This document shows, in pieces, positions 1 through 64,000 of a DNA stretch of 64,000 bases. Positions within the stretch are counted from its first letter, which is position 1. Each line of letters opens with the position of its first letter. The stretch comes from Balanoglossus misakiensis. Its lineage: Eukaryota > Animalia > Hemichordata. The stretch lies in assembly GCA_040954595.2 (NCBI GenBank), contig CM082591.2:5301009-5365008 (forward strand), in the 5' to 3' direction. Below the pieces are notes generated by a model. The model was not told where the DNA came from. It was given only the letters and a program-made list of their open reading frames with translations, and did not search any database. Both the position numbers and the translations under genes were made by a program.

Positions 1-3000
1 TTTCATTTGAATATAGTAGATAAACCGCCCAACCATTAACAATGTGTAATTAAATTTTTTCGAATTTTCCACAAATCATAAAAAGGTTTCTTTAAAACGA
101 TAAGAAGTCATATCTTGAAGAAAACATATTTAAATAAAACATATGGTTTCATAATCCTATAAGCCTCATTAGCTGGAATCAATTGCTCACTATACCGATA
201 CTATAGTAGCCCACAACGGTCACATAGTCGACAAATGCATTCGAGACTCACAACCCAAAAGTATATGTACATACAATATATTGTGTTATTAAACCGAATA
301 TTGGACATTATATCGTCCTTTTGAAATTGAGTTAAACAAGACGCCGCAGTTGATAATAAAAAAATCATAATGAAAATAACAGAAACAACTTATGTACTTC
401 AAGATACAGGATTTGTAAAAACAACAATTTTTCATTAAATTCATAATTTCTCCCAAGTAACCGAGATTCTTGTAAATTTATGTAAGGATACTATTTTTTG
501 CGAAAAATTTAATAAATGATAATTCATACACAGTAATATTTATCTCCTAATTAGTATGTTTTTAAAAAAAAAACCTTTAAATATATTTGAATACAATTGA
601 AAATTTTACAATTTCTTTTCTCTGTTAATAGAGGATGCTATAGTTTTGTAAGTGTGAATGCTATCAGTTTGGCAGATGGCTCGATATTTTACACTGTTTA
701 TGCATGCGTACAAATGGCAGAGACCATCTGCATATTCTTACGTCTAGATCCTCTTGTAATTTTAGTAATTGAAATAAGTAGGTTCGCAACTGCATAAATT
801 ATCGCGAGAACCTGTGTAAGAGGAGCTATGTATATTGTATATAGCTGTCTACGATTTGAAATACTTGCAAACAGAAAAGCTATCTTAGCCCAATTTTACA
901 AAGTTAACATCGCCAAGCAATGTAAAGACTGCGCACTAAAGTATCATATCAGGTTGCTTTTAAACTTTCATAAGTGTTCGCATCTTGAGTTTCTGGAGAT
1001 AGAGACGCGTACACAGCTTCCGTCCCATCGGCCACTGCAGCGTTTACATTTACATGTCCGGATTGGGCTTGATCATAGCCAGTCGTCGCTTGTGAAACGG
1101 AGGGGTCAGATTGCAGGTCTCCTAAATCTATGTCGGGCCCATTCCCTGAGGCTTGTTTAGCAGCATCCTGATTATCATGTGGTTTTCTTCCCCGCTTATG
1201 GCGACAGTGTCTTATTCCAAACAATAATCCAACCAGCAAAGCAGCTGTGAGAATGCCGAGAAAGAATCCGATCACCACCCCTACAAAGCCGGTAACAGAC
1301 GGGACATCTGTGTTATCAAATGTAGTATGCGTTGCAACAACGGTTTTCTCAGAGTGTGTTCCTGTTGATGGTACGGTTGTTTCTGTGGATATGGTCGTTA
1401 TTGTTGGGACCACATTATTTCCCTTGACTGTTGAAGATAACGGGACAGTCTGGTCTACGTCACGGATGTTTAGTACCCTTACCCCCAACGATGTCCCTTC
1501 TGCGTTGGTGGCCACGCAGGAATACGAACCCGAGTCTGCCATTTCAACGGATGAGATCAGGAGGCTCCCGTTGTCAACCTGAACCAACTTTTCATGCGAA
1601 CACGCATTCTGCATTTGAGGGTATACAGCCTCCCCACCAGGGGTGAGCCAATATTTAAATGGGTCTGGTACACCTACTACGTCACAATCCAGAGTTACAT
1701 CGTCACCCACGTCGGTGATTATCACTTCGAATACTGTCACAGTGCTAAATACCGGAAGTGGACAACACGTCATGTTGTCCGGTGGTATTTGCAATAACTC
1801 ACGTCCTGCAAGATGATCTGGTGAATTACACACCGTTGGTAAATATCCCAAATTCAATCGATGACTGTTGTCATCCAGCCACAGTCTGAAATCTCGTAAA
1901 CGGCAGTCACACGACCAAGGATTATCGTTAATGTATAAATAACGTAATTTGTCAAGTCCATGGAAAATGTTGCCCGGTAAAGTTGTGATGTCGGTACTGT
2001 ACATATCCAGTCGCTGCAGGTGACCTAAGCCAGCGAATATTTTCGATGGCAAAGTCATAATTGGGTTTCTAAATAAGTAGAGGTAAACCAAATTCGTTAA
2101 CCCATTAAAAACGGTTTCGGGTAGTATAGTTAGTTGATTATCGTACACATACAACGTATTCAAATTTCCCAGGCCCCGAAATAAGTTTTTAGGCAATGCA
2201 TTAATTTGATTGCTGTGTAAATAAAGAGTGCGAAGATTTGTCAATCCATCAAATAAATTTTTAGGTACACACGTTAATTTATTACCAGACAAATAAATCG
2301 TTTCGATGTCTGTCAGTTCATGGAAAATTCTTTCTGGCAAATGGGTGATTTGATTACCATATATGTAAATGGTTCTTAGTTTGGATAGATCCTTGAAAGT
2401 GTTCTCTTGAAGTGTCTCGATACGGTTGGACCACAGTTGAAGATAAGTTAAACTGTTCAGACCAATGAATGCATCTTCGGCTATATAGTAAATTCTGTTT
2501 CTAAACAGCTCTAGCCGTATCAATTCTGAATAGCCGAGAAATGATCCACTTTCAATTCTAGTTATTTTGTTGTGATTGAGTGCAAGTATAGTTGTGTTGT
2601 ATGGTACATCTGAAGGGATTTCCGTCCAGCCTCGGTAATTACAATTGACATCCGTGCCCGAACAAGAGCAGTTTGTTGGACATCCTTGAGTTTGCCGAAG
2701 TAGTGATAAAGCACAGAAAATGAAACCCAGTCCACACAGATATGACATGTCGATGAGTGATGGAGTACTCTGTGGGCAGAATATAATATATATTCAGTTA
2801 TTTTCACATAATTTCTTTAGTTATGTACCGTTCTTAAGATGTCATGGTGGTATTTATTGCGGGTTGTGTGCATTGAAATTGTTGCTGATACACACGCATT
2901 CGATCTATGAATGAAATGATCTTGCACAACAACACACTTTGAAAATCAGTCGTTGTCTGCAAGATTTGAATGATTTTAATATTCTGGCAAATGTCACGGA

Positions 3001-4135
3001 ATATACAGCGTTTTATGTGGGCTGGTGCAGCTCACTGGTTTTCTTTGGAGATGATGAATAAAGTAGTCTTTTCCGGGTTCAAAGGTCCGTGACCGAAGGA
3101 TGACAATAGGTACAATACCAGGCTGTGTGCCGATATGAGGTGTGCCGATATAACAAGACGTGCTTAGGCTTGGTAAACAATGGCGGATCTCTTTCACTCT
3201 CTTCTCACCCAGACACATTTAAGAAGGAATAGAAGCAGATATGACGTTTGTTTGGGGCTCTGGCACAAATAAGCAATTTGCCAAAGATGCAAAATAGAAC
3301 TCAAGACGTATCAAGAAGTGGTTTATACAAGCCGTCGTTGAGACGTGCACAGCGGTTTCGTGCATACAAAACCGAGTGTCGTGTCCAAAGTGGGTAATAG
3401 CACCCGACGGAACAGTCAGATGTTCCAGCTTAAAAACGGGCAAACCTGTTAATTTGATCATTTTGGTATCATGAATGCGACAGCAAATAGTTTGCCAGAC
3501 AGATATTTTGTTGTTGACACTGACTCATAGCTCTGGCGTGATTCTAATGTCCACAGATGACCAGTTCCATTTGCCAATTCATGCGTAACCAAGTTGTTTA
3601 CAAGGGCGCATTGAAAAGTGGAATTTTGCATTCCCCTAATTTTGTTTATACTCGTAGGCTATATGAATAAAAGCCAAAATTCATTTAATATTCGCGCTTC
3701 ATCTTGTTGTCACATACAATCTCAACTGAAATCGCTGCATGTGATAAACTTACATAGTGATAGAGTTTATGCTGGTATGGTTGGAAAACAGATCTGATAA
3801 TGCTCAACGACAACAAAAATACTTACGTTGACGATTTGTATAATGAATGACAAAATTTTAACTGTGTGGGTAAATGTGGGTAAGACTTACCCTACAATGT
3901 TTCAATGTGCTTAGACACAATCCAGCTTATGCCAGTGTTCTTAGATAGACTCGTGACTGTCCCTGTGCGGTGCTGTCGGCAAGTTTTTTTCTATAAAGGG
4001 TGGGGCAACAAGCATTAGGTAAATGGGAGCAATTATTCACTTTCATGACCCCATGTCATGACGTTTACATCCTGGTATTTCGCGGGGATGAATTTACCAT
4101 GATTTGAAAGTGAACTTTTGAAACAAGTAAACCAC
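1..4135. repeat. Segmental duplication unit containing A1
   Basis: Base 1 (tttcatttgaatatagtagataaaccgccc) recurs at ~4783 and ~14304; homology runs through the gene to aagtaaaccac (~4135, ~8914, ~18567). Confidence 0.92.
949..2748 (-). CDS. LRR-Ig-TM receptor, type A copy 1 (A1); VLR-like/LRRIG-type ectodomain
   Basis: 599 aa ORF: signal peptide, LRRNT (CPTNCSC..C), 9 LRRs mostly of 24 aa plus NPWSCDC LRRCT, Ig domain (VTLDC..W..DSGSYSC), Thr-rich stalk, TM (VVIGFFLGILTAALLVGLLFGI), tail ending YASL-x9-YESL. Confidence 0.95.
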   Translation of the reverse strand: MSYLCGLGFIFCALSLLRQTQGCPTNCSCSGTDVNCNYRGWTEIPSDVPYNTTILALNHNKITRIESGSFLGYSELIRLELFRNRIYYIAEDAFIGLNSLTYLQLWSNRIETLQENTFKDLSKLRTIYIYGNQITHLPERIFHELTDIETIYLSGNKLTCVPKNLFDGLTNLRTLYLHSNQINALPKNLFRGLGNLNTLYVYDNQLTILPETVFNGLTNLVYLYLFRNPIMTLPSKIFAGLGHLQRLDMYSTDITTLPGNIFHGLDKLRYLYINDNPWSCDCRLRDFRLWLDDNSHRLNLGYLPTVCNSPDHLAGRELLQIPPDNMTCCPLPVFSTVTVFEVIITDVGDDVTLDCDVVGVPDPFKYWLTPGGEAVYPQMQNACSHEKLVQVDNGSLLISSVEMADSGSYSCVATNAEGTSLGVRVLNIRDVDQTVPLSSTVKGNNVVPTITTISTETTVPSTGTHSEKTVVATHTTFDNTDVPSVTGFVGVVIGFFLGILTAALLVGLLFGIRHCRHKRGRKPHDNQDAAKQASGNGPDIDLGDLQSDPSVSQATTGYDQAQSGHVNVNAAVADGTEAVYASLSPETQDANTYESLKAT

Positions 4136-5732
4136 ACTCAGATTACTAACGTTTTGTTCTAGCAATGACACGGTTACCTTTCGCCTCAGTAGGGAATCCA
4201 AGCCCAGTTCATAGCTGCGCTGTTTGCAGTGTGTAATTAGCTTTGTATTTCCACATTTGCAATCAACACCATCTCTTTAGTTAAATTATTCGGAATCGGG
4301 ATAATATCCATGCTCATTTTTCATCATAGGGCCAAATAAAAAAAAAATTGCTGTTCCGATTACCCGACCTACCCTAATTTAACCCGCCCACCCTACACTT
4401 TTAGAGCTTCGTAAACCTGGAAGTAAAAATATCGATGTCAATTTTTTGAAAATTGCGCGAATCGAGTACTATGACGAAATCGCGCGCATCACGCAAGAAC
4501 CCATGCTTTGCAAATGAGATGGAATGTATTCACATAGTGTGTTCATAGCCTTAAGACATATCATTTATTAACTGATTAAATTAAATTACAAAATAATTGT
4601 TTGTATGTTAATAATTAATGTATATCATATGCGTTGGTTCATATCCTATACATGTAAGATTTATAGTTATACAAATACATGCAAAATGGTAAATTCAGTA
4701 AAATGCAGAGACAGCGTGTTACAAAAGATAGGGCATAACACGCTCAGTCAGTCAAGACATAATATAATGAAATTAACCATAGTTTCATTTGAATATAGTA
4801 GATAAACCGCCCAACCATTAACACTGTTTAAATTTCTTCGAATTTTCCACAATTCATAAAAAGGTTTCTTTAAAATGATAAGAAGTCATATCTTGAGGAA
4901 AACATAGTTACATAAAAAAGGTGGTTTTTATAATCATATAAGCCTCATTAGCTGGAATCAATTGCTCCCTATACCGATAGTATAGTAGCCCACAACGGTC
5001 ACATAGTCGACAAATGCATTCGAGACTCACAACCCAGAAGTATATGTACACACAATATATTGTGTTATTAAACCGAATATTAGACATTATATCGTTTTTT
5101 TTAAATTGAGTTAAACAAGACGCCGCAGTTGATTATAAAAAAAATTATAATGAAAATAACAGAAAAAACTTATGTACTTCAAGATACAGGATTTGTAAAA
5201 ACAACAATGTTTCATTAAATTCATAATTTCTCCCAAGTAACCGAGATTCTTGTAAATTTATGTAAGGATACTATTTTTTGCGAAAAATTTAATAAATGAT
5301 AATTCATACACAGTAATATTTATCTCCTAATTAGTATGTTTTTTTTAAAAAAAACTTTAAATATATTTAAATACAATTGAAAATTTTACAATTTCTTTTC
5401 TCTGTTAATAGAGGATGCTATAGTTTTGTAAGTGTGAATGCTATCAGTTTGGCAGATGGCTCGATATTTTACACTGTTTATGTATGCGTACAAATGGCAG
5501 AGACCATCTGCATATTCTTACGTCTAGATCCTGTAGTAATTTTAGTAATTGAAATAAGTAGGTTCGGAACTGCATAAATTATCGCGTCAAGCTGTGTAAG
5601 AGGAGCTATGTATATTGTATATAGCTGTCAACGATTTGAAATACTTGCAAACAGAAAAGCTATCTTAGCCCAACTTTACAAACATCGCCAAGCGATGTAA
5701 AGACTGCGCACTGAAGTATCATATCAGGTTGC

Positions 5733-7526
5733 TTATAAACTTTCATAACTGTTCGCATCCTGGGTTTCTGGAGATAGAGACGCGTACGTATCTTCCGTCC
5801 CATCGGCCACTGCAGCGTTAACATATACCTGTCCGGATTGGGCTTGATGGCCGCTCTTCAGTTGTGAATCGTGGACATAAGATTGTAGGTTTCCTAAATT
5901 TATGTCGGCCCCTGTTGGCGTTTCTGCCTTAGACGCTTGTGCAACAGTATCTCGGTTATCATGTGGTCTTCTTCCCCGCTTATGGCGACAGTGTCTTATT
6001 CCAAACAATAATCCGACCAGCAAAGCAGCTGTGAGAATGCCGAGAAAGAATCCGATCACCACCCCTACAAAGCCGGTAACAGATGGGACATCTGTGTTAT
6101 CAAATGTAGTATGCGTTGCAACAGCGGTTTTCGCAGGGTGTGTTCCTGTTGATGGTACGGTTGTTTCTGTGGATGTGGTCATTATTGTTGGGACCACATT
6201 ATTTCCCTTGACTGTTGAAGATAACGGAACAGTCTGGTCTACGTCACGGATGTTTAGTACCCTTACCCCCAACGACGTCCCTTCTGCGTTGGTGGCCACG
6301 CAGGAATACGAACCCGAGTCTGTCATTTCAACGGATGAGATCAGGAGGCTCCCGTTGTCAACCTGAACCAACTTTTCATGCGAACACGCGTTCTGCAGTT
6401 GAGGGTATACAGCCTCCCCACCTGGGGTGAGCCAATATTTAAATGGGTCTGGTACACCCACTACGTCACAATCCAAAGTTACATCGTCACCCAAGTCGGC
6501 GATTATCACTTGGAAGAATGTGTTGAATACCGGAAGTGGATAACACGTCATGTTGTCCGGTGGTATTTGCAATAACTCACGTCCTGCAAGATGATCTGGT
6601 GAATTACACAACATTGGTGAATATCCCAAATTCAATCGGTGACTGTTGTCATCCAGCCACATTCTGAAATCCCGTAAACGGCAGTCACACGACCAAGGAT
6701 TATTGTAAATGTATAAATAACGTAAGTTGTCAAGTCCATGGAAAATCTTTCCCGGTAAAGTTGTGATGTCGGTATTGTACATATGCAGTTGCTGCAGCTG
6801 ACCTAAGCCAGTGAATATTTTCGATGGCAACGTTTTAAGTGGGTTTAGATGTAAGGTGAGGGATAGCAACTCCGTTAACCCATTAAAAATGGTTTCTGGT
6901 AGTGCTGTAAGTTGATTATTGTATATGGACAACGTATTCAAATTTCCCAGGCCCCGAAATAAGTTTTTTGGCAATGCATTAATTTGATTTTCGTATAAAT
7001 AAAGAGCGCTAAGATTTGTCAATCCATCAAATAAATGTTCAGGTACACACGTTAATTTATTACCAGACAAATGAATCACTTCGATGTCTGTCAGTTCATG
7101 GAAAATTCTTTCTGGCATATGGGAGATTTGATTACTATTTATGTAAATGTATCTTAGTTTGGATAGATCCTTGAAAGTGTTCTCTTGAAGTGTCTCGATA
7201 CGGTTGGACCACAGTTGAAGATAAGTTAAACTGTTCAGACCAATGAATGCATCTTCGGCTATATAGTAAATTCTGTTTCTAAACAGCTCTAGCCATATCA
7301 ATTCCGAATAGCCGAGAAATGATCCACTTTCAATTCTAGTTATTTCGTTGCTCCAAAGTCTAAGTATAGTTGTGTTGTATGGTACATCTGAAGGGATTTC
7401 CGTCCAGCCTCGGTTACCACAATTGACGTCCGTGCCAGAACAAGAGCAGTTTGTTGGACATCCTTGAGTTTGCCGAAGTAGCGATAAAGCGCAGAAAATG
7501 AAACACAGTCCACACAGATATGCCAT
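5733..7526 (-). CDS. LRR-Ig-TM receptor, type A copy 2 (A2)
   Basis: 597 aa ORF with the same architecture as A1; tail contains YVN and YASL-x9-YESL. Confidence 0.95.
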   Translation of the reverse strand: MAYLCGLCFIFCALSLLRQTQGCPTNCSCSGTDVNCGNRGWTEIPSDVPYNTTILRLWSNEITRIESGSFLGYSELIWLELFRNRIYYIAEDAFIGLNSLTYLQLWSNRIETLQENTFKDLSKLRYIYINSNQISHMPERIFHELTDIEVIHLSGNKLTCVPEHLFDGLTNLSALYLYENQINALPKNLFRGLGNLNTLSIYNNQLTALPETIFNGLTELLSLTLHLNPLKTLPSKIFTGLGQLQQLHMYNTDITTLPGKIFHGLDNLRYLYIYNNPWSCDCRLRDFRMWLDDNSHRLNLGYSPMLCNSPDHLAGRELLQIPPDNMTCYPLPVFNTFFQVIIADLGDDVTLDCDVVGVPDPFKYWLTPGGEAVYPQLQNACSHEKLVQVDNGSLLISSVEMTDSGSYSCVATNAEGTSLGVRVLNIRDVDQTVPLSSTVKGNNVVPTIMTTSTETTVPSTGTHPAKTAVATHTTFDNTDVPSVTGFVGVVIGFFLGILTAALLVGLLFGIRHCRHKRGRRPHDNRDTVAQASKAETPTGADINLGNLQSYVHDSQLKSGHQAQSGQVYVNAAVADGTEDTYASLSPETQDANSYESL

Positions 7527-9476
7527 GTCGATGACTGATGGAGTATTCTGCGGGGAGAATATAATAATTATATTCAGTTATTTTCACATAATTCCTTTCA
7601 AAGTTATGTACCGTTAGTAAGATGTCATGGTGGTATTTATTTCGGGTTGTGTTCATTGAAATTGTTGCTGATACACACGCATTCGATCTATGAATGAAAT
7701 GATCTTGCACAACAACACACTTTCAAAATCAGTCGTTGTCTGCAAGATTTGAATGATTTTAATATTCTGGCAAATGTCACGGAATATACAGCGTTTTATG
7801 TGGGTGGCTGCGGCTCGCTGGTTTTCTATGGAGATGATGAATAAAGTAGTCTTTTCCGGGTTCAAAGGTCAGTTACGGAAGGATGACAATAAGTACAATA
7901 CCTGGCGGTGTGCTGATATGAGCTGTGTCGATATAACAAGACGTGCTTAGGCTTGGTAAACAATGGCGGATCTCTTTCACTCTCTTCTCACCCAGACATA
8001 TTTAAGAAGGAATAGAAGCAGATATGACGTTTGTTTGGGGCTCTGGCACAAATAAGAAATTTGCCAAAGCTGCAAAAGAGAACTCAAGACGTATCAAGTA
8101 GTGGTTTATAGAAGCCGTCGTTGAGACTTGCGAAGCGGTTTCGTGCATACAAAACCGAGTGTCGTGTCCACAGGGGTAATAGCACCCGACGGAACAGTAA
8201 GATGTTCCAGCTTAAAAACGGGCAAACCTGTTAATTTGATCATTTTGGTATCATGAATGCGACAGCAAATAGTTTGCCAGACAGATATTTTGTTGTTGAC
8301 ACTGACTCATAGCTCTGGCGTGATTCTAATGTCCACAGAGGACCAGTTCCATTTGCCAATTCACGCGTAACCAAGTTGTTTACAAGGGCGCATTGAAAAG
8401 TGGAATTTTGCATTCCCCTAATTTTGTTTATACTCGTAGGCTATACGAATAAAAGCCAAAATTCATTTAATATTCGCGCTTCATCTTGTTGTCACATAAA
8501 ATCTCAACTGAATCGCTGCATGTGATAAACTTACAGAGTGATAGAGATTATGCTGGTATGGTTGGAAAACAGATCTGATAATGCTCAACGACAACAAAAA
8601 TACTTACGTTGACGATTTGTATAATGAATGACAAAAGTTTAAGTGTGTGGGTCAATGTGGGTAAGACTTACCCTACAATGTTTCAATGTGCGTAGACACA
8701 ATCCAGCTTATGCCAGTGTTCTGAGGTAGACTCGTGACTGTCCCTGTGCGGTGCTGTCGGCAAGTTTTTTCTAAAAAGGGTGGCGCCACAAACATTTGCT
8801 AAATGGGAGCAATAATTCACTTCCATGACCCCATGTCATGACGTTTACATCCTGGCATTTCGTGGGGATGAATTTACCATGATTTTGAAATTGAACTTTG
8901 AAAAAGTAAACCACGCTTGAATACGTGCACTCTAATTGTAAAATGATTTGTTTTGCAAAAGTATGAAGGATTTGAGCAACGTGAAATATGTGACGTCATG
9001 TCAAGAAAACACTATACGGTGCGTGGTCCTTAGTGACCGTAAAGGGAGTCTATTCAGAGGCTATACATTGAAATGCACAAGTGGCCATAAAAGTTTCCAT
9101 TGACATGGATCTGTGTCACTGGACAAAACGTCACCAACCATTGGTGTACGCAGACTCTGCACAAAGGGGCTAAGATGGCTCCCCTTGCCCCATAGTGCCA
9201 TCTGTACTACAATGGTTGAGACAGATCACACGGTACAGCCGTCACACTTGGGGCTATTTACTCAGAACGCACTATTTTGTAGCCCAGCAAATTCATCCTT
9301 TTATCTAAGTGATTATGTTCATCAATAAAATACTTTAATCTTGGTCGGCAAATGCCATGTTTTTGACTTTGTTGGGATTTTAGTACCCATTCCTGCATAC
9401 CACGATAGTTTTGTACTCTTGCAACGGGCAGTTGAATAAACGGGTACTGGACGATACACATATTGAAATGTTGGGT

Positions 9477-11693
9477 TCAGATTTCTTGCAAATCTATATC
9501 AAATCTCTGCTCAGCTGCTGGCTCGACTGTTCTTGGTTTTCTGTCCTCAGACGTAACATCGACTGTGTTGCCTTGGTTGTCAAAACTCACTGAAAAGCTA
9601 CCATGTTTTTCGTAAGTATTTTGAATCACTTTGCGGCGACAGTAGCGGACCGCAAATAGTATTCCCATCGCTGCCAGAGTCGCGAGAACTCCCAGAAAGA
9701 ATCCGAGCACGGCCCACACGAGATCAGAATTTCTCGTGTTTTCCATTGTTGTGCTGGAATGGTTCCCGCTGATGTGTGTGCTTTTGAAGGGTCTCTCGGT
9801 GTCTGCTCCCCCTTCTGTCGCGGATTCTGTAACTGCAGGTACATTACCCTCCGTTACATGCGGGACTTTTGTGCTACTGAATGACACGGTTGCCGTGGTG
9901 ATTGCCAGTGGCATGGTTGTTTTGGCCAACGTTTCCCCAGCCGTTCTAACCTCAGTTGTCGAGACTATAGATGACAGTGTTTGAGATCTACCTGAAGTTC
10001 TCAATAATGAACTACTCTGTTCTGTATAAGTTACTGTGGATGGTTTATGTGATGTTAACGGCGTTGTTCTTTCTATGTAACTTATCGTGGTTGGTAAATC
10101 AGGTGTTGATGTGAATGGAGTGGTATGTTCCATATGACTATTTGTTGATGTCATTGCTAATGTTGTTAACGGCGAAGTCTGTTCTGTGTAACCGAGATTT
10201 AGTATTCTTACACCCACAGACGTTCCCTGTGAGTTCGTCGCGACGCAAGAATACGAACCCAAATCTGACATCTGTACGTTTTGAATGAAGAGGCCCCCGC
10301 CATTTGTACGACCCGTGCTTTCATTCGGACACGTATCTTGCGATGGTAGGCGTACAACCAAACCTGGTGGAGTAATCCAGTATTTATCTGGATCGGGCTC
10401 GCCAACTACGTCACAATCCAAAGTCACGCTGTGCCCTATGTCTGTGGTTAGTGTTCTAACCGGCGTGACGAATACCGGAAGTGGATAGCAAGTAAGATTG
10501 TTCAGTGGTATTTGCAGCACATTCTCTCCCACGTGGGTGTCTGGGGAATCACAAGTCATAGCTGTAGAACCATAGTAAAGTCGGCCATCATTATCCATGA
10601 GCCACGCTTTAAGGTCTTTCAAACGACAGTCACATGACCAGGGATTGTCGTAGAGGTATAAGTAATCTAAGTCATCAAGACCATCGAACACAGTACTCGG
10701 TAGAGTTGTGAGGCTGTTATTTTGTAGGTACAATTTATCCAATTGGCCCAAACCTTGGAATATTTTCAGCGGTAACGTTGTTAATGCATTGAATTCCAAA
10801 TACAGCTGGCTCAACATATTCAACCGTTCGAAAATGTTCTCTGGCATTGACTTTAACGGGTTTCTGCTCAAAGTGAGAAACTGCAGCTCTACCAAGTCAT
10901 CGAATAGCCGTCCAGGCAACGTGGTGATCTTATTAGAGTTTAGATACAGTTTCTCCAGACTTGATAGTCCGCTGAACAGATCGGCTGCTAGGCACGCCAG
11001 TTTATTGCTGGCTAGGTGAAGAGTTTGAAGATGTGCGAGTCCGCGGAAGATACCCGCGGGTAAGTGTGTGATTTGGTTATTGTATGCGTAAATAGCACTT
11101 ATGTATCTCAGGTTAGTAAAGAGGTCCTCCCGGAGCGTCGTGAAGTTGTTGTTGTTTAGACCAAGAGTCTCAATTTCACCAAGGCTCTCGAATATTCCTT
11201 CCGGTAGGACACTCAGCTGAGTGAAACTGACGCTCAGGGATCGTATTTTGCCTAGGCCTTGGAAGATTTGTTGTGGCAAGGAACCCAGGCCATTTCTGTA
11301 CACGTTAAGGTGCAACAGCTCGTGCAGACCGTGGAATATAGTCTCCGGCAACGACGATAGCAAGTTCTCGTTGATGTGGAGAGACTGCAGACGATTAAGT
11401 CCAGCGAACGCATCTTCGCCCATGTAGGTGATGTCATTGTGGTCCAGATGCAATTCCAAAAGTTGAGGATATCCCAGAAAGGAGCCGTTCTCCACGCGAG
11501 TTAGGTGGTTGTAGTTCAGTTTCAGAATGGTCGTGTCAATCGATATGTTGGCTGGGATCTCTCTCAGTTGCCGGTAACTGCAATCGACGCGGGTTTGAAA
11601 GCATGAACAATTGGCTGGACACCCTTGGTTCATTGGCAATAGTGTCACAGTGGAAAATAGCAAATAAACGCCACATACAAATAGGTATGCCAT
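9477..11693 (-). CDS. LRR-Ig-TM receptor, type B copy 1 (B1)
   Basis: 738 aa ORF: signal peptide, LRRNT, 12 LRRs plus LRRCT, Ig domain, long Ser/Thr mucin-like stalk, TM (LVWAVLGFFLGVLATLAAMGILFAV), short tail with no YxxL pair. Confidence 0.95.
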   Translation of the reverse strand: MAYLFVCGVYLLFSTVTLLPMNQGCPANCSCFQTRVDCSYRQLREIPANISIDTTILKLNYNHLTRVENGSFLGYPQLLELHLDHNDITYMGEDAFAGLNRLQSLHINENLLSSLPETIFHGLHELLHLNVYRNGLGSLPQQIFQGLGKIRSLSVSFTQLSVLPEGIFESLGEIETLGLNNNNFTTLREDLFTNLRYISAIYAYNNQITHLPAGIFRGLAHLQTLHLASNKLACLAADLFSGLSSLEKLYLNSNKITTLPGRLFDDLVELQFLTLSRNPLKSMPENIFERLNMLSQLYLEFNALTTLPLKIFQGLGQLDKLYLQNNSLTTLPSTVFDGLDDLDYLYLYDNPWSCDCRLKDLKAWLMDNDGRLYYGSTAMTCDSPDTHVGENVLQIPLNNLTCYPLPVFVTPVRTLTTDIGHSVTLDCDVVGEPDPDKYWITPPGLVVRLPSQDTCPNESTGRTNGGGLFIQNVQMSDLGSYSCVATNSQGTSVGVRILNLGYTEQTSPLTTLAMTSTNSHMEHTTPFTSTPDLPTTISYIERTTPLTSHKPSTVTYTEQSSSLLRTSGRSQTLSSIVSTTEVRTAGETLAKTTMPLAITTATVSFSSTKVPHVTEGNVPAVTESATEGGADTERPFKSTHISGNHSSTTMENTRNSDLVWAVLGFFLGVLATLAAMGILFAVRYCRRKVIQNTYEKHGSFSVSFDNQGNTVDVTSEDRKPRTVEPAAEQRFDIDLQEI

Positions 11694-13809
11694 ACCGTCC
11701 TGCTGTTAGGCTACATCAGCTGATGAAATGATCTGGAGAAAAATTCAAAATGTTATTTTTAAACATGGTAACAAAACGCCAAATTTAAGGCTCAGGGATT
11801 TGAAAAGCAACTTAATCTACAGTGGTTTCATTAGCCTATTTGAGTATAAACATTTATTTTAATGCATTGAGGCGGATTTTGTATTTTTTCATGTAGTCAA
11901 AGAAACTCCATTTAGCATGAAATATGTGGTACCATTTATTTCACAGCGTAAATTAATTGCATTCTTTGACTGCCCGCTTGAGGTAAAAAAACGAGTGACA
12001 AAAATGCTAAATTGACCTACATTTTATATTTGCAGACACACACTTGCTTTGTTCATATTACAAAGCGCGTGGGTCAAGGCAGGTCCCTTTTACCTGCCCC
12101 CGAGGAGAACGTTGACATACATTAACACATAAGACAGGCCGTGTCAGTGTACAAGGTAAACACATGCAACAATTACATACAGAATGGGATCTCGGCGGCA
12201 ACACATAGGCCTACGTGCATAGCAGCCGCGCTAGTGAAGGTAAAATCGAGTAGAAATTTAAACCTATGTCAATTCTGACTGGCGCATGTAATACCTTTAA
12301 TGTAACGTGGTCATACACCTCCCTTATTATTTCATAGTTCATTTTTCTTCAGATATACGGTTACCCAGAGATACAGGTGTAGGCCTAGTAGTGTCGCTCA
12401 CAACGACGGCCGCGGGAACCCTTCCCAGTATCCTATAGCACCAGTAAACAGTGTCACCACACTCCTCCCGTATAATGCCAGAGAATTGATATTGCGTACC
12501 ACACAAAGACATACATGTATACTGCTTAGGCTAGTTCAAAAGGAAGACTGCTCACCTAATTGATAAGGCAGCTTACGGTTTTCGGCGGGACAATTTCGTC
12601 GTCTGCGTCTGGGATTCGTGCTTCGCCATAGAAGTTGTAGTTAACGTCATAGGTCAGGGGTCAGACGGTGGGTCACGCCTCTGTTATTGTTCCGGTTCGC
12701 TGTATTCAAATGAACTGCGCTCTGGTATGTTAGGGCCTATAGCCGAAATATCGGTTTGGTTCGCCTGTGTTACTGGCATGTTAGGCCTATTCATGGATAC
12801 TGCGGTATTGGGTCGCTGGATCAATCGAGAAATTAACCGATCCTTCCAGGAAATTTTCGCCCACAACCAAAATGAGACTGAAAATACGGTGTCAGATTTA
12901 TGAATCTCAGCTATTTGGAAAAAGGACTGAAAACTTTCACGAATTACAGTAAAACAAGGCATTGCATTGAATTTGCATGTTGTAATACACGATGAACGAG
13001 TTCTCATTTGCAGATGTACAGGTCAGATTATAGTACCGTCTAGACGTTTGAGTGCATATAATAATAGGCCTACACTCCAAATAACGTACTGAGTCGTGTT
13101 TGAGTCCGTGGAAGACACTTTTACGTTGGCCTAATGAGTGAATTACTTTATATCTTCAATTCATTTCCATTTCGCACCAAGAAACATAACGAGTGGATAT
13201 TAAAATTATTGTTTCTCCATTAAAGATATGTGTGGAGCAATGACGTGGAAATGTTAAGTATCGGTCTATAGACCCGTGAGAAAAAGTGGTCATAAATTAA
13301 GTGATGTTTTATGGCAGGAACTAAAGTTTTGTAGTTTCGTATGGGAAGAAAGTTTTCGTTTACATAATGGCATTTTGAAATGAAGTGAAATCTGAAAATT
13401 ATTTAGTGTCGCTGATAGTGACGGTTTAATGGTCTTTGCATTTCTTCCCATTGTTCTGTTGGCGTGTCGTGACTGTACGTGCATGCAAGGAATTCCTGGG
13501 GTTTCATGGGGCGCGGTGGTTGACTGCTTGTTTACAAAGAGCACCGCGGTCCGGTGTAGCATACATACAGTTGTCACTGTTAGCGGCTTAGGGTCATAAT
13601 ATAGTTAGCGAATTCAATGGATTCAACCTGCTGGTAACAATGACCGCTCTGGTTCGCGGCGTTCAGGTTTTGTGTCGATGCAAATAAGAGCAGGGTGTCC
13701 TTCTCGTCACCTTTGAACCGGGAACTACGGCGCGGTATTTACGCGGCTACATTTTACTTTCGTCAGAATGTATCAAATCGACGTTTCCGCCAGAAGGGTC
13801 TGGGCAGAC

Positions 13810-13866
13810 ATGGCGACGCCGTGCGCGGGAGGGAATTTGACAGGATTCTTCGCGCTATTTCTCTGA
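13810..13866 (+). pseudogene. Truncated copy of exon 1 (signal peptide) of SRCR-WSC-CUB-CCP receptor 1
   Basis: ATG..MATPCAGGNLTGFFALFL* matches MATLCAGGILTGFFALFL at 23535; similarity stops at the duplication breakpoint. Confidence 0.8.
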
Positions 13867-15262
13867 TACAATGATTTCTCTGTCGTCAAAATTGGCAACA
13901 TAACAGGCGAAAACATTGCACCATGATTTAGTTGTTTGCGCCCAAGTGAATACTAATCTATCGTTAACGTCTGTGGAAAAGTAGAAAAAATAATTTGCAT
14001 TTACAGTTAGCTGGCCTCAGTGATTCTCTCATCCAAAAGACACAATAACATTCGTTCCCATGCGTTCATAGCCATAAATCATATTATTTTATTAACTGAT
14101 GCAATGACATTACAATTTTTTTTTAATGTTAATAATAAATGTATATCATATGCGTTGGTTCATATCCTATGCATGTAAGATTTATAGTTATACAAATACA
14201 TGCAAAATGGTAAATTCAGTAAAATGCAGAGACAGCGTGTTACAAAAGATAGGGCATAACACGCTCAGTCAGTCAAGACATAATATAATGAAATTAACCA
14301 TAGTTTCATTTGAATATAGTAGATAAACCGCCCAACCATTAACACTGTTTAAATTTCTTCGAATTTTCCACAATTCATAAAAAGGTTTCTTTAAAATGAT
14401 AAGAAGTCATATCTTGAAGAAAACATAGTTAAATCAAACAGATGGTTTCATAATCCTATAAGCCTCATTAGCTGGAATCAATTGCTCACTATATACCGAA
14501 AGTCGACGTAGCCCACAACGGTCACAAAGTTGACAAATGCATTCGAGACTCACAGCCAAAAGTATATGTACACACAATATATTGTGTTATTAAACCGAAT
14601 ATTGGACATTATATCGTCCTTCTGAAATTGAGTTAAACAAGACGCCGCAGTTGATAATAAAACAATTATAATGAAAATAACAGAAACAACTTATGTACTT
14701 CAAGATACAGGATTTGTAAAAACAACAATGTTTCATTAAATTCATAATTTCTCCCAAGTAACCGAGATTCTTGTAAATTTATGTAAGGAAACTATTTTTT
14801 GCGAAAAAATTAATAAATGATAATTCATACACAGTTATATTTATCTCCTAATCAGTATGTTTTTTAAAAAAATTCCTTTAAATATATTTGAATACAATTG
14901 AAAATTTTACAATTTCTTTTCTCTGTTTATTAAGGATGTTTTATCAGCTTAGTTTTGTAAGCGTGAATGCTATTAGTTTGGCAGATGGCTCGACATTTTA
15001 CACTGATTATGCATGCGTACAAATGGCAGAGACCATCTGCATATTCTTACGTCTAGATCCTCTAGTAATTTTAGTAAGTGAAATAAGTAGGTTCGGAATT
15101 GCATAAATTATCGCGTCAACCAGTGTAAGAGGAGCTATGTATATTGTATAGCTGTCTACGATTTGAAATACTTGCAAACAGAAAAGCTATCTTTATAGCC
15201 CAACTTTACAAACATCGCCAAGCAATGTAAAGACTGCGCATTAAAGTATCATATCAGGTTGC

Positions 15263-17182
15263 TTATAAACTTTCATAAGTGTTCGCATCCTGGGTTTCTG
15301 GAGATAGAGACGCGTACGCAGCTTCCGTCCCATCGGGCATTGCAGCGTTTACATATACGTGTCCGGATTGGGCTTGATGGCCGCTCTTCAGCTGTGAACC
15401 GTGGACATAAGATTGTAGGTTTCCTAAATTTATGTCGGCCCCTGTTGGCGTTTCTTCCTTAGACGCTTGTGCAACAGTATCTCGGTTATCATGTGGTCTT
15501 CTTCCCCGCTTATGGCGACAGTGTCTAATTCCAAACAATAATCCAACCAGCAAAGCAGCTGTGAGAATGCCGAGAAAGAATCCGATCACTGCCCCTACAA
15601 AAAGTGGATTGGCGATCTTCATGTCAGCAGCAGTTTCAGCCGTTTCCTCGGTGACAGACGGGACATCTGTGTTATCAAATGTAGTATGCGTTTCAACAGC
15701 GGTTTTCGCAGGGTGGGTTCCTGTTGATGGTGCGGTTGTTTCTTCGGATGTAGACATTATTGTTGTGTCAGCCTGTCCTGTCGTTGGGATTCCATTGTTG
15801 GTCGGCTCTGTCGTTGGAATCACATCGTTGACCTCCTTTGTTGTTGGGGCCGCACTGTTTCCCATGACTGTCGAAGTTAACGGAACAGTCTGGTCTACGT
15901 CACGGATGTTTAGTACCCTTACCCCCAACGACGTCCCTTCTGCGTTGGTGGCCACGCAGGAATACGAACCCGAGTCTGTCATTTCAACGGATGAGATCAG
16001 GAGGCTCCCGTTGTCAACTTGAACCAACTTTTCATGCGAACACGCGTTCTGCAGTTGAGGGTATACAGCCTCCCCACCAGGGGTGAGCCAATATTTAAAT
16101 GGGTCTGGTTCACCAACTACGTCACAATCCAATGTTACATTGTCACCCACGTCCGTGATTATCACTTCGAATTCTGTGCTGAATACCGGAAGTGGATAAC
16201 ACGTCATGTTGTCCGGTGGTATTTGCAATAACTCACGTCCTGCAAGATGATCTGGTGAATTACACATCATTGGTGGAGATCCCAAATTCAATCGGTGACT
16301 GTTGTCATCCAGCCACATTCTGAAATCCCGTAAACGGCAGTCACACGACCAAGGATTATTGTAAATGTATAAATAACCTGAGTTGTCAAGTCCATGGAAA
16401 ATCTTTCCCGGCAAAGTTGTTATGTCGTTATTGTACATATGCAGCCACTTCAGCTGACCTAAGCCAGTGAATATTTTCGATGGCAAGGTTTTCATTGGGT
16501 TTTGACCTAAGTTGAGGTATGTCAACGTCGTTAACCCATTAAAAACGGTTTCGGGTAGTATAGTTAGTTGATTATCGTACATATACAACGTATGCAAATT
16601 TCCCAGGCCCCGAAATAAGTTTTTAGGCAATGCATTAATTTGATTGCTGTGTAAGTAAAGAGCGCGAAGATTTGTCAATCCATCAAATACATTTTCAGGA
16701 ACACACGTCAATCTATTATGAGCCAAATGAATCCTGTCGATGTCTGTCAGTTCATGGAAAATTCTTTCTGGCAAATGGGAGATTTGATTATTATGTATGT
16801 GAATGTCTCTTAGTTTGGATAGATCCTTGAAAGTGTTCTCTTGAAGTGTCTCGATACGGTTGGACGCCAGGTGAAGAAAAGTTAAACTGTTCAGACCAAT
16901 AAATGCATCTTCAGCTATATAGTAAATTCTATTGCCATGCAGGTCTAGGTGTAGCAATTCTGAATAGTTGATAAAGGATTCGCTTTCAATTCTAGTTATG
17001 TCGTTGTTGTAGAGTAAAAGTTTGGCTGTGTTGTATGGTACATCTGAAGGGATTTCCGTCCAGCCTCGGTTACCACAATTGACGTTCGTGCCAGTACAAT
17101 AGCAGCTTGTTGGACATCCTTGAGTTTGCCGAAGTAGCGATAAAGCACAGAAAATGAAACCCAGTCCACACAGATATGCCAT
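15263..17182 (-). CDS. LRR-Ig-TM receptor, type A copy 3 (A3), long-stalk variant
   Basis: 639 aa ORF with type A architecture; about 42 extra residues in the stalk; tail YVN and YASL-x9-YESL. Confidence 0.95.
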   Translation of the reverse strand: MAYLCGLGFIFCALSLLRQTQGCPTSCYCTGTNVNCGNRGWTEIPSDVPYNTAKLLLYNNDITRIESESFINYSELLHLDLHGNRIYYIAEDAFIGLNSLTFLHLASNRIETLQENTFKDLSKLRDIHIHNNQISHLPERIFHELTDIDRIHLAHNRLTCVPENVFDGLTNLRALYLHSNQINALPKNLFRGLGNLHTLYMYDNQLTILPETVFNGLTTLTYLNLGQNPMKTLPSKIFTGLGQLKWLHMYNNDITTLPGKIFHGLDNSGYLYIYNNPWSCDCRLRDFRMWLDDNSHRLNLGSPPMMCNSPDHLAGRELLQIPPDNMTCYPLPVFSTEFEVIITDVGDNVTLDCDVVGEPDPFKYWLTPGGEAVYPQLQNACSHEKLVQVDNGSLLISSVEMTDSGSYSCVATNAEGTSLGVRVLNIRDVDQTVPLTSTVMGNSAAPTTKEVNDVIPTTEPTNNGIPTTGQADTTIMSTSEETTAPSTGTHPAKTAVETHTTFDNTDVPSVTEETAETAADMKIANPLFVGAVIGFFLGILTAALLVGLLFGIRHCRHKRGRRPHDNRDTVAQASKEETPTGADINLGNLQSYVHGSQLKSGHQAQSGHVYVNAAMPDGTEAAYASLSPETQDANTYESL

Positions 17183-19130
17183 GTCGATAACTGATGGAGT
17201 ATTCTGCGGGGAGAATATAATATATATTCAGTTATTTTCACATAATTCCTTTAGTTATGTACCGTTCTTAAGATGTCATGGTGGTATTTATTTTGGGTTG
17301 TGTTCATTGAAATTGTTGCTGATACACACGCATTCGATCCATGAATGAAATTATCTTGCACAACAACACACTTTCAAAATCAGTCGTTGTCTGCAAGATT
17401 TGAATGATTTTAATATTCTGGCAAATGTCACGGAATATACAGCGTTTTATGTGGGTGGGTGCGGCTCATTGGTTTTCTATGGAGAAGATGAATAAAGTAG
17501 TATTTTCCAGGTTCAAAGGTGAGTGATCGAAGGATGACAATAGGTTCAATACTAGGCGGTGTGCCGATATGAGCTGTGCCGATATAAGAAGATATGCGTA
17601 GGCTTGGTAAACAATGGCGGATCTCTTTCACTCTCTTCTCACCCAGACACATTTAAGAAGGAATAGAAGCAGATATGACGTTTGTTTGGGGCTCTGGCAC
17701 AAATAAGAAATTTGCCAAAGATGCAAAATAGAACTCAAGACGTATCAAGTAGTGGTTTATACAAGCCGTCGTTGAGACGTGCACAGCGGTTTCGTGCATA
17801 CAAAACCGAGTGTCGTGTCCAAAGGGGGTAATAGCACCCGACGGAACAGTCAGATGTTCCAGCTTAAAAACGGGCAAACCTGTTAATTTGATCATTTTGG
17901 TATCATGAATGCGACAGCAAATAGTTTGCCAGACATATATTTTGTTGTTGACACTGACTCATAGCTTTGGCGTGATTCTAATGTCCACAGAGGACCAGTT
18001 CCATTTGCCAATTCACGCGTAACCAAGTTGTTTACAAGGGCGCATTGAAAAGTGGAATTTTGCATTCCCCTAATTTTGTTTATACTCGTAGGCTATGTGA
18101 ATAAAAGCCAAAATTCATTTAATATTCGCGCTTCATCTTGTTGTCACATAAAATCTCAACTGAAATCGCTGCATGTGATAAACTTACATATTGATAGAGA
18201 TTATGCTGGTATGGTTGGAAAAAAGATCTGATAATGCTCAACGACAACAAAAATACTTACGTTGACGATTTGTATAATGAATGACAAAATTTTAACTGTG
18301 TGGGTCAATGTGGGTAAGACTTACCCTACAATGTTTCAATGTGCGTAGACACAACCAGGCTTATGCCAGTGTTCTGAGATAGACTCGTGACTGTCCCTGT
18401 GCGGTGCTGTCGGAAAGTTTTTTTCTATAAAGGGTGGGGCAACAAACATTGGTAAATAGGAGCAATAGTTCACTTCCATGACCCCATATCCTGACGTAGA
18501 CATTCTGGCATTTCGGGGGATGAATTTACCATGATTTTGAAATTGAACTTTGAAAAAAAGTAAACCACGCTTGAATACGTGCACTCTAATCATAAAATGA
18601 TTTGTTTTGCAATAGTATTAAGGATTTATGTAAAGTAAAATGATATGTGGCGTCAATACACTATACGGTGCGTGGTCCTCAATGGCCTTGAACGGGAGTC
18701 TATTCAGAGGCTATACATTGAAATGCACAAGTGGCCATAAAAGTTTCCATTGACATGGATCTGTGTCACTGGACAAAACGTCACCAACCATTGGTGTACG
18801 CAGACTCTGCACAAAGGGGCTAAGATGGCTCCCCTTGCCCCCTATAGTGCCATCTGTATACTACAATGGTTGAGACAGATCACACGGTACAGCCGTTACA
18901 CTTGGGGCTATTTACTCAGAACGCACTATTTTGTAGCCCAGCAAATTCATCCTTTTATCTAAGTGATTATGTTCATCAATAAATTTCTTTAATCTTGGTC
19001 GGCAAATGCCATGTTTTTGACTTTGATGGGATTTTAGTACCCATTCCTGCATACCACGATAGTTTTGTACTCTTGCAACGGGCAGTTGAATAAGCGGGTA
19101 CTGCACGATACATATATTGAAATGTTGGGT

Positions 19131-21347
19131 TCAGATTTCTTGCAAATCTATATCAAATCTCTGCTCAGCTGCTGGCTCGACTGTTCTTGGTTTTCTGTCC
19201 TCAGACGTAACGTCGACTGTATTACCTTGGTTGTCAAAACTCACTGAAAAGCTACCATGTTTTTCGTAAGTATTTTGAATCACTTTGCGGCGACAGTAGC
19301 GGACCGCAAATAGTATTCCCATCGCTGCCACAGTCGTGAGAACTCCCAGAAAGAATCCGAGCACGGCCCACACAAGATCAGAATTTCTCGTGTTTTCCAA
19401 TGTTGTGCTGGAATTGTTCCCGCTGATGTGTGTGCTTTTGAAGGGTCTCACGGTGTCTGCTCCCCCTTCTGTCGCGGATTCTGTAACTGCAGGTACATTA
19501 CCCTCCGTTACATGCGGGACTTTTGTGCTACTGAATGACACGGTTGCCGTGGTGATTGCCAGTGGTATGGTTGTTTTGGCCAACGTTTCTCCAGCCGTTC
19601 TAACCTCAGTTGTCGAGACTATAGATGACAGTGTTTGAGATCTACCTGAAGTTCTCAATAATGAACTACTCTGTTCTGTATAAGTTACTGTGGATGGTTT
19701 ATGTGATGTTAACGGCGTTGTTCTTTCTATGTAACTTATCGTGGTTGGTAAATCAGGTATTGATGTGAATGGAGTGGTATGTTCCATATGACTATTTGTT
19801 GATGTCATTGCTAATGTTGTTAACGGCGAAGTCTGTTCTGTGTAACCGAGATTTAGTATTCTTACTCCCGCAGAAGTTCCCTGTGAGTTCGTCGCTACGC
19901 AAGAATACGAACCCAAATCTGACATCTGTACGTTTTGAATGAAGAGACCCCCGCCATTTGTACGACCCGTGCTTTCATTCGAACACGTATCTTGCGGCTG
20001 TAGGCGTACAACCAAACCTGGTGGAGTAATCCAGTATTTATCTGGATCGGGCTCGCCAACTACGTCACAATCCAAAGTCACGCTGTGCCCTATGTCTGTG
20101 GTTAGTGTTCTAACCGGCGTGACGAATACCGGAAGTGGATAGCAAGTAAGATTGTTCAGTGGTATTTGTAGCACATTCGCTCCCGCATGGGTTTCTGGGG
20201 AATCGCACGTCATAGCTGTAGAACCATAGTAAAGTCGGCCATCATTATCCATGAGCCACGCTTTAAGGTCTTTCAAACGACAGTCACATGACCAGGGATT
20301 GTCGTAGAGGTATAAGTAATCTAAGTCATCAAGACCATCGAACACAGTACTCGGTAGAGTTGTGAAGCTGTTATTTTGTAGGTACAGTTTATCCAATTGA
20401 CCCAAACCTTGGAATATTTTCAGCGGTAACGTTGTTAATGCATTGAATTCCAAATACAGCTGGCTCAACATATTCAACCGTTCGAAAATGTTCTCTGGCA
20501 TTGACTTTAACGGGTTTCTGCTCAAAGTGAGAAACTGCAGCTCTACCAAGTCATCGAATAGACGTCCAGGCAACGTGGTGATCTTATTAGAGTTTAGATA
20601 CAGTTTCTCCAGACTTGATAGTCCGCTGAACAGATCTGCTGCTAGGCACGCCAGTTTATTGCTGGCTAGGTGAAGAGTTTGAAGATGTGTGAGTCCGCGG
20701 AAGATACCCGCGGGTAAGTGTGTGATTTGGTTATTGTATGCGTAAATAGTACTTATGTATCTCAGGTTAGTAAAGCGGTCCTCCCGGAGCGTCGTGAAGT
20801 TGTTGTTGTTTAGATAAAGAGTCTCAATTTCAACAAGGCTCTCGAATATTCCTTCCGGTAGGACACTCAGCTGAGTGAAACTGACGCTCAGGGATCGTAT
20901 TTTGCCTAGGCCTTGGAAGATTTGTTGTGGCAAGGAACCCAGGCCATTTCTGTACACGTTAAGGTGCAACAGCTCGTGCAGACCGTGGAATATAGTCTCC
21001 GGCAACGACGACAGCAAGTTCTCGTTGATGTGGAGAGACTGCAGACGATAAAGTCCAGCGAACGCATCTTCGCCCATGTAGGTGATGTCATTGTGGTCCA
21101 GATGCAATTCCAAAAGTTGAGAATATCCCAGAAAGGAGCCGTTCTCCACGCGAGTTAGGTGGTTGTAGTTCAGTTTCAGAATGGTCGTGTCAATCGATAT
21201 GTTGGCTGGGATCTCTCTCAGTTGCCGGTAACTGCAATCGACGCGGGTTTGAAAGCATGAACAATTGGCTGGACACCCTTGGATCATTGGCAATAGTGTC
21301 ACAGTGGAAAAAAGCAAATAAACGCCACATACAGATAGGTATGCCAT
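19131..21347 (-). CDS. LRR-Ig-TM receptor, type B copy 2 (B2)
   Basis: 738 aa ORF; roughly 23 aa differences from B1 by manual comparison. Confidence 0.95.
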   Translation of the reverse strand: MAYLSVCGVYLLFSTVTLLPMIQGCPANCSCFQTRVDCSYRQLREIPANISIDTTILKLNYNHLTRVENGSFLGYSQLLELHLDHNDITYMGEDAFAGLYRLQSLHINENLLSSLPETIFHGLHELLHLNVYRNGLGSLPQQIFQGLGKIRSLSVSFTQLSVLPEGIFESLVEIETLYLNNNNFTTLREDRFTNLRYISTIYAYNNQITHLPAGIFRGLTHLQTLHLASNKLACLAADLFSGLSSLEKLYLNSNKITTLPGRLFDDLVELQFLTLSRNPLKSMPENIFERLNMLSQLYLEFNALTTLPLKIFQGLGQLDKLYLQNNSFTTLPSTVFDGLDDLDYLYLYDNPWSCDCRLKDLKAWLMDNDGRLYYGSTAMTCDSPETHAGANVLQIPLNNLTCYPLPVFVTPVRTLTTDIGHSVTLDCDVVGEPDPDKYWITPPGLVVRLQPQDTCSNESTGRTNGGGLFIQNVQMSDLGSYSCVATNSQGTSAGVRILNLGYTEQTSPLTTLAMTSTNSHMEHTTPFTSIPDLPTTISYIERTTPLTSHKPSTVTYTEQSSSLLRTSGRSQTLSSIVSTTEVRTAGETLAKTTIPLAITTATVSFSSTKVPHVTEGNVPAVTESATEGGADTVRPFKSTHISGNNSSTTLENTRNSDLVWAVLGFFLGVLTTVAAMGILFAVRYCRRKVIQNTYEKHGSFSVSFDNQGNTVDVTSEDRKPRTVEPAAEQRFDIDLQEI

Positions 21348-23534
21348 ACCGTCCTGCTGTTAGGCTACACCAGCTGATGAAATGATCTGGAGAAAAATTC
21401 AAAATGTTATTTTTAAACATGGTAACAAAATTCCAAATTTAAAGCTCAGGGATTTGAAAAGCAACTTAATCTACAGTGGTTTCATTAGCCTATTTGAGTA
21501 TAAAAATTTATTTTAATGCGTTGGGGCGGATTTTGTATTTTTTCATGTAGTCAAAGAAACTCCTTTAGCATGAAATTAGTTTAATTACATCATCTATGTA
21601 CACATGTGGTACCATTTTTTTCACAGCGTAAATTAATTTCATTCTTTCCAAAGATTCTTATTTTACTGTTTTCTCTTATTTATATTAAGAACGCCCCCTT
21701 GAGGGAAAAAAATCGAGCGACAAAAATGCTAAATTGACCTACATTTTATATTTGCAGACACTCACAGGCTATGTTCATATTACAAAGCGCGTGGGTCAAG
21801 GCAGGTCCCTTTGACCTGCCCCCGAGGAGAACGTTGACATACATTAACACATAAGACAGGCCGTGTCAGTGTACAAGGTATACACATGCAACAATTACAT
21901 ACAGAATGGGATCTCGGCGGCAACACATAGGCCTACGTGCATAGCAGCCGCGCTAATGAAGGTAAAATCGAGTAGAAATTTAAACCTATGTCAATTCTGA
22001 CTGGCGCATGTAATACATATAACAAAACTCTGATCATGCAACGTGTTCATACACCCCCTCATTATTTCATAGTTCATTATTCTTCAGATATACGGTTAGG
22101 CCTACCCAGAGATACAGGTATAGTGTCGCTCACAACGACGGCAGCGCGGGAACCCTTCCTAGTATCCTATAGCACCAGTAAACAGAATCACCACACACTC
22201 CTCCTGTAATGCCAGAGAGTTGAAATTGCGTCCCACACAAAGACATATGCTGCTCAGGCTACTTCAAAAGGAAGACTGATCACCTAATTGATAAGGCAGC
22301 TTACGGTTTTCGGCGGGACAATTTCGTCGTCTGCGTCTGAGATTCGTGCTTCGCCATAGAAGTTGTAGTTAACGTCATAGGTCAGGGGTCAGACGGTGGG
22401 TCACGCCTCTGTTATTGTTCCGGTTCGCTGTATTCAAATGAACTGCGCTCTGGTATGTTGGTGCCTATAGCCGAAATATCGCCTATGTTACTGGCATGTT
22501 AGGCCGATTCATGGATACTGCGGTATTGGGTCCATGGATCAATCGAGAGATTAACCGATCCTTCCAGGAAATTTTCGCCCACAACCAAAATGAGACTGAA
22601 AATACGGTGTCAGATTTATGAATCTCAGCTATTTGGAGAAAGGACTGAAAACTTTCACGAATTACAGTAAAACAAGGCATTGCATTGAATTGGCATGTTG
22701 TAATACATGATGAACGAGTTCTCATTTGCAGATGTACAGGTCAGATTACAGTACCGTCTAGACGTTTGAGTGCGAATAAGAATAGTCCTACACTCGAAAT
22801 AACGTACTGAGTCGTTTTTGAGTCCGTGGAAGACACTTTTACGTTGGCCCAATGAGTGAATTACTTTATATCTTCAATTCATTTCCATTTCGCACCAAGA
22901 AACATAACGAGTGGATATTAAAATTATTGTTTCTCCATTAAAGATATGTGTGGAGCAATGATGTTTTCCCTACGACCAACGTGGAAATGTTAAGTATTGG
23001 TCTATAGACCCGTGAGAAAAAGTGATGTTTTATGGCAGGAATTAAAGTTTTGTAGTTTCGTATGGGAAGAAAGTTTTCGTTTACATAATGACATTTTGAA
23101 ATGAAGTGAAATCTGAAAATTATTTAGTGTCGCTGATAGCGACGGTTTAATGGTCTTTGCATGTCTTCCCATTGTTCTGTTGGCGTGTCGTGACTGTACG
23201 TGCATGCAAGGAATTCTTGAGGTTTCCAGGGGCGCGGTGGTTGACTGCTTGTTTACAAAGAACACCGCTGTCCGGTGTAGCATACATACAGTTGTCACTG
23301 TTAGCGGCTTAGGGTCATAATATAGTTAGCGAATTCAATGGATTCAACCTGCTGGTAACAATGATCGCTCTGGTTCGCGGCGTTCAGGTTTTGTGTCGAT
23401 GCAAATAAGAGTAGGGTGTCCTTCGCGTCACCTTTGAACCGGGAACTTCAGCGCGATATTTACGCGGCTACATTTACTGTCGTCAGAATGTATCAAGTCG
23501 ACTAGACGTTTCCGCCAGAAGGGTCTAGGCAGAC

Positions 23535-26500
23535 ATGGCGACGCTGTGCGCGGGAGGGATTTTGACAGGATTTTTCGCGCTATTTCTCTGTGTCTGCGTT
23601 CACGGCATTGAAGGTGAGTCCCAATGTTGTGTAGTGAGCTATTAATATAAAGTTCATTCAAAGATTCGGGTCGTTCACCGTATTAGGCTAAGTACCTTCG
23701 CGTGTCATCTGCCGTAGTTAGCGACTTGATATCTATGATCTCTTGTAATTGTTTGCGAATATTCTACAAACAATCACAGGAGCAACTGACCAGCACCCCA
23801 AGCACATTCGGGCTTTCGTTTTAATATCTAACAACACCTTACTAAACAGGGCACAGAGAGTTCGCCCCTCAAGACGCTACTCAGGAAATCAAAAATATAT
23901 CATCATCTGTACTCGTCCGAAATTCCGTGTCTGTAAATTTTATTCAGTATTGAAAATGTTATTTTAATATGCAGTCATTGGTAATACAAGTAACGTATTG
24001 ACATGTCCCACGCACACAAAAAACCTAGATATGTTATGAGCGCGGGGTTTTGAAAAAAATGGAAGTGAATTTATGGATTTAAGTTTCGTGTCAGTTCCCT
24101 TAATTAGCTTGTGAGGCCCGTGATATCATATTTGTGATTGCGGATTTCCTGATCAAGCTATATCTTCCACCAGAGAACTATATTAATGGAAATATCTTTC
24201 TATTAACTTTATTTCTGTGTCAAAAAAAATATTTCAGTACTGGGGAAAATTCTTGAAAATAGCGTAATTCTCGCCCCCGCCGTCGTTTTAACAGAACAGT
24301 TTGTGTATTGTCGGCAAAACAGTGACTCAAATTACGAGCATTTATTTCCTCAAAAGGCAAAACTATTTTTGGCTGTACTTTCGCATCTGCAGATAGCAAA
24401 AACATTGAACCACTCAAGATTACATAACTGTGTGGCGATGAAATATTTCAATTCAACCCTCTGATAACTCGGTCTGGTGTACAGTAAATTAAACTCTTTC
24501 TTTGTCGTGCCAGACTGAAAAATCTGCCGCCGTGGTTCCCACTAGAAAAGAACAACAACAACATCATGATTAATGGCGACAGGCAACCATGCAGCCACTG
24601 TATAGTTTACATGTAACGCTTTAGGTGTTAAGGTTGTGACCTGGCGCCACCATGCTGCTGATGAACAATGACACCATGGGGTTCGAAACAAACCAGTCAA
24701 AACTGAAATCGATGAGATTTTTTCAAACACTGCATGTGACAGATGGCCCCCATGACTTTTAACATTTTAGAGTGACAGAGTCGCCCTGTCTAGCCTTTCT
24801 GTGATATCAAGAATGCATGGTGTACAAAATGGTGTGCATTACTTCAGTGTCACAAATCTACCCATGTTTCTGTATGTAAGTGGTAGTTTTGGTCGTGTCC
24901 TCTCAGTACATGAAAAAGTGTCAACAATATAATTTTTTGACAAGTGATGATTAAGGCCCTGTATGAAGGAAATTGAAAATGGGTGGGCGAACATAGCAGA
25001 AAACTCCGCTCGGGAAAACCCCGACTGGTCTTTCTGCACGACAACAAAGATTCACTGTCTGGTAGCTCTTCAAACGTGGCGACCTAAATTTAGAAGTGAA
25101 CTAGTGTGTGTTTTTCATCTTTGTCCCGTTTGGGTTTTATAGTTAAGGGCTTGTATGTCTTAAATTAATGTAACTACACCCTGGCGAGACATTGCTGTTG
25201 AGTAAAATGACACCGGGTTAATCTTGCCCAGTGAAAGAACCTGAATTCATATGGAGACATACTTGAAATTATGTAACAATTTCAATGTACATGTATTTGG
25301 GGTTTTTTTTTCACAGAACGACTCCGACTTGTCGATGGCATATATCCATTTGAAGGACGAGTTGAAGTGTATATAAATGAAACTGTTGCGGAGTGGTTAC
25401 CAGTGTGTTGGTCTGGGTGGCATTTTTCTGATGCTGACTTTGTTTGTAATCAACTGGGTTAGTATCTAGTATCCAGTCTTTGTAGACTTAAAGGGTCATT
25501 AGCTGTAACTTTTGACTATTTTTTATTACTTGTGTTCTGTGTACTAACACCAGTTTCCTATCCTTACCCGCACATAATGCTCAAGTGTCCAGTATTCTGA
25601 TTGTCAACGTAGCCTACACATGTGAAATGATCATTGTTATTGTCGAAAATTGAATTCAAGTCCGGACTAGAATACAAACTTTCAACAACAACAATGCAGA
25701 TTGTACTCATATAGGGGATGTTAATGAACAAAATACTGGGCATTTCATCATGGTTCAGGGATTCCAACCAGAAACTGTAGTTGATACATAGAACAAACAA
25801 AATAAGAAAATGACCAAAAGATACAGCTAATGGATCTTTAAGTATAGTCATCCAGAATGGCATCTGTGCATGTACCTGTTTAAAGCATATGCCAATTAAT
25901 GAGAATATTTGAAAATCAAGAATTGTTTGCGGAAGAGTGAATACACAAAATATATTATCCGCAGGACACGATATGAAATTATTTGTGTACTCATTACCAG
26001 AATCAGGAAATTCGATTTCACAGGTTATGAAGGTGCTATGCGGTCCCGGCGAATGTCTGGTGCTTTAGCGAGGGATTCCCGAAGAGCGGTGGCGTGGTTT
26101 GATTGTGTTGATGGATCTACGACTCTTGACGACTGCACGTACAGCATCATAGCCTCTAAAGATTGCAACGACACCGCTATCATAAGATGTAATTGTAAGT
26201 CTCCTCGTGATTATATTATTGTATTATTTTGATTGTTAGAGAAAACGACATGAACAATCTTAGTGCACCTTTACTGTCCGACAATACATCCAGTTTATTG
26301 CAAACGCCATCCACTTTGTTTTGGGGTCAAGTGTGTGTCTACATAATTGCATGTGTTAGAATTTTTTTGGCATGGCTATTTCTGTAGACATAAGACATTT
26401 GTCTATGCACGGAACTGTTGATAAAGAAGGATCAGCCGTGCATCGCATATGCCTTGTAAAGTTTATGTGATGTGATTAATATAATGCGTAATCATCACGT

Positions 26501-29500
26501 TTGATTGATAGATATCGGATATGCAGGCTGCTATCGGTACAATGAAGTTGAACCAGGATGGAATTCAACAGACATGTTCACCAATTCAAGAATGACGATA
26601 CAGTTGTGTCTTGCGTATTGTCGATCACGTGATATGGACTATGCAGGATTGAAGAACAAAGTAGAATGTTACTGTGGGCAAACGAGCCACGCCGGTTGGC
26701 CGGCACAAAACAGCAAGTGTGGTGGTAAATGTCAAGGAGACAACAGACAAGCATGTGGAGGAGGGCAATTCGTATCCATATACCCAAGTAAGCGACAAAC
26801 TTCAGTTGGTAAAATCAATTGGGAAGCGGGAACATGTTCATTTATTACATTTTGCGCTCTTCCAAAATGTTGAATTAATTATTTGTTAAGCAAAGGGGTT
26901 AATTTTGATGAAAACGAAAGTTTGTATGTCTGTACTTTTAAAACGTATGTTGGTTTGTCTGTACTTACCAATAATGCCTTAAACATAACCGAGTTCTTAG
27001 TAGAACCAACCAACAAATAATTCACAAATGTAAATCTCCACCTCCCAAAACAACAAACAAACAAACCTGAAACACATAGAGAGTACGAGTTTACTGCTGT
27101 TCAATGTTATAATCTAAACATGAATAGCATAGCAATGTTGAATGATCATAGCAATTTCGCTCGAGAATTTGTGACATCTTCCGTTGTCAGGCTCGTGTCC
27201 AAAAAGCAGGATTAGTAATGTTACTCTGGCAAACTAATTCTGTTATTCCAGCAACAATTGGAGCGTGTGGGGGCACTGTCGATGGATCGGGAGTCATATA
27301 TTCCCCTGGCTTCCCAGGAGGTTACTCAGAAAACCAGACGTGCACGTGGAGAATAGCATTACCCCGAGAAAACACCACCAGGCTGAACAGAATATTCTGG
27401 ACTATGTCGACCATAACCGGACGCAATGACTCACTCAGGGTTACCGAAGAGATGGATGGCATCACTTACGAGATCGGCTCCTTTGGTCCTGAATCGAACC
27501 TACCGAGAGACTTACATTCTTGCTCCAACGAAGTTGTGTTCACATTTTCTTCCGGAAGCATACATGCTTCCAGCGATGGAATGTTTGCTTTCCAAATAGA
27601 AGGTATTGTAACCTAAAATTCTGGAGGTTCAGATTCTCTAATGGTTGTTGGAACTTGGTCGTCAATTATAACCCTGACAATATGATTGCATTCAGTCTGT
27701 TTTATATTTGTCATAGAATTGTTGTTGCTACTTCAACGTCCCCCAAATTGTTGTTGCTACTTCAACGTCCCCCAAAATGGTTATATGGTACAGCAATAGT
27801 AATTAGTGAATGTGCGAACTTCAATTATACAAGAGGTTCGGTAAATAACAACCTTATCAAAATATGCTCTTTTCAGGAGTGACCAAGGGTTGTCAACTTC
27901 CACGGTCCATCCCAAATGGTAATTTCCATATTATGGGTAACTGTCCACAAGACTATTCCCTGAATGTTAGTTGTAACGAGGGTTTTACAACAACGGAGTC
28001 GGGACCAGTCGTTAGCTGTGGCGATGACCAACAGTGGCGTGGTAATATTCCAGTTTGTATTGGTAAGCACCGATTTGAATTTTTTTCCATGAAAAAAAAA
28101 CAATGGGAAATTAGCGGAACTGATGGGTATGATGGTGGTGATGGCAATTAGATAAAAGGTATAAAGCGGTTAATTTCCATTGGCATTAATAAATTACCTT
28201 ACTTGCAATCACTGTACACAGAAATTACTTGTGGAAATCCTGGAAACGTATCTGACGCAAACCAGGAAGGGGACACATATACTTACCAAAACACAGTAAA
28301 ATATTCATGCCACGATGGGTACTACATTGTCGGGAATGACACCATTGCTTGCATGAGAGATGGAACATGGACTGAAAAACCCACCTGTATTTTGGCAGGT
28401 ATGTAAACAAAATGTGCCTTGATTTAGCAGTCAATCTGCCTGAGTTGTGTTTGATTTTCCCTTCTTCATCTCATATTTCTATGTCTAATTAATTTTTATC
28501 GTGTCATTGTTATTGAATAAATAATGTATGATATAATGTTATACACAGATCCTGTAGCTAACCAAGTTTTTGGTACTCCTGCGGGTGAGTGTGACATTGA
28601 TTTATTCTAAATGTGTATATATGCAGTGACATAAACATAAGATCTTTCTACTATATTGTAATGGCAGTATTCGAATTTGACTCTGGTCTTTCACGGATTC
28701 CCATTTTAGTGAGGTTTCACACTCAAATTATTCTCGTGAGAAACACGCGAGAAACATTCATAACCTTTTTAAAGCAAGTTGGATTAAACCAAGAGCCATA
28801 TTGCAGTTAGTGCAGCACTATTTTATCAGGAATGGGATATACGATCAATTACATGTTTTGTTTCCCCAGGTCCTATTACAGGCGCACTTATTGGAGTATT
28901 TGTCCTGATATCTTTGTGCATAGTAGCATTCCTCTTGTACAGAAGGCAAGTTTCTCAATTTGTATCTTTTTTCCAATTGGTGAATATGTATTTGATCTTG
29001 CGTCATCATTGACGACTGTGTTCCTTGGGTATCGGTTTTTAGTCGTCATCTTATGGGTAGTAAGGTTTGTGTGAAACTTTGAAGAATTGAAGATTTATTA
29101 ATTGACTTGTACATACAGGACAACTTAATAGACCACCAAATGAAACTAAAATAACCAAAATAATGTCTGTCAGAAGCTAGCGATGTTGTCCCTTTCAAAG
29201 AAATTCAGACCTTCGATTTAATTGTTCCACAGGAAGTGCCATCAAAAACCAACCAGACGCGATACACTGTCGCTGATAAGGACAAGCAAAGAAACAGAGA
29301 TCTCCAACACAACGTGTCTTGATAACCCAACTAATGACTACGCAAACAGTAAAGATACGGTACTTGAGATAGATGACGTACAATGCTTTGATGAAGAACT
29401 GTCAAAGAAAGCCGATGTGGACGATGATGTGGAGTTTGGACAACTTGGAGGAGGAAATGTTAAGAAAACCTTGGCTGACAGCAGTGTAGATGTTATGTCA

Positions 29501-31819
29501 GAAAGAAGGCCAGGCAAGGAAACTAAACAACATGGTATCCCTCCTCCACAAGCAATGGCCGACAAGACAAAGTTTAAAGAACAACACCATGATATAACAT
29601 ATGAAGAGGCTGAAATTGGTCAACAAGTTCAACTTGATGGAACAACGGAAGCATCTCAATATGATAGGTCAAGCAGAAACGGTTCGGCCAGAAGCAACTC
29701 TTCGAAAACGTCTTTCAAAAAAGCTAGCAGAAGCTTGTTTTTGAAGGTCAAGGGTGTATTCGTCGGCAGACATGAGCGCATCGAAGGAGACGTGAGCAAT
29801 CTCACGAAGGGCAAAGATGAAATCGAGAGTACCCAGAATGAGGATGAGGATGTGTATTCAGAAATAAACGACAAAGAAGGATCTCCTGATGGGAAGACTG
29901 CATATGAGCAGCACGTAGATGAAAGTCCCAGGGATAACCTGAAATTCATAAAAAAGATTGGACATCTTGTGTTGCCAACGGAGGAACGTGCTAAGCTATC
30001 AAATGGTGCCATTCAAGAGCCATCTGTCGATCAGAAAACAGAGAAAGAGACTGCAGGTGCGGCTACAGGGAACGTTAGCGTAGAGATGGAACAAGCCAAC
30101 AGGGACTGTCAAATTGAAATGACAGAAAATATATTGTACGATTTTGGTACTGATCCAATAATTGACGAGGAAAACGTTTACGCAAGTGTTGCAGATGACG
30201 AATTTGCTTCCGTAGACAATGTTCTGTACGAATCTAGTGAACAGGACGCATCTGTGGAGAAGGGTCGTGCTGTTACAGACACCATTGGCGAACCCTGTCA
30301 GAATGCATCGCCATGTTCATCACAGGACAAAGAAATCACACCAAATTCTGGACACACTGGCAGCTTTGTGAAGAAGCGTGAACACCACAGAAACACACAG
30401 GAGGGCAACACATCATATGCATCAGCTGATTATGGTGGAAAAGAGGTAGAACAGGAAGAAACACGTCGAGGAACAGATGACAACGACGCTGACAATGTCT
30501 ATTCAGAGATAGACACCAATGGCAACGAGGGGTTTGTGGACAACATCCTTTATGATGTCAAACCGCACGTGCCAAATCAGTCTGCAGGAAGCAAAGTTAA
30601 TGATCGCAAACAGATCGAGGGGAAAGTCACCGGAAACCCAACGTCTTGTTCTAGTGACCCAACGGGTGACGGTGTTGTTACTGACAGGCGAAGAGACAGA
30701 CCAATGCATGATCACGACACGTTTTTAAGAAAGTGTGATAGTGAGAATGGGGGGAGTAAACAGCCTGATTCAGGTACATTTGAAATGGTCGACAATGTGT
30801 TATACGAATCAGTTGACCAAGATCTCACTGACAATACACACCAACCCAGAGGTATTGATACTAATGTGGCGGAAGGTATGGGGCGTAAGAATACAGATGA
30901 TGCAGAAGAAGTCGTGTATGAGCTGGCAACAAGCAACCCACTGGCTAATAGGAGAGAAACAGAACAGAGTGAAACCCAAGGGCAAATGCAAAGCCCCGGC
31001 CAGCAGTGCACTAGTTTGACAGAAGGTATGGAGTGTAAGAAGACAGATGGTGCAGACTTAGTTGAGTATGAGCTGGCAACAAGCATCCCAGTGGCGAATA
31101 GGGCGGAAACTGAACAGAGTACATCCCAAGGGCAACTGCTAAGCCCTAGTCTGAAATTCCTGGAAATTGAACCCAACCCTGGTAGCAAAATTGTGCCTGT
31201 TTACCCAGAAATTACCACTACTGAAGTGGCGGCAACCAGTGGCGTGGAAGAAGCCGGCGACGAGGGGATGGTTGACAATATCCTCTACGATTCAATGGAA
31301 AACATGGTAAAAGATGTCTATGATGATGGCATGACTCTTGGCAATAGTGATCCTTTGACAGAAGGGGACACAGGACAATCAAACAACATGCACGACAATA
31401 GTCACGACGGAGACGGTGTCTTCAGGAATGAAAACAGAGAGCAAATTGCCAAACAATCTGGCGTTGATGATAAGAGAAGAGATATGTCCTTACCTGCAGC
31501 AGACATGGTTGACAATGTTATCTATGAGTCAATAGACAACGACCTAGACGATGGCGTTCAGGATGATTCGCCTAATACTAAACCGGTTTCCATGAACGTT
31601 ACTCACAGACACGACCCCTCGAAGGAAACTACTGCAGACCAAGCCAAAGGCAAAATGGGTTACCTGGCAAAGTTTGGACAGAAGGTGATGCCGGATGAAC
31701 TTTCTCCTAGGTCCATTACGTCTCCCAAAGAGCTAGACGAACCGTCTAATGTCGATGGAGCCAGAGTTAGTAACAGGGAAGGTCATTTTGGATACGGACC
31801 GGAAGTAACTGACGTGTAG
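23535..31819 (+). CDS. SRCR-WSC-CUB-2xCCP-TM receptor 1 with ~860 aa tyrosine-motif-rich tail (spliced, 10 exons)
   Basis: Exons: signal 23535-23613 (MATLCAGGILTGFFALFLCVCVHG); SRCR 25317-25457 (RLVDG..EGRVEV..W.PVC..VCNQLG) and 26024-26194; WSC 26512-26787; CUB 27252-27602; CCP 27877-28062 and 28222-28398; linker 28549-28584; TM 28870-28945 (GC donor); tail 29233-31819. Phases are consistent. Confidence 0.85.
25488..25841. mobile_element. Non-autonomous DNA transposon (Kolobok-like MITE) in an intron
   Basis: TTAA flanks; imperfect terminal inverted repeats ttaaagggtcattagctgtaacttttgac... / ...ccaaaagatacagctaatggatctttaa. Confidence 0.7.
27717..27775. repeat. 29 bp tandem duplication in an intron
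   Basis: aattgttgttgctacttcaacgtccccca present twice. Confidence 0.85.
30871..31147 (+). repeat. 150 bp-period coding repeat in the receptor 1 tail
   Basis: EGMGRKNTDDAEEVVYELATSNPLANRRETEQS versus EGMECKKTDGADLVEYELATSIPVANRAETEQS. Confidence 0.85.
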
Positions 31820-32655
31820 ATATCCTATCATCTGACTAACCGGAAATTGAAAGTGAGGGCAGTCACATCGCTCACAGGGGTAGTCATTATGAAGGGGTTA
31901 GCATATCACCGGGGATCGACATTGATTTGATTTTCAGTTATGGTAATACTGAGAAAACTATTCAGCTTCATGAAAAAATAGTATTGACAATACGTTCATC
32001 CATCGAATTTAGTTTCAAGAAAGTTGTTATTGACATCAACATCCTTTCTCCCACCGGATTAAGCTTTAGGAAAATCCATTATTTTAACAATCTGTTCAAC
32101 GCCACAGTCAGTTTCAAAGGTATTCATTTATTCAGCATTATGATACAGTATTATGACATGTCATAAATACATGATGTGATTTTAATAATTTTTGTTTATA
32201 TTTGACGAGCTGCATTTTCTGCAGGATAAATGAGAAATAACGAACGATTGGTTTCACTGCCAACTGATCTACTATTGATAATGATTCCTCTTATCCCAGA
32301 CAGTGGTTCTTAATTGACTCAACACATTTTCTTTTACATGTTGAGTTTGATAATTGATTTGATTTTTGACTATATACATAATACATGATAAGCGCATGAA
32401 TTGGTCATTATATTCCATTCTAAAGTCATAAACGCCATGCTAGTATATGTCACAGTGTGGGGTTTTTGATTTCACTTTATCGTCCCATGAAAATCATAAA
32501 CATAATCATAAAGAAAATAGTCATAATTAATGGTGTATTCACTTGTATACAGTGAATAGTCAAACATTTTGTTACATGCTGTCGTCATATGTCAGTCTGC
32601 TCCCTCCGAATATAGTCAAGACGATATATCACCACACTTTTAAATGTACAGCCAT

Positions 32656-35600
32656 CTAGCACCAACCCGGGGACCACACGCCACCAAAGTTACTTGGGTG
32701 AGATTCTTCCGATGCATCTGGAAAGAATGAAGGGGTACCATCCATGTAACTTTCGGCTCGTTCTTGGAGCTCTCGAACCTTCTCGGGCATAACTTCTGAC
32801 AAATCGTGTGTCTCTCTGGGGTCGTCTATAAGAAAATATGCAATTCATAAAAAAATAAGAAATTAGAGAAAACGCGAGTCTCATTATTGTGAAATGTCAG
32901 AAAACAGGTCCCAACTCATAAAAGGACCTTTGTCATAGCCCTTCAAAACATGGTGGAATAATATGTCATCCACAACCACAGGACTGTATTTTGCCATCAA
33001 ACAAATCCGTGTAATAAACAGACCGTGTTTATAGCCAAATGCTTACTAATAAAGTATTTCACATAATCATTCCAAAACACGTATGAGCTCTAACAAATAC
33101 GAGTAATACAACCTGCTATATTGAATAACAGAGTTTTATTCTTTGGAACCGGTTCCACATCAGGAATGTCAGGGTCTTCTATCTCAGGAGGAGGAACCCA
33201 GCGATCTGTGATTAATACAATTTTCGTGCAGAGACAAAATTAGTGATTGATTTTATATACAGAAATGTCCATAGCAATAAATATTGGCTAGTAGAACTAC
33301 GTCAATGCAAACAAAACATTATTATTTTAGTCAATGCACATAAAACATTATTATTTTTATACGTTTTAATAGTCATGTCTATATATAACATGAAGGTTCA
33401 TGGTATTACCACAATTAGCAGGATTAGGCATACATGTTGTGTGGAAAATTACATACATGTACAAATAAAGTAACATTCCTACTCTACTCATATGTTTACA
33501 TTGGTAATGTTCCCAACCTTTCCATGATATTTTCTAATTTTCTACATGATTTGCATGCACTAACACGTACTGCTGTGAAGTTAGTGCCAGGTCTAAAGTT
33601 CAATTTTGATACCATGTGGTGATTAAGGCCAATATTTCGATTTTTGTTCTGTAAAACAGACTATATATACAATATTACCTTGTGGAGGTAGATCCATAAG
33701 CCCGACAGTAACATCATGAGTTCCATATATCAGCTTGTAATCTCCACTTCTACGTATAACATGTATACAAGAATGCATTTTGTATAAATGGTTGCGAATA
33801 TCACCACAATTAAACACTGATGTATGCGTCCATCTCTATAACACGTTATCTATTTATTTTGACCAATTTTACTGTCAAACGTGTTTAAATGTATGTAACA
33901 AAGGGATGACTGTAAATAATATCATTTTAACAGACAAAAACTTACCTTATTGTGTAATCAACCAATTCCGGATGATGTGGATCTAAATGATGAAGTATTT
34001 CGTTTCTCGGAGACGGATCGCCCTTCGATATTGTGTCCCACACATCCAACCCATCTATACCAGCCGCTGTGGGAAAGAAATAAATGTATACGTCACATAT
34101 GTAACCGATTTTACTATGGAAACTACAGATCTAACCAATCACAGATTGCATGTGCTAAACAAGGCCTTACAATCTTGTTATTTTTACACACAGCCAATTA
34201 TACTTTTCATTTGTGAAATAATATGTTTTCTCACCTGGTGTACCGCCAGCAAGAGTCAATAAAGTAGGGAAAAGGTCAACCATGTCGATCAGTCTGTAAA
34301 AAATATGCGTGACAATACTTTGAGTCAAATTTGTGTTTAATAACAATGATAAACTGTTTCTAAATGTGTTTCAAAATTACCAAAGCTTTCGGGGCCCTTC
34401 TTGAAGTCTGCTTCTTGTCTACATGGCTCGAATGCAAATAAATCCATGTGATACAATTGTCATGTTTTAGACACTCACAAAGAGGCAATTCTCAATGTCA
34501 CTTATGTAATTCCACAGAAGGTAGTTGGTGGTCGCAGTATCACATGTTTCTGGGGGCATGGAAGCTATTGTTTGATCAATAGACATAAATACATGCATTT
34601 GATTTCATTGTTACACATTGCCATGTGTTTGTTATACTCACTCATCATTAACGTAACCTGTCTTTTTCAGCATCTTTCCGTGAACAAACGCATTTGATTT
34701 CAGAGCACCTTCGAAGGTTGTTGAACCGCCGCCTCTCAATGGCCAGTTTCTACCAAGTCTAACCCATGCACCATGCTTGATGACAACATTAAAAGATAAT
34801 TATATGATATTCTGCATATTGCGAGATCTCTTTGGACTTAATTAATTACCAAGCAATTGGTTGCTAGCCGAGTATTAATACATTTTTTTATATTTGATAT
34901 AATAAGTAACTATCCAAGAGTAAATACTCGGCACGAAAGTGAGCTAAGGAGTTTTGCATTGGAGAGGCAGACATACAGACAAATGGACATTTTTAAGTTC
35001 AAAAACACAGACAGACAAACAAACAAACAAACAAAACCTGAATGACCAAGGCCCCTGTGTTAAACATTTACCAGATGAATTTCGATTACTCACGTCAGTA
35101 AGGTATAAAAACAAGGTGTTTTTCCACATTTTTCTTTCCTTCAAAGCTGTTGTGATGTTGCCAACAGTTTCGTCTAACATGGTCATCAAACCTAATCCGA
35201 AGGGGAAAAAAATAACACGGTTTAACCGAGTTGCACCGACGGGCGCCCTTTACGGGCAAACATAGACATGTAAACAGACTAAGCGGTTCTTGTACTTCCG
35301 GTAGTATGGGGCAATCAAAATTCAACATCTGACACGACGAATGCGTTAAGCCAAGCTAGAAAGGGTCACTTTGCTAAATTAGTAAGCGATTAAATGACCA
35401 ATGCTGCAATGACAGGGTTTTCGTAGAGTTGTTAGTCAAACTGACCGATCCATACTACCGGAAGTACGAGGTTGTAAGGTCACATAGGGGTCATGAAAGT
35501 AGCATATGACTTCACCTCGAAAGCACTGTAATTCTGGCATTGTTGGTGTGGGCTCGTACATATCTCGATACTTGTCGGGAACCTAATGGAAAGAAAACTT

Positions 35601-38600
35601 ATCATTTAGGTTTAAGGGATAAATTGGCCGATGAATCATAAACATGTTCACGAATTTCTTTGCTCTTTTCAACTTACTGCTGCGTGTCACATAATATGTT
35701 AATTTTGCACTCACTAAAAATGTTCTATACACAGAACAAAGCATGCATGGTGAAATACGATTTTCACTTTAAATGTATCGCTGGATCGAATCCAAAACAG
35801 TCTCCAAAGAATTGCTTGACCATAGTTGAAAAAAAATTGACAGTTGAAATTTACTAAACATTACTTAAATAACTCGACTTTTATTATTTGTTTTGAGAAT
35901 AGTACAAACAGTAAACTTTTGAAAGACATCATTACGTACCTTACACGGGGTATGCAAGGCAGTCGTTGGAAAGTAGAGAAACAATGGTTTATCTGTGTCG
36001 TGATTTTCAATAATATCTATTGCTCTGTTATTGTAAAGGTACTGAGGAATGACAAATAAAGATGTACGATTAGTATCCCCTCATTACTAAAACAGTTCAC
36101 TGACAGGCCTAAATGTCACTGAATGGCGAATTCTTATTCATGTATGATATTCTAACGCATACCTTTCCTAATAGGGGTGTATACACACACTACCTTTGAA
36201 TCCAATAGATGATTTTCAGTCATCGCGAGATTCTGCGAGACTTGTTATTTACGAGTTGCTAGCCTGCCAAGGTTTGTAGGAACGTGGAATAGGCACAAGG
36301 TATAACAGGATGTGCCATGTGGTGTTTGTCCTGTTTCACATTTCCTCCAATTCAAACCGCCTAACCCACGCGAGATCTCGCATGGTCTCCTAAAATAATT
36401 AGAAAATGGTATATATCTGCAAACCAAACCTGTCCCAGGGAGCCGAACGGGAAACCATGGTTAAACAAACTCAATGTTACAGATATATGTTTAACCTTTT
36501 TACTTGAGATTATAATTTAACACCGTGCAAGAGAAGTCGGTATACGCACCGAGATATGGACACCTTCATCGTCACGGTGAATGGAAGTATTATTATACAA
36601 TGCCGGATAAGGGATGGGTTCCGCTGTCAAGAACAAGAAACTATGCTATCATGGCAATAATGAAACACAGCAACTGGTAAATTACCAACGCTGATATACT
36701 AGTAGTATTCAAAGAATGTAATCTTCTCGCACACATAGTCTATATAGTCTTTCATCCACGCTCGCTGATATCACCTACCATTCTTTTTCAGCTGAAAGAT
36801 TTTTGAAAATTGAAGTGCGTTTAGTTCATCACTGGATTTCTCGTGTACGATTCGCTCAACGAACAAGTTTGTTTTTATATAAACTCCCAAGATTTGTCGC
36901 GCAGCGTAACTGACCTGTTTCCGCTGGTGCCATTGTGTGGTCGAAGTAGTCAACCGAATAAGAGTGTGCCCCGAAGAATGAGTCGAAACCACGATATGTC
37001 GGAGTCACATCCCATCTGCATGAGCCAAGATGCCACCTGATATCAACAGAAAACGTTTAATATAAATAACCATCTCTCTCCCTCTCTCCCGCTCTCTCCC
37101 CCTCTTTCATCTTCTCTCCCTCCCTTCTCTCTCTCTCCCACTCTCTTTGTCTGTCTTTGGTATAATATTCTCTGGCTTTAATGACAGTCACTCACTTCCC
37201 AATAGCATGGGTTGAATATCCTAGTGGTTTCAACAGTTCAGCTAGAGTGGTAAAGTTTCGTCGGAGATAACATCCTCGCTCTGGCCAAATTGAATTATAC
37301 TGAATGTAAAAAACAACAACAATATGTTAACGACTATAACGATTCATTAACAGAAGAACAATGACTGATGAACCACATGTGCCTCGAAAAAGATTTCTGG
37401 TTCGGATAGAAAGATAATGATGCTAGAACTCATTTCTAGGTGGAACATTCACTTGTCACTTTCCTGATGTCATCATGCGTGACACTGTGCAGGGTAGCCT
37501 GGTCTCCATACCCAGTGTGTTATAGATAGACTCACACACACTCGGATGTTGCTAATTAATGTGAATTATTAATCAACTATTGGCAATGCCCGGGTCATTG
37601 CTACGGCCATGCAATCAGTAGTGTGTGATTGACTTGACATGCAGATCTTAAAAATGGAAGATAGTTGACTCTGTGGACAGACCCTTGTGTGTGAGTCTAT
37701 CTTAAACACACTGGGTATGGAGACCAGGCTATGTGCAGGGATGCTTATGCTAAAAATGTGTATGTGTAGAATTTAATCCATACTTTACTGCCATACTTAC
37801 TGCAAGTCCTGCTCGGTGTGGATAGTACCCTGTCAGAAGAGCCACTCGTGACCTGTGAAGAATATTCATGACATACATTCATTGATGCCACGAAAAGAAA
37901 AGAACTTTAAAATCAGAGACATAGCAGTTTACAAAACACAACGTTTCATTGTCTCAGTACTTTATAATGCCAATTAATAAAACTCAACTAGCAGAAAATA
38001 TATAACACGGGGTGAAAATCACATCATATGCTGTGGATTTAAAAATTGTACGAAAAATGCTAAAATCTGATATCAGAAACATTAACAAAACTCATATTGA
38101 TTGATTGTTACTTACGGTGTACATAACGTGTGTGAGTATGTGTTGTTTAGAATTACGCCAGCTCTTGCTAGCGCCTCCAAGTTTGGGGTTTTCACGAGAG
38201 GGTTATTGTAGGATATGTCTCCAACACCTGAACAAGAACGCAAGGTCAATTGAACACACCTCCAAAGCACATTCCTTTTGCAAATAAATCATCAACGATT
38301 GCACTGTAAATGTCACCTTACCTGAAGAGCAGCCCATTACCAACACAATGTTGGGTGGCTTGTGTCCTGAAATAAATTAAAACTAAGTATAAATTGTCTG
38401 CAAGAGAACTACATTGTTGTTAAACAGCACTGCTGGAAACAGTGTCTGGAAAGGGGCCAAATTCGAAGGGGTCAGTGGACATGAAGTAGCCAGACCCTTA
38501 CCCATAGTCAAACAGATATGGGCAATACAGATAGAAAATATAAAACTATGGCAAATCTATGCTGAAATATCGTCTGGTTTACATGTTATATCGTCAAATG

Positions 38601-38980
38601 AACATGAATTAAAATATTTACCTTCGTCTGACTCATCGCTGTCAGTGTTTTCATCGGACTCAATCTCCGAGTCGAGCACACCTGTATGTGTACATTCAAA
38701 GATAAGTCTCCTCACTTGGAGAAATTGGATCCTACAAACATTTACCAACAAACTAGCTAAAGCTTAGCACATGCGAATTAAGATCAACTGTCAGTAGTTT
38801 TTATCGTAATTGTAAAACGCTGATATTTTGACATACACTTTGAGTGAGGGTGCAGACTATTGCTTTCTAGTAGAGATTAAACAACGCGGACTTACCACCA
38901 ACACCATCACCACCAGCGGAATCATCTGCCCAAACTGTCAGAATGGTGCATGCCGTCATTAAAACAACCAATAGTTTCAT
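32656..38980 (-). CDS. Arylsulfatase B/I/J-like secreted sulfatase (17 exons) with non-canonical active-site residues
   Basis: Exons: 38896-38980 ([11 protein letters not shown]..), 38622-38681 (acidic), 38322-38366 ([13 protein letters not shown]), 38116-38227 ([13 protein letters not shown]), 37801-37852 ([11 protein letters not shown]), 37196-37299 ([10 protein letters not shown]), 36915-37036 ([16 protein letters not shown]), 36550-36623, 35940-36041 ([15 protein letters not shown]), 35516-35582, 35094-35191 ([16 protein letters not shown]), 34642-34775 ([16 protein letters not shown]), 34235-34293 ([11 protein letters not shown]), 33946-34066 ([10 protein letters not shown]), 33679-33749 (GDYKLI), 33113-33205 (LFNI), 32656-32825 ([18 protein letters not shown]); GT-AG introns. 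Confidence 0.9.
35290..35500. mobile_element. Small inverted-repeat element (MITE family X), copy 1
   Basis: ttgtacttccggtagtatgg ... ccatactaccggaagtacgaggttgtaaggtca; related copies at ~48470 and ~56797. Confidence 0.65.
37071..37160. repeat. Degenerate (CT)n microsatellite
   Basis: Pyrimidine CT-rich tract in an arylsulfatase intron. Confidence 0.8.
37495..37731. mobile_element. MITE with ~45 bp TIRs and 9 bp target-site duplication
   Basis: TIR tagcctggtctccatacccagtgtgtt..gatagactcacacaca and its reverse complement; TSD tgtgcaggg at 37486-37494 and 37732-37740. Confidence 0.9.
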
Positions 38981-39431
38981 CGTGGATGGCAAGTATGAAA
39001 TTTTGACTAACGTAGCGGGAAGGTATGGTACCTGTGACACCGGAAACAAGTTGATATCAAATAACATACAAATTAACAACCAACACGCACGCGCGCGCGC
39101 ACATTCGTTAAGAACATTGTTCCCATTGCTCAAGCTTTACATATCCTACGGGTCATTTTTTAATCAGAATTCGAATTCGGACCTACCTTATTCAAGAAAG
39201 CCAAGGTACAGCAGCTCTCAGCCAGATCACCATTCGCCAAATGACTAGGCAGCTCAGATGTATCAGCCTCCTTCTGGGCTTGGGTGCTTATACAAAATGC
39301 GATTGGGGCCTGGACTGTTTTATAACCACACGCAATGTTTATACATGTAGTACCTCTCTATAAGTATATAACCTCTTTACTGATAATTGCAAGGCTAGGG
39401 CACGGTAACCCCAATTGTTTGGTGATTTGCA

Positions 39432-42246
39432 TTGGCGCCACTGTTGGACACTGTCGACACCCTCTCCGTTTTTGAAAGCGTTCTTGCCCGTCGGCGGGAA
39501 ATCGTGGTACTGAACGCAACGACAAAGTCCTGTTCAAATCAGGTGCATTTTCTCCTAGAGAAGACAAGCAACGCCGGTGGTAACGGTGGCATCTTTGCAC
39601 TAGAATTCAAGGGTAAGGATAACAATTTTGTGACATACACATGCAAATTCTACAATTTGCTACGTATTGCTTCATTATACGCTCCATCCGTTGCAGAGGC
39701 TGACCCTGACTGCCCCAATCCGATAGCCGTGGAAGGTTCAGGCGACGAGCGAATGTACGAGGTCGTTGAATTTTGCCCCTTGCATGGACACAATGTATCA
39801 ATAAAGTGCAAAGTTGGCTACAATTTGACTTCCGCACACGACACAATAACCTGCTTGGAAAATGGAACGTGGAGTGATTCATTCCCAGAGTGTACCCGTA
39901 AGTTATCATTATATGCGTACATATACGCGTATTGTCATTCTCAGTTGACAAGAAATAAACCGATGTATAAATTGCTGTCAGTCTCCAATTGTAAAATCAA
40001 AATAAACAGGAGTTATTGTGTTGTAAGTTTCACAAAGACATGTGTTGACACAGGAGAAAAGATTGGGTTGTGTGTCGTGTTGTTTTAGGTAATGCATTCT
40101 TATCACTAAAATATTCATAGCAGTCTAGACGACAGGTGGCTTTTCAGTTTCGCCTTGAATGGGAAATGCAGACGCATTGTCTCCTTTTGACTGCGTTCAC
40201 ACAACATTCGATGGTCAGCACATTCCTTCTGCGTAGCTCCATCCGTTCTCATTGCAACAGTGTATCGTTGCAAACCACTGATAACGTTGGCTTTGTTTAA
40301 CGTCTGTCACGCAGTAGTTAATTGTGGTGACCCAGGTGAAGTCAGTAACGCCACGAGAGAAGGGACATCGTTCGTATATCAAAGCATAGTGGAGTATACC
40401 TGTTATGATGGATTCCATGGCGGCGGTCAAATAACGTGCACTCTGCAGGGAATATGGACAGATCGTCCCAGCTGCCATCCATTCGGTAAGGCGAATGTGA
40501 AGACCATACCAGGGATGGTTCGTACAAGGTCAAAGTTTAGTAGACCATGTACACATGTGAATTGTGAACTGACATACTCAATTATTGCTATAATAGAAAA
40601 ATCACACATTTCCTATACTCGTGAAATGAGCTTTAATGAAGGTGCTCCATAAGTCAGTATGTGTACTTTTATGACTGCCAAACTTTTAAATTACTTGAAT
40701 CATTTATTATCAATGTAATTCTCCAATTTGGTCAAAATAATTGCAGGTTGTTCTGGTACGATGCCTCCATTTACAAATCAATCAAATAACGTTTTATTCC
40801 CCAGTCAACCATTTTAAATACAATAAAATGATCATTTTCATTTTAATAATATGCAGATACAACCCCAGGCACAGAACAGCCAAACTCCCAAGCGGGTGCT
40901 GGTGAGTAGTTAAACACGAAACTGTCATATACATGAAGGGAAGTATGGGGTCATTTTATTTATGGCCACATAATCGTTCGAACATGTTCAACACCAGATG
41001 TCGTTTTTAATCCGAGGAAATTTAAATGATCTGTTCGAGGCCTACTATCTCGACGCTAAGCAAGATCTCTCATTTCAGGTCTTGTTGCTGGAGTTGTAGT
41101 TGGGATGCTAGTGTGTATTGGAATCACAGCAGCTTCTGTCATAATTTACATCCGGAAAAGGTTGGCAAATCTCAGATGTCTCTTCATGTTATCTGAAAAT
41201 AATGTCTTAAAGGGAAACAAACTCGAAAAAAGTACTTCAACATAATACAAAATGTACATATTACACAACATTTACATTGAAGACTACCCATATTTATGTC
41301 ATTGAACCTAGCACAAATACATATGTGTCAGTTATTATACATATGTGGAACACTTATTTAAATGGACTGTTTCCTGTTTCCAGTTTTTAAATTCGGCCCC
41401 TTGCCAATAGCTTATAGTGCCTCTGCTTAAATTTCCAGAAGGTCAAAATCCACGAAGGGATTTGTCAGTACCCCATTCGCCAATCAGCAATACGACGACA
41501 CCACTCAAGAAAACAATCAAAACCAGAGGGCAGATGATGTGACAAAAAGTGGGGAAGTCCACTCTTATGAAATGATAGATCCGGTTAGAGAGGATTATTC
41601 AAAGTTACACAGTGACAAGCATACAACTCAAGCGGAGTATAGCGAAGTGGATACGGGAGAAATAGTTCGCATCAGCCATCGTCCTGACATCATCAAGGAA
41701 GCCGATAGAAGTCCAAAGAATTGTGACTATGCGTATGCCAATTCTGGTGTTGGTGACCAGGCTTCTGGGCATGATGACGTGAGCAAGGGAGGTGGGAAAA
41801 TCCAACAATTGGAGACCGGACACGCTATCTCGCCTTCTGCATACGACTCGACAAATAGCGTGTTAGTGAACAACATTTCGTATGAGTCCGTTGACGATTT
41901 CACTTCTGGGTTTGTAGAAAATGCCATTTACGAGGGTAGCTCTGACGTGGAGCAAGACCGACGCAGTGAAAACCTAAAAAGAGTTGAAGATCCAAGATTG
42001 AGCTGTCAAAGTGAGACTTGTCGTGGAACCGACGGAATAAGGATATCGGAAGACACCAATATGGTGGACAACGTGGCCTACGAGTCGGCTGACGTTGGCG
42101 AAGGTGACGGTGACGTGTACGCTGAAATCGATGACGCATACGGCGATAATGTCGACGCAGAGGGAAGTGTTGACAATATACTCTACGGGTCGGGAAGTGC
42201 TGGAAACCCCGATGATGTGGTGTATTTTGTTTTAGAGGAACCATGA
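39432..42246 (+). CDS. 5'-truncated (CUB)-2xCCP-TM receptor 2 with ITAM/ITIM-bearing tail (possible pseudogene or alternative 3' module)
   Basis: C-terminal half of CUB ~39432-39612 (..SCSNQVHF..IFALEFKG); CCP ~39698-39897 and ~40315-40485; linker 40858-40901; TM 41079-41160 (LVAGVVVGMLVCIGITAASVIIYIRKR); tail 41439-42246 in frame. No signal/SRCR/WSC exons found upstream. Confidence 0.75.
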
Positions 42247-44117
42247 CTGGTTATTGTGTATGAATAGTGACCCATGAAATATAATGTTACAGTAATGCAG
42301 TCGGGTTAAATGAACAGCTGCATACAGACATGCGACATGTTATAAACAGATTCATCGATAGTTGTCCGAACAGTGCTGCATTTACGTCTATTATTCGAGA
42401 TCTCATGCAATAAACTAAAATCGAAAAAAAAAATCATATCGAACACCCGTTTATTTAATTTGGGTTTCACAATTTTTCTATTTTCTGCCAAATTAGACTT
42501 AAATACTTTGTAAGTCTGCAGTTTGAAAAGACTATTTCCATCACATTTTTACAATGGATGCCTCAGCAAAATTTGAATATGTTCAACACCTAAAATAAAC
42601 GAGCGGGTGTGATTGTCTTCTCAGCTATAACGGGATCACAAAGTAATATATTTATATCAGGAGCTGTATGTGTATTTACACTACAATTTTGCTATGACTA
42701 CAAGATGAAATACAAAGCTTAACTAAGCTATAACGGAACCACAATGTTATACAGATATTAGTCAGGAGCTATATATATATCAAGTTATTGACACAACAAT
42801 TTTAAAATGACTACAATATTATTCAGCTATGGCACAACAAAAATGTGTTCGTGTACATCGTGTGCCTACTGTTCACCCGAGAGATTACAATAAGATCCAC
42901 AATTTACCATTACTACTTTTTATAGCTACAGTACCAAGTGGAAACCCAACAACGCGATTTCACAATTCTGTGTCCCATATAAAACAGGTGGTGTAAGGTC
43001 AACCAAGCACTGTACAGTGTAGATGTCAGCTGTGATTTTCATTGTTTGTTCTACAGTAAGGCGAATGCCCCTGCGTGACCGAGCACCACACAGTCAAGCC
43101 ACGAAAAGGTCGAGGAGACATAATGAGGTCAACTGACCATGATTTACCAACTAGACAAACATCAGTAGTGTCCTGTAATTCGAGGCTGGATGAACGAATA
43201 AAACATATGCAGGATTTAGCAGAAGTGCGGTCGTATATTGTTAGCTGACGCAAAATGTTGGGACAGGGTTGGTTTATAAATACGAGTACGTAAATCCTTG
43301 GGAAAATTCAACAAGTGAAATCTGAAATTTTAACGAAGGAAGTACTGGTGTTTACAAGTTGTAACCTTGAAACAAAAGAAATTGTTTACACACCTTCGAA
43401 AGGAAACATAATACATTATAGCTTGAGCTCGTGTATGTTGTCGGGATAATATAACCTGGATGGCGTCAAGGTTCCGAACAATGCGTGTTGATAATACCAC
43501 CACAATAAAATTAACGTTTATGGCTCATGCATAGGGCACTAAACGTCGGTAAACATCTCTGTTGAGCTCAATTTACGGGTGCCATAAATCGTGACGTAGA
43601 TATGAAGTACTCGGTGTAAATTTGCACTGCTTAGAGTTAATGGGGATTTTGCCACCACCCGTCGATGAAGTAATGTTCACTTAACATTTTTGTTCTGACA
43701 TTTGTCGACATCGTCATTGAGGGTATCAATGATCAGGCACTAAACATAAGGAAATATTCGACATACACTGTTACACCAACACCGAATACCGAAATTTCCA
43801 ACTTCCATTGTACACTTCTGACGAGTGTAGAATAGAATCCACGATAATTGGTTCAGTGTAAACATTCCATTTAAAGCGGACAAAGCACTGTTTGTAAAAG
43901 AAGCATCAATTTTATTTCAGTAGAAGGTTTTAAGAAACCATAACAAATACAGGAAAGCCTCTTACGACACCTAGTTCAGAAACGACAATAATTCAGCAAC
44001 CTACACACTAATGTGAATACCACTAACTAGCTTCTGAAGAGGACGCTAGAAAATTTCTCAAACGATAATTTGGAGTTTGCAGCACATTATTCTTATTTTG
44101 TAAACATATCTAATGGA

Positions 44118-47100
44118 TTATTCGTCACTTGTTTGCACTGCGGTAGTTTGCATCTCTTTTTCACCGACGTCAACATCGTACTTCTTCTTCGATTTCCTGA
44201 AGTAAAAGCAAGACCGGAAAGTGGTATAACACATTTGATTGATAATAAGATGACATAACATATATGAACACATTCTGACATGCCTGTCAATATATATTTT
44301 TTATATTGATTGATTGATAATTTATGTATGATAAATAATTAATACCAATCAATTAATTAACTAATTAATAAAGTTATTCTCGTTTATTAATTAATGAATT
44401 AATTAATTCATCCAATTAACGAGAATTAATTATTTTACTAATTCTCGTGTTAAATTAAAGAAATGGAAACCTAAAAAGTTTGGATGGATAATTTTATGTT
44501 TTGAGAAAATTACTTTTCTTACCTTTTGCAGATGATAATCACTAATATTATAATAAGGAGAAGTGCCGCCAGTATAACCAATATTATCGCAACTATTACA
44601 CCTAAAGTGAGATATATGAGGAATAATCACAATTTATTATGTCGACAACATTAATTCTGAAACAAACTAGTAGATTATGTGCCCAGGCGAAGCCTTTACC
44701 AAAATATCATCAAAAATGTTTAATTCACACAGATCTGGAAATACACAAGCCTCGCACAAGTTACTTGTCAGAATATATAAATCAAGCAGAAATCAATTTA
44801 AGTAAGGTATTTTAGTACCTACCTGCTCCAAGCCGGGATTTGGATGATCCGACTTCTTGCGTTGGTTTGACGTCATCTGAAACAAAATAAAAATCAAGTG
44901 TCACAAGTGTCATATATGTGCATGTTTCATTACGAGAAGATCAATGTTGTGATTGTCTGGGGTATTCTCGTGTTTAACCTGTATGATTTGTTTTGAATAT
45001 TATAAACAGCTATGAAATACCTAACTTATATATCATCAGTCGTTTTATAATGACCCTCAACAAGCGAGCCCTTCTATTTGTGTTTGCCTTCCTATATAAT
45101 GAATGTTCATGATGCCAACCCATCATCAATCTTATCGATTGCAAAGAAATAACGGAGAAGTTGCCATACATAGAAATATGATATTGAACCCCACACTGAC
45201 CAATCATATTATCAGTAAGGCGTTTGATTTCCTATGAACACAGATCATGAGTAATTGCACGTGTGTTATGTATATAATCATGTCCATTGCACCTACCAAT
45301 CTTAGAACAAGCAGGCTTTTCCTTCCAGACTTCACCCTCCTCACAAATGACCACGACACTTTCCTTATTCTGGTAGCCCTCTAGGCAGTAGTAATAGACG
45401 AGTGTGTCGTTATCAAGAGACATGTTGCCAATGTGTTCTGCATTTTCGACCACGCCTGGGTTGCCACACCCTAGATGACACATGGTCAAAACAGAAATAA
45501 AAATACTTAGACAAACTCTGAATTTGAAGATTGCTTAAGGAAATGCGTAAATCAGGGTTAGATGTACTGCGTTGTTGCCCACAAGCACACTCCCTTCTCT
45601 GTTTTGAAACTGCCGCGTATCAAACTACTAAAATCTAAAGGGCGACGCATCGTGTTTAATACAGAAACTTTCAAACATGTGCTGTGTATGTTGCATGCAG
45701 TAAACAGAGAATTTTGCACACTCGCGGGTCTTACCAATCTTAAGACATTCGGGTTTCGTTGTCCATTCTCCGTTCTCCTGACAAAGTATGGTGTTGTTCT
45801 CGTTGCTATAGTAACCTTCTTGGCAGCTGTAGACAACAGTGCCATTATATGTGTGGTCGTCGCCATCTTTGTCCGCATTCTCAACAGTGCCCGGATCGCC
45901 ACACCCTATGATCAGATATATATAAATACATGTCAATGGAAATGTGATATGTATTGTATGCCTTGGGGAACCAATATTCGGGGATATTTCTTATAATGTT
46001 GATATTTGTGAATATTTGTCATTAGCTTTAGTTTAACATAGAAACCGACATACCGTGCTGTTATGTTAAATAGATGGTGTGCTTGCACATGGTCAACGAA
46101 TCACAAACTTTTAACTATAAACACTCTGTATTACCTATTTGTCTGCATGGAGATTTGTCTGTCCAAGTGGCATCTTCTGTGCACGTTATATCGCCACCAC
46201 CGGCATATCCGTCTTGACACGTGTACTTTACCTTGCTGGAGTAAGTGAACGACGTACCCTCTCTGTCTGCATTCTGCACGCTGCCAGGATCGCCACAGTC
46301 AACAGCTGTTGGTTGGTGAATTATCATTAGGTAAATACATGATCTCACTTGCGTTGAAATTGTTCAACAACGTGGTTATAAAAAGTGTGTCTCTCCCTCC
46401 CCCAAAAACAGATTTGAAGAACGGCGAGGGAGGTGAATTGATTGTAATATCACAAGTGAAACTCGCGCGTACATCCATATGCAAATGATAAACTGAGTCA
46501 GTGCTACAGTGTAACCGAAATTACAGTTTCTCAGGAAAGCTTGGCGCCAACTCTTTCATCCAGCTGTTACATTGTAGTCATTCAGTGTCCCTTGGTGTCA
46601 CGTACGCAACATAGTTTCGAAAATATCAGGGTGAGAATCGGTGTCTTTGCCTCTATAGGTAAATGTTATTTTGATACATGAAAGAAAATTCACGGTTTCG
46701 CCAATGTTCAATGAATGCAAGTATGCTTAACCCTCAAAACACGCTTGTTGGCGACTGTTTCTATAATATTCAGTCTTACCTGTACAGTTTGGGAATGTGT
46801 CGCTCCAGGCTCCGTTCTCTTGACACGTCACAGTGTTGTGGGTGGTAGTTAGATTGTAGCCAGGGTGACAGCTTATTGAAATGTTGTCGCCGGCGTTAAA
46901 TGGACAGGTGTGAGACATGTCAAAATTCTTTGTCGTACCCACGTCCGCCGGAAACGTGCAATCAGATTGCAAATCTGTATCAGAAAGGAGATTACAATGT
47001 GGGAACGAACTTGTGTTATGAAAACTCAACGACAGATAAGAGACACAAAAACGGGCAAACCAATTACCAATAAATAAATAAATAAATGTAATATTATTTA

Positions 47101-49542
47101 ATTTAAAGTAGCAATCGCATTCACCTGTGACCTCAATAACAAATTTCCTCCCAGTCTCCTGGCTGCTCCTAGAGAACATGAAAACTTCACTGGAGCACGA
47201 CGTAACAACTGCGCCATCAACCGACAACTCAAACAGTCCACCGTGAAAGTTTTCAAATATCCGCAGCTGTGAGTCGAGGGTTTCGGCCGGCTCCATGAGA
47301 ATGAAATTCAGCTTAACCGAGTTCGTGTCCGCCAAATGGATGTTCCAGAAACAGGCGGTGTCCGCGGAAATGTTGCCAGGGTAACCGGGAGAGTAGATGG
47401 TTGTTGGTTCAGTGATGCTACCGCCGCAGGCACCGATATTTGCTGAAATGGATAAACGAGAAATCAGCAGAAATCGATCGGTGATTTTTAAAAACAAGAC
47501 AATAAGTACCCTAGCTGTATTCCTCTTTTGCAGGAAAATAATCATCTCATGCTGACATTTATCACAGAATATTGAAAGATTTGGAGAAATGTTTTTCTAG
47601 AAATCTGCCTCTCCCCCACCGACCTACAACATCAACCCTTTTACCCCAGTTCCCTCTTTAGAGGTCCAACTTTACCATAGAAAACGATGAATTTGGACCA
47701 AACCATGGAGGTTAAAGGGTTAAACTAAATGTCATACTTGAATAAACTGACACGTGTTTCTCTCCACCGCACACGCTGCTGCTGTCGCCGTCGCATCTTG
47801 TACTACACTTATCCCAATATTCAGTATCCCCCCAGTAAGACGCCTCATCGCTCCCACAATAGCAGTACGTTGCATTCCTCAGTCCAGCGTAGGGTTTCCC
47901 CACGCCCCGGCAGTAGCTTAGACATCTCTGGATGGTCATGTCGTCCAGTTCGAACTCATCACCCGGCAGGACTACGCCATCTTCGTCACTAGCAAAGCAA
48001 CCTTTGTAACCATCGACTTATTATTGCAAAGAAAAAGAAAAACAGAATATTGATCATAACTTGTCTTTATCTAAAACAGGATAATTTTAACACAATAAAT
48101 TTAACGATTTCAGGAATCCGTCCGAATGCAGTATAAAGGATGACAACTATAGTACAGATGCAAATTGCAGACATAAAAATACTTGTTCCTTCTGGCCTTG
48201 CTGCATTATGTTACAGTAAAATTCAATGTCTAAGTGCAGATAATTCAGAGTAATCTGATGTTCTAGCTGTATGTGAAATCACTGAGCCATACATAGTATA
48301 TCAGCGGGAGACGTGTTTTGGACTATAGCAAGGCCAGTGTTCACATTCTCATGTTTGAAACTTAAACCATGATTGTCGACATAAGGTTAACGCTGGTGTC
48401 AGTGGAGTCAGTCCAGACTCCAGTTAAGTTATGCGATTATTACTTGTCTCTCCTAACAGAATAGGTCACTTCCGTGACCTCTATGTTAGCTTACATCTTG
48501 TACTTCCGTTGGCATGGGGTTGTCAAAATTCATCAGTTTCGGACAGGAAACGTATCAAAGTTTCTTGACAAAGAGCCACCTTTGTAATTTAGTATATACT
48601 ATAATTTGTTGACTAGAGGTTTTATAGAGGTTTTTGTAAACCGGAAGTACGAGGTTGTAAGGTCATGTACGGGTCATAAAATGGCTTCTTATATGAAACG
48701 TATCATTACTTACAATTACACTTGACTACGGCTGAGTTGGGGCAGTCTGGGTGCATTTTGTAATAACAGTCGGCAATGGACGATTCATTGCCAATACACG
48801 CCACGTCTATCACCCGTTGACGATCGTCATCGACGAGGAAACGATGCGCACTGCCGGAATACATTGCTCCGGGTCGCCCTGGGCAACAAAAGTGAACAAA
48901 TCCAGATTGCTAAACACGCATATTAAAGGAAGTAATAACGTTCCAGTTTGAAAAAAACACCTGGTAAAATTGAGTAAAAAAGCTGAAGCATGCTGTGGTC
49001 AAACACTCCAGGGACTTGTTTATTCAGACCTCCGTAGTCTCCGTTACCGAGACCATTGAACGATTTGTAAAACAAAATGGCCGCTGTCAGGATTTCGGAT
49101 CTGGATAACCGAGAAAAAGACCTACCCAGTTCTTGACAAACAACGTTTCCATCAATCCAGTCAGATTTCCAGTAGCAAACAGGAGTCCACCCGGTTTCAT
49201 TTCGATACATTTGCACTTTTCCTTCATATCTGTCGTTTCCATACACCAGCCGAACATTTTCACCAGCGTCTGTTGGAGGAAGGAGAAATAATCATTCTTT
49301 TATTCTCGCGTATCAATAAAACAACGACCTAGAAATACATCCACACATATCTGTTTACAACAAATCATGAAAGCTATAGGTTACACTATGTAATGTCCAC
49401 TGGCTGTGTGGTCAAATATTCAATCACTGACCAACTATCAACTGTAAATGTGATTCTTACCTGTCTTCTTATCCATAACCATGATGAAAAACAGCGCCAA
49501 AAGAGTCACCAGTTTTATCCCCTTAACACACACAATCCCCAT
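44118..49542 (-). CDS. SRCR-WSC-CUB-4xCCP-TM receptor 3 with a very short tail (spliced)
   Basis: Signal 49461-49542; SRCR 49126-49269 and ~48713-48877; WSC 47738-48016; CUB 47125-47442; CCP ~46780-46974, ~46134-46305, ~45735-45905, ~45297-45469; linker 44823-44876; TM 44523-44601 (VIVAIILVILAALLLIIILVIIIC); tail 44118-44196 KSKKKYDVDVGEKEMQTTAVQTSDE*. Confidence 0.83.
48470..48680. mobile_element. MITE family X, copy 2
   Basis: tgacc..ttacatcttgtacttccg ... ccggaagtacgaggttgtaaggtcatgtacgggtca. Confidence 0.65.
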
Positions 49543-50924
49543 CTTCAAAGGTGTCTAAATAATTTCATCAAAAAGAGCACTGATTATGAGCTTTATTATA
49601 AATATGATGGATGGAGTTAAATGTGCCTTGTGAGTCATTGTAAGGCCTATGGTCGCTGTCGATCATTCGAAATTCCAGTTAACTTTACCGAAATGTTACT
49701 CCCTGACCCCTGAAAAGCTGTCTATGGTGGCGCCTAAGAAAAATTCCACGTCCAATAAGTGCAGTATGTCATATCTGTACTACTTAAGGTGGCGACCCCT
49801 AATTTTTATTCTGAAATTTATCAGAAAATAATCTTAAGTTGCATTGAGTAAAATATGATAAATGTTGAAGACTTTGACTTGCATGAACCTTAAAGTTCAT
49901 GCAAATATAAATTTAATACACATACCATACGTATCTTGACCTCTATGGTCGGTTGTTGTTTTTTAATATGTTTATTTGACAGACACAGTGTAAGGTCCTT
50001 AAATGTCAAAGATACTTAATGCCACCCCTGAACACATCTGTACTATAAATACTGACCCTGCATTTTGCCAGCGAAACGGCGCTAAGTATTTAGCCCATTC
50101 TGTAATTCAATAACAGGATGAAATTCCATGGACTTTATTATTTTGAGTTGATTAAATTCCACAAAACTCTGTCACGTGTGGTTGAATCAGAGCTGCAGTG
50201 CAAGGTGTTACTTTTTCAAGTGTGGAATATTTTGAACGTATTTTACATTTTGAGCGTATTTCACGAAGTGATTCGGGAACCACACAACTGGAATAATCGC
50301 AATATTTAGGAACAAGCCAAAATGTGTGAATATTGCAGCTGTAAACCACCCCAACGGCATCCTGCGAGAATTTATCGTGGCCTGGTATAAAAACCAACTG
50401 TTACATCAATACTTGGGGTGGTTTATAACTAATACATATACCAGTATATTGAAATTTGGCATAAAACTAGTTTAAAATTTTTTTGTATTTGCACATAGGT
50501 TTCAGACATGGTATATCACGAATATAGCACTGCTATTTTTGCACCTCGACCAATCATGCAGACAGCTATATTTTGCACCATCAATATACTGGTATGATAA
50601 AATACTTGATATGTCGAGGAGTAAGGTCATGATTCTGTCGCAAATTCTCTTGCAGGCAAATCGCCGCAAACAACAGCAATATTTGCGTATGAGAGGACCC
50701 CTATTGCGAGTCATTGATATGTGGAATTCCCAAGATACTCAAAGTGAACAAGCAGTCTCCTCCACCACAGATTATGTTTCGGTTGAACAGATATACTAGC
50801 TGATACATAAAGCGAGTAATAAAAGTTATTCAGGGTTGTTAAATCTGTAAATCTGTACCTACATTGTACCTCAAAAACGTTAAATTGGAGTGAGCTTAGG
50901 CGCATTTTAGTTGGTGGAAATTTT

Positions 50925-51305
50925 GCTGGAGAACAAAACTTAGATGTGCAAATAAAATCTCGCGCAATTGAGCAAAGGAGCAATTAAAGAAAATATATAT
51001 AACAGAAAATGTTCTGGTTCTTCCATTTCTATTTGATCAGTTTCTCATCTTCGTTCATGTACTTAACTTAAGTAACGACATCATACAAAAAAGTGTTCTC
51101 CAGATATGTTACTAATGTCCTGGTGAACAAAACTTGGAAGTCGAAATAAAATCATGTGCAATTAAGAAAAGGAGGAATTTAAGAAAATATATATAACAGA
51201 AAATGATATGATGCCTCTATTTCTATCTGACGAGTTTCTCAGCCTCGAACATGTAACGATATCATCAAAAACAACTTATTCTCTAGGTATGTTACTATAG
51301 TCCAG
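50925..51305. repeat. Diverged ~195 bp tandem duplication
   Basis: ctgg(a/t)gaacaaaactt...aagaaaatatatataacagaaaatg...tatgttacta occurs twice, starting at ~50925 and ~51120. Confidence 0.8.
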
Positions 51306-52988
51306 AACTAATAATATTAATTTTATTTATTGGGGAAAGGGAACCGAGGGAAATTAATGGCAAATGATTAAGTGGAATTTGAAACTTTCATCAGGAGTGC
51401 AAAGATGAAATTTCTAGCACTGAATTGGTCTGATAAATCGATAAGATTACTTACCTTATTCACAGACTCCTGATCAAGAATAAATACTGTACTCCTGTCC
51501 ACTCGACGTTACAGGGTTAGCCTTGCCGTACCGCGCAGGAAACACGCCGCCTGCTCTGATGAACATTCACGAAGAGTGATCGACAAGAGTCGACAAATAA
51601 CGGACAGTGTCGAGTTACCAGTGCTCGCGATCATTCCCGACCGGTCAATGCCGGGTCATCACCGTGACTCGGCCGTCAGCATGACAGTGGCTTCAACCTA
51701 CACTTAACGAAGTGTGCTCTCCATATTGCGGTCATATCCTTCAAGTTCCCTCGTATAACAATGCGATAAATATTAATGACAACAAATTAATATATGAATC
51801 AAACAGCTTGAGTATTCCACATAAACTTTTTTTTTCAAATGCCAATTCTAGATTGAAAAAACTATTACAACATAATTTTTGACTTGCCAAGTGTTGATCA
51901 GTCTATCACTCAAAATATATGTCACTGTGGAGATTTTTAACATGACCGCTCGTGATAAAAGGTCATGTGAAGTGGGTGTGTCCCCACTGCTTCCAGACGA
52001 GTGAACTTGGTATCGAATGAACAGGCAAAATACTTTGCTGAATACTTTGGTTCATATTTCTATAATAATGCACAGCGGTGGTTCGCGTTGTAAATGTATT
52101 CTGTAGGCCTGTAACTGAATCGTGTTTTATGTGAAAATAGATGAACACCCTGCAGTAGCAGGAGTTCATATTCATTGCTTTGGATAATTTGAAGCTTGAA
52201 GTCATTTCCTATAGACTCGAGCTGGAACAAGCATTATTTTTAATGAATGCAATTTGAGACATTACCGCAATGGAAAATAATGAAGTGTTGGTATATCATG
52301 TTTGCAAATACATGTAATTAGGAGTAACCAGAGAACTACCAGTATATAGAAACGCATATACTTCCAGAAGAATTGGCATGAGTTCATAAGCATGTCAAAA
52401 TTCAAGAAAGGCGTTATTGAACTGCCCCTATCCCTGTATTACAGCTTTTCATATTAAAGCATACAATGTGTACAATATAGTCACTATAAGCAAGATTAAA
52501 AACTAGACTGTTTTCATCAATTTAGCTTGGTTGACCGCAGGCTCTCGTGGGCGTACGTCAGGTTATTTCAGACTGTCGTTATGTAACAGCTATTGAGAGT
52601 AACATGTACATGTAAGTCAATATTCCGAAATGTTGTGAAAAATTGATGATTTTAAAAATATTGGTGCAAATCTTCTGGAGTGTGGCCATAATCTGGGTGT
52701 GACGAAATCTCCGTTAATGAATTCAGGCGACTTAGTTTCATATTCTCCATACTGCAAACCACATGGTACTGGAACTATTGTCTGGAAATTATGTCAGCTG
52801 GGTTCAATGAATTCGACAATGAAACCTAATATTAATTCAACTTCCCTCGAAGCCTGAAACAAAGGAATTAAGTTGTTCCTCATATAACAATTACCCATGA
52901 TTATACCAGATGACCCGGAAACCTTGAGATTATTTGTATGCTGCAAGAGAGCTTTTCGTGGCAATCGTTTGACTCTTCATATTGGATC

Positions 52989-55900
52989 ATGAACCATCAA
53001 CGCCTCATACTTATATCTCTAATTACAGCATTGCTTTGCAGTGTCATTTATTCAGGTAAGACTCTGTGACTTATATTTGGAAAGGGTTTTCACATACATG
53101 TATGGACGGGTTGTATTAATCAAAACACACCATGATTCTATTGTGAAAATATCGCATTGGGCGTGTATTACTTGCACAGCACATAACTGCAGGACATCAA
53201 TTAACTTCTGATTCTTATTTCCTTTGTATATTCCAATCTCTCTGTGTGTTTTGTATGCCTGTCTGTCTGTCTATCTGTCTTTACAAGACACTGCAAGGGT
53301 CAGACTCGCTAATGGGCCATTGCCCTATCAGGGCGAGGTAGAGGTGTACAAGGCAAGCAGTCGCCAATGGGTGCCAGTATTGTACCCAGGTGTTGGGAAC
53401 TACTCAAAATGGAGCTTCACCAACTCAGAAGTAGTTTGCGAGGAATTGGGTAGGGAGAATTGCAACATTAATCCATTTCGCTTTATTGCAACAATGCTGT
53501 GTTCAAACTTCATTGAACACAAACGACTTGTTCAATTTCACGCCCCATACTCATTATGCAGGTAATAGTCCATACGTTGTAATAATGACGACAACAATTT
53601 TATGTTTATGTTAGAAATTAACTGTTATCTCTTACTGTTAAATATGTTGACCTTCTTTTACTTGACATTTGATATCCATTGCACAATCAACACCTACAGG
53701 ACACCAAGGAGCTATGTGGAAAGGATCAAAACAAATCTCATGTTTCGGTGAGACCTGCCTCTTCAATGTTGCTTGCAATGGCAACGAGGAATCCCTTCTT
53801 CAATGTTCATATCACACTGGTACTTGTCCGAGAGAAACAGCTGTCGCTGTCGTAAGATGTAACTGTAAGTCTTTTCACGACCATCATATTAAAATATGTG
53901 TATGTATGTATGTATGTATGTATGTATGTATGTATGTATGTATGTATGTATGTATGTATGTATGTATGTATGTATGTATGTATGTATGTATGTATGTATG
54001 TATGTATGTATGTATGTATGTATGTATGTATGTATGTATGTATGTATGTATGTATGTATGTATGTATGTATGTATGTATGTATGTATGTATGTATGTATG
54101 TATGTATGTATGTATGTATGTATGTATGTATGTATGTATGTATGTATGTATGTATGTATGTATGTATGTATGTATGTATGTATGTATGTATGTATGTATG
54201 TATGTATGTATGTATGTATGTATGTATGTATGTATGTATGTATGTATGTATGTATGTATGTATGTATGTATGTATGTATGTATGTATGTATGTATGTATG
54301 TATGTATGTATGTATGTATGTATGTATGTATGTATGTATGTATGTATGTATGTATGTATGTATGTATGTATGTATGTATGTATGTATGTATGTATGTATG
54401 TATGTATGTATGTATGTATGTATGTATGTATGTATGTATGTATGTATGTATGTATGTATGTATGTATGTATGTATGTATGTATGTATGTATGTATGTATG
54501 TATGTATGTATGTATGTATGTATGTATGTATGTATGTATGTATGTATGTATGTATGTATGTATGTATGTATGTATGTATGTATGTATGTATGTATGTATG
54601 TATGTATGTATGTATGTATGTATGTATGTATGTATGTATGTATGTATGTATGTATGTATGTATGTATGTATGTATGTATGTATGTATGTATGTATGTATG
54701 TATGTATGTATGTATGTATGTATGTATGTATGTATGTATGTATGTATGTATGTATGTATGTATGTATGTATGTATGTATGTATGTATGTATGTATGTATG
54801 TATGTATGTATGTATGTATGTATGTATGTATGTATGTATGTATGTATGTATGTATGTATGTATGTATGTATGTATGTATGTATGTATGTATGTATGTATG
54901 TATGTATGTATGTATGTATGTATGTATGTATGTATGTATGTATGTATGTATGTATGTATGTATGTATGTATGTATGTATGTATGTATGTATGTATGTATG
55001 TATGTATGTATGTATGTATGTATGTATGTATGTATGTATGTATGTATGTATGTATGTATGTATGTATGTATGTATGTATGTATGTATGTATGTATGTATG
55101 TATGTATGTATGTATGTATGTATGTATGTATGTATGTATGTATGTATGTATGTATGTATGTATGTATGTATGTATGTATGTATGTATGTATGTATGTATG
55201 TATGTATGTATGTATGTATGTATGTATGTATGTATGTATGTATGTATGTATGTATGTATGTATGTATGTATGTATGTATGTATGTATGTATGTATGTATG
55301 TATGTATGTATGTATGTATGTATGTATGTATGTATGTATGTATGTATGTATGTATGTATGTATGTATGTATGTATGTATGTATGTATGTATGTATGTATG
55401 TATGTATGTATGTATGTATGTATGTATGTATGTATGTATGTATGTATGTATGTATGTATGTATGTATGTATGTATGTATGTATGTATGTATGTATGTATG
55501 TATGTATGTATGTATGTATGTATGTATGTATGTATGTATGTATGTATGTATGTATGTATGTATGTATGTATGTATGTATGTATGTATGTATGTATGTATG
55601 TATGTATGTATGTATGTATGTATGTATGTATGTATGTATGTATGTATGTATGTATGTATGTATGTACCTCACGTTTTCAGACAGTTGCACAATGGCTGAA
55701 ACCATTTATATACCAATTTTCTTTTCTTTCCAAAATATAGTCGATGACTATCAAGGATGTTTCCAATTTGGCGAAAGCGGGGAAGGCCCCCTTCACATCC
55801 GGGAAAACATGACAATCCAAATGTGTCTTGAACATTGTCGCAATACGTCCATCTTAAATTCCACGTACGCTGGTTTACTTGGAGGTAACATGTGTCACTG

Positions 55901-58252
55901 TTTGCCAGAAAGTCAATACAGATCCCTTGTTAAGGTATCAAACGAGTTTTGCATTGAACCGTGCAGTGGTGACGTCCGTGGTTGGACAAACTGTGGAGGT
56001 AAAGATCACATTGGAGTATATAAATGTAAGTCAAGTGTTCATGACATATTCCGTTTTTCTTAAGTAGGCCTACTTAAAATTTGATACATTTCTAAGCATG
56101 TTTTGCCCAAGCTATATGAATGACTTTTATCATCACATAAAGAGGCTCTGATTACAGTATACATGCATGAATCCCATTACTCCAGTTTTCTTAATTATAT
56201 GATAAATGGTTATTGAAAAGTATAATAGATTCATAGAAATACTTACAAATTATTATTGCAGCTAGCATGGGGTCATGTGGAGGTAACATTCAGGGTCCAG
56301 GAACGCTGTATTCGCCAGGATTTCCGGGTTCTTACCCTGATAACATGAACTGCGTCTGGGAAATAAGTTCTCCACCTCGCACAGTGCTCACGATGGAATT
56401 CATCGTCTTTGTTGTAACTGAAGGAGTTCACAATGTGACAGTCTATGAAATGTACCAAGGGAATTACAGGGAATTACTGATGCAAGATTCGTTGGTGCTC
56501 CAGTCATGTTCAAACCGTGTCAGTCTACACTTCAATTCGAAAATCAGCCATTTTGGTAGCAGCTACATAGCGAGATTTGCTCTCACGTTCAAAGGTACGT
56601 GTCAACAGTTTGCCCACGAAATTATCTCATTAAGATATTATGTAAACATACATTGCTTTTATATTTGTCTTGATAAAGAGCATTCTTCTTTTATTTATAG
56701 TATAAAATCATCTTAAACATTCTTCAGGCCCACGCCAGTTCCTTCTAAGAAAACATAAATCATATACTACATACATGAGTACTGTGTACTTTCCAAATGA
56801 CCCCTAAATGACCTGACATCCTCGTACTTCCGTTGGTAAGAATCCATTAGTTGACTTAAACCTCTACAAAAACTGCACAGTTGCAGCTATTCTCAAAAAA
56901 ATATGTACTAAACTACCTATATGGCTACATTTCAAACAATATTTCAAACGTTGTTTATCTAAAACTGAATTATGGCAACCGACTACCAACGGAAGTACGA
57001 GGACGTAAGGTCATGTTGGGGTCATGAAAGTAACCTATTATGTTTCTTCTAAGGTATACCATCGTGTCTCTTACCATTGGGTATTGAAAATGAGGCGTTG
57101 ATCTTCAATGAATCTTGTCCATACTTCCATGGTGATGTCATCACTTTCACCTGCCGGCCTGGACACAACATGACCGATTCATATAATAGTATTGAATGTC
57201 AAGAAGACGGACATTGGAATGACTCCGTCCCTCAGTGCTCAGGTAAAAAATAAACATGTTCTGATTCATTTTAAAACAATACAATTACAATTTATTTACA
57301 TGATTGAATGGGCATGTCTATACTTTAAATTAACATTTGGCGGCACACTTTTTTGCGTGGATACCTTGCGAAAAACTGTTGCTGGCTAGATTCCTACTTT
57401 CCCTGGTAAAGTCCCTAACCCTAATCGCGAAACATACGTTTTGATTCCAAAAGGAGTAAATTTGTTGTAACTATTTCTTGTGCGTTTTATGCACAGCCGA
57501 ATTGTTACCTGCACCTCCAGTTATAAACTCGGAAGCAGATATAACGACATCCTTTGGAAATACAATTGGTAAGATTTATTTATGATTAAACACCCTTAGA
57601 TATATATAAGAATCATGTAGTAATATGCTTGTGTGTAAGCTTAATGTGTTCTGTTCTGATAATGACAACATGAAGACTTAGATTAAAACCCAGTCGTCCA
57701 GCGTCTGAAACTACTGATCCAAATAATGCTTTAAAATTTGGCATGCAAGGTTCTTAGGGGTACCTTAATATACATTTGTTAAAACTGTGTGCTTGTCTTT
57801 ACACATTTTTAATTTTGTGGCAGGTTTTGCCGGTATAAAAAATCCTCTCTGGAACTGCTTTTCTGTTACTTTGATATTTGGTACGCCATTTAATTCTGAA
57901 GCAGTTATCTTGTTTATAATGCGAATGTTTAATGCATACATGTGTGCTACAAATCACAGTTGCTTGAAGTCAGCACAGATGGGAGGTTAGGTCTGGGAAA
58001 ACGCATGGTGTAACAATCTTGTAACAATCAACTCGTTCACTGACAGTTCATGTGTTTTTGCAGGTCCAATCATTGTTGTAGTAACATTGATTCTGATCAT
58101 TGCGGCATGGCTCTTGGCGGTGTACTTAGGTACATCAGGGTGAGTTTGAGTTGACATTTAGCAAAGCAAATTTATTTTTGGCATCACGATGCAAACATCA
58201 TACAATTAACAGATGATGATGATGGTGATGGTGGTGGTGGTGGTGATGCTCG

Positions 58253-58342
<90 letters not shown>

Positions 58343-58778
58343 GTACTCACGTTTATCTTGCAGCCCAAGGGGGCACCCTACGGGCAACAGACACCCAATC
58401 AGAAAGGAGGACACACTACAATCGAATGAACCCACCAGCCGCCTGGGGCGTGGTCAGACTCAATTGGCAGATGCCAGAGCAGATTACGGTCACGTGGTGA
58501 AATATTCTCAGGAACGCAGCTGTGCTTCTGCCGAAGACCACGTCACCCAGTGGGTGTGGCAGTGCGCAGACTCCGCCAGTGCTTCGGAAAAGGACATTGA
58601 CAGCATTGAGAATTATGAGGACTCGGTTGTAGATGAAACTCTTAATATTGGCACCGAATCGAATGATTCAGTGTTTAATTTTCAACATTTTGACACCTGC
58701 GATGTTGTTGTGGCCATCGCACACGAGGTTGCTGTTAGCCCTTCGGATGGTGTTCACTCGTGCGCAGATGTGGAATAG
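52989..58778 (+). CDS. SRCR-WSC-CUB-1xCCP-TM receptor 4 (spliced)
   Basis: Signal 52989-53055 (MNHQRLILISLITALLCSVIYS); SRCR 53288-53449 and 53700-53864; WSC 55741-56025; CUB 56262-56594; CCP 57054-57242; linker 57497-57568; TM 58064-58139; tail 58364-58778; phases consistent. Confidence 0.85.
53899..55666. repeat. Perfect (TATG)n microsatellite, ~1.77 kb, intronic
   Basis: Uninterrupted tatg repeat between the second SRCR exon and the WSC exon. Confidence 0.99.
56797..57026. mobile_element. MITE family X, copy 3
   Basis: atgacccc..atgacctgacatcctcgtacttccgttggta ... taccaacggaagtacgaggacgtaaggtcatgttggggtcat. Confidence 0.72.
58212..58340. repeat. (GAT)n/(GGT)n microsatellite, intronic
   Basis: Trinucleotide run just upstream of the acceptor at 58363. 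Confidence 0.97.
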
Positions 58779-59059
58779 CTTTTGATGTGGTATCAAAATC
58801 AATCAATTCTACGAACAAGAACAATAGATAATAGAATTTATTCCAGCGCATACATTTAAATTGAACACATTACATTAATTCGGCTGATACATAAAAGTAA
58901 TTCGAGAGGCGAGAACAATACTTTATAAACTACATGAAAATAATTCCAGCACACAAAATTTACAAAATAGCACAGTTTCATATCAGGCTATCTCCTCTGT
59001 TGAACTCATTTTAATTGATCATGGATAAAATTGCGAAAGTAAAAGTACCAATATTGTCT

Positions 59060-59395
59060 TTTATTTTTTTAAATGTAAAGAAAATAAGCGGACAAAAATT
59101 AGTCTCCTTTAGAGGAAATTCAAACTGCCCATTAAAACATAAACTGTGATTACTTGATGCTAACAGCAGTTAACATGTTTATGTATTGCCACAGATGTTT
59201 TCAGTTGTTCATAAGATAATTTTCACTGACGATAATCGAATTTGATCCATTTCTGAATCATCTTGTGAACTGTGGTCCTGAAACACGCTGCCAGGTCATA
59301 ACATGCTTTACTGCTCTTTTCTCTTTTGTTTGCTTCTCCGTCAATCACCAATTACTCTTTTTTTCCCTTTTTTATAATCTCGTGATTTTGATTAA
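59060..59395 (+). repeat. Diverged direct repeat, left copy
   Basis: tctccttta..ttacttgat..taacagc..cagatgttt..tgacgataa..atccattt..atcatcttgtg..acgctgccaggtcat is shared with ~61710-62045. Confidence 0.75.
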
Positions 59396-59883
59396 ATAAA
59401 AAATTGGGCAAAGGAAAACCATAATATAAATGTGCCATTGCACATAAATGAACCCTTAATGCAAGTTTATTCGTAAGATCCGGATAGCATTTTCAGATGT
59501 AAAGACAGAAAGATTTAACCTGGAATTCGAATATGCAATAGTACAAACACAACTGGGTAAGGTCTTGAGCGGATGACATCAATAGAACAATGCATTAGCG
59601 AGCATATGACACTTACTTTCGAAGTAGGCCCAGCAATGCGGATACTTCCAAATACACCACCTGCACATCAACGTACGGCTTAAATCACTATAATCTGCTT
59701 AACCAATCACTACGTCTCCCTTTGCAGCTGTTTGCATATTGGGTGGAGTATGCTAATTATTATAATGCAGGTGTCCTAAAAGGACGATTTTGTTGTGGGT
59801 TATGTTTCTTTGCAAATCTAGAGACTCTATTTCGTAAATGTGACTGTATTCCTCTCGGAAAGCATAAGTAACAGAAGGGCTCA

Positions 59884-61017
59884 ATGATGCTGTCTGGAAA
59901 CCTGCGTAGGCAACGGTACCTCGGCACTCTCCTACCTGTACTTTTGCTGGGCTGTGTAGCGTGCCTCATAGCTGTAAACTACGTCAGTATGCGTCTACCC
60001 AGAGCGCGGCTGATATCAATGAGGAAGGCCCCGTCCCTTCTGACAAGATGGCTGCCAATACGCCACACTATACCGTGGGACAAGATTGAGATTCGGGGAG
60101 AATACGACAAAACCCTGGACTGGACGGTCGTCGTCTTGACCATGAATCGCCCGGAGAGCTTGACGAGGCTGTTGAATTCCTTGCAAGAAGCCGAATACAA
60201 AGGCGACACCGTGCAGCTAGTAGTGTGGATCGATTACTGCCAAGATGAAATGCACGACCAGACGATTCGCGTCGTGGACTCGTTCCATTTCCGACACGGT
60301 CCGAAGCTGATCTATGAGAGGAGGGAGAACGCCGGTCTGGCGAGAGCGTGGTTCGACGCTTGGGTGCCGACCAGGGACGACGAATACGCGGTCATTCTTG
60401 AAGACGACTCGGCAGTCTCGCCGCAGTACTACCGGTGGCTTAAAAAAGCCTGGGCTGCTTATAAACACATACCCGAAATCGGAGGAATCTCACTCAACAA
60501 ACAAACTGTCCGAGCTACCTACGGCGGTCGCAGTCCTATCATCAATGAACACAAGCCGTTCCTGTACAAGTTGGTGGGTACTTTTGCACTGGCACCACAC
60601 CCTGCATACTGGCGATCCTACGTTGACTGGGTCAGGAACAATTACTATAAAATGGAGCCTCTGGTTGAAGGTCTACGAACAACAGACTGGTGGCTGCGGC
60701 TAAACCGAAACGAGAGCATCTGGGAGCAGTGGTTTATCTATTACTGCCACCACCACAACCTGTTCATTCTTTACATCTCTCTGCCGGATAACGGATCCCT
60801 GGTGGTGAATTTTGCCGAGCACGGCGCGCACCACCCCAGCAAGGCGGCCGGCGGAAACATTTCCATCGCGGTAGGCGAATGGAGCGAGTATCTCGACACA
60901 TTTCCTAGAAAGCTGGTTCACTATGATTGGGACACCTCCCCCATGCTCTGTGACCAAAAGACAGACTGTAGATATTGGGAAAATCCGAACGTGACGGCGC
61001 CTAAAGCTGCAAGATGA
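59884..61017 (+). CDS. Intronless type II membrane GT-A fold (GT2-like) glycosyltransferase
   Basis: 377 aa ORF: N-terminal TM anchor, VVVLTMNRPESLTRLLNSL, ENAGLARAW, EYAVILEDD (DxD-like motif), VSPQYYRWL. Confidence 0.8.
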   Translation: MMLSGNLRRQRYLGTLLPVLLLGCVACLIAVNYVSMRLPRARLISMRKAPSLLTRWLPIRHTIPWDKIEIRGEYDKTLDWTVVVLTMNRPESLTRLLNSLQEAEYKGDTVQLVVWIDYCQDEMHDQTIRVVDSFHFRHGPKLIYERRENAGLARAWFDAWVPTRDDEYAVILEDDSAVSPQYYRWLKKAWAAYKHIPEIGGISLNKQTVRATYGGRSPIINEHKPFLYKLVGTFALAPHPAYWRSYVDWVRNNYYKMEPLVEGLRTTDWWLRLNRNESIWEQWFIYYCHHHNLFILYISLPDNGSLVVNFAEHGAHHPSKAAGGNISIAVGEWSEYLDTFPRKLVHYDWDTSPMLCDQKTDCRYWENPNVTAPKAAR

Positions 61018-61148
61018 GCGGTAGCGTTATAACAGTCACATACCCACCAACCAATGGTTGTAACACAACTATCAAAGGGAATCAGTAGCCGCGTACAAAG
61101 AACAATTCTGCTGACTGGGTTTAGATGGATTGGAAAATCGGGAACAGT

Positions 61149-61504
61149 TTAAAGGGACAAAGTCTCTCTCTCGCTACCCCTTTTCCATTAATTTGGTTTG
61201 ATACAAGACACAGGCTTATGTTAATGTACATGTGGATATATAGAGAATCAACATTCAACGACACACAACTTCCATCCCGTTTGTATGATATGAGAGTAAA
61301 AACTCGCCAAAATAAATAATAGGTGTTTACCATTTATTCATTTTGGCGAAATTTTCACTCTCATATCCTACAAACGGGATGGAAGTTGTGTGTGGTCGAA
61401 CATTGGTTCACTATATATCCACATGTAGAATAACATAAACGATGTCTTGCATCAAACATAATTAATGGAAATAGGGCAGCGAGAGAGAGACTTTGTCCCT
61501 TTAA
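61149..61504. mobile_element. Foldback MITE (Kolobok-like, TTAA-flanked)
   Basis: ttaaagggacaaagtctctctctcgct...agcgagagagagactttgtccctttaa; the two arms are imperfectly complementary over almost the whole ~355 bp. Confidence 0.88.
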
Positions 61505-61709
61505 TGGGGGTATTTAATGGAAAATTTAGGGTTTTTTTAACATCATTTTTTCAAAGGTGACGATAACATTTAACAAGATGGTAGCAATGGACACTTTGAA
61601 CTCAACATCTATTACGATGTAGCGCAATCTCTCCATATATAGACATCCTTGCCGCTCATAATTTATTAATAATAACAATGCGAAACGGTTTAATGTATAT
61701 TATCAAATT

Positions 61710-62045
61710 CCCTTTTATTAAAAAGAAAAAGAAAAAAAGCAGGCAAATCTCCTTTATAGAAAATTTAATCTGCTCACTTAAACACAAAGTGTTATTACTT
61801 GATAGTAACAGCGGTTACGTGTTTTATTGTGTAGCCTCAGATGTTTCCATTTGGACATAAAATAAACCTTCAATGACGATAAAGGAATTTAATCCATTTT
61901 TGTATCATCTTGTGCAATGTGTTCCTGAGAAACGCTGCCAGGTCATGAAGCATTGTGTATTGCTTTTTTTTTCTTTTTTGTTTGATTCTCCCTCCATGAC
62001 AGATTGCCCGGTTCCTTTTTATAACCTCTTGTTAAATTTGGGTAT
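61710..62045 (+). repeat. Diverged direct repeat, right copy
   Basis: Homologous to ~59060-59395. Confidence 0.75.
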
Positions 62046-64000
62046 GATAAATTCATAAGTTGGTCGAATGGAAAACGACGTTAATGTGCTCGACTTCAGA
62101 TGTAATACACGCCCTCAGTGGCTTGGCCAGTGAATTTTGGCTCACCCTCATGGCCAATAGAGTACCTGTCACTTCAATTCTTTTCACAAAAGAATTTATC
62201 TGTACTAATCTGTGTATCATATTGACACATGACACATGACCCTATTTTGCATAACAAAGGTTGTGTAACTTTGCTCAATGAATTTGGTTGAATCGTCTCT
62301 ACCGCATCACTGACGTGTACTGAAGTGAAAATATCACAATCGAAACTTTAATTGTCGTCAGAGTTGAGGAAACATGCAATAATAAGAGAACTTCATGACC
62401 TCTGCCGCAGAATACACCGCATCACTCGTGAAAATAACTTCAGTACGGCAGAGATCGCAAGCAGATATCTTGGAGTTCAGTAATATGTCTAGTCGTCTTG
62501 CGTTAACTTTGTAGGATACATGGGATATATGCTATTGGAGTTCTGAAGAAAAACAAATAAAATGAAAATATTTGGATATGTCTTTAATCCTCCATTTGAG
62601 TTCATTTAATGATAATCGCATGATGTCAAATGTGATTGTACACTAACAATGAATGCGTGTATGTCAATCATATTCTTTTTTCGTGTGAATCACACAGATG
62701 TATGGGAAGATTGTTTATCTGAAATGATTACGGAAATTATGCCGTGCTCTAACATAAACAAGAAAGGGGTTATCTATACTTGAGATAGCAACTAACCTAT
62801 CGTTTTACCAAACTATAAAATCGGTTACCAATCTGATAAGCTTGCGAAAACTGCATGTTCGAAAGACAGACAAGACAAGCGCCAAACAACTAACGAATGT
62901 AGTCTGACAAAATAAACATTCAGACGCCTTTCATAACAACATAGCTTGTCGCCAGTGTTCAAAATAGTTCCATGAAAGGTTTTTACATATACCTTATTGA
63001 ACGATAATCTACAAGGAATCAATAAAATACACATTCTATAATATTTTGGCATGTCAATATTACGTATTCATTTGTCGTTTTGAAATGGTCAATCGCGTAG
63101 CATAGAACCGTATTCCTCCCGCTCTTGCGGATTGATATGCATGATGTCATTTGTTTACATTCTGTTGCGGGTGAGATATAGACGCGCTCGAACTCTGACA
63201 CATCCGAGCGAGCGAGATATTAGTTTGTCCTGGCAATCATCGACACCGACAGTCACATAATAATCAGATCAAATCATGTGGCTGGAGACGATTGCGAGCA
63301 AGCTGCAGCTGCTACTTAGCATGCTTAGTAGGCTCATGGAGCTTCCGCAGAGGGGGAGGGGGTCGGCCGAGTGTCATGTTTTCGGTAGTGCTTTTGAATC
63401 TCGCTCAATAAAAAAGTAGTTCCGGATATTGAACGCGTCTTCCAAATATGGTCACCGGCCGCGGGGTGTGATACGTGAGACAAACTGCGCGGATGTAAGG
63501 GCGCTTTTCCCCATTAGACTTACATGGGCTCGTGAATCTAGATATATGATAATTTTACTTTCGATATGAATTAAATTCCTTATTTCCTTCAAAAGAAATT
63601 TGTAAATTAACAAGCAAAATATAACATAGTTCATTATGAAAGTGAAACAAGAACACTTGGTAATCTGTTAATAACACCATTCAGACGGGAGCTTCACTGT
63701 TTGCCTATCCATGCCAGAATTAATGACAAATGTTTTCTTTTTCATATAAAGTTTTGCCCAATCGAGAACCTGCCCATTTTAGAGCCAGCGAATGGAGCCA
63801 GCGAACTGGGAGCGGAAACAAATGGGTTATCGTTCTTTCTCTAATGCTTCCCCCACTGTATGGATGCCTTATCAAAAGAAATTAGATTGTCACCATCTGT
63901 TCATCTTCTAAAACAAGACACGCCATTTTAGAAACAACGTCACGGTGATTCAGCGATCTGATGTTTACCGTGCTGTCTTTGTATTGCATTGTTACTGTCT

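Follow-up and report, generated by a model that had tools for sequence, protein, structure and literature searches.

VLRs are assembled somatically by a cytidine deaminase and are expressed clonally. Their germline gene is incomplete, being interrupted by an intervening sequence that is non-coding, as set out in passages of PMC12264053. Positively selected sites on concave beta-strands have been reported for subfamily Ia of the sea-urchin sccTLRs, a germline multigene family of hundreds of genes with TIR signalling (PMC3367398, in part). In amphioxus, the LRR receptor Bf66946 was found to bind bacteria via its concave face (passages of PMC4731796), and BbLcLRR, the nearest functional precedent for the genes considered here, is inhibitory (passages of PMC8211107). 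The Alr proteins of Hydractinia, which have a known role in allorecognition, join Ig-type ectodomains to ITAM or ITIM tails (passages of PMC9546547). Concave selection (sea-urchin TLRs) and LRR receptors with tyrosine motifs (amphioxus) are each known; their combination is apparently undescribed, and no description of it, or of the present family, was found in the literature. A 2008 amphioxus immune-repertoire paper reportedly contains many LRR-Ig gene models, which could bear on the novelty.

The locus and its duplication units

The window, i.e. the whole stretch of 64,000 nucleotides of the enteropneust Balanoglossus misakiensis that was analysed, contains five genes following the LIG (LRR-Ig) superfamily plan as an architecture class, with LRRNT, LRRs and LRRCT and then Ig and TM (Table 1).

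Table 1. Genes, motifs and duplication units of the locus (positions within the window)
Feature	Positions	Strand	Description
A1	949..2748	-	599-aa single ORF; SP-LRRNT-10 LRR-LRRCT-Ig-stalk-TM-tail; ITAM consensus kept, upstream YxN lost
A1 LRR array	1915..2595	-	repeats 1-10, concave strands variable
A1 YxxL-x9-YxxL motif	961..1011	-	
A2	5733..7526	-	597-aa single ORF; architecture as A1; tail with YxN and YxxL-x9-YxxL
A2 LRR array	6693..7373	-	
A2 YxxL-x9-YxxL motif	5736..5786	-	
B1	9477..11693	-	sister gene, 738 aa; 13 LRRs and Ig; stalk long; TM; tail short
A3	15263..17182	-	639-aa single ORF; stalk longer; tail with YxN and YxxL-x9-YxxL
A3 LRR array	16349..17029	-	beta-strands predicted at repeat positions 3-5
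A3 YxxL-x9-YxxL motif	15266..15316	-	
Pyrimidine tract + AG	17204..17220	-	21 nt upstream of A3 ATG; putative 5'-UTR splice acceptor, read from sequence
B2	19131..21347	-	738-aa copy; 96.7% identity to B1
Unit U1 (A1 only)	1..4138	.	open at left window edge
Unit U2 (A2 + B1)	4538..13865	.	preceded by unshared spacer 4138-4538
Unit U3 (A3 + B2)	14061..23590	.	preceded by unshared spacer 13865-14061

The earlier note on this DNA had placed three such genes at 949-17182, an interval that runs from the A1 stop to the A3 ATG; the 13-LRR relative B1 lies within it and had gone undescribed, and B2 lies just outside. An Ig domain is present in all five genes (modelled poorly in the predicted structure, pLDDT 30-46), the A tails comprise 87 residues and bear tyrosine motifs, and Pfam scans, run on the complete proteins and on the tails, showed no TIR domain. 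The tract upstream of the A3 ATG is likely a 5'-UTR splice acceptor, and a similar pyrimidine tract with AG lies upstream of A1, A2 and B. The neighbours are SRCR/WSC/CUB/sushi genes with tyrosine-rich ORFs.

The A proteins share with VLRs, as these appear in passages of PMC12264053, the LRRNT, 24-residue repeats, LRRCT and stalk, as well as variability of the concave face and of an LRRCT loop. The special VLR likeness once proposed is not supported, as the LRRNT, the 24-residue repeats and the NPWxCDC cap are generic and, in the PDB, the best matches are to LRRC15, IGFALS, Nogo receptor and NGL. In contrast to the incomplete germline gene of VLRs, the five ORFs are uninterrupted, in agreement with the earlier claim of germline encoding; the VLR ectodomain is LRR-only on a stalk, with a GPI anchor or a short tail, whereas A has an Ig domain and the long tyrosine tail, together with ten repeats and no sign of somatic assembly. 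Outside the five genes, no LRR donor cassettes or fragments were found in the 64-kb window by tblastn, and in a motif scan of the window 7 single-motif matches turned up, all of them isolated, with no arrays. Thus, the A and B genes are not VLRs, since their germline ORFs are complete, Ig is present and donor cassettes are absent from the window.

The family is also small, with the five genes in the window and a few more hinted by contigs, versus the hundreds of sea-urchin TLRs, and differs from the sccTLRs of the PMC3367398 passages by its Ig and stalk, by the lack of TIR and, in A, by the tyrosine motifs. Bf66946 shares the LRRNT, repeats, LRRCT and stalk plan, to which A adds the Ig and the long tyrosine-motif tail (PMC4731796, in part). 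BbLcLRR resembles A in its LRR ectodomain, TM and three tail tyrosines (phosphorylated in BbLcLRR) and likewise comes from an invertebrate deuterostome, but it has WSC instead of Ig and ITIM-like motifs, and paralogue diversification is unmentioned in the PMC8211107 passages. The Hydractinia Alr are, like A/B, clustered invertebrate type I receptors, with ITAMs in some only, but their Ig/Fn3 ectodomains lack LRRs (PMC9546547, in part).

The three duplication units are separated by unshared spacers of 400 and 196 bases, and their non-coding flanks are 4.6-4.9% different. A unit divergence of about 5% lies within the haplotype range of polymorphic marine invertebrates, there are three sequences only and recombination is present, all of which could suit collapsed haplotypes or neutral divergence by relaxed constraint, a local hot spot or old gene-conversion tracts. 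Against an artefact stand the unshared spacers and the read-derived contigs (three runs, all from one sample, with depth not taken as copy number), in which a fourth A-type sequence was found, with three of five new residues being concave, so that at least four A-type sequences occur within one sample; of 12 contig pieces compared, 5 also agree exactly with the difference counts of A1, A2 and A3. Contigs that look like A2/A3 hybrids likely reflect graph simplification and were left aside.

Positive selection on the concave face of A1-A3

Concave positions were taken as 2, 3, 5, 7 and 8 of LxxLxLxxNxL. All 21 strand strings quoted in the earlier note were found as written, and the divergence is indeed focused on the concave face, with variation at 41/50 concave positions versus 17/91 of the remaining non-consensus positions of the LRRs (Fisher p=1.8e-13); among the 22 codons at which A1-A3 all carry different residues, 13 are concave. 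The pairwise amino acid differences amount to 25/50, 35/50 and 35/50 on the concave face, and elsewhere to 9-12/117 (convex), 5-7/98 (Ig) and 0-1/25 (TM), with the interleaved core codons differing at only 1-2/20. The variation spans all ten repeats as well as the strands of the LRRNT and a loop of the LRRCT, and the commonest concave residue is Tyr (31/150). The supposed near-identity outside the strands breaks down in the A1 tail, in which 23/83 residues differ from A2, and in the stalk, where A3 has insertions of 27 and 15 residues; similarly, the change in nearly every repeat has its exception in LRR3, identical between A1 and A2.

The selection analysis was based on the three full A sequences of one individual. 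The fixed-site codon model gave a concave omega of 6.15 (profile interval about 4.2-9; LRT 84.8), versus 0.31-0.64 in the non-concave partitions and 1.19 in the stalk/tail. The concave omega was 5.18 with double and triple nucleotide changes allowed (LRT 55.7), 5.1-6.2 with the LRR region alone, 4.0 with the concave codons given their own rate (p=4e-4), and 5.4, 5.5 and 7.4 in the pairwise comparisons. The blind M7/M8 comparison, advised beforehand as a check, yielded an LRT of 45.2, and 9 of the 11 M2a sites with posterior >0.9 are concave (hypergeometric p=5e-9). The concave LRR positions of A1-A3 are under positive selection, with dN/dS of 4-7 across the controls, as had been proposed from the strands; neither a concave dN/dS of 1 or less nor an even spread of the variation, named in advance as contrary outcomes, was observed. 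The selection signal alone does not identify the selective agent.

Counted per ancestral base, the changes at concave positions (A 0.44, C 0.32, G 0.46, T 0.28) form a spectrum without base bias; AID-like or adenine-specific mutation was rejected for the lack of a C/G or A bias, and no mutational hot spot was seen at the interleaved codons or in the substitution spectrum. Old donor tracts were rejected as the source of the concave divergence because the interleaved core codons are at background level. As relaxed constraint cannot produce omega >1, the pairwise tests are tree-free and the interleaved codons are not hot, an artefactual or neutral origin of the pattern is largely refuted and very improbable. 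The mosaicism among the three units is significant (186 runs vs 248.8 +/- 9.2 expected) and, together with variation at the VLR-equivalent face and LRRCT loop, would suit genes that are templates or products of a VLR-like somatic conversion. However, the mosaicism reaches the non-coding flanks, as expected from meiotic exchange, the germline ORFs are complete with no cassettes in the window outside the five genes, and the mutations lack the C/G or A bias, so that somatic diversification is extremely improbable.

The B genes, co-duplicated in the same units, serve as an invariant comparison for A: only 2/65 concave positions differ between B1 and B2 (omega 0.64). They are a weaker control than it appears, since fourfold-site differences are fewer (B1/B2 14/345 vs A2/A3 19/241; p=0.067) and homogenisation may have reached B later than the A copies. 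The B1 tail is short, without ITAM and YxN, the motif occurs in 0/2 B genes, and no frameshifted ITAM was seen past the B stop in three frames. B would likely bind a conserved ligand, or act as a non-signalling partner or decoy.

Enteropneust relatives and the tyrosine motif of the tail

The closest relatives are enteropneust LRR-Ig proteins of Ptychodera flava (XP_070559167.1, XP_070557318.1, XP_070557317.1, XP_070559168.1, XP_070557423.1, XP_070557422.1, XP_070557209.1 and XP_070559134.1) and Glandiceps talaboti (XP_077979274.1), in accordance with the invertebrate origin assumed earlier. They bear only automatic names and vary in LRR number, but share the architecture of A, with 35-39% identity to A3 in a subset of the list and, in most, the same triple-tyrosine tail layout. 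In the tree, one clade (96/97) unites A and B of the window with five Ptychodera rows and Glandiceps and contains lineage-specific expansions (window A+B 97/93; Ptychodera 100/99), while Saccoglossus P0004, on a long branch, falls outside. A search with the LRRCT+Ig profile was dominated by multi-Ig giants, the full profile being covered by only 4 of the 150 matches listed, all of Ptychodera or Glandiceps, and the ESM Atlas gave only matches under 0.9.

Foldseek ranks NGL2 (3zyi) first, and the nearest architectures with a solved structure (NGL, Nogo receptor, LRRTM) belong to neural adhesion proteins. In vertebrates, NGL/LRRC4, LINGO and allied LRR-Ig adhesion receptors share the LRRNT-LRR-LRRCT-Ig-TM plan, but they show 23-30% identity among the matches listed, lie outside the enteropneust clade and lack the double-YxxL tail. 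A/B as orthologues of NGL/LRRC4, LRFN or LRRN were rejected by their separate clade, in a tree that leaves the deeper relations unresolved.

All three A tails end in YxxL-x9-YxxL, which fits the ITAM consensus Yxx[I/L]x(6-9)Yxx[L/I] given in passages of PMC9546547, its spacer of 9 being the upper limit, and none of the three fits the ITIM pattern. Shuffled tails yield the motif at 0.08-0.26%, its columns vary at 1/17 versus 24/66 in the rest of the tail (p=0.017), and its strict form occurs in the last 60 residues of 4/8 hemichordate proteins versus 0/103 others fetched. The motif is kept in the Ptychodera relatives, with the second Tyr lost in two copies, and is carried by Saccoglossus P0004; in two Ptychodera tails the ITIM pattern is fitted as well, and a match of the A2 tail to the SHP2-binding SIT family is weak and below threshold (E=0.037). 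By consensus the A tails are ITAM-bearing, which strengthens the immune reading, and they may be phosphorylated to recruit Syk/Shark; amphioxus SYK phosphorylates an ITAM receptor (PMC13344425). Either an activating or an inhibitory signal is compatible with the precedents and the tail motifs.

Two other readings were weighed. The copies could be self/non-self or cell-identity tags (allorecognition, gamete or neural), co-evolving with an endogenous partner or with each other, for which the Alr offer a precedent of Ig-type ectodomains with ITAM/ITIM tails (passages of PMC9546547). The NGL-type adhesion architecture, solved in complex with netrin-G, and the invariant B within the same duplication unit as A would also agree with tags. 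Yet the divergence is that of co-inherited paralogues, not of alleles at one locus, and the tail motif is absent from all vertebrate LRRC4/LRFN rows that were fetched; moreover, enteropneusts are solitary and not known to fuse, and neural LRR-Ig families are usually conserved, so that tags appear unlikely. Alternatively, the concave face may evolve to evade a pathogen for which the protein is an entry receptor or which hijacks an inhibitory receptor, with an inhibitory (SHP/SHIP) tail and A and B as a paired/decoy set; omega >1 on an exposed face is expected there too, and the ITIM-compatible Ptychodera tails, the inhibitory amphioxus LRR receptor and the weak SIT match are in line with it. 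This is somewhat more unlikely still, as the A tails of the window fit ITAM and not ITIM, an endogenous ligand should keep part of the face fixed, and change over all ten repeats, LRRNT and the LRRCT loop is easier to reconcile with many ligands than with escape from a single pathogen.

A probable germline recognition family of enteropneusts

A1-A3 are intact tandem enteropneust LRR-Ig type I membrane genes with a positively selected concave face and, in our opinion, probably encode germline non-self receptors that would signal via the tail. An inherited, fast-evolving immune recognition family is likely because change on the predicted binding face runs at about five times the rate of silent sites, the scaffold is alike and the tail has a double-tyrosine motif. 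The immune function, ligand, expression and sign of the signal, which we infer, would be as follows: the concave sheet, by analogy with known LRR structures, would serve to bind rapidly changing ligands of microbes or parasites, and the YxN and YxxL-x9-YxxL tail would carry the signal, with Src-family phosphorylation recruiting a Syk/Shark-type tandem-SH2 kinase and Grb2 and leading to phagocytosis or cell activation, presumably in immune cells. The diversity stems from germline processes: duplication of segments, point changes under selection and exchange among paralogues in register.

Little has been described of immunity in hemichordates, the main text of the Saccoglossus immune-challenge study mentioning neither LRR nor ITAM and that of the Schizocardium cell atlas not mentioning LRR. 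More tentatively, and with considerable doubt, the genes may represent a hemichordate innate 'antigen receptor' family, in which a VLR-type diversifying LRR face and a BCR/TCR-type ITAM-Syk output are united in one germline chain, with an invariant tail-less partner and in-register paralogue reshuffling. If true, this would be a population-level repertoire outside chordates, combining LRR recognition with ITAM signalling without lymphocytes. The family offers a small and tractable group of scaffolds that are nearly identical yet differ in their binding faces, with an invariant control built in and a signalling motif that lends itself to testing, and bears on early-deuterostome germline LRR receptors preceding somatic VLR assembly and on the age of ITAM-type signalling from diversified receptors.

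Duplication units and gene anatomy

The receptor genes A1-A3 and their sister genes B1 and B2 are carried by three duplication units (U1-U3), the spacers between which are unshared sequence. LRRNT, LRR and Ig matches were found by Pfam in all five proteins and TIR in none, with 10 LRRs in A and 13 in B. Since each A start is preceded by a pyrimidine tract and AG 21 nt upstream, the A genes likely have an intron in the 5' UTR followed by a single coding exon.

Location of the receptor genes, duplication units and neighbouring loci
Feature	Positions	Strand	Content
A1	2748-949	minus	uninterrupted ORF, 599 aa
A2	7526-5733	minus	uninterrupted ORF, 597 aa
A3	17182-15263	minus	uninterrupted ORF, 639 aa
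B1	11693-9477	minus	uninterrupted ORF, 738 aa
B2	21347-19131	minus	uninterrupted ORF, 738 aa
U1	1-4138		A gene only, open at left
U2	4538-13865		A2+B1
U3	14061-23590		A3+B2
Multi-exon gene	25277-31816	plus	SRCR, WSC, CUB and/or sushi exons
Multi-exon gene	39426-42243	plus	SRCR, WSC, CUB and/or sushi exons
Multi-exon gene	45235-49291	minus	SRCR, WSC, CUB and/or sushi exons
Multi-exon gene	53212-58775	plus	SRCR, WSC, CUB and/or sushi exons
Single ORF	59872-61014	plus	381 aa, glycosyltransferase family 2-like, E=8e-6

Comparison of the three A units shows differences at 107/2316, 114/2315 and 112/2311 sites of their non-coding flanks. The units are mosaic (186 runs vs 248.8 +/- 9.2 expected; 126 vs 171.6 +/- 7.4 with thinned sites), consistent with conversion or unequal crossover. 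The near-identity off the strands described in the earlier note holds except in the stalks and the A1 tail, more divergent than it stated. The A1 tail (949-1186), possibly exchanged from another copy, is far more diverged from A2/A3 than its flanks (43 substitutions in 280 aligned bases), having lost the YxN tyrosine and kept the double YxxL.

Two of the SRCR/WSC/CUB/sushi genes are followed by long acidic ORFs with 20 (29222-31816) and 13 (41431-42243) tyrosines, many of them within recurrent DNxxYE and VYxEI contexts. These genes probably make up a second receptor family in tandem, again with Tyr motifs. An internal repeat of 150 bases (30860-31146) doubles one tyrosine motif in the long ORF, and a perfect (TGTA)442 microsatellite (53899-55666) is apparently intronic in an SRCR-WSC-CUB gene.

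Divergence of the concave face

The hypervariable concave LRR pattern of A1-A3 is a real feature: every strand string quoted earlier was found in them, and the proposed centring of variation on the concave face was borne out at 41/50 codons vs 17/91 other non-consensus positions (p=1.8e-13), the concave class (positions 2, 3, 5, 7 and 8 of LxxLxLxxNxL) having been set beforehand on structural grounds. The building of this face by these strands is established for LRRs and stated for VLRs in PMC12264053. In the structure that AlphaFold predicts for A3 (pLDDT by block 81-98 across residues 21-330, poor from the Ig onward), strands fall at repeat positions 3-5. All six LRRNT changes cluster near the cap strands (residues 26-38), and 4/6 LRRCT changes lie within residues 302-306, where VLRs have their LRRCT loop.

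By counting, concave dN is 0.40, 0.55 and 0.60 in the three A pairs vs a gene-wide dS of 0.09-0.13. Codon models run with a purpose-written script give a concave omega (dN/dS) of 6.15 (LRT 84.8 vs omega=1), against 0.31-0.64 in the SP/Ig/TM, core, convex and cap partitions and 1.19 in stalk plus tail. Concave omega is 5.18 (LRT 55.7) once multinucleotide changes are permitted, 5.1-7.4 in tree-free pairwise fits, and 4.0 (p=4e-4) in the strictest fit, where concave codons take their own free rate. The blind site tests M1a/M2a, M7/M8 and M8a/M8 gave about 45 each, nine of their 11 top sites being concave and the remaining two LRR7 position 24 and the Ig start. Thus, the concave divergence among A1-A3 is positive selection, as had been proposed, omega exceeding 1 in fixed-site, blind, pairwise and free-rate tests. 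Both a mutational hot spot and old donor tracts were ruled out, because the core codons interleaved with the variable ones differ at 1-2/20, third positions changed least and no base is preferred.

B1 and B2, which arose by duplication of the segments that also carry A2 and A3, differ at 2/65 concave positions (omega 0.64), a control softened by the lower divergence of B silent sites (14/345 vs 19/241 in A2/A3, p=0.067). With intact ORFs, an almost invariant concave face and tails lacking the A-type motif, B is a possible paired or decoy partner.

Relatives, read-derived contigs and known systems

The best protein matches, all under automatic names, are from Ptychodera flava, Glandiceps talaboti and Saccoglossus, which makes another enteropneust the likely source of the window. 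In a 24-row tree of the last LRRs, LRRCT and Ig (no VLR row; one insect LRIG row with no anchor removed), the A and B genes of the window, five Ptychodera rows and Glandiceps form one clade (96/97), with subclade support of 97/93 for the window genes and 100/99 for Ptychodera. At the protein level only, with no selection test, three Ptychodera proteins differ in the first six repeats at 18-26/30 concave vs 17-22/60 other positions; in the last three repeats, the closest pair differs at 3/15 vs 0/21, and the concave share is higher in all 10 pairs except one equal (5/15 vs 7/21). The RefSeq model XP_070557209.1 apparently merges two tandem Ptychodera members, and several others appear N-terminally truncated.

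Among contigs from three DNA runs covering the region, all from one sample, 5/12 pieces compared equal the A1, A2 or A3 difference count exactly, and an artefact as the source of the concave pattern is highly improbable. One contig across LRR9-10 (~52 codons, 10 concave), found in two runs, matches none of A1-A3 and may be an allele or further paralogue. It differs from A3 at 19 places; the 16 itemised comprise five new residues (three of them concave and the others at positions 10 and 24), four new silent codons and changes common to A1/A2. Contigs at window 16114, 16362 and 16369 match the LRRCT or Ig part only and then run, as judged by eye, into frame-compatible unrelated sequence, which suggests additional, more distant family members in the genome.

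The resemblance to VLRs drawn in the earlier note was not upheld, and A/B as VLR were rejected, since the VLR hallmarks of an incomplete germline gene, cassettes (sought within the window) and an LRR-only ectodomain are all lacking; somatic VLR-like diversification is hardly credible. By sequence, the top PDB entries are LRRC15, IGFALS and RTN4RL2; by fold, they are NGL2 and the Nogo receptor, and VLR is among the matches listed as a fusion partner only. The A genes resemble sea-urchin TLR subfamily Ia in mode of diversification (PMC3367398) and, in combining LRRs with tyrosines in the tail, amphioxus BbLcLRR (PMC8211107; further literature: PMC4731796, PMC10199209, PMC13344425, PMC13428168, PMC13554239, PMC10210618, PMC10045472). 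Keyword searches, covering few subscription papers (the 2008 amphioxus repertoire paper not among them) and no supplements, found no literature describing an LRR-Ig family in hemichordates or an LRR-Ig receptor with ITAM.

Cytoplasmic tail and proposed function

The A1-A3 tails end in YxxL-x9-YxxL, with Glu three residues ahead of the first Tyr, and A2 and A3 carry an upstream YxN, a Grb2-binding motif; neither occurs in the B1/B2 tails. The double YxxL fits the ITAM consensus as quoted in PMC9546547, with the spacer at the upper limit. Shuffled tails yield it in 0.08-0.26%, and 1/17 motif columns vs 24/66 remaining tail columns vary. The strict motif lies within the last 60 residues of 4/111 proteins (hemichordate 4/8 vs others 0/103) and the relaxed pattern in 7/111, two non-hemichordate; the second half of XP_070557209.1 has the identical motif and spacer. 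A simple activating reading is weakened, because two Ptychodera tails also fit the ITIM pattern, two have lost the second Tyr and the A2 tail weakly matches SIT. That the concave change reflects a hijacked or inhibitory receptor escaping a pathogen is doubtful, and that the A copies serve as identity tags is unlikely, if slightly less so.

The A proteins are fairly probably germline non-self receptors, by a mechanism that we infer at every step past the sequence pattern. A ligand would be held on the Tyr/His/Arg-rich concave sheet, the bound receptors would cluster, and their tail tyrosines, once phosphorylated, may recruit a tandem-SH2 kinase and Grb2 for uptake or activation, while the binding faces would be renewed by duplication, selected point change and exchange among copies.

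Follow-up and report, generated by a model that had tools for sequence, protein, structure and literature searches.

Can an animal receptor whose leucine-rich repeats (LRRs) vary from copy to copy signal through a tyrosine motif in its own tail? This question is raised by a 64-kb stretch of Balanoglossus misakiensis DNA (hereafter the window, meaning the whole stretch analyzed), in which three receptor genes (A1, A2, and A3), all intact single-exon ORFs, alternate with a related pair of genes, B1 and B2 (Table 1). A first-pass annotation had described ITAM-like C-termini on the A receptors and had read these proteins as variable LRR sensors wired directly to tyrosine kinase activation.

According to Pfam and transmembrane (TM) analysis, all five window proteins have LRR units framed by an LRRNT and an LRRCT-type cap, followed by a single Ig domain, a stalk, and a single TM segment, which is the arrangement defining LIG proteins (LRRNT-LRR-LRRCT, then Ig and a single TM). 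In A1, the domain order is signal peptide, LRRNT, 10 LRR units, LRRCT, one Ig, Thr/Ser-rich stalk, TM, and tail. Pfam scans detected no TIR domain in the window proteins, whose tails are 58 to 90 residues long, and none of the five has an exact-sequence match in the protein collection searched. The gene copies are 90-95% identical over kilobases, flanks included, and A1-A3 are recent copies. An AlphaFold2 model of A2 (13-sequence alignment; mean pLDDT 70.7, pTM 0.57) has folded LRR and Ig parts, and its best fold matches, extending across the whole ectodomain, are LINGO-1 (2id5), NGL2 (3zyi), and NGL-3 (3zyo). Residues 513-597 of the model show pLDDT values below 50 and no secondary structure, and the A2 tail is likely disordered. 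Elsewhere in the window, a glycosyltransferase family 2-like single-exon frame (59872-61017, plus strand) is followed by a 356-base inverted self-match (61149-61504, 85% identity), possibly a small transposon, and a perfect short-period tandem repeat of about 1.77 kb with self-matches at 8-base offsets lies at 53899-55666.

Table 1. Receptor genes of the window and features of their tails and repeats, in window positions.
Feature	Position	Strand	Remarks
Receptor A1	949..2748	-	599 aa, one coding exon, about 90-aa tail
A1 ITAM-like pair	961..1020	-	E-x-x-YASL-x9-YESL (Y580, Y593), read 1020-961
A1 lost first module tyrosine	1042..1050	-	NVN for YVN, single T>A change
A1 diverged mid-tail	1072..1185	-	limits approximate; 71-72% nucleotide identity to A2/A3
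A1 TM core	1222..1278	-	no charged residue; GxxxG-type glycine spacing
A1 LRR array	1879..2598	-	concave face varies among A1-A3
Receptor A2	5733..7526	-	597 aa, architecture as A1
A2 three-tyrosine module	5736..5825	-	YVN (Y568; 5825-5817), YASL (Y581), YESL (Y594), pair at 5795-5736; very C-terminus
Receptor B1	9477..11693	-	738 aa; 13 LRR units, then Ig, a long stalk, TM, and a tail of 58 aa
Receptor A3	15263..17182	-	639 aa, longer stalk, architecture type A
A3 three-tyrosine module	15266..15355	-	Y610, Y623, Y636; YVN at 15355-15347, pair at 15325-15266
Receptor B2	19131..21347	-	738 aa, near-copy of B1

The C-terminal motif peptides quoted in the first-pass annotation were all recovered on the minus strand of A1, A2, and A3. 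Each reads E-x-x-YASL-x9-YESL, with a spacer of 9 and a Glu at -3, and lies about 70 residues behind the single TM segment, at a cytoplasmic and accessible site. The annotation was also right that YVN occurs in A2 and A3 and is absent from A1, which has NVN at this position. Narrowly defined, the ITAM spacer comprises 6-8 residues. A further ITAM feature is an acid at -3 relative to the first tyrosine; it is found in 3/3 window A tails. Huene et al. give the consensus Yxx[I/L]x6-9Yxx[L/I] (10.1101/2022.03.04.482883), and Maqsood et al. describe two YxxL 6-12 amino acids apart (PMC9731471). All three A tails match with spacers of 6-9 or 6-12 and none (0/3) with 6-8, so that the earlier definition, YxxL/I-x6-8(12)-YxxL/I, holds in its wider form and fails in its narrow one. 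The bare pattern is cheap, with 54 matches across the six frames of the window; in 100,000 composition-matched shuffles of the A tails it appeared in 0.11-0.29%, and together with an acid at -3 in 0.012-0.037%. None of the three tails matches the broad ITIM ([ILVS]xYxx[ILV]), the ITSM (TxYxx[IV]), or YxxM, and the A tails contain no NPxY site. The Pfam ITAM family was unlisted for the A tails at E-values up to 10, and equally unlisted for the amphioxus protein P0234, which has two strict x8 motifs. A PDB search with the end of the A1 tail returned seven chance matches and no ITAM chain, and one with a six-sequence motif profile returned none. A PDZ-binding role of the terminal ESL was considered and dropped, because A1 and every homologue retaining the last tyrosine run beyond ESL. 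At the level of sequence, then, the motif is an ITAM in A1-A3.

The first-pass annotation had stressed that the motif is kept in a tail that, in A1, has otherwise diverged. This is true of the sequence, but it provides no evidence of selection: the 20 motif codons show 90-95% nucleotide identity among A1-A3, compared with 95-97% for 600 bases of non-coding 3' flank. As A1-A3 are recent copies whose motif is no better kept than that flank, conservation within the window is uninformative. The diverged mid-tail of A1 is itself flanked by near-identical sequence, and its silent and replacement divergence are alike (pS 0.29-0.33, pN 0.28), which fits an older sequence tract. This suggests that it may have been acquired by gene conversion, with a less closely related paralogue beyond the window as donor. 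The A1 stop codon was also lost by a single base change, and the protein ends three residues later.

A better test of conservation is provided by homologues. A search with A2 residues 268-597 (tail included) returned 2 proteins, from Ptychodera flava and Saccoglossus kowalevskii, among 6964 candidates; from an index-free search with the same residues, 8 of the best 150 matches were examined as family candidates, the rest consisting mainly of very large multi-Ig proteins; and a profile confined to LRRCT-Ig gave 96 matches. When only the TM and tail of A2 served as the query, a word-based search found nothing among 998 candidates and missed known relatives too, so it is uninformative on absence. 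The resulting set consists of 10 hemichordate proteins (nine from P. flava, one from Glandiceps talaboti) with 11 tails, P0095 being a fused model with two; their gene models may have incorrect termini. Counts over these tails are neither independent nor unbiased, because a single clade accounts for five of the P. flava proteins and the tail was part of two of the four search queries. With that clade counted as one, about five independent motif-bearing lineages remain.

The first tyrosine is kept in 8/11 homologous tails as Y-x-x-Phi-x-P (Pro at +5), and all eight have Asp or Glu at -3 and Tyr at -13, the latter as YxN in 6/11 tails. A distal tyrosine follows at a spacer of 9-11 in 7/11, thereby staying within the range suited to tandem SH2 domains, and 6/11 carry L, I, V, or M at both +3 positions, that is, two YxxPhi half-sites 9-11 apart. 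The strict L/I pattern is confined to 2/11 tails, namely P0162 (YxxI-x9-YxxL, found by the ectodomain-only search) and the second tail of P0095 (spacer 10). Three of the 11 tails end in YxxV, and the Glandiceps homologue P0064 reads YTPM-x11-YEEM in the same register. P0164 is without the last tyrosine, the P0069 tail is truncated, the middle tyrosine of P0125 is displaced, and P0154 is without the module. The check proposed in the first-pass annotation, conservation of both tyrosines and their spacing across homologues, gives a mixed picture: both tyrosines are kept in 7/11 tails, both YxxPhi sites in 6/11, and the strict L/I consensus in 2/11. The final 37-43 residues of A1-A3 can be aligned gap-free to the P. 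flava P0006 tail at a score reached by 0/5000 shuffles; the membrane-proximal tail aligns poorly between the A receptors and the homologues. The narrow ITIM pattern matches 0/11 homologous tails; the broad one matches 6/11, in P0006 and P0037 at both sites, all via Ser at -2 and none via I, L, or V. Two Saccoglossus LRR-Ig proteins show no such tyrosine pair. Judged from these alignments, the conserved unit is a three-tyrosine module of which YxN is the ancestral first part and not an add-on: since the homologues keep a Tyr at -13 in register, YVN would be ancestral, and A1 would have lost it by one base change.

Among 31 tails of other transmembrane proteins (a redundant background set), the strict pattern occurs in one, that of P0234 from Branchiostoma belcheri. 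This hypothetical LRRCT-Ig-TM protein has two strict x8 ITAMs and one ITIM match and is a candidate ligand of amphioxus SYK. Its motifs are only weakly like the A motif (scores equalled in 6 and 26 of 1000 shuffles), and the resemblance of the tails may be convergent. A Branchiostoma hybrid protein, P0239, combines an LRR-Ig-TM arrangement with a precomputed PF00619 domain in its tail, which we take to be a CARD, and thus carries another signaling module on the same ectodomain type.

The closest relatives of the window receptors are all enteropneust, with 32-57% identity in LRRCT-Ig. In an LRRCT-Ig tree, window A, window B, the nine P. flava proteins, and the Glandiceps protein group together at 93/93, in a tree with few outgroups and long branches; in a second tree, the hemichordate grouping node is unresolved against an amphioxus protein. 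The recent clade of five P. flava proteins is supported at 100/100, and the B receptors are placed among motif-bearing lineages with moderate support (80/86), a position that suggests motif loss in B. P. flava XP_070557318.1, XP_070557317.1, XP_070571266.1, and XP_070557209.1, among others, share the architecture and three-tyrosine register of window A, as G. talaboti XP_077979274.1 shares its architecture and module register. These relatives differ from window A in their variable +3 residues (L, I, V, M), and they bear automatic names only (LRRC15-like, LRRC4C-like, chondroadherin-like, slit-like).

The description of the A-type LRRs as variable was borne out, the variation being concentrated on the concave face: 41/50 face positions differ among A1-A3 versus 23/190 in the remainder of the LRRs (Fisher p = 4e-21). 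Face positions have a pN of 0.29-0.39 and a pS of 0.09-0.23 (p = 0.055, 0.19, and 0.048 for the three pairs, thus below 0.05 in only 1/3), compared with a pN of 0.04-0.05 and a pS of 0.08-0.13 off the face. The LRRCT loop ahead of the second cysteine pair (residues ~300-306) varies among A1-A3 as well; agnathan VLRs have a variable LRRCT loop at a like position. The face variation supports diversifying ligand specificity in the putative signaling (A) class, and we infer that the A face would bind diverse, likely foreign, ligands. Between B1 and B2, 2/65 concave-face positions and 6/247 others differ, and their tails contain two tyrosines and no YxxPhi motif. The B genes alternate with the A genes, and GxxxG-type glycine spacing in the TM is common to both. 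Pairing of A with B, or a decoy role of B, is possible.

A second group of tyrosine motifs is found nearby, in two large tyrosine-rich exons (29222-31819 and 41431-42246, both plus strand) that lie among CUB and Sushi exons and have no Pfam domain. They contain six and four copies of N-x-x-Y-[ED], respectively (shuffle means 0.26 and 0.16; reached by 0/2000 shuffles), and the second also has a strict YxxI-x6-YxxL at 41566-41607 (39/2000 shuffles). Both exons are likely to encode the tails of a second tyrosine-motif receptor class beside the LRR-Ig cluster.

What would such a tail do? In our preferred reading, ligand binding would cluster the A receptors, a Src-family kinase would then phosphorylate the tail tyrosines, and a tandem-SH2 kinase (Syk or Shark) would be recruited to the YxxL-x9-YxxL pair and Grb2 to the YxN upstream of it, with activation such as phagocytosis or gene induction as output; A1 would lack the Grb2 branch, and B1 and B2 would be unable to signal on their own. 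We give even chances to this reading, in which A1-A3 would be recognition receptors that diversify and carry in their own tails an activating dock for Syk/Shark and Grb2; tyrosine phosphorylation, the SH2 partners, and the activating output are predicted features. Since the acorn worm relatives keep the tyrosine pair, target binding is predicted likely to switch on kinase signaling, and with 2/11 strict L/I tails, three YxxV, and one double YxxM, Syk or Shark is the likeliest reader, though others could serve. Precedents exist: Draper is a single-chain invertebrate receptor whose signaling uses Src42a and Shark (PMC8092387), an ITAM receptor of amphioxus is bound and phosphorylated by SYK (PMC13344425), and Syk is reported to be co-distributed with Bcl10/CARD-CC in invertebrates, hemichordates being placed with a Bcl10-dependent paracaspase (PMC5978004). 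Counting against the activating reading are the incomplete or absent module in P0164, P0069, P0125, P0154, and B1/B2, the spacer of 9, and the Ser-based ITIM matches of the homologues; in addition, BbLcLRR, the only experimentally studied case considered here of tyrosine motifs on an invertebrate LRR receptor, is inhibitory.

Two rival readings keep phosphotyrosine signaling and change its reader. The tail could be a costimulatory-type multi-site dock, with YxN binding Grb2 and the YxxPhi pair binding PI3K p85 or other SH2 proteins, without a Syk-family kinase. With Ser-Pro behind it, YxxM looks like a PI3K site of the IRS type, and p85 prefers Met at +3, yet YxxM is found in 1/11 homologues and 0/3 window proteins. 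That one homologue, P0064, has the motif twice and in register, and paired YxxM is bound by the tandem SH2 domains of PI3K (PMC9731471). The fixed YxN of 6/11 homologues suits this dock, as does the sole Pfam family touching the tail, the SIT transmembrane adaptor, but the SIT match (17.3 bits, also 14.3 bits, against a cut-off of 27.6) is below significance; we regard the PI3K/Grb2 dock as unlikely, if worth serious thought. Alternatively, an ITIM-like tail could recruit SHP/SHIP phosphatases or Csk, making A1-A3 inhibitory self-recognition or feedback receptors like BbLcLRR. The [ILVS]xYxx[ILV] matches of the homologues, doubled in P0006 and P0037, favor such a role; moreover, the inhibitory sites of BbLcLRR, DDYATV for instance, can bind SHIP1 with no hydrophobic residue at -2 (PMC8211107), and amphioxus SYK can itself inhibit NF-kB (PMC13344425). 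However, the -2 residue is Ala, Asp, or Asn in A1-A3, none of which shows an ITIM or ITSM match, and every homologue match rests on Ser. The fixed acid at -3 and the Tyr-Tyr distance of 13-15 residues suit ITAM geometry better. Two-site SHP2 binding geometry fits that distance less well, and an inhibitory tail appears doubtful to us.

The remaining alternatives dispense with phosphotyrosine signaling or with function altogether. Each half-site is also a valid YxxPhi sorting signal for AP-2/AP-3, which would make the receptors endocytic or lysosome-targeted capture receptors; AP mu subunits tolerate the L, I, V, or M seen across the homologues, and the last YxxPhi lies 0-6 residues from the C-terminus in 9/10 tails with both tyrosines. 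Sorting leaves unexplained, however, the 13-residue spacing to YxN (which is no YxxPhi), the invariant acid at -3, and the narrow 9-11 spacer, and we consider it quite improbable. Finally, the motif could be a neutral relic of recent tandem duplication without present function in A1-A3, considering that its conservation among the window copies does not exceed that of the non-coding flank, that A1 lost one tyrosine and its stop codon, and that several homologues lost the module. This is very improbable: the exact register persists in proteins only 32-57% identical in LRRCT-Ig with a poorly aligned membrane-proximal tail, and the A1-A3 reading frames are all intact.

Toll-like receptors signal through TIR, and Trk kinases join LRR-Ig to tyrosine signaling through a fused kinase. 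The germline gene of agnathan VLRs is incomplete and assembled from flanking cassettes, and its product has no Ig domain or signaling tail. The window receptors are like VLRs in their 24-residue LRR units and in the variation of the concave face and LRRCT loop, and VLR structures are among their sequence matches; they differ in being germline-complete single exons with Ig, TM, and tail, and no cassette assembly was seen within the 64-kb window, whose five frames are complete. Vertebrate LIG proteins (NGL/LRRC4, LINGO1, AMIGO1, SALM) are similar in architecture, the NGLs aligning by sequence over the whole LRR-Ig ectodomain, but they are neural adhesion proteins with ~23-30% identity, and the LINGO and LRIT2 tails are without the tyrosine pair.

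The first-pass annotation had called LRR sensing with tyrosine signaling an unusual combination. This needs to be narrowed, as the amphioxus receptor BbLcLRR is, like window A, an invertebrate deuterostome LRR transmembrane receptor with tail tyrosines, which are phosphorylated by a Src-family kinase (PMC8211107); in contrast to window A, it has WSC and no Ig, its ITIM-like tyrosines are 35-116 residues apart, and no ITAM-spaced pair is described for it. Hydractinia Alr (10.1101/2022.03.04.482883) and Botryllus FcoR (PMC12582321) are likewise clustered variable receptors with ITAM, hemITAM, or ITIM tails, their signaling being inferred from the motif and the presence of Syk/Shark, whereas their ectodomains are Ig/Fn3 without LRRs and they are tied to allorecognition loci. 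Draper/MEGF10 (PMC8092387), a single chain whose own ITAM is read by Src and then Shark/Syk, and oyster Ig receptor-Syk signaling (as cited in PMC13344425) resemble the model proposed for window A; they differ from it in having an EGF/Nimrod or Ig ectodomain, an NPxY site, and a single conserved gene in place of a diversifying cluster. Neither this LRR-Ig family nor any LRR-Ig receptor with its own ITAM was described in the literature searched, whose coverage excluded most subscription journals. ITAM-like tails being common in invertebrate receptor clusters, and already known there, the interest rests on the LRR combination and on motif switching. An amphioxus immune-repertoire paper reportedly describes an LRR-Ig expansion and may bear on this novelty.

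Hemichordate immune receptors have barely been studied, and a variable LRR face with its own tyrosine tail would, if true, be a third LRR wiring beside TIR (TLRs) and anchored or secreted VLRs. The natural variants of the tail (YxxL, YxxV, YxxM, YxN loss, last-tyrosine loss) bear on the interconversion of ITAM, ITIM, and PI3K motifs, and the family bears on the age of ITAM-Syk signaling from variable receptors. A broader proposal, which we advance as speculative and rather unlikely, is that acorn worms, and possibly the deuterostome ancestor, might have LRR sensors of a VLR-like kind that are diversified in the germline and feed straight into ITAM-Syk and Grb2, their tails shifting between Syk-type (YxxL), PI3K-type (YxxM), and silent forms and their B partners being invariant and lacking a tail motif; the extension to the ancestor is made because of the amphioxus LRRCT-Ig protein with two canonical ITAMs. 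If true, one pre-vertebrate receptor would join the LRR-based and the ITAM-based branches of vertebrate immune recognition.

Follow-up and report, generated by a model that had tools for sequence, protein, structure and literature searches.

Tomato Cf-4/Cf-9 is one example of a plant type I R-gene cluster. Another such cluster, SH3-CNL of coffee, is described as consisting of tandem chimeric paralogues with frequent exchange, in which Ka/Ks >1 is confined to the x residues of the xxLxLxx motif (PMC3113787). Both traits recur in three genes, here called A1, A2, and A3, which form one tandem array with two related genes, B1 and B2, in a stretch of 64,000 nucleotides from the acorn worm Balanoglossus misakiensis (the window): the A genes are chimeric paralogues, and their Ka/Ks is >1 at exposed residues of the leucine-rich repeat (LRR) strands. 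The contrast between the conserved B pair and its variable A neighbours likewise recalls the type I/type II split (PMC3113787). No descent is implied, as the A genes, unlike plant R genes, encode animal LRR-Ig-transmembrane (TM) proteins with a tyrosine tail and without an NB-ARC domain.

Animal systems offer further points of comparison. The APL1 genes of Anopheles are invertebrate LRR immune genes whose replacement diversity has been ascribed to gene conversion between paralogues (PMC9222773); APL1C is described as secreted (PMC10898737), whereas the A proteins have an Ig domain, a TM segment, and a signalling-type tail. Sea-urchin TLRs resemble the A genes in being tandemly arrayed LRR receptors of an ambulacrarian whose concave beta-strands are positively selected, but the A genes are without a TIR domain; the terms “gene conversion” and “recombination” have 0 occurrences in the paper on these TLRs (PMC3367398). 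Lamprey and hagfish VLRs share with the A genes an LRR solenoid, a variable concave face, a Thr-rich stalk, and conversion-like templated copying; they differ in that lymphocytes build them from hundreds of flanking cassettes and a germline gene that is incomplete, having a non-coding gap where LRRs belong (PMC3308329), and nothing of the kind was seen at the A array. The nearest solved structures are those of the neuronal adhesion receptors NGL/LRRC4 and LINGO-1 (PDB 3zyi, 3zyj, 3zyo, and 2id5), which likewise have an LRRNT-LRR-LRRCT-Ig ectodomain. The alignment to NGL chains covers query residues 3-427, and the structure search gave TM-scores of 0.65-0.68. At only 24-30% identity, this is a likeness of architecture, and the vertebrate proteins are conserved neuronal receptors. 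Amphioxus FrLRR was set aside as a comparison, being described as GPI-anchored and having a different architecture (PMC10199209).

All five genes lie on the minus strand and are complete open reading frames according to the ORF list and Pfam. Genes, duplicated units, and associated features are as follows, in window coordinates:

A1: 949-2748, minus strand, single-exon coding sequence (CDS) of 599 aa (ORF, Pfam, and motif reading).
A2: 5733-7526, minus strand, 597 aa, A1-type architecture with a short stalk (ORF, Pfam, and fold model).
A3: 15263-17182, minus strand, 639 aa, A1-type architecture with a long stalk (ORF, Pfam, and alignment).
B1: 9477-11693, minus strand, related LRR-Ig-TM gene with 13 LRR strands and a long stalk (ORF and Pfam).
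B2: 19131-21347, minus strand, near-identical to B1 (ORF and pairwise divergence).
A-unit tandem duplication: 1-8917, no strand, with 1-4138 matching 4783-8917 at 93% (self-BLAST).
A+B-unit tandem duplication: 4538-23590, no strand, with 4538-13865 matching 14061-23590 (self-BLAST).
Putative 5'-UTR intron of A1: 2770-3890, minus strand, GT..AG by eye and alignment.
ITAM-like YxxL-x9-YxxL motif: A1 961-1011, A2 5736-5786, A3 15266-15316, minus strand, hand-counted from translations.

The domain order of A1 is signal peptide, LRRNT, 10 LRR strands, LRRCT, Ig, short Thr-rich stalk, TM, and tail. Pfam LRRNT, LRR_8, Ig_3, and I-set scored above cut-off, the signal peptide and TM were assigned by reading the sequence, and the LRR-Ig membrane architecture (signal peptide, LRRNT, LRRs, LRRCT, Ig, TM) is present by Pfam, fold model (pLDDT 90.3 for A2), and Foldseek. 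B1 and B2 form a near-invariant pair (pS 0.038 and pN 0.015 by pairwise codon comparison), and the B1 tail is without the tyrosine motifs of the A genes. Self-BLAST homology of the A-unit duplication reaches the left edge of the window, and the A+B units diverge by 4.0-5.7% in non-coding sequence. The B copy number read from contig depth is ambiguous (3 at a haploid depth of 30, or 4 at about 23).

The original prediction, made on a span starting at 1900 (A1 actually begins lower, at 949), held that the closest pair switches along the A genes. This is borne out for LRR2-3, LRR6-7, the stalk, and the proximal tail, but has weak support at LRRNT, at LRR9-LRRCT, and in the 5' flank. With two-state sites counted as A1-odd/A2-odd/A3-odd, A1 groups with A2 over LRR2-3 (0/1/15), a tendency that extends through LRR5 (2/2/8); the grouping was expected from LRRNT onward, but LRRNT itself does not have it (5/0/4) and LRR1 has it weakly (3/4/10, with 3 more sites differing in all three genes). 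The A1-A2 pairing of the short stalk stands (6/1/14, plus gaps of 81 and 45 nt common to both), the TM counts are 0/1/6, and A1 pairs with A3 over LRR6-7 as anticipated, A2 being odd (3/17/3). An A2-A3 pairing had been assigned both to LRR9-LRRCT, where it is weak (13/1/10, A2 being close to both A1 and A3), and to the cytoplasmic tail, where it holds for the proximal part (30/0/1) but not the distal part (5/4/2). In the immediate 5' flank, the first 100 nt group A2 with A3 (5/2/1) instead of A1 with A3, a pairing that has only two small indels and two substitutions in its favour; since 2770-3890 is likely a 5'-UTR intron of A1, this flank is probably intronic.

The tracts that carry the mosaic signal are the following:

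A1=A2 tract: A1 2374-2562 and A2 7152-7340, minus strand, codons 63-125, 2 nt differences in 189 nt.
LRR6-7 tract with A2 odd: A2 6861-7013, A1 2083-2235, and A3 16517-16669, minus strand, codons 172-222.
A3 long stalk: 15603-15840, minus strand, with 81 nt (15760-15840) and 45 nt (about 15603-15647) missing from A1 and A2.
A1 proximal-tail tract: 1048-1185, minus strand, 24% divergent from A2 and A3, plus two indels.

Over codons 63-125, A1 differs from A2 at 1 of 11 contact residues, against 8 of 11 in the comparison with A3, and over codons 126-171, A1 and A2 agree at only 4 of 9. Non-contact pS in the LRR6-7 tract is 0.018 between A1 and A3 and 0.14-0.16 against A2. In the proximal tail, A2 and A3 show 3 nt differences, and the 24% divergence of A1 is equal at silent and replacement sites. 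Across the tracts at codons 63-125, 172-222, 437-521, and 522-567, non-contact pS is 0.018-0.032 for the close pair and 0.12-0.31 for the odd copy; because these values fall below and above the background (0.043-0.056 in the flanks, 0.038 for B1/B2), the duplications appear to predate the split of the close pair and to postdate that of the odd tract.

Neighbouring sites were compared by permutation after all changes in a codon had been merged regardless of label and mixed-label codon events dropped (of 287 events in CDS and flanks together, 238 were single-label). Over the CDS, 85 same-label neighbours were found versus 52 expected (n=146 single-label events, p 0.0002), and the excess persists in LRR-domain codons outside contacts (22 versus 13.4, p 0.003) and in silent LRR codons (12 versus 6.6, n=19, p 0.005); silent sites across the whole CDS are borderline (p 0.04-0.05). 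Most of the signal was lost when same-label sites within 3 or 10 nt were merged before permuting, a procedure replaced by the per-codon merging because it deletes the very neighbours that are counted. As the original prediction would have it, BIC favours 3 to 5 segments (290.6-294.6) over a single segment (314.7), and the gain of a six-segment model (45.7) tops 60 of 60 shuffles (maximum 25.5). Four of the five breakpoints are placeable and one is not: one crosses an LRR border (codons 163-179), one lies inside LRR8 in the present numbering (codons 222-231), and two fall outside the LRRs, at the TM/tail border and in mid-tail. A separate block test on non-contact and silent sites gave p values of 5e-5 and 3e-4, which are optimistic as the borders were drawn from the same data. 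Triplet tests found nothing significant in the A-gene flanks (p 0.14-0.52) and were mostly non-significant on silent sites alone (p 0.05-0.70), and a protein-level block test on four Ptychodera paralogues gave no signal (16 informative columns, p 0.68). Conversion, double crossover, and import from an unseen copy look alike in these data, and donor and direction are unreadable because there are three sequences and no near outgroup.

Replacement changes concentrate on the predicted concave face. Repeat positions 2, 3, 5, 7, and 8 vary in 8 or 9 of 10 LRRs and every other position in 3 or fewer; the A2 fold model puts beta-strands at positions 3-5. At 50 contact codons, which were chosen by the LRR consensus once the alignment was known, pN is 0.29-0.39 versus a CDS-wide pS of 0.09-0.13 (Fisher p 2e-7 to 1e-12), so that predicted concave-face codons change about 3 to 4 times faster than silent sites. 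The same-codon dN/dS test is weaker, reaching significance for two of three pairs (p 0.03, 0.12, and 0.03). Silent-site counts are small, with 19 in the LRR domain. A deaminase-type spectrum was not evident at the contact codons (27 transitions, 29 transversions). Selection is the likely driver of change on this predicted ligand-binding face.

Our preferred reading, which we consider probable, is that A1 to A3 are in-register patchworks made by germline gene conversion or unequal crossover between copies and alleles, with selection on the predicted binding face. It seems unlikely that three copies of about equal age never exchanged sequence and that single-lineage bursts of selected change on adjoining LRRs mimic a mosaic: the flanks are star-like (pairwise 4.3-5.6%) and without triplet signal, selection on the strands is strong, and many changes sit in multi-hit codons, but the blocks remain at non-contact and silent sites, the agreement of A1 and A2 at contact residues falls from 10 of 11 to 4 of 9 between adjacent stretches (codons 63-125 and 126-171), and the A1 tail tract has its 24% divergence at silent sites too. 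An assembly artefact, with chimeras arising from haplotype switching or from two alleles placed in tandem, is very unlikely even though the A+B units differ outside genes by only about 4% and, among the contigs listed, none covers a whole gene or the unit junctions. Short-read contigs of runs X1 and X2 contain A2 6801-6958 exactly, a stretch that spans the second breakpoint and is never identical to A1 or A3 over >30 nt, so one A2 junction is intact there; A1-, A2-, and A3-specific branches each occur in X1 at a depth of about 31-37. Depth in B contigs is 70-73 versus 39-52 in four flank contigs, which counts against the artefact because two merged alleles would give at most flank depth; the argument is weak, contig depth being no copy number. 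Assembly through a 1.8-kb tetranucleotide run suggests that long reads were used. The three DNA runs come from a single sample, possibly the very data from which the assembly was made. A contig at A2 6582-6828 has 24 differences from A2, where A1 has 16 and A3 has 12, and this contig points to a fourth A-type sequence. A low-depth X3 contig resembling an A1/A2 recombinant was rejected, as A1 equals A2 over 143 nt there and the graph path can switch.

LRR blocks had also been proposed to shuffle among copies as a germline analogue of VLR cassette assembly; exchange among the copies is supported, but shuffling of modules is not. For each of the 27 A modules (LRR1-9 in three genes), identity to the module of the same number in another A gene is 76-100%, versus 49-67% for the best match to any differently numbered module, and because all are in register, no LRR module has moved. 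The LRR number is fixed at ten strands in A1, A2, and A3, and neither modules at varying positions nor variable LRR number were found among them. Free-standing cassettes are absent from the 64-kb window (VLR loci span about 2 Mb), where tblastn (E 10) returned only 3 stray hits outside genes (E 4.3-8.0), and none of the five window genes is an incomplete germline gene with a non-coding gap for LRRs. Some breakpoints also lie beyond the LRRs, and the A genes have an Ig domain, a TM, and a tyrosine tail. A VLR-like system in which a recipient gene takes up LRR modules copied from a pool of donors, in germline or somatic cells, is thus highly improbable, although such a system and the present exchange are both templated copying, variation falls on the concave face and, within LRRCT, at a single position (codons 302-309), and loose contig ends suggest further family members beyond the window. 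The same exchange mechanism could instead serve gamete, adhesion, or neural recognition, which we regard as doubtful: the architecture resembles NGL/LRRC4 and LINGO-1, and gamete-recognition proteins likewise evolve under positive selection, but in vertebrates the genes for NGL and LINGO are conserved and do not form arrays. Tandem expansion, hypervariable strands, and paired tail tyrosines are in keeping with immune receptors (PMC3367398, PMC3113787). The A receptors most likely act in immune or self/non-self recognition, an assignment that we hold with somewhat more conviction than doubt.

Under germline exchange, the 4.8-kb and 9.5-kb units would pair out of alignment, and stretches of 100-400 nt would be copied from one homologous position to another, in some cases from older copies or alleles outside the window. 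Selection would preserve old variants around contact residues while flanks are homogenised; every tract would bring a patch of contact residues, creating new binding surfaces, and the receptor would signal via phosphorylated tail tyrosines. For a family of immune or allorecognition receptors that is polymorphic in the germline, without any somatic step, we see the case as evenly poised. A far-fetched extension is that acorn worms have a variable LRR immunoreceptor or allorecognition system of their own, in which a tandem pool of complete genes and alleles provides conversion donors for a hypervariable face, the receptors have a tyrosine signalling tail and an invariant B partner, and copying also occurs in somatic immune cells, giving per-cell receptors. 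The somatic assembly of VLRs in lymphocytes is linked to CDA1/CDA2; short-read contigs lose rare variants. If the extension is true, an invertebrate deuterostome would possess a precursor or counterpart of VLR assembly that works without cassettes; the A array bears on the origin of VLRs only if somatic copying can be demonstrated.

The exchange mechanism is familiar, and the gene family seems undescribed in the open-access papers searched. Reported TLR counts are 8 in Saccoglossus versus 253 in the purple sea urchin (PMC3367398). With so few TLRs listed for hemichordates, the A receptors are a concrete candidate carrier of their recognition diversity, combining a fast-changing predicted binding face with a tail motif conserved between Ptychoderidae and Spengelidae.

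The best full-architecture matches of the A proteins are enteropneust proteins at 38-41% identity, and the C-terminal half matched only 3 enteropneust proteins among 7997 scored candidates. Very long multi-LRR proteins made up most of the output of a search of protein representatives, which was set aside. With a spacer of 9 in all three A tails, the motif departs from the ITAM consensus YxxL/I-x(6-8)-YxxL/I (PMC10008955). An upstream YxN is also present in the A2 and A3 tails; the A1 tail, with its divergent proximal part, is without this tyrosine. The tail tyrosines have aligned counterparts in proteins of Ptychodera and Glandiceps, so that the motif is common to two acorn-worm families: both tyrosines are retained in four of five aligned relatives, and the first in all five.

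The first 24 kb of the window contains five single-exon genes, all on the minus strand: three mosaic LRR-Ig-TM paralogues (A1 to A3, with ten LRR strands each) and a related LRR-Ig-TM pair (B1 and B2). Two tandem duplications, both with 4 to 6% non-coding divergence, were recovered by self-BLAST.

Genes and tandem duplications of the array (window coordinates)
949-2748, minus strand: A1, ORF, first in order
5733-7526, minus strand: A2, ORF, second
9477-11693, minus strand: B1, ORF, third
15263-17182, minus strand: A3, ORF, fourth
19131-21347, minus strand: B2, ORF, fifth
1-4138 = 4783-8917: tandem duplication of the A unit
4538-13865 = 14061-23590: tandem duplication of the A+B unit

LRRNT, LRR, and Ig domains were matched in A1, A2, A3, and B1 (Pfam), and the signal peptide, Thr-rich stalk, TM, and tail of the array genes are predicted by sequence inspection; NGL and LINGO-1 have this LRR-Ig membrane-protein architecture in common with the A genes. 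The best three protein matches derive from Ptychodera flava and Glandiceps talaboti (38 to 41% identity over 88 to 100% of the query), members of two separate enteropneust families, and the C-terminal half matched only three proteins, all from these species, among 7997 candidates scored. Four further Ptychodera proteins are among the matches and may form a cluster with the best one. In A3, codon 268 (16,379-16,381) of the last LRR encodes Ser in place of the first Leu, where A1, A2, B1, and B2 all have Leu.

The three A units and their flanks were aligned, and variable sites were labelled by the odd copy and counted per segment (given below as A1-odd/A2-odd/A3-odd at two-state sites). The original prediction, which paired A1 with A2 from LRRNT to LRR3 and in the short stalk, A1 with A3 in LRR6-7 and the 5′ flank, and A2 with A3 from LRR9 to LRRCT and in the tail, is partly confirmed: A3 is odd at 15/16 sites in LRR2-3 and 20/28 in the stalk and TM (with two stalk gaps common to A1 and A2), A2 at 17 of the 23 sites in LRR6-7, and A1 at 30/31 in the proximal tail. 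LRRNT does not follow the predicted pairing (5/0/4), and the signal is weak in the first 100 nt of the 5′ flank (5/2/1) and from LRR9 to LRRCT (13/1/10). With changes merged per codon, mixed-label events left out, and shuffles for comparison, labels cluster in the CDS and in the CDS minus the tail (p 0.0002 each), as well as at LRR-domain codons that are non-contact (p 0.003; contact codons being the 50 predicted concave-face beta-strand positions) or silent (p 0.005, n = 19). Models of 3 to 5 segments beat one segment by 20 to 24 BIC units; silent-only triplet tests mostly lacked significance, and no large blocks were found in the flanks of the A units.

Such a patchwork could be produced by the assembly itself, or by shuffling of LRR modules akin to cassette-based VLR assembly, as originally proposed. 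Three DNA runs from a single sample cover the window and may be the source of the assembly, such that they test it rather than add a second individual. Among the 40 variant letters listed against A2, 39 coincide with A1 or A3 and the remaining one is new. Positions 6801-6958 of A2, spanning the second breakpoint, are unchanged within one contig in each of two runs; all stretches common with A1 or A3 there are ≤30 nt, so that a 31-mer path (presumably the word length of these short-read contigs) should not switch copies. The depth of B contigs (70-73, versus 39-52 for flank contigs) speaks weakly against false duplication. One contig departs from A2 at 24 positions over a stretch in which A1 departs from it at 16 and A3 at 12 (union 26), a pattern suggestive of a fourth A-type copy or allele. 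Contigs at 6,423-6,706 match the LRRCT/Ig region and continue with letters absent from A and (by eye) B, one of them resembling the Ig start of Ptychodera proteins; this suggests that a third subfamily, more distantly related, exists in another part of the genome. As for cassettes, an excerpt of PMC3308329 describes VLR assembly as copying, in lymphocytes, from cassettes flanking an incomplete gene. The A genes depart from that system in all three features open to test here: they are complete, 27/27 of their LRR modules match only their own repeat position, and no LRR fragments lie outside genes within the 64-kb window. Moreover, 2 of 4 placeable breakpoints fall outside the LRRs, at the TM/tail border and inside the tail; the support intervals of the two LRR breakpoints span 17 and 10 codons against a repeat period of 24 codons, so that these breakpoints say little on module borders. 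As far as the window shows, the mosaic is not cassette shuffling, and its original interpretation is only partly supported.

Across four tracts (codons 63-125, 172-222, 437-521, and 522-567), silent divergence outside the contact codons is 1.8 to 3.2% for the close pair and 12 to 31% for the odd copy; the background is 4.3 to 5.6% for the flanks and 3.8% for silent sites of B1 and B2. The simplest reading would be that tracts were recently copied from one paralogue to another and that variants predating the present duplications were kept or imported; donors cannot be named from three sequences with no close outgroup. This reading is clearest for the A1 tail: its tract shows 24% divergence at both silent and replacement sites and carries two indels, and directly downstream A1 is without the YxN tyrosine. 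A 6-nt direct repeat flanks an 81-nt stalk segment of A3 (15,760-15,840) that A1 and A2 lack, and the gap would fit loss by slippage in descent from an ancestor with a long stalk; two contigs carry slightly differing long stalks.

The original prediction had noted neither of two further features, strand hypervariability and tail tyrosines. Variation is concentrated at LRR repeat positions 2, 3, 5, 7, and 8 (variable in 8-9/10 LRRs), and an AlphaFold model of A2 (pLDDT 90.3) places beta-strands at positions 3-5. Contact codons show replacement divergence of 0.29-0.39, versus 0.09-0.13 for CDS-wide silent divergence, with 25-35 of the 50 contact residues differing per A pair; at remaining LRR positions, pN is about 0.05. 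B1 and B2, whose flanks are as diverged as A flanks, have only 3 nucleotide differences across 65 contact-type codons. All three A tails end in YxxL-x9-YxxL, the spacer of which falls outside the ITAM consensus of 6-8 given in an excerpt of PMC10008955. Their tyrosines, and the YxN motif of A2 and A3, align with the Ptychodera and Glandiceps tails; neither motif was found in the B1/B2 tails. We take YxN to be a putative Grb2-type site.

From the in-register patchwork, strand hypervariability, and conserved tail tyrosines, all directly observed, we consider it quite probable that the A genes evolve by exchange plus selection: tandem units would mispair in the germline, tracts would be copied between homologous positions, and diversifying or balancing selection would preserve distinct contact patches. 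The A receptor would likely recognise a variable ligand of foreign or allogeneic origin and signal via tyrosine phosphorylation, and we lean towards an immune or allorecognition role. The array would work like plant type I R-gene clusters and Anopheles APL1, as excerpts of PMC3113787 and PMC9222773 portray them, and resemble sea-urchin TLRs in selection (PMC3367398, in part). The literature searched (subscription journals and genome-paper supplements lying outside its scope) showed no paper on this acorn-worm A-type LRR-Ig family. The interest of the family, which belongs to a little-studied phylum, lies in its hypervariable face and tyrosine tail more than in the mosaic.

Elsewhere in the window, long acidic ORFs with many repeated DNxxY(E/D)-type tyrosine motifs (29,222-31,819 and 41,431-42,246, plus strand), both lacking a Pfam match, are preceded by CUB and Sushi exons (27,152-27,616 and 39,426-40,652). 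They may form the tails of other receptors that signal through tyrosines, located next to the LRR array. More CUB/Sushi exons occur at 46,727-47,596 (minus strand) and 56,237-56,716 (plus strand), and a WSC domain lies in an exon-like stretch (55,680-56,060) directly after some 1.8 kb of almost pure (TATG)n (53,890-55,670). Together these exons suggest a cluster of multi-exon CUB/Sushi/WSC genes. A high-copy dispersed repeat lies at 25,490-25,780 (summed contig depth about 1,900-5,000, versus about 50-80 nearby), and a single-exon ORF at 59,872-61,017 (plus strand), with a hydrophobic N-terminal stretch, resembles a family 2 glycosyltransferase.

Follow-up and report, generated by a model that had tools for sequence, protein, structure and literature searches.

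The window, that is, the whole 64,000-nt stretch of Balanoglossus misakiensis DNA analysed here, contains no N letters and holds nine receptor-type genes in two structural families, as the sequence-only reading had claimed. Five are intronless (single-exon) LRR-Ig-TM open reading frames, all on the minus strand: A1 (949..2748, 599 aa in one coding exon), its tandem copy A2 (5733..7526, 597 aa), a third A copy, A3 (15263..17182, 639 aa, with a longer stalk), B1 (9477..11693, 738 aa) and its copy B2 (19131..21347). The four others, R1 (23535..31819, plus strand, 10 exons), the 5′-truncated R2 (39426..42246, plus), R3 (44118..49542, minus, 12 exons) and R4 (52989..58778, plus, 9 exons), belong to an SRCR-WSC-CUB-sushi-TM family; their models stay open, and every junction has an AG acceptor and a GT donor except for one GC donor. 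The two families are unrelated, the best cross-hit having an E value of 0.23. That all nine are type I receptors holds for the eight with a signal-peptide-like start and not for R2, which starts in mid-CUB after an in-frame stop. The cluster is also looser than claimed: an arylsulfatase B-like, non-receptor gene of 6.3 kb (32656..38980, minus) lies inside the R array and separates R1 from R2, and a single-exon glycosyltransferase-2-like gene (59884..61017, plus) is its right-hand neighbour. B2 and R1 are indeed head-to-head, with 2,187 bp between their ATGs (21348..23534), and so are R3 and R4, 3,446 bp apart; the 2.2-kb gap between B2 and R1 is ordinary spacing, because the neighbouring gaps are equally tight (about 1.95 kb between A and B genes, 0.84 kb between R1 and the sulfatase gene, 3.4 kb between R3 and R4, 1.1 kb between R4 and the glycosyltransferase gene).

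Pfam (applied to A1, B1 and A3), a TM scan and PDB matches place A and B in the LIG (LRR + Ig) superfamily. A1 is built of a signal peptide, LRRNT, 10 LRRs, LRRCT, an I-set Ig domain, a stalk, a TM helix and a tail, and B1 of 13 LRRs, Ig, a long stalk, a TM helix and a 56-aa tail; each has a GxxxG motif in its TM helix, and from ectodomain to tail A and B are about 46% identical. The vertebrate LIG proteins LRRC4/4B/4C (NGL) and LINGO1 have an LRRNT-LRR-LRRCT-Ig ectodomain like that of A and are the closest solved relatives with the full architecture (the PDB matches to the A1 ectodomain cover residues 1–407 for LRRC4/4B/4C and 142–400 for LINGO1). These are neural, low-copy proteins whose tails are not known to have an ITAM-like motif; A, unlike them, is a young, diversifying tandem family. 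The nearest relatives are hemichordate proteins: Glandiceps talaboti XP_077979274.1 and Ptychodera flava XP_070571266.1 and XP_070557209.1 are LRR-Ig-TM proteins, 36–41% identical to A1, which share its architecture and have a Tyr-x12-YxxL/M-x9-11-YxxPhi tail in common, but differ from A in LRR number and carry automatic names (uncharacterized, chondroadherin-like, slit-like). A tree of the LRRCT-Ig region has support on only three of nine branches and does not settle orthology to these relatives. XP_070557209.1 resembles two tandem genes fused. With the C-terminal half of A1 as query, the homologue search had PTK7 as its sole match, which is irrelevant; a profile-free library search with A1 gave mostly long LRR proteins, the LRRCT-Ig unit being present in 5 of the 150 best matches, and none of the window's five LRR-Ig proteins nor the glycosyltransferase (0/6) is present in the protein collection searched.

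Among the R genes, R1 encodes a signal peptide, a split SRCR-like domain, WSC, CUB, two sushi domains and a TM helix; R3 and R4 encode a signal peptide, a probable SRCR domain, WSC, CUB, four (R3) or one (R4) sushi domains and a TM helix; and R2 is left with half a CUB, two sushi domains and a TM helix. The putative SRCR domain, absent from R2, is split over two exons; its first half scores 26.5 in R3 (cut-off 26.1) and 19.3 in R4, and its second half, the part scanned in R1, gave no profile match there. No SRCR/WSC remnant was found upstream of R2, which is likely a pseudogene or a signal-anchored fragment. The scanned R open reading frames have no Ig match, and the models leave no room for such a domain. 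WSC and CUB are shared with Kremen1/2 (available part of PMC3927612), but the R genes have neither a kringle match nor a kringle exon and so lack the kringle-WSC-CUB combination of Kremen. The echinoderm SRCR superfamily is alike in make-up, in that SRCR is there combined with WSC, CUB and sushi domains in tandem arrays, as in R; in the sea urchin SRCR genes often have sushi, WSC and CUB domains and 70% are in tandem (PMC10855680, in the portion at hand). The order SRCR-WSC-CUB-sushi-TM followed by a long tail of repeated [DE]N-x-x-Y was not met in the sequence and literature searches made: a WSC-profile search gave 46 matches, no entry of which lists SRCR, CUB or sushi and those bearing names are fungal, and the ectodomains of R1, R3 and R4 had no match at E 1e-5 among the library proteins searched. 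Because no R relatives were found, the role assigned below to this family follows domain analogy.

By sequence comparison, the five LRR-Ig genes descend from two ancestors through recent tandem duplication. The duplicated blocks (1–4138/4783–8917 and 6182–13865/15838–23590) are 93% identical, and R2 has lost its 5′ half, so that both the recent duplication and the truncation described earlier stand. The A copies are 82–86% identical (A1/A2 85.8%) and the B copies 96.7%, as against 30–33% for the R genes; in age, the A/B array and the R array are far apart. The end of the 9.65-kb A+B duplication unit falls within exon 1 of R1 and is marked by a dead stub of that exon, 18 codons and then a stop (13810..13866, plus); therefore, B and R1 were not duplicated as a pair, and B1 is intact though the cut left it partnerless. 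Because an acceptor is present upstream of the B ATG, we infer that the 21348..23534 interval must hold the untranslated 5′ exon(s) of B.

ITAM/ITIM-like tails, attributed by the sequence-only reading to several of the genes, are found in five of the nine (A1–3, R1 and R2), while those of B1, B2, R3 and R4 are without ITAM, ITIM or ITSM. A1–3 carry YxxL-x9-YxxL (P 0.001–0.004 against shuffles), the spacing of which lies outside the strict ITAM (YxxL/I-x6-8-YxxL/I) and within the extended ITAM-like definition (x6-12, above chance, conserved); the A-type spacing recurs in Glandiceps P0202 and Ptychodera P0219 and P0135, and both YxxPhi halves are present in three of four tails of the hemichordate relatives. 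A strict ITAM occurs in one tail out of nine, that of the truncated R2 (YEMI-x6-YSKL; 271 aa, 14 Tyr). R1 and R2 have two ITIM ([SIVL]xYxx[IVL]) matches apiece, a number that does not stand out from shuffles (P 0.17 and 0.12), and the seven other tails have none. The acidic R1 tail of 863 aa has 21 Tyr, three YxEI and six [DE]N-x-x-Y, an R1/R2 pattern that was defined after inspection of the tails; the repeat presumably resembles PTB-binding NxxY sites. R3 has a motif-free tail of 27 aa with one Tyr, and R4 a motif-poor one with three. The idea of a decayed ITAM beyond the stop codon of B was dropped, as the tail HMM matched A1–3 only among 2,711 six-frame peptides. Vertebrate paired receptors have near-identical ectodomains and opposing tails, ITIM against activating, or else a charged residue in the TM helix; A and B, about 46% identical, without an ITIM partner and without a charged TM residue, are not a pair of this LRC type.

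With concave positions set in advance as xxLxLxx, a counting method on three A sequences, the pairs of which are non-independent, found differences at 25/50 concave codons versus 17/204 others for A1/A2, 35/50 versus 24/204 for A1/A3 and 35/50 versus 19/204 for A2/A3 (Fisher P 2e-10 to 9e-18). At the concave codons pN is 0.31–0.41 and pS 0.07–0.18 (pN > pS with P 0.005 for A1/A2, 0.024 for A1/A3 and 0.004 for A2/A3), and dN/dS at concave versus other codons is 5.2 versus 0.58, 2.6 versus 0.60 and 3.7 versus 0.40 for the same pairs. The five mask offsets vary in 7–8 of nine repeats, the remaining 19 offsets in 0–3, and beta-strands cover repeat offsets 2–7 in an AlphaFold model of A1, a single-sequence model reliable for the LRR part only (pLDDT below 50 from residue 254). 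B1/B2 have no concave excess (2/65 versus 6/261 differences, P 0.66). On the concave face of the LRRs, diversifying selection of the kind known from TLR arrays and VLRs is found in A1–3 and not in B1/B2; the predicted binding face of A1–3 shows change driven by selection. Sea-urchin TLR arrays, which are tandem families with pseudogenes, are reported to have the same pattern, with positive selection focused on the beta-strands of the concave face (PMC3367398, in the sections available); these receptors signal by TIR, however, whereas A, which has no TIR, carries a dual-Tyr tail and an Ig domain. Non-coding DNA flanking the A copies diverges by 4.0–5.5%. Private A differences are patchy (the tail bin of A1 has 35 and the N-terminal bin of A3 has 29) and pS at the concave codons is about twice the non-coding divergence, which suggests conversion from copies outside the window and leaves the timing of selection loose.

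Some of this signal would be allelic if the A2-B1 and A3-B2 blocks were two haplotypes assembled in tandem, A2 and A3 then differing on the concave face as alleles. The blocks are only about 4% apart in non-coding DNA, the junction at 13865/13866 is bridged by none of the contigs listed, and in run X1 the depth is 31–36 for A2-/A3-type contigs versus 48–54 for A1-type ones, although depth is not copy number. Yet such an artefact is improbable: the junction, in a window without N, breaks off sharply within exon 1 of R1, A1 still shows the selection signal against A2 or A3, and at 11 of 11 positions checked the sample examined (two DNA runs from one sample, containing 69–75% of the window's words) has B-region letters absent from B1 and B2. 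Because these letters match neither copy, three B types are suggested, if the sample is one animal.

We consider it likely, at a probability of roughly 0.6, that two independently expanded arrays adjoin here and that the A genes, with their diversifying predicted ligand face, are variable activating innate receptors. The recognition role proposed earlier for the whole locus is thereby kept for the A subfamily only, which has the concave-face positive selection and an ITAM-like tail conserved in two other hemichordate genera. A would bind fast-changing, probably microbial, ligands through the concave face. ITAMs are phosphorylated by Src-family kinases and then recruit tandem-SH2 kinases of the Syk type; by analogy, receptor clustering would let a Src-family kinase phosphorylate YxxL-x9-YxxL and a Syk-type tandem-SH2 kinase be recruited. 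B, a conserved relative without a signalling motif, may be a decoy, an adhesion partner or a co-receptor. The R genes would represent an SRCR-superfamily array that is old and has a WSC-CUB core like that of Kremen. The long R1 tail, judged by analogy, probably serves uptake or signalling as a docking scaffold with multiple PTB/SH2 sites, and R2–R4 would have decayed or have reduced tails. That the two arrays adjoin is likely incidental or, at most, reflects a shared promoter. The LRR-LRRCT-Ig-TM layout shared with LRRC4/NGL and LINGO1, together with the conservation of B and its want of a signalling motif, would also suit LIG-type molecules of adhesion, neural wiring or gamete recognition, the variable face then being due to co-evolution with a self-ligand or to reproductive co-evolution. 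This is doubtful, however, in that young tandem copies, dN/dS above 1 on one face and a conserved dual-Tyr tail fit immune families better, and the LIG wiring genes of vertebrates are conserved and few in copy number.

A functionally linked complex of the two families, possibly serving allorecognition, had been the central proposal of the sequence-only reading. In an LRC- or FF/FcoR-like version of it, the motif-less B would bind ligand for the Tyr-rich R1 under a shared bidirectional promoter. Acorn worms, to which the nearest named relatives belong, are solitary animals, which speaks against this version, as do the sulfatase gene inside the cluster, the equally tight local spacing and the fact that B is conserved rather than variable. 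Further, the records with the two LRR-Ig relatives in Ptychodera measure 44.0 and 47.3 Mb, while that with the Ptychodera match to the flanking glycosyltransferase measures 63.0 Mb, orthology being tentative, and no new letters were seen at 29 variant sites in a hypervariable 361-bp stretch of A1, a weak point as the one sample that was used is possibly the source animal. In favour of it, motif-less B2 and the 21-Tyr R1 stand head-to-head within 2,187 bp, one such pair with signalling motifs on one partner, as in Botryllus FF/FcoR, where head-to-head pairs have the tyrosine motifs on the FcoR side and a sushi domain in one partner, and DEDVYSEI of R1 comes near the hemITAM definition, with Ile for Leu (PMC12582321, as far as its available text goes). 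Both Botryllus partners are of the Ig superfamily, however, and copy number there changes by pairs (same part of PMC12582321), whereas R1 has no Ig, carries sushi domains and motifs on the same protein, and was cut after 18 codons by a duplication that stops inside its exon 1. Hydractinia Alr likewise comprises clustered TM receptors with a variable ectodomain and a conserved tail, whose x6-12 ITAM-like definition the A tails fit; Alr ectodomains are tandem Ig-like, with allelic polymorphism, and are tied to fusion or rejection (10.1101/2022.03.25.485889, in the portion available), whereas A/B have one Ig behind the LRRs and R none, and the variation seen here is between paralogues in the LRR face. 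With a single adjacency, arrays of differing age, a sulfatase gene inside and a duplication that split B from R1, the linked two-family complex is not supported; neither allorecognition nor functional linkage of the arrays gains support, and the LRC- or FF/FcoR-like version is unlikely. We would give equally little credence to an LRC-like locus outside chordates made of other parts, in which germline-encoded, single-exon LRR-Ig receptors of hemichordates combine a VLR/TLR-like hypervariable concave face and a Syk-type activating tail, form units of variable A and invariant tail-less B, and share one bidirectional promoter with an SRCR-WSC-CUB-sushi docking-scaffold receptor. By itself, co-clustering is nothing unusual in genomes of this kind, short of evidence for synteny and co-expression.

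Hemichordate immune receptors are thinly described, and no account of an A/B-type receptor family was found in the literature searched, largely open-access main texts; the accessible parts of PMC4224339, PMC10210618 and PMC2150770 contain nothing on the A/B or R families or on the exact motif. The A receptor unites tyrosine-based activation with a variable LRR solenoid, modules that usually occur separately, and the A genes can be cloned to test, in a non-chordate deuterostome, whether variable LRR receptors signal in the ITAM manner. Position 1 of the window falls inside a duplication unit, so further copies may be present to its left.

The window, animal DNA of ~39% GC with spliced genes, holds five single-exon LRR-Ig open reading frames on the minus strand, in the order A1, A2, B1, A3, B2, and four multi-exon genes, R1 to R4, all of them predicted gene models. 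The A and B proteins comprise a signal peptide, LRRNT, LRRs (10 in A, 13 in B), LRRCT, one I-set Ig domain, a Thr-rich stalk, a transmembrane (TM) helix and a short tail, an architecture by which they qualify for the LIG superfamily. A GxxxG motif, possibly a dimerisation signal, lies in all five TM helices and in that of the Glandiceps relative P0202. The R proteins share a signal peptide, split SRCR, WSC, CUB, one to four sushi domains, stalk, TM helix and tail, with exon junctions in phase 1 along the ectodomain and phase 2 past the TM helix. R1, R3 and R4 are complete models; R2 begins mid-CUB behind an in-frame stop, and an arylsulfatase-like gene starts 445 bp away. In tblastn searches, neither an R-type exon upstream of R2 nor a further receptor exon right of R4 turned up within the window. 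The TM exon of R1 has a GC donor (28945), and intron 3 of R4 holds a perfect (TGTA)x442 microsatellite of 1,768 bp (53899–55666), a length that assembly may have inflated.

By self-comparison, one duplication unit of 4.8 kb carries A alone and another of 9.65 kb carries A+B; their non-coding DNA has diverged by 4.0–5.5%. Protein identity is 82–86% among A, 97% between B1 and B2, 46–47% between A and B and 30–33% among R, and no similarity is detectable between the LRR-Ig and R families; from identities and units together, the nine genes resolve into two young LRR-Ig lineages and one old array. We give a probability of roughly 0.6 to the reading that a diversifying, likely activating LRR-Ig subfamily adjoins an older scavenger-type array; its interest lies in the selection signal and conserved tail of A rather than in clustering.

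Selection was assessed by a counting method on three A sequences, the pairs of which are non-independent, with concave-face positions (the exposed β-strand residues) set beforehand as xxLxLxx. The A pairs differ at 25/50, 35/50 and 35/50 concave codons and, in the same order, at 17/204, 24/204 and 19/204 other LRR codons; dN/dS is 5.2, 2.6 and 3.7 on the concave face (pN > pS, P 0.005, 0.024 and 0.004) and 0.40–0.60 elsewhere. An earlier four-position mask, with one repeat shifted by one residue, gave a like outcome, and the predicted A1 structure places strands over the masked repeats, in agreement with the mask. B1 and B2 differ at 2/65 concave and 6/261 other codons. The A copies bear signs of mosaic conversion. 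A matching selection pattern is reported for sea-urchin TLR subfamilies (PMC3367398). Judged from sequence, the A subfamily likely behaves as a variable innate LRR receptor.

All three A tails close with YxxL-x9-YxxL (P 0.001–0.004, 2,000 shuffles each, for what is one ancestral motif), which has the extended and not the strict ITAM form; among the nine tails the strict form occurs in R2 only. Together with an additional Tyr 13 residues upstream, the motif recurs in four Glandiceps and Ptychodera tails, three of them with both halves intact, and is absent from the two amphioxus tails compared. Repeated [DE]N-x-x-Y makes up the main feature of two R tails, that of R1 with 863 aa and 21 Tyr and that of R2 with 271 aa and 14 Tyr, NxxY being counted seven times in R1 against a shuffled mean of 1.3 and six times in R2 against 0.9; YxEI/V sites are also present, and ITIM matches are not above chance. 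The sequence-only reading, which saw two clustered receptor families, several members with ITAM/ITIM-like tails, was right about receptor genes of two unrelated families, recent duplication and truncation (seen in R2); however, the tails of B1, B2, R3 and R4 contain no ITAM, ITIM or ITSM match, and a sulfatase-like gene lies inside the cluster.

That reading further proposed that both families form one linked recognition or allorecognition complex, which is unsupported here and appears improbable. A, B and R1 were indeed neighbours before the A+B duplication, because the right end of the unit falls inside the first exon of R1, leaving an 18-codon stub plus stop at 13810–13866; the duplication, however, copied LRR-Ig genes only, and the two families adjoin at a single place. 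The B2/R1 pair resembles the Botryllus FF/FcoR pair in geometry but differs in pairwise duplication and in Ig membership (PMC12582321). No ectodomain of A, B or R matches Hydractinia Alr. Sea-urchin tandem arrays commonly combine SRCR with sushi, WSC or CUB, and the R genes fit these combinations (PMC10855680); WSC and CUB are also shared with Kremen, the kringle of which is missing from R (PMC3927612).

The nearest full-architecture relatives of A1, among matches found, are from Glandiceps and Ptychodera; with the Ptychodera match of the flanking glycosyltransferase they point to a hemichordate, likely an acorn worm. Two LRR-Ig relatives in Ptychodera and that glycosyltransferase match are spread over three records that differ in length, which hints weakly at a dispersed family and a neighbourhood that is not fixed. 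Public gene models P0135 (Ptychodera), P0196 (Branchiostoma hybrid) and P0218 (Acanthaster) contain two LRR-Ig units per protein and are likely fused tandem genes, which would make LRR-Ig arrays widespread in invertebrate deuterostomes. Among the papers listed in literature searches, none describes either family in hemichordates.

Independent reads, seen as contigs only, come from three DNA runs of one sample, possibly the source animal. All three A types are present in it; 29 variant letters are listed for a 361-bp part of the A1 LRR region, every one of them agreeing with A2 or A3, and 11 of 11 checked B-region letters occur in neither B1 nor B2. Contig depth, which is no copy number here, hints at about four A and three B copies and thereby at a copy-number difference between haplotypes. 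No contig among the pieces listed bridges the A+B duplication junction. In run X2, a single contig has A3-like 5′ coding sequence continuous with A2-like upstream sequence (7569/17222), which may reflect a recombinant haplotype or contig building.

Between R1 and R2 lies the arylsulfatase B-like gene (38980–32656, minus strand), with an intact CTPSR motif and an extra acidic exon after the signal-peptide part. The N-terminal metal-binding segment of sulfatases carries two Asp; here it reads MGCSSG, and RGGG aligns opposite RGRK of the human structure, so that the predicted enzyme is possibly impaired in catalysis. One of its introns holds a MITE-like inverted repeat pair (37495–37731; 46-bp, 96% match). 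The intronless glycosyltransferase-2-like gene (59884–61017, plus strand) flanks the receptor cluster; its product shares 70% identity with a protein of Ptychodera flava and 32–41% with the remaining 22 matches, most of the others being unnamed environmental or transcriptome sequences (~40%), and its distribution among the matches found is patchy. A small high-copy repeat, with contig depth in the thousands, lies between A1 and A2 (4330–4500), and a second, unlike short repeat has copies at 35417–35507, 48640–48681 and 56787–57038.

Follow-up and report, generated by a model that had tools for sequence, protein, structure and literature searches.

Gene content and duplicated units

The window, by which we mean the whole 64-kb stretch of DNA that was analysed, probably derives from an acorn worm and contains five intact single-ORF genes, all on the minus strand, each encoding leucine-rich repeats (LRRs), an Ig domain, a stalk and a transmembrane segment (TM). 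Three are of one type (A1, A2 and A3) and two of another (B1 and B2); their coordinates are collected in Table 1. Pfam detected LRRNT, LRR and I-set Ig in all five proteins and a TIR domain in none of the five. The signal peptide and the single TM were read from the sequence as a hydrophobic N-terminus and TM, and the A2 model shows a helix at residues 486-516. Outside these genes, self-BLAST revealed no further LRR fragments in the 64 kb, and all A and B ORFs are complete.

Table 1. Features of the receptor locus, in window positions
Feature	Position	Strand	Remarks
A-only unit with A1	1-4138	.	homologous to 4783-8917 and 14304-18571; self-BLAST, three-way alignment
A1 coding ORF	949-2748	-	599 aa; signal peptide, LRRNT, 10 LRRs, LRRCT, I-set Ig, 57-aa S/T stalk, TM
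Cassette copy 1	4538-13865	.	A2, B1, B upstream region and stump of gene C exon 1
A2 coding ORF	5733-7526	-	597 aa; architecture as A1
A2 LRR solenoid	6693-7373	-	residues 52-278; LRR positions 2, 3, 5, 7 and 8 hypervariable
A2 predicted 5'UTR intron	7548-8670	-	acceptor immediately 5' of the ATG; all three A copies conserve the donor; from sequence motifs only
B1 coding ORF	9477-11693	-	738 aa; signal peptide, LRRNT, 13 LRRs, LRRCT, I-set Ig, 155-aa S/T stalk, TM
Gene C exon 1, truncated copy	13810-13865	+	contains right breakpoint of cassette 1
Inter-cassette spacer	13866-14060	.	195 bases, unique within the window
Cassette copy 2	14061-23590	.	A3, B2 and B upstream region, continuing into intact gene C
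A3 coding ORF	15263-17182	-	639 aa; stalk exceeds those of A1/A2 by 42 aa; ITAM-consensus tail as in the others
B2 coding ORF	19131-21347	-	738 aa; 96.7% identity to B1
CpG-rich zone between B2 and gene C	23200-23600	.	candidate bidirectional promoter, prediction only
Gene C predicted signal-peptide exon 1	23535-23613	+	phase-1 donor; head-to-head with B2
Gene C body	26505-31819	+	exons for WSC, CUB and Sushi, plus an open frame of 865 codons

An earlier sequence-only reading had placed A2+B1 and A3+B2 in one duplicated block. Self-BLAST confirmed this, aligning 4538-13865 with 14061-23590 at 91-93% identity over a block of about 9.4 kb. A separate, A-only unit aligned 1-4138 with 4783-8917 at 93%, and the boundary of the A1 unit falls between A and B. 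The duplications visible by self-BLAST in this one haplotype of one species are thus one of A only and one of A+B, B being included in one of the two. The A-only unit may extend leftward beyond the window and, since the window starts inside the flank of A1, further B copies could lie in that direction.

Noncoding sequence diverges by 4-6% between the blocks, with 40 indel events. Between-allele divergence of this order is found in polymorphic marine invertebrates, and among the contigs listed from the X1 run none bridges 13865/13866, as would fit two alleles of one locus set in tandem by the assembler, the contrast between A and B then being allelic polymorphism. Read depth, a rough check, speaks against this. 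Contigs over B had depths of 69.6 and 72.9, exceeding all five listed unique-sequence contigs (40-58) and the approximately 46 that a two-allele state of B would predict, although contig depth in X1 does not equal copy number and X1 may come from the sample of the window itself. The spacer was covered by a contig (13880-14167) with 0 differences and a two-copy-like depth of 60, and the junction lies inside an exon, unlike a contig-type edge. The allelic explanation is therefore very improbable, and the duplication is probably not a pair of alleles in tandem. The X1 contig over B with depth 72.9, of 1743 bases, showed 23 differences to B1 and 17 to B2, together all 40 differences between B1 and B2. 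Extra close A alleles were not seen, 39 of the 40 X1 variants listed (of 385) being letters of the window's own paralogues.

Architecture of the A and B receptors

The ITAM consensus used was Yxx[I/L]x(6-9)Yxx[L/I] (PMC9546547, in excerpt). The pattern Yxx[LIV]x6-9Yxx[LIV] was present in all three A tails, with a spacer of 9, and in neither B tail. The A2 tail reads YxN followed by YASL-x9-YESL; that of A1 has the ITAM-consensus motif and lacks the upstream YxN tyrosine. With this motif of its own, A is not missing a signalling part. Judged from sequence motifs, every A copy is likely to be driven by a separate promoter. In the AlphaFold model of A2 the LRR blocks had pLDDT values of 85-97, and a Foldseek search with this model returned LINGO-1 and NGL1-3 as top matches.

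The B proteins differ from A as the earlier reading had stated, with more LRRs (13 versus 10), a longer S/T stalk (155 residues versus 57, 57 and 99) and an ITAM-less tail, of 56 aa. A derivation of the B tail by truncation of an A tail was not accepted, the similarity being weak and to A1 only (shuffle p 0.03; A2 0.85, A3 0.39), and no ITAM remnant was found 3' of the B stop.

Diversifying selection on the A concave face

A2 and A3 differ at 84 of 597 residues. That these differences extend across most LRR strands was borne out, with 35 of 50 concave positions changed and all 10 LRRs affected, the concave positions having been set in advance from the LRR motif. The variable columns are LRR offsets 2, 3, 5, 7 and 8, which vary in 8-9 of the 10 repeats, against 0-3 elsewhere. 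In the A2 model offsets 3, 5 and 7 lie on beta-strands and offsets 2 and 8 at the strand edges. Y, W, F and H make up 37% of the A concave face, and A diversity is concentrated on this face and the LRRCT loop. Our own pairwise maximum-likelihood implementation of a codon model gave concave omega values of 5.2, 6.4 and 5.8 in the three A pairs (p<1e-7), versus 0.37-0.68 at other LRR positions. The concave LRR face of A is under strong diversifying selection.

B1 and B2 are, as had been noted, about 3% apart (24 of 738 residues, 3.3%), with 2 of 65 concave positions changed: G178Y (ETLGLNN/ETLYLNN) and A200T (SAIYAY/STIYAY). Nonsynonymous concave changes numbered 48 on approximately 116 sites in A2/A3 versus 3 on approximately 157 in B1/B2 (Fisher p 9e-18). 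The description of B as invariant was not borne out, however. Omega was 0.47 overall (p 0.018), which indicates moderate purifying selection. For the concave residues it was 0.63, a value indistinguishable from 1 (p 0.43); the 3 concave changes compare with about 6-7 expected (Poisson p 0.08-0.17). At synonymous sites B changed at the noncoding rate (20/548, p 0.65) and so follows the neutral clock of the flanks. As both B copies are intact and under detectable purifying selection, B is functional, and its retention with A could be selected.

Age and mosaicism of the A LRR blocks

The block had been put forward as an internal control for accelerated change in A. The diversifying selection described above upholds the acceleration; the control does not stand, as the block is not a clean same-age comparison, with dS in the A LRRs above that of B. 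Over the whole LRR region of A2/A3, dS (0.151) matches dN (0.139), an outcome that the sequence-only reading had itself named beforehand as counting against it. The LRR synonymous clock stood at 0.130 for A2/A3 versus 0.034 for B, an approximately 3.8-fold difference (LRT p 6.5e-5). Synonymous changes in the A2/A3 LRRs (21 on 157 sites) exceeded the noncoding rate (169/4064; p 5e-6), and fourfold sites had changed at 10 of 66 in A versus 14 of 345 in B (p 0.002). The approximately 31-fold gap in concave dN between A and B is thus the product of approximately 3.8-fold older sequence and an approximately 8-fold higher omega.

A1, A2 and A3 are sequence mosaics (63 informative codons; runs test, p 5e-5). 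Within codons 76-123, A1 and A2 are identical except for 1 of 144 nt, against 10-23 differences in each of the other four blocks; A1 and A3 differ at 6 of 144 nt in codons 172-219. From the comparison with A1, codons 76-123 of A2 are likely a conversion tract. The synonymous excess, together with this mosaicism, indicates that the A LRR haplotypes are older than the cassette. Since the flanks of the three A copies have diverged by only 4-6%, the window only partly accounts for where the older LRR blocks came from. A shared duplicated block does not guarantee a shared gene age.

Relatives of the A and B receptors

The closest relatives were Ptychodera flava and Glandiceps proteins with an A-type tail: XP_070559167, XP_070557318, XP_070557317, XP_070559168, XP_070557423 and XP_070557422 of P. 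flava, all on one 47-Mb contig, and XP_077979274 of G. talaboti. These enteropneust LRR-Ig-TM proteins, which bear automatic names only, share 38-43% identity overall and 47-55% in LRRCT-Ig, and resemble A in the distal tail motif and the concave variability. The ITAM pattern was present in three of the six close P. flava members. Their variation is mainly concave (38/60 versus 43/228 positions, first four LRRs; comparisons with P0125 and P0127, which made up 7 of the 10 pairs for the 'last three LRR' region, were left out, short models being out of register). They have 9-15 LRRs, so that LRR number is not peculiar to B.

The B-type tail was absent among the 10 enteropneust relatives retrieved in these incomplete searches. 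A search at full length yielded no protein with a B tail, one with B from LRRCT to the end gave 3 matches, all A-tailed, and phmmer with B over 1.84 billion representatives gave none with a B tail among the best 150 of 2896 matches, mostly multi-Ig proteins, of which 5 were examined. In the tree, calculated without rows P0124, P0167 and P0079, the P. flava members cluster apart from A and B (support open), and A+B form a possible lineage-specific clade, present in the best tree at 78/81.

The vertebrate LIG receptors (NGL/LRRC4, LINGO, AMIGO, SALM) have the same layout of LRRNT, LRR, LRRCT, one Ig and TM, and LRRC4, LRRC4B and LRRC4C match nearly the whole ectodomain by sequence (E 7e-48 to 1e-44). 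They are, however, conserved and mostly neural proteins (PMC2235866, in excerpt) with identities of only about 26-30%, whereas the genes described here are tandem, mosaic and concave-hypervariable, with an ITAM-consensus tail. In a small tree with open forks, LRRC4 (26-27% identity) stood apart from the enteropneust sequences, on a branch of length 2.0. Literature searches found no description of a hemichordate A-type LRR-Ig family.

Possible partners of B

The earlier reading had proposed B as a conserved co-receptor, ligand or regulator of A, the pair being duplicated and retained as a unit. Each block copy retains the two genes intact, purifying selection acts on B, and B, with its longer ectodomain and a tail that lacks an ITAM, would fit a role in presentation or dampening. 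There is precedent in Botryllus FF/FcoR, where cognate pairs are born and die together, duplicating as head-to-head, polymorphism-matched and co-expressed units (PMC12582321, in excerpt). The two loci share deuterostome tandem receptor genes, intergenic recombination, tyrosine motifs and the duplication of a two-gene unit, but the Botryllus proteins are built of Ig/Sushi rather than LRR, and here the variable gene bears the ITAM and one duplication proceeded without B.

A second precedent comes from Anopheles, whose APL1 and LRIM1 proteins are secreted and coiled-coil-linked. APL1 is a highly polymorphic three-gene locus, and APL1C forms a complex with the ordinarily variable LRIM1 (PMC3050937, in excerpt). 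The resemblance lies in three diverse LRR paralogues (APL1A/B/C), conversion mostly in LRRs and a less variable LRR partner; the difference is that the complex has been demonstrated there, for proteins with neither TM nor ITAM.

Against a pairing of A and B, for which adjacency alone speaks directly, A1 was duplicated without B, and the ITAM-consensus motif of A argues against an obligatory partner. A and B lie head-to-tail on the same strand, not head-to-head as in Botryllus, and are unmatched in divergence (14% for A versus 3.3% for B, between paralogues and not alleles). Constraint on the B concave face was not demonstrated by the counts above, and the B-type tail did not recur among the relatives retrieved. 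We consider such a pair unlikely; it would matter only with binding or co-inheritance demonstrated.

The block edge cuts the predicted exon 1 of gene C, which faces B. This exon holds the sole candidate ATG in 21400-26600, and its phase matches the WSC exon. The 865-codon frame, with six NxxY[DE] motifs, is likely the cytoplasmic tail, the TM exon not having been located. The partner of B might then be gene C, as sensor and signaller under a shared bidirectional promoter, B1 having been left without its own C by the duplication. This would agree with ATGs 2.2 kb apart around the CpG-rich zone, with a candidate donor for the first exon of B at 23433 (copy 1: 13712), about 100 bases from the gene C ATG, with the motifs of the likely C tail and with the Botryllus cognate pairs, whose co-receptors have Sushi domains and tyrosine motifs. 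However, head-to-head gene layout is common even without functional partnership, the gene C model is predicted only, and C was not duplicated together with B. This possibility is quite unlikely in our estimate. A broader view is doubtful as well: that the locus is an enteropneust paired-receptor complex of LRR-Ig parts, with a VLR-style, module-shuffling ITAM receptor A, B cognate to A or to gene C, and cassette-wise inheritance convergent with Botryllus FF/FcoR. Most likely, B is a paralogue that travelled as a passenger with its neighbour when the block was duplicated, and not a required partner.

Proposed function of the A family

A is a real hypervariable, ITAM-bearing LRR-Ig family. We consider it fairly probable that A1-A3 are self-sufficient ITAM-signalling recognition receptors with a selected concave face and swapped LRR blocks, and that B is an old ITAM-less paralogue carried along in one tandem duplication. 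Each A would bind a changing ligand, most likely microbial or parasitic, on its concave beta-sheet, held outward by the Ig domain and stalk. Once clustered, the receptors would be phosphorylated by Src-family kinases at YxxL-x9-YxxL and would recruit Syk/Shark, possibly with Grb2 at the upstream YxN, which we take to be a Grb2 motif, and so drive phagocytosis or cell activation. Old LRR haplotypes would persist and be reshuffled by conversion or unequal crossover, leaving the A2/A3 LRRs older than the surrounding block. B would likely have a fixed ligand, or an adhesion or decoy duty, independent of any one A.

The A proteins might instead serve self/non-self discrimination (allorecognition, gamete recognition) or an adhesion code, B again being peripheral, since their architecture and nearest solved folds are those of the adhesion receptors LINGO-1 and NGL/LRRC4. 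Enteropneusts are solitary, however, and we know of no fusion-type allorecognition in them. Clusters of ITAM-bearing polymorphic receptors do occur in the Hydractinia histocompatibility complex (PMC9546547, in excerpt), but similar positive selection clustered on concave beta-strands is seen in sea urchin immune TLRs (PMC3367398, in excerpt), and we regard a role in self/non-self or adhesion as improbable.

The A family has parallels in two further LRR systems. The expanded TLR subfamilies of sea urchin are likewise ambulacrarian tandem LRR receptors with concave positive selection; they signal through TIR and have no Ig, whereas A has an Ig, a stalk and a tyrosine-motif tail. VLRs arise by somatic assembly from an incomplete germline gene and flanking LRR cassettes. 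Agnathan VLRs and amphioxus VLR-like proteins (PMC4731796) share with A the 24-residue LRRs, the aromatic-rich variable concave face, a variable LRRCT loop, an S/T stalk and module-sized exchange. Unlike them, the A genes have whole ORFs in the germline, which encode an Ig domain, a TM and a tail as well, and the window contains neither an incomplete gene nor LRR cassettes beside one. An LRR-Ig expansion has reportedly been described in the amphioxus immune-repertoire genome paper.

TLRs appear to be few in hemichordates, with 8 in Saccoglossus (table of PMC3367398, in excerpt). The A-type family occurs in at least three genomes of enteropneusts. It unites a variable LRR face resembling that of VLRs with germline LRR-block exchange and an ITAM-consensus tail, and is therefore a concrete candidate for diverse recognition in hemichordates. 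It may also link LRR recognition to Syk-type signalling outside chordates.

Organization of the duplicated receptor genes

Self-BLAST of the window showed that the block at 4538-13865 matches 14061-23590 with 91-93% identity, and that the unit 1-4138 matches 4783-8917 in a shorter duplication overlapping the larger one. The larger block carries a variable gene of type A together with its less variable relative B, and the second duplication took in A alone. Pfam assigned an LRRNT, LRRs and an I-set Ig domain to all five proteins, each of which also has an S/T-rich stalk and a TM segment. B has 13 LRRs versus 10 in A and a stalk of 155 residues versus 57, 57 and 99 in A, and the ITAM consensus, as worded in PMC9546547, was matched by all three A tails and by neither B tail. 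A and B are arranged head-to-tail, and a separate 5' intron is predicted for each A copy. The anatomy proposed in the sequence-only reading, with its duplicated blocks, its contrast between B1/B2 and A2/A3 and its LRR, stalk and ITAM differences, was borne out in full. A direct repeat of ~9 bases flanks the cassette breakpoint (13857-13883), as in microhomology-mediated joining. Short interspersed high-copy elements, marked by many loose ends and high contig depth, are found at 8870-8880, 9395-9445 and 25490-25760, one just beyond the B stop and another near the A-unit boundary.

Features of the window
Feature	Position	Strand	Remarks
A1		-	uninterrupted ORF, 599 aa
A2		-	uninterrupted ORF, 597 aa
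B1		-	uninterrupted ORF, 738 aa
A3		-	uninterrupted ORF, 639 aa
B2		-	uninterrupted ORF, 738 aa
Stump of gene C exon 1	13810-13865	+	in cassette copy 1
Gene C signal-peptide exon (predicted)	23535-23613	+	block right edge inside exon
Gene C	23535-31819	+	signal exon (predicted), exons for WSC, CUB and Sushi, acidic open frame of 865 codons bearing six NxxY[DE]
Multi-exon gene	39426-42246	+	WSC/CUB/Sushi/SRCR exons
Multi-exon gene	45232-49543	-	WSC/CUB/Sushi/SRCR exons
Multi-exon gene	52989-58778	+	WSC/CUB/Sushi/SRCR exons
Glycosyltransferase family 2-like gene	59872-61017	+	single ORF, Pfam E 8e-6

The predicted signal exon of gene C has the sole such candidate ATG within 21400-26600, and its phase matches the next exon. 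Gene C lies head-to-head with B2, with a CpG-rich zone between them. Since the right edge of the block cuts this exon, the duplicated content comprises A, B, a predicted promoter and part of gene C, and the block ends look like mechanical breakpoints.

Logan contigs of three DNA runs from one sample cover the stretch. A 1743-base contig over B in the DNA run X1 departs from B1 at 23 positions and from B2 at another 17, which add up to all 40 B1/B2 differences of that interval. Its depth of 72.9, a rough guide only and from a run that may come from the window's own sample, exceeds that of all five listed unique-region contigs (40-58) and the ~46 expected were B1 and B2 two alleles, which points to at least three B copies per diploid. 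The junction at 13865 was bridged by none of the contigs listed.

Selection and age of the A and B copies

A2 and A3 differ at 84/597 residues, with changes in all ten LRRs and at 35 of 50 concave positions, which were fixed beforehand from the LRR motif (offsets 2, 3, 5, 7, 8). At these positions dN was 0.60 and dS 0.16. Applied to the three A pairs, a pairwise codon model implemented for this analysis gave concave omega values of 5.2, 6.4 and 5.8 (likelihood ratio test against 1, p = 2e-8, 6e-8 and 8e-9) and 0.37-0.68 for the remaining LRR positions, so that the accelerated change previously proposed for A holds for the concave face. Among A1-A3 the five concave offsets vary in 8-9 of ten repeats and other offsets in 0-3; the LRRCT loop is likewise variable. 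The beta-strands of the A2 structure predicted by AlphaFold span offsets 3-7. The A1 tail (1036-1065) is the most divergent A tail, with 24 consecutive A1-private sites; it runs three residues beyond the A2/A3 stop and is without the upstream YxN tyrosine retained in A2, A3 and enteropneust relatives. In A3, SG replaces LR at residues 268-269, where the last LRR begins, and may be mildly damaging.

Noncoding divergence between the two blocks is 4.0-5.7% (four segments). Synonymous divergence of B (20/548) is in line with this (p = 0.65 against three segments, 7527 to 13865), whereas that of the A2/A3 LRRs (21/157) is above the noncoding rate (p = 5e-6), also without concave codons (16/123, p = 8e-5). 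Fourfold sites changed at 10/66 in the A2/A3 LRRs versus 14/345 in B (p = 0.002), and the codon-model synonymous clock gave 0.130 versus 0.034 (p = 6.5e-5). The sequence-only reading had used A2/A3 against B1/B2 as an internal control and had named a dS as high as dN in the A LRRs as the outcome that would count against it; over the entire LRR region dS (0.151) was indeed as high as dN (0.139), and with A2/A3 LRR synonymous divergence above both B and noncoding DNA, the contrast is not a same-age control.

A1 and A2 differ at a single nucleotide of 144 in codons 76-123, compared with 10-23 in the other four blocks, and A1 and A3 at 6/144 in codons 172-219. Odd-one-out calls were clustered, both among 63 LRR codons (p = 5e-5) and across the unit (0/10000 shuffles, 223 thinned sites). 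By their sequences, A1-A3 are mosaics. Given this mosaicism and the older clock of the A LRRs, the 31-fold gap in concave dN splits into ~3.8-fold age and ~8-fold omega. Because the three A flanks diverge by only 4-6%, some LRR blocks probably derive from long-lived alleles or from copies outside the window.

B1 and B2 differ at 24/738 residues, including two of 65 concave positions (G178Y, A200T). Omega was 0.47 overall (p = 0.018 against 1) and 0.63 at concave positions (p = 0.43), where three nonsynonymous changes were observed versus ~6-7 expected under neutrality (p = 0.08-0.17). On this substitution pattern B is functional; the label 'invariant' it had been given reduces to ordinary constraint, and the elapsed time is too short for special constraint to be visible. 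L191R in B2 (20775-20777), at a hydrophobic LRR position, may be mildly damaging.

Relatives and remainder of the window

The best matches of the window proteins, at ~40% identity, were in Ptychodera flava and Glandiceps talaboti, which makes an enteropneust the likely source. Nine P. flava relatives, six close and three distant, are located on one 47-Mb contig. The close six have the distal tail in common with A; three match the ITAM pattern, two are without the last tyrosine and one is short. The Glandiceps protein, with three similarly ordered tyrosines, falls short of the strict pattern. Full-length relatives have 9-15 LRRs, and three full-length P. flava proteins differ at 38/60 concave versus 43/228 other positions in the first four LRRs and at 35/45 versus 26/132 in the last three. 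A B-type tail was found in none of the ten enteropneust proteins retrieved. A and B share 56-59% identity in LRRCT-Ig, and their split is old; they may be sister groups (78/81 in the best tree). XP_070557209 (P. flava) and XP_022084419 (Acanthaster) each appear to be a single model that joins two tandem LRR-Ig-TM genes whose tails carry tyrosines, which suggests tandem arrays of putative genes of this kind across Ambulacraria.

The window as a whole looks like a cluster of putative tyrosine-motif receptors. The interval 41431-42246 holds four NxxY[DE] motifs, and two WSC/CUB/Sushi/SRCR-type genes lie head-to-head around 49.5-53 kb. A perfect, intronic tetranucleotide array of ~1.77 kb (53899-55666) may owe its length to the assembly. 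The glycosyltransferase gene lies between the two copies of an imperfect direct repeat of 300 bases (59077-59384, 61728-62031). The fragment at ~34944-35249 (-), which gave just a weak unrelated Pfam match, presumably resembles an arylsulfatase exon.

Discussion

We regard B as most likely a paralogue without ITAM that is independent of A and was copied along as its neighbour. The earlier interpretation is partly supported, namely in the accelerated concave change of A; a role of B as co-receptor, ligand or regulator of A is less likely. A true cognate A:B pair would have a precedent in Botryllus FF/FcoR; the pairs described in PMC12582321 are, however, head-to-head, polymorphism-matched and co-expressed, whereas A and B are head-to-tail. 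By the head-to-head criterion, gene C would suit B better as a partner than A would.

The architecture of A and B is the same as in known LRR-Ig proteins (PMC2235866), with LINGO-1 and NGL as the nearest folds by structural modelling. In the literature searched, which covered few subscription papers, we found no description of an enteropneust family in which a hypervariable concave face, mosaic copies and an ITAM-consensus tail come together. Related work describes selection on the concave face in sea urchin TLRs (PMC3367398), an amphioxus LRR phagocytic receptor working through Grb2 (PMC10199209) and gene conversion in the LRRs of APL1 (PMC3050937). From known ITAM receptors and such analogues we infer the putative ligand class and signalling steps of A. 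The A proteins are most likely self-contained recognition receptors, which would present a variable concave face at the end of a spacer made of Ig domain and stalk, may signal via the ITAM-consensus motif in their tail and would owe their diversity to selection combined with exchange of LRR blocks.

What the first reader, a model, noticed from the sequence alone, without database searches (positions are those of the whole stretch)
23535..58778. Family of SRCR-WSC-CUB-(CCP)n receptors with divergent signalling tails (paired-receptor-like)
Seen: four paralogues share exon order and phase (signal, split SRCR, WSC, CUB, CCPs, linker, TM, tail) but have 2, 2, 4 and 1 CCP exons and highly diverged ectodomains. 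Tails are ~860 aa (many Tyr motifs), ~270 aa (ITAM plus ITIM), ~26 aa and ~140 aa. Established: SRCR, WSC (carbohydrate binding), CUB and CCP are pattern-recognition or complement-type modules; similar ectodomains with opposing tails typify paired receptors (KIR, Siglec, Hydractinia Alr). I do not recognise this architecture as a named family. Inference: an uncharacterised activating/inhibitory/decoy receptor set.
Basis: partly seen in the sequence, partly recalled or inferred. Interest (0 to 1): 0.78.

Follow-up and report, generated by a model that had tools for sequence, protein, structure and literature searches.

The report
Kremen-like receptors with unequal signalling tails
Three open-frame copies and one front-truncated copy of a predicted cell-surface receptor gene, probably from an acorn worm, join four known binding modules in an order not found in our searches, and only two carry a long tail of repeated tyrosine motifs, so they likely form a recognition set of graded signalling strength rather than classic activating/inhibitory pairs.

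Summary
Partly confirmed. Three genes (g1, g3, g4) give stop-free models: signal-SRCR (two exons)-WSC-CUB-CCP(2, 4, 1)-TM-tail, all phase-1 modules. The fourth (g2) has no SRCR, no WSC and only half a CUB. Tail exons encode 861, 268, 25 and 137 aa. The conserved tail signal is not ITAM/ITIM. It is a repeated [DE]N-x-hydrophobic-Y motif (6 in g1, 3 in g2), often preceded by a Y-S-E-I-like site, and kept in two Ptychodera flava proteins. The single ITAM is in truncated g2 and is not conserved. WSC and CUB sit in Kremen1's register, but the kringle and all six DKK-contact residues of the WSC are missing. Ectodomains are only 18-61% identical and no TM is charged, so classic paired-receptor criteria fail. 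Likely kinase-less recognition receptors docking PTB/SH2 adaptors (as CD200R does). An immune role is suggested by adjacent LRR-Ig-TM genes with ITAM-like tails and diversifying concave faces. No RNA support; ligand unknown. New variant of a known kind, interest 0.5.

The parts
23535..23613 (+). g1 exon 1, signal peptide
   Evidence: ATG, hydrophobic stretch, GT donor phase 1
25317..25457 (+). g1 SRCR first half
   Evidence: PF00530 E 1.4e-7
26024..26194 (+). g1 SRCR second half
   Evidence: PF00530 E 0.069, four Cys
26512..26787 (+). g1 WSC exon
   Evidence: PF01822 E 8.3e-16
27252..27602 (+). g1 CUB exon
   Evidence: PF00431 E 9.8e-11
27877..28062 (+). g1 CCP1
   Evidence: PF00084 E 9.7e-8
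28222..28398 (+). g1 CCP2
   Evidence: PF00084 E 9e-13
28549..28584 (+). g1 linker exon (predicted)
   Evidence: AG/GT, phase 1-1
28870..28945 (+). g1 transmembrane exon, followed by a GC donor
   Evidence: uncharged hydrophobic stretch; GCAAGT donor gives phase 2
29233..31819 (+). g1 tail exon, 861 aa, acidic, 21 Tyr, 6 [DE]N-x-hydrophobic-Y motifs, ends T-D-V
   Evidence: open frame; relative P0047 in P. flava, E 9.6e-16
39335..39404 (+). g2 candidate signal exon (uncertain; another signal-like frame starts at 39241 without a clear donor)
   Evidence: ATG, hydrophobic stretch, GTAACC donor phase 1; not found by the signal profile
39426..39612 (+). g2 remnant: C-terminal half of a CUB exon with intact donor, preceded by an in-frame stop and no acceptor
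   Evidence: family CUB profile E 1.5e-5; alignment; DNA profile E 3.8e-5
39697..39897 (+). g2 CCP1
   Evidence: PF00084 E 1.3e-9
40315..40485 (+). g2 CCP2
   Evidence: PF00084 E 2.1e-6
40857..40901 (+). g2 linker exon (predicted)
   Evidence: AG/GT, phase 1-1
41079..41160 (+). g2 transmembrane exon
   Evidence: uncharged hydrophobic stretch
41439..42246 (+). g2 tail exon, 268 aa, 14 Tyr, one ITAM-like match, 3 [DE]N-x-hydrophobic-Y motifs
   Evidence: aligns with the P0048 tail
49461..49542 (-). g3 exon 1, signal peptide
49126..49269 (-). g3 SRCR first half
   Evidence: PF00530 E 3e-5
48714..48878 (-). g3 SRCR second half
   Evidence: PF00530 E 0.01
47738..48016 (-). g3 WSC exon
   Evidence: PF01822 E 1.3e-16; best PDB hit Kremen1 E 2.9e-9
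47125..47442 (-). g3 CUB exon
   Evidence: PF00431 E 1.2e-6
46780..46974 (-). g3 CCP1
   Evidence: PF00084 E 1e-10
46135..46305 (-). g3 CCP2
   Evidence: PF00084 E 8.5e-9
45735..45905 (-). g3 CCP3
   Evidence: PF00084 E 1.4e-11
45297..45470 (-). g3 CCP4
   Evidence: PF00084 E 3.5e-4
44823..44876 (-). g3 linker exon (predicted)
44523..44601 (-). g3 transmembrane exon
   Evidence: uncharged hydrophobic stretch
44118..44196 (-). g3 tail exon, 25 aa, basic start, one Tyr, no NxxY/ITAM/ITIM
52989..53055 (+). g4 exon 1, signal peptide
53288..53449 (+). g4 SRCR first half
   Evidence: PF00530 E 0.0064
53700..53864 (+). g4 SRCR second half
   Evidence: PF00530 E 4.9e-4
55741..56025 (+). g4 WSC exon
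   Evidence: PF01822 E 2.2e-9
56262..56594 (+). g4 CUB exon
   Evidence: PF00431 E 2.3e-9
57054..57242 (+). g4 CCP1 (only CCP)
   Evidence: PF00084 E 1.7e-10
57497..57568 (+). g4 linker exon (predicted)
58064..58139 (+). g4 transmembrane exon, no basic stop-transfer cluster directly after it
58364..58778 (+). g4 tail exon (predicted), 137 aa, 3 Tyr, no NxxY/ITAM/ITIM
   Evidence: open frame, GC 0.516 against 0.302 in introns; no relative found

Best explanation
These are predicted kinase-less type I membrane receptors of a probable acorn worm, whose SRCR-WSC-CUB head likely binds a ligand and whose tails likely set signal strength, with the long tails of g1 and g2 predicted to be phosphorylated and to dock PTB- and SH2-domain adaptors while g3 and g4 would signal little. 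Shown: exon modules, open frames, domain identities, WSC-CUB spacing equal to Kremen1's, tail motifs and their conservation in P. flava, truncation of g2. Inferred: (1) SRCR takes the kringle's place on a compact WSC-CUB unit; 1-4 CCP modules act as a stalk of variable height. (2) The canonical acidic ligand/Ca2+ residues of the SRCR, WSC and CUB are mostly replaced, so each paralogue probably has its own ligand, more likely a surface protein or glycan than DKK. (3) Ligand clustering lets a Src-type kinase phosphorylate the acidic tail; repeated hydrophobic-[DE]-N-x-hydrophobic-Y sites recruit Dok/Shc/IRS-type PTB adaptors, and the Y-[SAEN]-[ESD]-[IV] site 13-20 residues upstream recruits SH2 proteins; a C-terminal class I PDZ-like end would anchor g1 to a scaffold. 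(4) g3 and g4 act as low-signalling competitors or anchors. (5) The role is probably immune or self/non-self recognition. g2 is probably a recent deletion or a misassembly (about 0.7) rather than a working headless adaptor (about 0.3).
For: Stop-free models with uniform phases; Pfam hits. NxxY: 7 observed vs 1.31 expected in g1, 6 vs 0.83 in g2, 8 vs 1.47 in P0047 (2000 shuffles each, p <= 0.001), 0 in g3 and g4. In the six-frame window 9 of 10 [DE]N-x-x-Y-type matches and 5 of 5 Y-S-E-I-type matches lie in the g1/g2 tail exons. The two-tyrosine cassette occurs 2x in g1, 2x in g2, 2x in P0047 and 1x in P0048, and aligns across three proteins although the g1-P0047 tails are only about 30% identical. 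Proline-less NxxY can bind Dok2, and CD200R inhibits through NxxY-Dok2 rather than an ITIM (PMC8007030, passages). Kremen1 is the best PDB match of the WSC (E 2.4e-13), and WSC end to CUB start is 6 residues in both g3 and Kremen1. Neighbouring LRR-Ig-TM genes end in an ITAM-like motif and change 18-23 of 32 concave-face residues against 26-36 of 228 others, pN 0.31-0.42 vs pS 0.08-0.13. SRCR genes commonly form tandem arrays, and WSC, CUB and Sushi are among the commonest partner domains in sea urchin (PMC10855680, passages).
Against: No transcript, expression, ligand or phosphorylation data. NxxY-type motifs also serve internalisation and activating signalling (PMC8007030), so sign and partner are not fixed. 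The narrow motif patterns were written after seeing the tails, and P0047 was found with the tail as query, so its motif count is not independent. Only two relatives were found, both 5'-incomplete models, so the full architecture is shown in this window only. Neighbourhood to LRR-Ig genes is circumstantial: an arylsulfatase-like gene sits inside the cluster. g1's tail is conserved with a distant relative, which fits a stable conserved function as well as a fast-evolving immune one.
Confidence: 0.5

Rival explanations
1. Classic ITAM/ITIM paired receptors (KIR/Siglec/Alr type): near-identical heads, one member recruiting Syk, another SHP.
For: g2 has a YxxI-x6-YxxL match (p 0.01) and two strict ITIM matches (p 0.024); g1 has two ITIM matches; g2 and g3 ectodomains are sisters (bootstrap 70 and 82 for CCP1 and CCP2) with opposite tails. 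ITIM/hemITAM families exist in Botryllus and Hydractinia (PMC12065747, passages).
Against: Domain identity 18-61%; no DNA similarity between the four genes at blastn E 1e-4, so no homogenisation; no charged TM residue in 4 of 4; the ITAM is not conserved and sits in the truncated copy; ITIM counts in g1 and P0047 are at chance (p 0.19, 0.56).
Confidence: 0.13
2. SEZ6/CSMD-like complement-regulating or endocytic receptors: CUB-CCP modules handle C3-type ligands and the NxxY motifs are sorting signals.
For: The nearest Atlas clusters of P0048 are SEZ6-like (score 0.91 and 0.90). CCP1 matches CR2 and factor H best. NPxY motifs mostly mediate trafficking (PMC8007030). The tail motif of SEZ6/CSMD is recalled, not tested.
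Against: Sorting needs one or two motifs, not six in an 861-aa tail paired with second tyrosines; no proline in the motifs; only 1-2 CCPs in three of four genes; CCP hits to complement proteins are generic.
Confidence: 0.15
3. Kremen-like developmental co-receptors (Wnt/DKK/LRP6 regulation or dependence receptors).
For: WSC-CUB in Kremen1's order and spacing; all eight WSC cysteines kept; the aromatic at F207 is an invariant Tyr (PMC5014086 Results).
Against: No kringle; 0 of 6 DKK-contacting WSC residues (D125, N140, E162, S163, Y165, D201) are identical in any of the three genes, and E162 is K, R or L. CUB is no closer to Kremen than to cubilin, PCPE1, neuropilin or MASP. Multi-copy, with CCP stalks.
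Confidence: 0.1
4. Adhesion or matrix-associated surface proteins without an immune role (neural, gamete or mineral-associated), with the tail as a cytoskeletal scaffold.
For: A 'Scavenger Receptor/WSC/Sushi' protein is listed in the sea star skeletal proteome (PMI_006935; PMC5460417, passages). g1 and P0047 end in PDZ-like motifs. g3's basic-Y-x-V juxtamembrane stretch resembles FERM-binding motifs (recalled).
Against: Does not explain the many tyrosine cassettes, which can coexist with adhesion but point to signalling.
Confidence: 0.12

Closest known systems
Kremen1/2 (kringle-WSC-CUB-TM)
   Same: Adjacent WSC-CUB pair with the same spacing and cysteines; type I membrane protein.
   Different: SRCR instead of kringle, CCP stalk, DKK contacts lost, tails up to 861 aa, multi-copy.
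Echinoderm SRCR-superfamily mosaic proteins (sea urchin SRCR with WSC, CUB, Sushi; Patiria PMI_006935)
   Same: Same domain vocabulary, tandem arrays, exon loss among siblings (PMC10855680, PMC5460417).
   Different: Only domain counts or lists were seen. The exact order SRCR-WSC-CUB-CCPn-TM and the tail cassette were not found; the supplementary architecture tables could not be read.
CD200R family and RET-type PTB docking tails
   Same: Signalling through an N-x-x-Y site binding Dok-type PTB adaptors, with upstream tyrosines and acidic residues (PMC8007030, PMC2150770, passages).
   Different: Unrelated ectodomains; one site there, up to six here; analogy, not homology.
SEZ6/SEZ6L and CSMD
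   Same: CUB plus CCP modules, TM, tyrosine-motif tail; nearest Atlas clusters of P0048.
   Different: No SRCR or WSC in those; alternating CUB/CCP order (recalled).
Botryllus FcoR and Hydractinia Alr
   Same: Invertebrate multigene type I receptors with unequal tyrosine-motif tails (PMC12065747).
   Different: Ig-based ectodomains, canonical ITIM/hemITAM, shown polymorphism; none of this is shown here.
Ptychodera flava XP_070558370.1 (P0047) and XP_070569345.1 (P0048), uncharacterised
   Same: P0047: CCP end-TM-long tail, likely g1 counterpart (36% over 115 aa, E 5.5e-17; tail E 3.7e-18). P0048: partial CUB-CCP-CCP-TM-tail (34% over 214 aa to g1, E 5.6e-35).
   Different: Both models begin inside the ectodomain, so SRCR and WSC are not shown for them.

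Membership tests
Kremen | N-terminal kringle domain | tested here: not met
   SRCR exons precede WSC; no kringle hit in 25 exon scans
Kremen | WSC directly followed by CUB | tested here: met
   3 of 3 complete genes; 6-residue spacing in g3 and Kremen1
Kremen | DKK-contact residues D125, N140, E162, S163, Y165, D201 | tested here: not met
   0 of 6 identical in each gene, read from alignments with numbering from PMC5014086
Kremen | Binds DKK/LRP6 and modulates Wnt | not testable with these tools
   needs binding and reporter assays
Paired receptors (KIR/Siglec type) | Significant ectodomain homology with similar ligands | tested here: inconclusive
   homologous, but 18-61% identity per domain and no DNA-level homogenisation; definition from PMC5701461
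Paired receptors (KIR/Siglec type) | Inhibitory member with conserved ITIM | tested here: inconclusive
   g1 2 matches (p 0.19), not kept at aligned sites in P0047; g2 2 strict matches (p 0.024)
Paired receptors (KIR/Siglec type) | Activating member with own ITAM or a charged TM residue for an adaptor (criterion recalled) | tested here: not met
   no charged TM residue in 4 of 4; no ITAM in the 3 complete genes; one unconserved ITAM in truncated g2
Paired receptors (KIR/Siglec type) | Co-expression and opposite signalling | not testable with these tools
   no RNA run listed
SRCR superfamily, group A | SRCR domain with six cysteines | tested here: met
   6 Cys in g1 and g3; g4 has 7 with the first canonical Cys lost; group definition from PMC10855680
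SRCR superfamily, group A | Acidic C-D-D-x-W ligand/Ca2+ motif (its role is recalled) | tested here: not met
   family reads W-x-P-V-C-W/Y where solved SRCRs read W-G-T-x-C-D-D
SEZ6/CSMD | Alternating CUB and CCP arrays without SRCR or WSC (recalled) | tested here: not met
   one CUB, preceded by SRCR and WSC
SEZ6/CSMD | Complement inhibition | not testable with these tools
   needs assay

The most novel reading that the evidence does not exclude
An invertebrate-deuterostome immune receptor complex in which a Kremen-derived head (kringle swapped for SRCR) was redeployed as a diversified recognition family. It would be tuned by a repeated two-tyrosine SH2-plus-PTB cassette (CD200R/Dok logic, not ITAM/ITIM), with tail-less competitors and a headless g2 adaptor, beside positively selected LRR-Ig-ITAM receptors.
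Probability: 0.25. Interest if true: 0.75.

Novelty: new variant of a known kind. Interest (0 to 1): 0.5.

Why it matters
Hemichordate immune receptors were barely covered in the literature searched (searches returned nothing on them). This locus gives concrete, testable candidates: a non-vertebrate use of the Kremen WSC-CUB unit, a conserved repeated tyrosine cassette that predicts PTB-adaptor signalling, and adjacent LRR-Ig receptors with a diversifying binding face. If immune, it would show how tunable receptor families were built in ambulacrarians from other modules than vertebrate Ig pairs. If not, it is one more exon-shuffled SRCR mosaic of the kind common in sea urchins.

Tried and rejected
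No whole genome is held. No RNA holder was listed for g1, so no reads were laid. WSC profile vs longer proteins: 46 of 524 candidates passed, none with SRCR, CUB or Sushi, named ones fungal; uninformative. g1 tail: 1 of 7187 candidates (P0047). Tail profile vs 1.84 billion representatives: 3 hits, of which P0049 (Owenia) matches only by TM and was dropped. g2-tail/P0048 profile vs 736-2100 aa proteins: 4 generic Sushi proteins of 7991 candidates. Atlas: generic SEZ6/CUB-Sushi clusters for P0048 and single-WSC clusters for the WSC exon; no cluster with the full architecture was listed, which shows neither novelty nor absence. Alignments A4 and A5 were poor and not used for searches (A5 was read only for the tail cassette). 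Our earlier-findings index gave nothing. Ten paper searches found no description of this architecture; the supplement of PMC10855680 with domain tables could not be read and may hold it. The RET motif letters were not in PMC2150770, so that likeness is recalled. A WSC+CUB complex prediction was not run (no verdict). Rejected: g2 head exons hidden in or beyond the arylsulfatase gene (none in six frames); a decayed first half of CUB upstream of the remnant (no protein or DNA match); a longer g3 tail (no tail motifs on the minus strand).
Full report
Observation. I rebuilt the four genes from the sequence. g1 (+, 23535-31819), g3 (-, 49542-44118) and g4 (+, 52989-58778) give stop-free products of 1359, 636 and 587 aa in the order signal, SRCR in two exons, WSC, CUB, CCP x2/x4/x1, linker, TM, tail. 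All ectodomain introns are phase 1 and the TM-tail intron is phase 2. Of 28 introns in these three genes 27 are GT-AG and one (after g1's TM exon) is GC-AG. Exon GC is 0.46-0.48 against 0.30-0.38 in introns. Pfam confirms WSC, CUB and Sushi above cut-off and SRCR in halves. This is far beyond chance, but no RNA run was listed, so splicing is predicted.

g2 is not a complete paralogue. Profiles of each exon class run over all six frames find three SRCRa, three SRCRb, three WSC and three full CUB exons, plus a C-terminal CUB half at 39426-39612. That remnant keeps its donor and 63 open codons but is preceded by an in-frame stop and has no acceptor. About 440 bp upstream an arylsulfatase-like gene starts on the other strand. 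The downstream g2 exons are all intact. An undecayed remnant suggests a recent deletion or an assembly join (inference). A short signal-like exon at 39335-39404 could splice in phase to CCP1 and give a 458-aa headless protein; this is untested.

Relatives and organism. The g1 tail found one protein among 7187 candidates, P0047 = P. flava XP_070558370.1. A profile search of 1.84 billion representatives added P0048 = P. flava XP_070569345.1. P0047 covers a CCP end, TM and a 914-aa tail; P0048 covers partial CUB-CCP-CCP-TM and a 177-aa tail. P. flava is an enteropneust hemichordate. At 30-36% identity the window is probably another acorn worm or relative; this is an inference. The two proteins lie on contigs of different length, so the family probably has more than one locus there. 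Neither model reaches SRCR or WSC, so the full architecture is shown only in this window.

The head. The WSC's best solved match is Kremen1 (E 2.9e-9 single, 2.4e-13 profile), and in g3 the CUB begins at the same distance after the WSC as in Kremen1. Kremen1's kringle, WSC and CUB form one rigid unit, and DKK binds kringle and WSC (PMC5014086; passages and part 1 of Results read). Here SRCR stands where the kringle stands. None of the six DKK-contacting WSC residues is identical in any gene. The acidic residues at the D125 and E162 positions are common in other WSC domains: of 178 WSC hits, the patterns caught 88 (77 D/E) and 116 (104 E). They are replaced in 3 of 3 here. The invariant Tyr at Kremen's F207 may be a general WSC feature. 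The CUB is not specifically Kremen-like and lacks the second cysteine pair seen in cubilin and PCPE1 there. The SRCR is six-cysteine group A in g1 and g3 and lacks the C-D-D motif. So the module works like a Kremen-type head at most; it is not a Kremen. Paralogue identities are 25-46% for SRCR, WSC and CUB and 18-61% for matching CCPs.

The tails. NxxY is strongly enriched in g1 (7 vs 1.31 expected), g2 (6 vs 0.83) and P0047 (8 vs 1.47) and absent from g3 and g4. Most copies read hydrophobic-[DE]-N-x-hydrophobic-Y, and seven times in four proteins a Y-[SAEN]-[ESD]-[IV] site lies 13-20 residues upstream. The narrow patterns are post hoc, and P0047 was found through its tail. ITIM matches in g1 are at chance and lose the +3 residue at the aligned P0047 sites. 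The one ITAM-like match (g2, p 0.01-0.02 uncorrected among 13 patterns x 5 tails) has no counterpart in P0048. No TM has a charged residue. g1 ends T-D-V and P0047 S-I-L (class I PDZ-like, consensus recalled). A K-[FIM/L]-G-[QHK]-x-V motif occurs twice in g1 and three times in P0047 and is unexplained.

Mechanism. Proline-less NxxY can bind Dok2, and CD200R inhibits through NxxY-Dok2-RasGAP, whereas the same motif class also drives activation or internalisation (PMC8007030, passages). RET Y1062 is a PTB site for Dok proteins (PMC2150770, passages). I therefore read g1 as a kinase-less docking receptor. Ligand-driven clustering, Src-type phosphorylation and PTB plus SH2 recruitment are all inferred. 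g3 and g4 would be low-signalling competitors or anchors (confidence 0.5). The sign of the signal cannot be told from sequence.

Context. Five single-exon LRR-Ig-TM genes lie directly upstream. Three end in Y-A-S-L-x9-Y-E-S-L (ITAM-like) and two do not. Among the three, 18-23 of 32 concave-face codons differ in amino acid against 26-36 of 228 others (Fisher p <= 4e-8), with pN 0.31-0.42 against pS 0.08-0.13 (p <= 2e-5). The positions were set by the LRR consensus after I had seen the alignment, and the three pairwise tests are not independent. This fits an immune receptor neighbourhood but says nothing direct about g1-g4.

Known or new. SRCR with WSC, CUB and Sushi is common vocabulary in sea urchin (36, 35 and 38 domains; PMC10855680, passages), and a sea star SRCR/WSC/Sushi protein is listed (PMC5460417, passages). 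Ten full-text searches found no description of this order or of the tail cassette; subscription papers and the unreadable supplement of PMC10855680 may hold one. Other papers were seen as passages only: PMC6078440, PMC3927609, PMC8242945, PMC12065747, PMC5701461. Paired receptors are defined by ectodomain homology, co-expression and opposite signalling (PMC5701461); only the first is partly met. Verdict: a real, lineage-restricted mosaic receptor family, a new variant of SRCR-superfamily receptors, with three complete genes rather than four. Interest 0.5.

Noticed in passing
window 949-2748, 5733-7526, 15263-17182 (-): Three single-exon LRR-Ig-TM genes (597-639 aa) ending in an ITAM-like Y-A-S-L-x9-Y-E-S-L. 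Amino-acid changes concentrate on the LRR concave face (pN 0.31-0.42 vs pS 0.08-0.13), as in variable recognition receptors. Possibly worth a finding of its own.
   Followed up: partly
window 9477-11693, 19131-21347 (-): Two near-identical LRR-Ig-TM genes (738 aa) of a second type with three more LRRs, no ITAM-like motif and low dN/dS, interleaved with the first type.
   Followed up: partly
window 6182-13865 and 15838-23590: Tandem segmental duplication at 93% identity (further copies 1-4138 and 4783-8917). It includes the first 18 codons of g1's signal exon at 13810-13863. Could partly be uncollapsed haplotypes.
   Followed up: partly
window about 32656-38980 (-): Multi-exon arylsulfatase B-like gene (C-T-P-S-R motif split by an intron; family name recalled from motifs, no Pfam hit on the three fragments scanned) between g1 and g2, head-to-head with g2.
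   Followed up: partly
window 59872-61014 (+): 381-codon ORF with a TM-like N-terminus and a glycosyltransferase family 2 hit (E 8.3e-6), directly after g4.
   Followed up: no
window 53899-55666 and 58212-58340: Perfect (TGTA)x442 array in g4's SRCR-WSC intron and (GAT)x43 just before g4's last acceptor; a perfect array this long may be an assembly artefact.
   Followed up: no
window 29954 and 31670 (+); P0047 residues near 308, 581, 823 of its tail: Conserved repeated motif [FY]-x-x-K-[ILFM]-G-[HQK]-x-V-[LM] in the long tails; no known partner recognised.
   Followed up: no
window 30872-31146: 150-bp internal duplication (83%) in the g1 tail exon, each unit with a Y-E-L-A-T site; shows the tail growing by repeat.
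   Followed up: no
window 25483-25846, 61149-61504, 37495-37731; 35417-35507, 48455-48681, 56787-57038: Inverted-repeat elements (MITE-like) and a short dispersed repeat in introns of g1, g3, g4 and the arylsulfatase-like gene.
   Followed up: no
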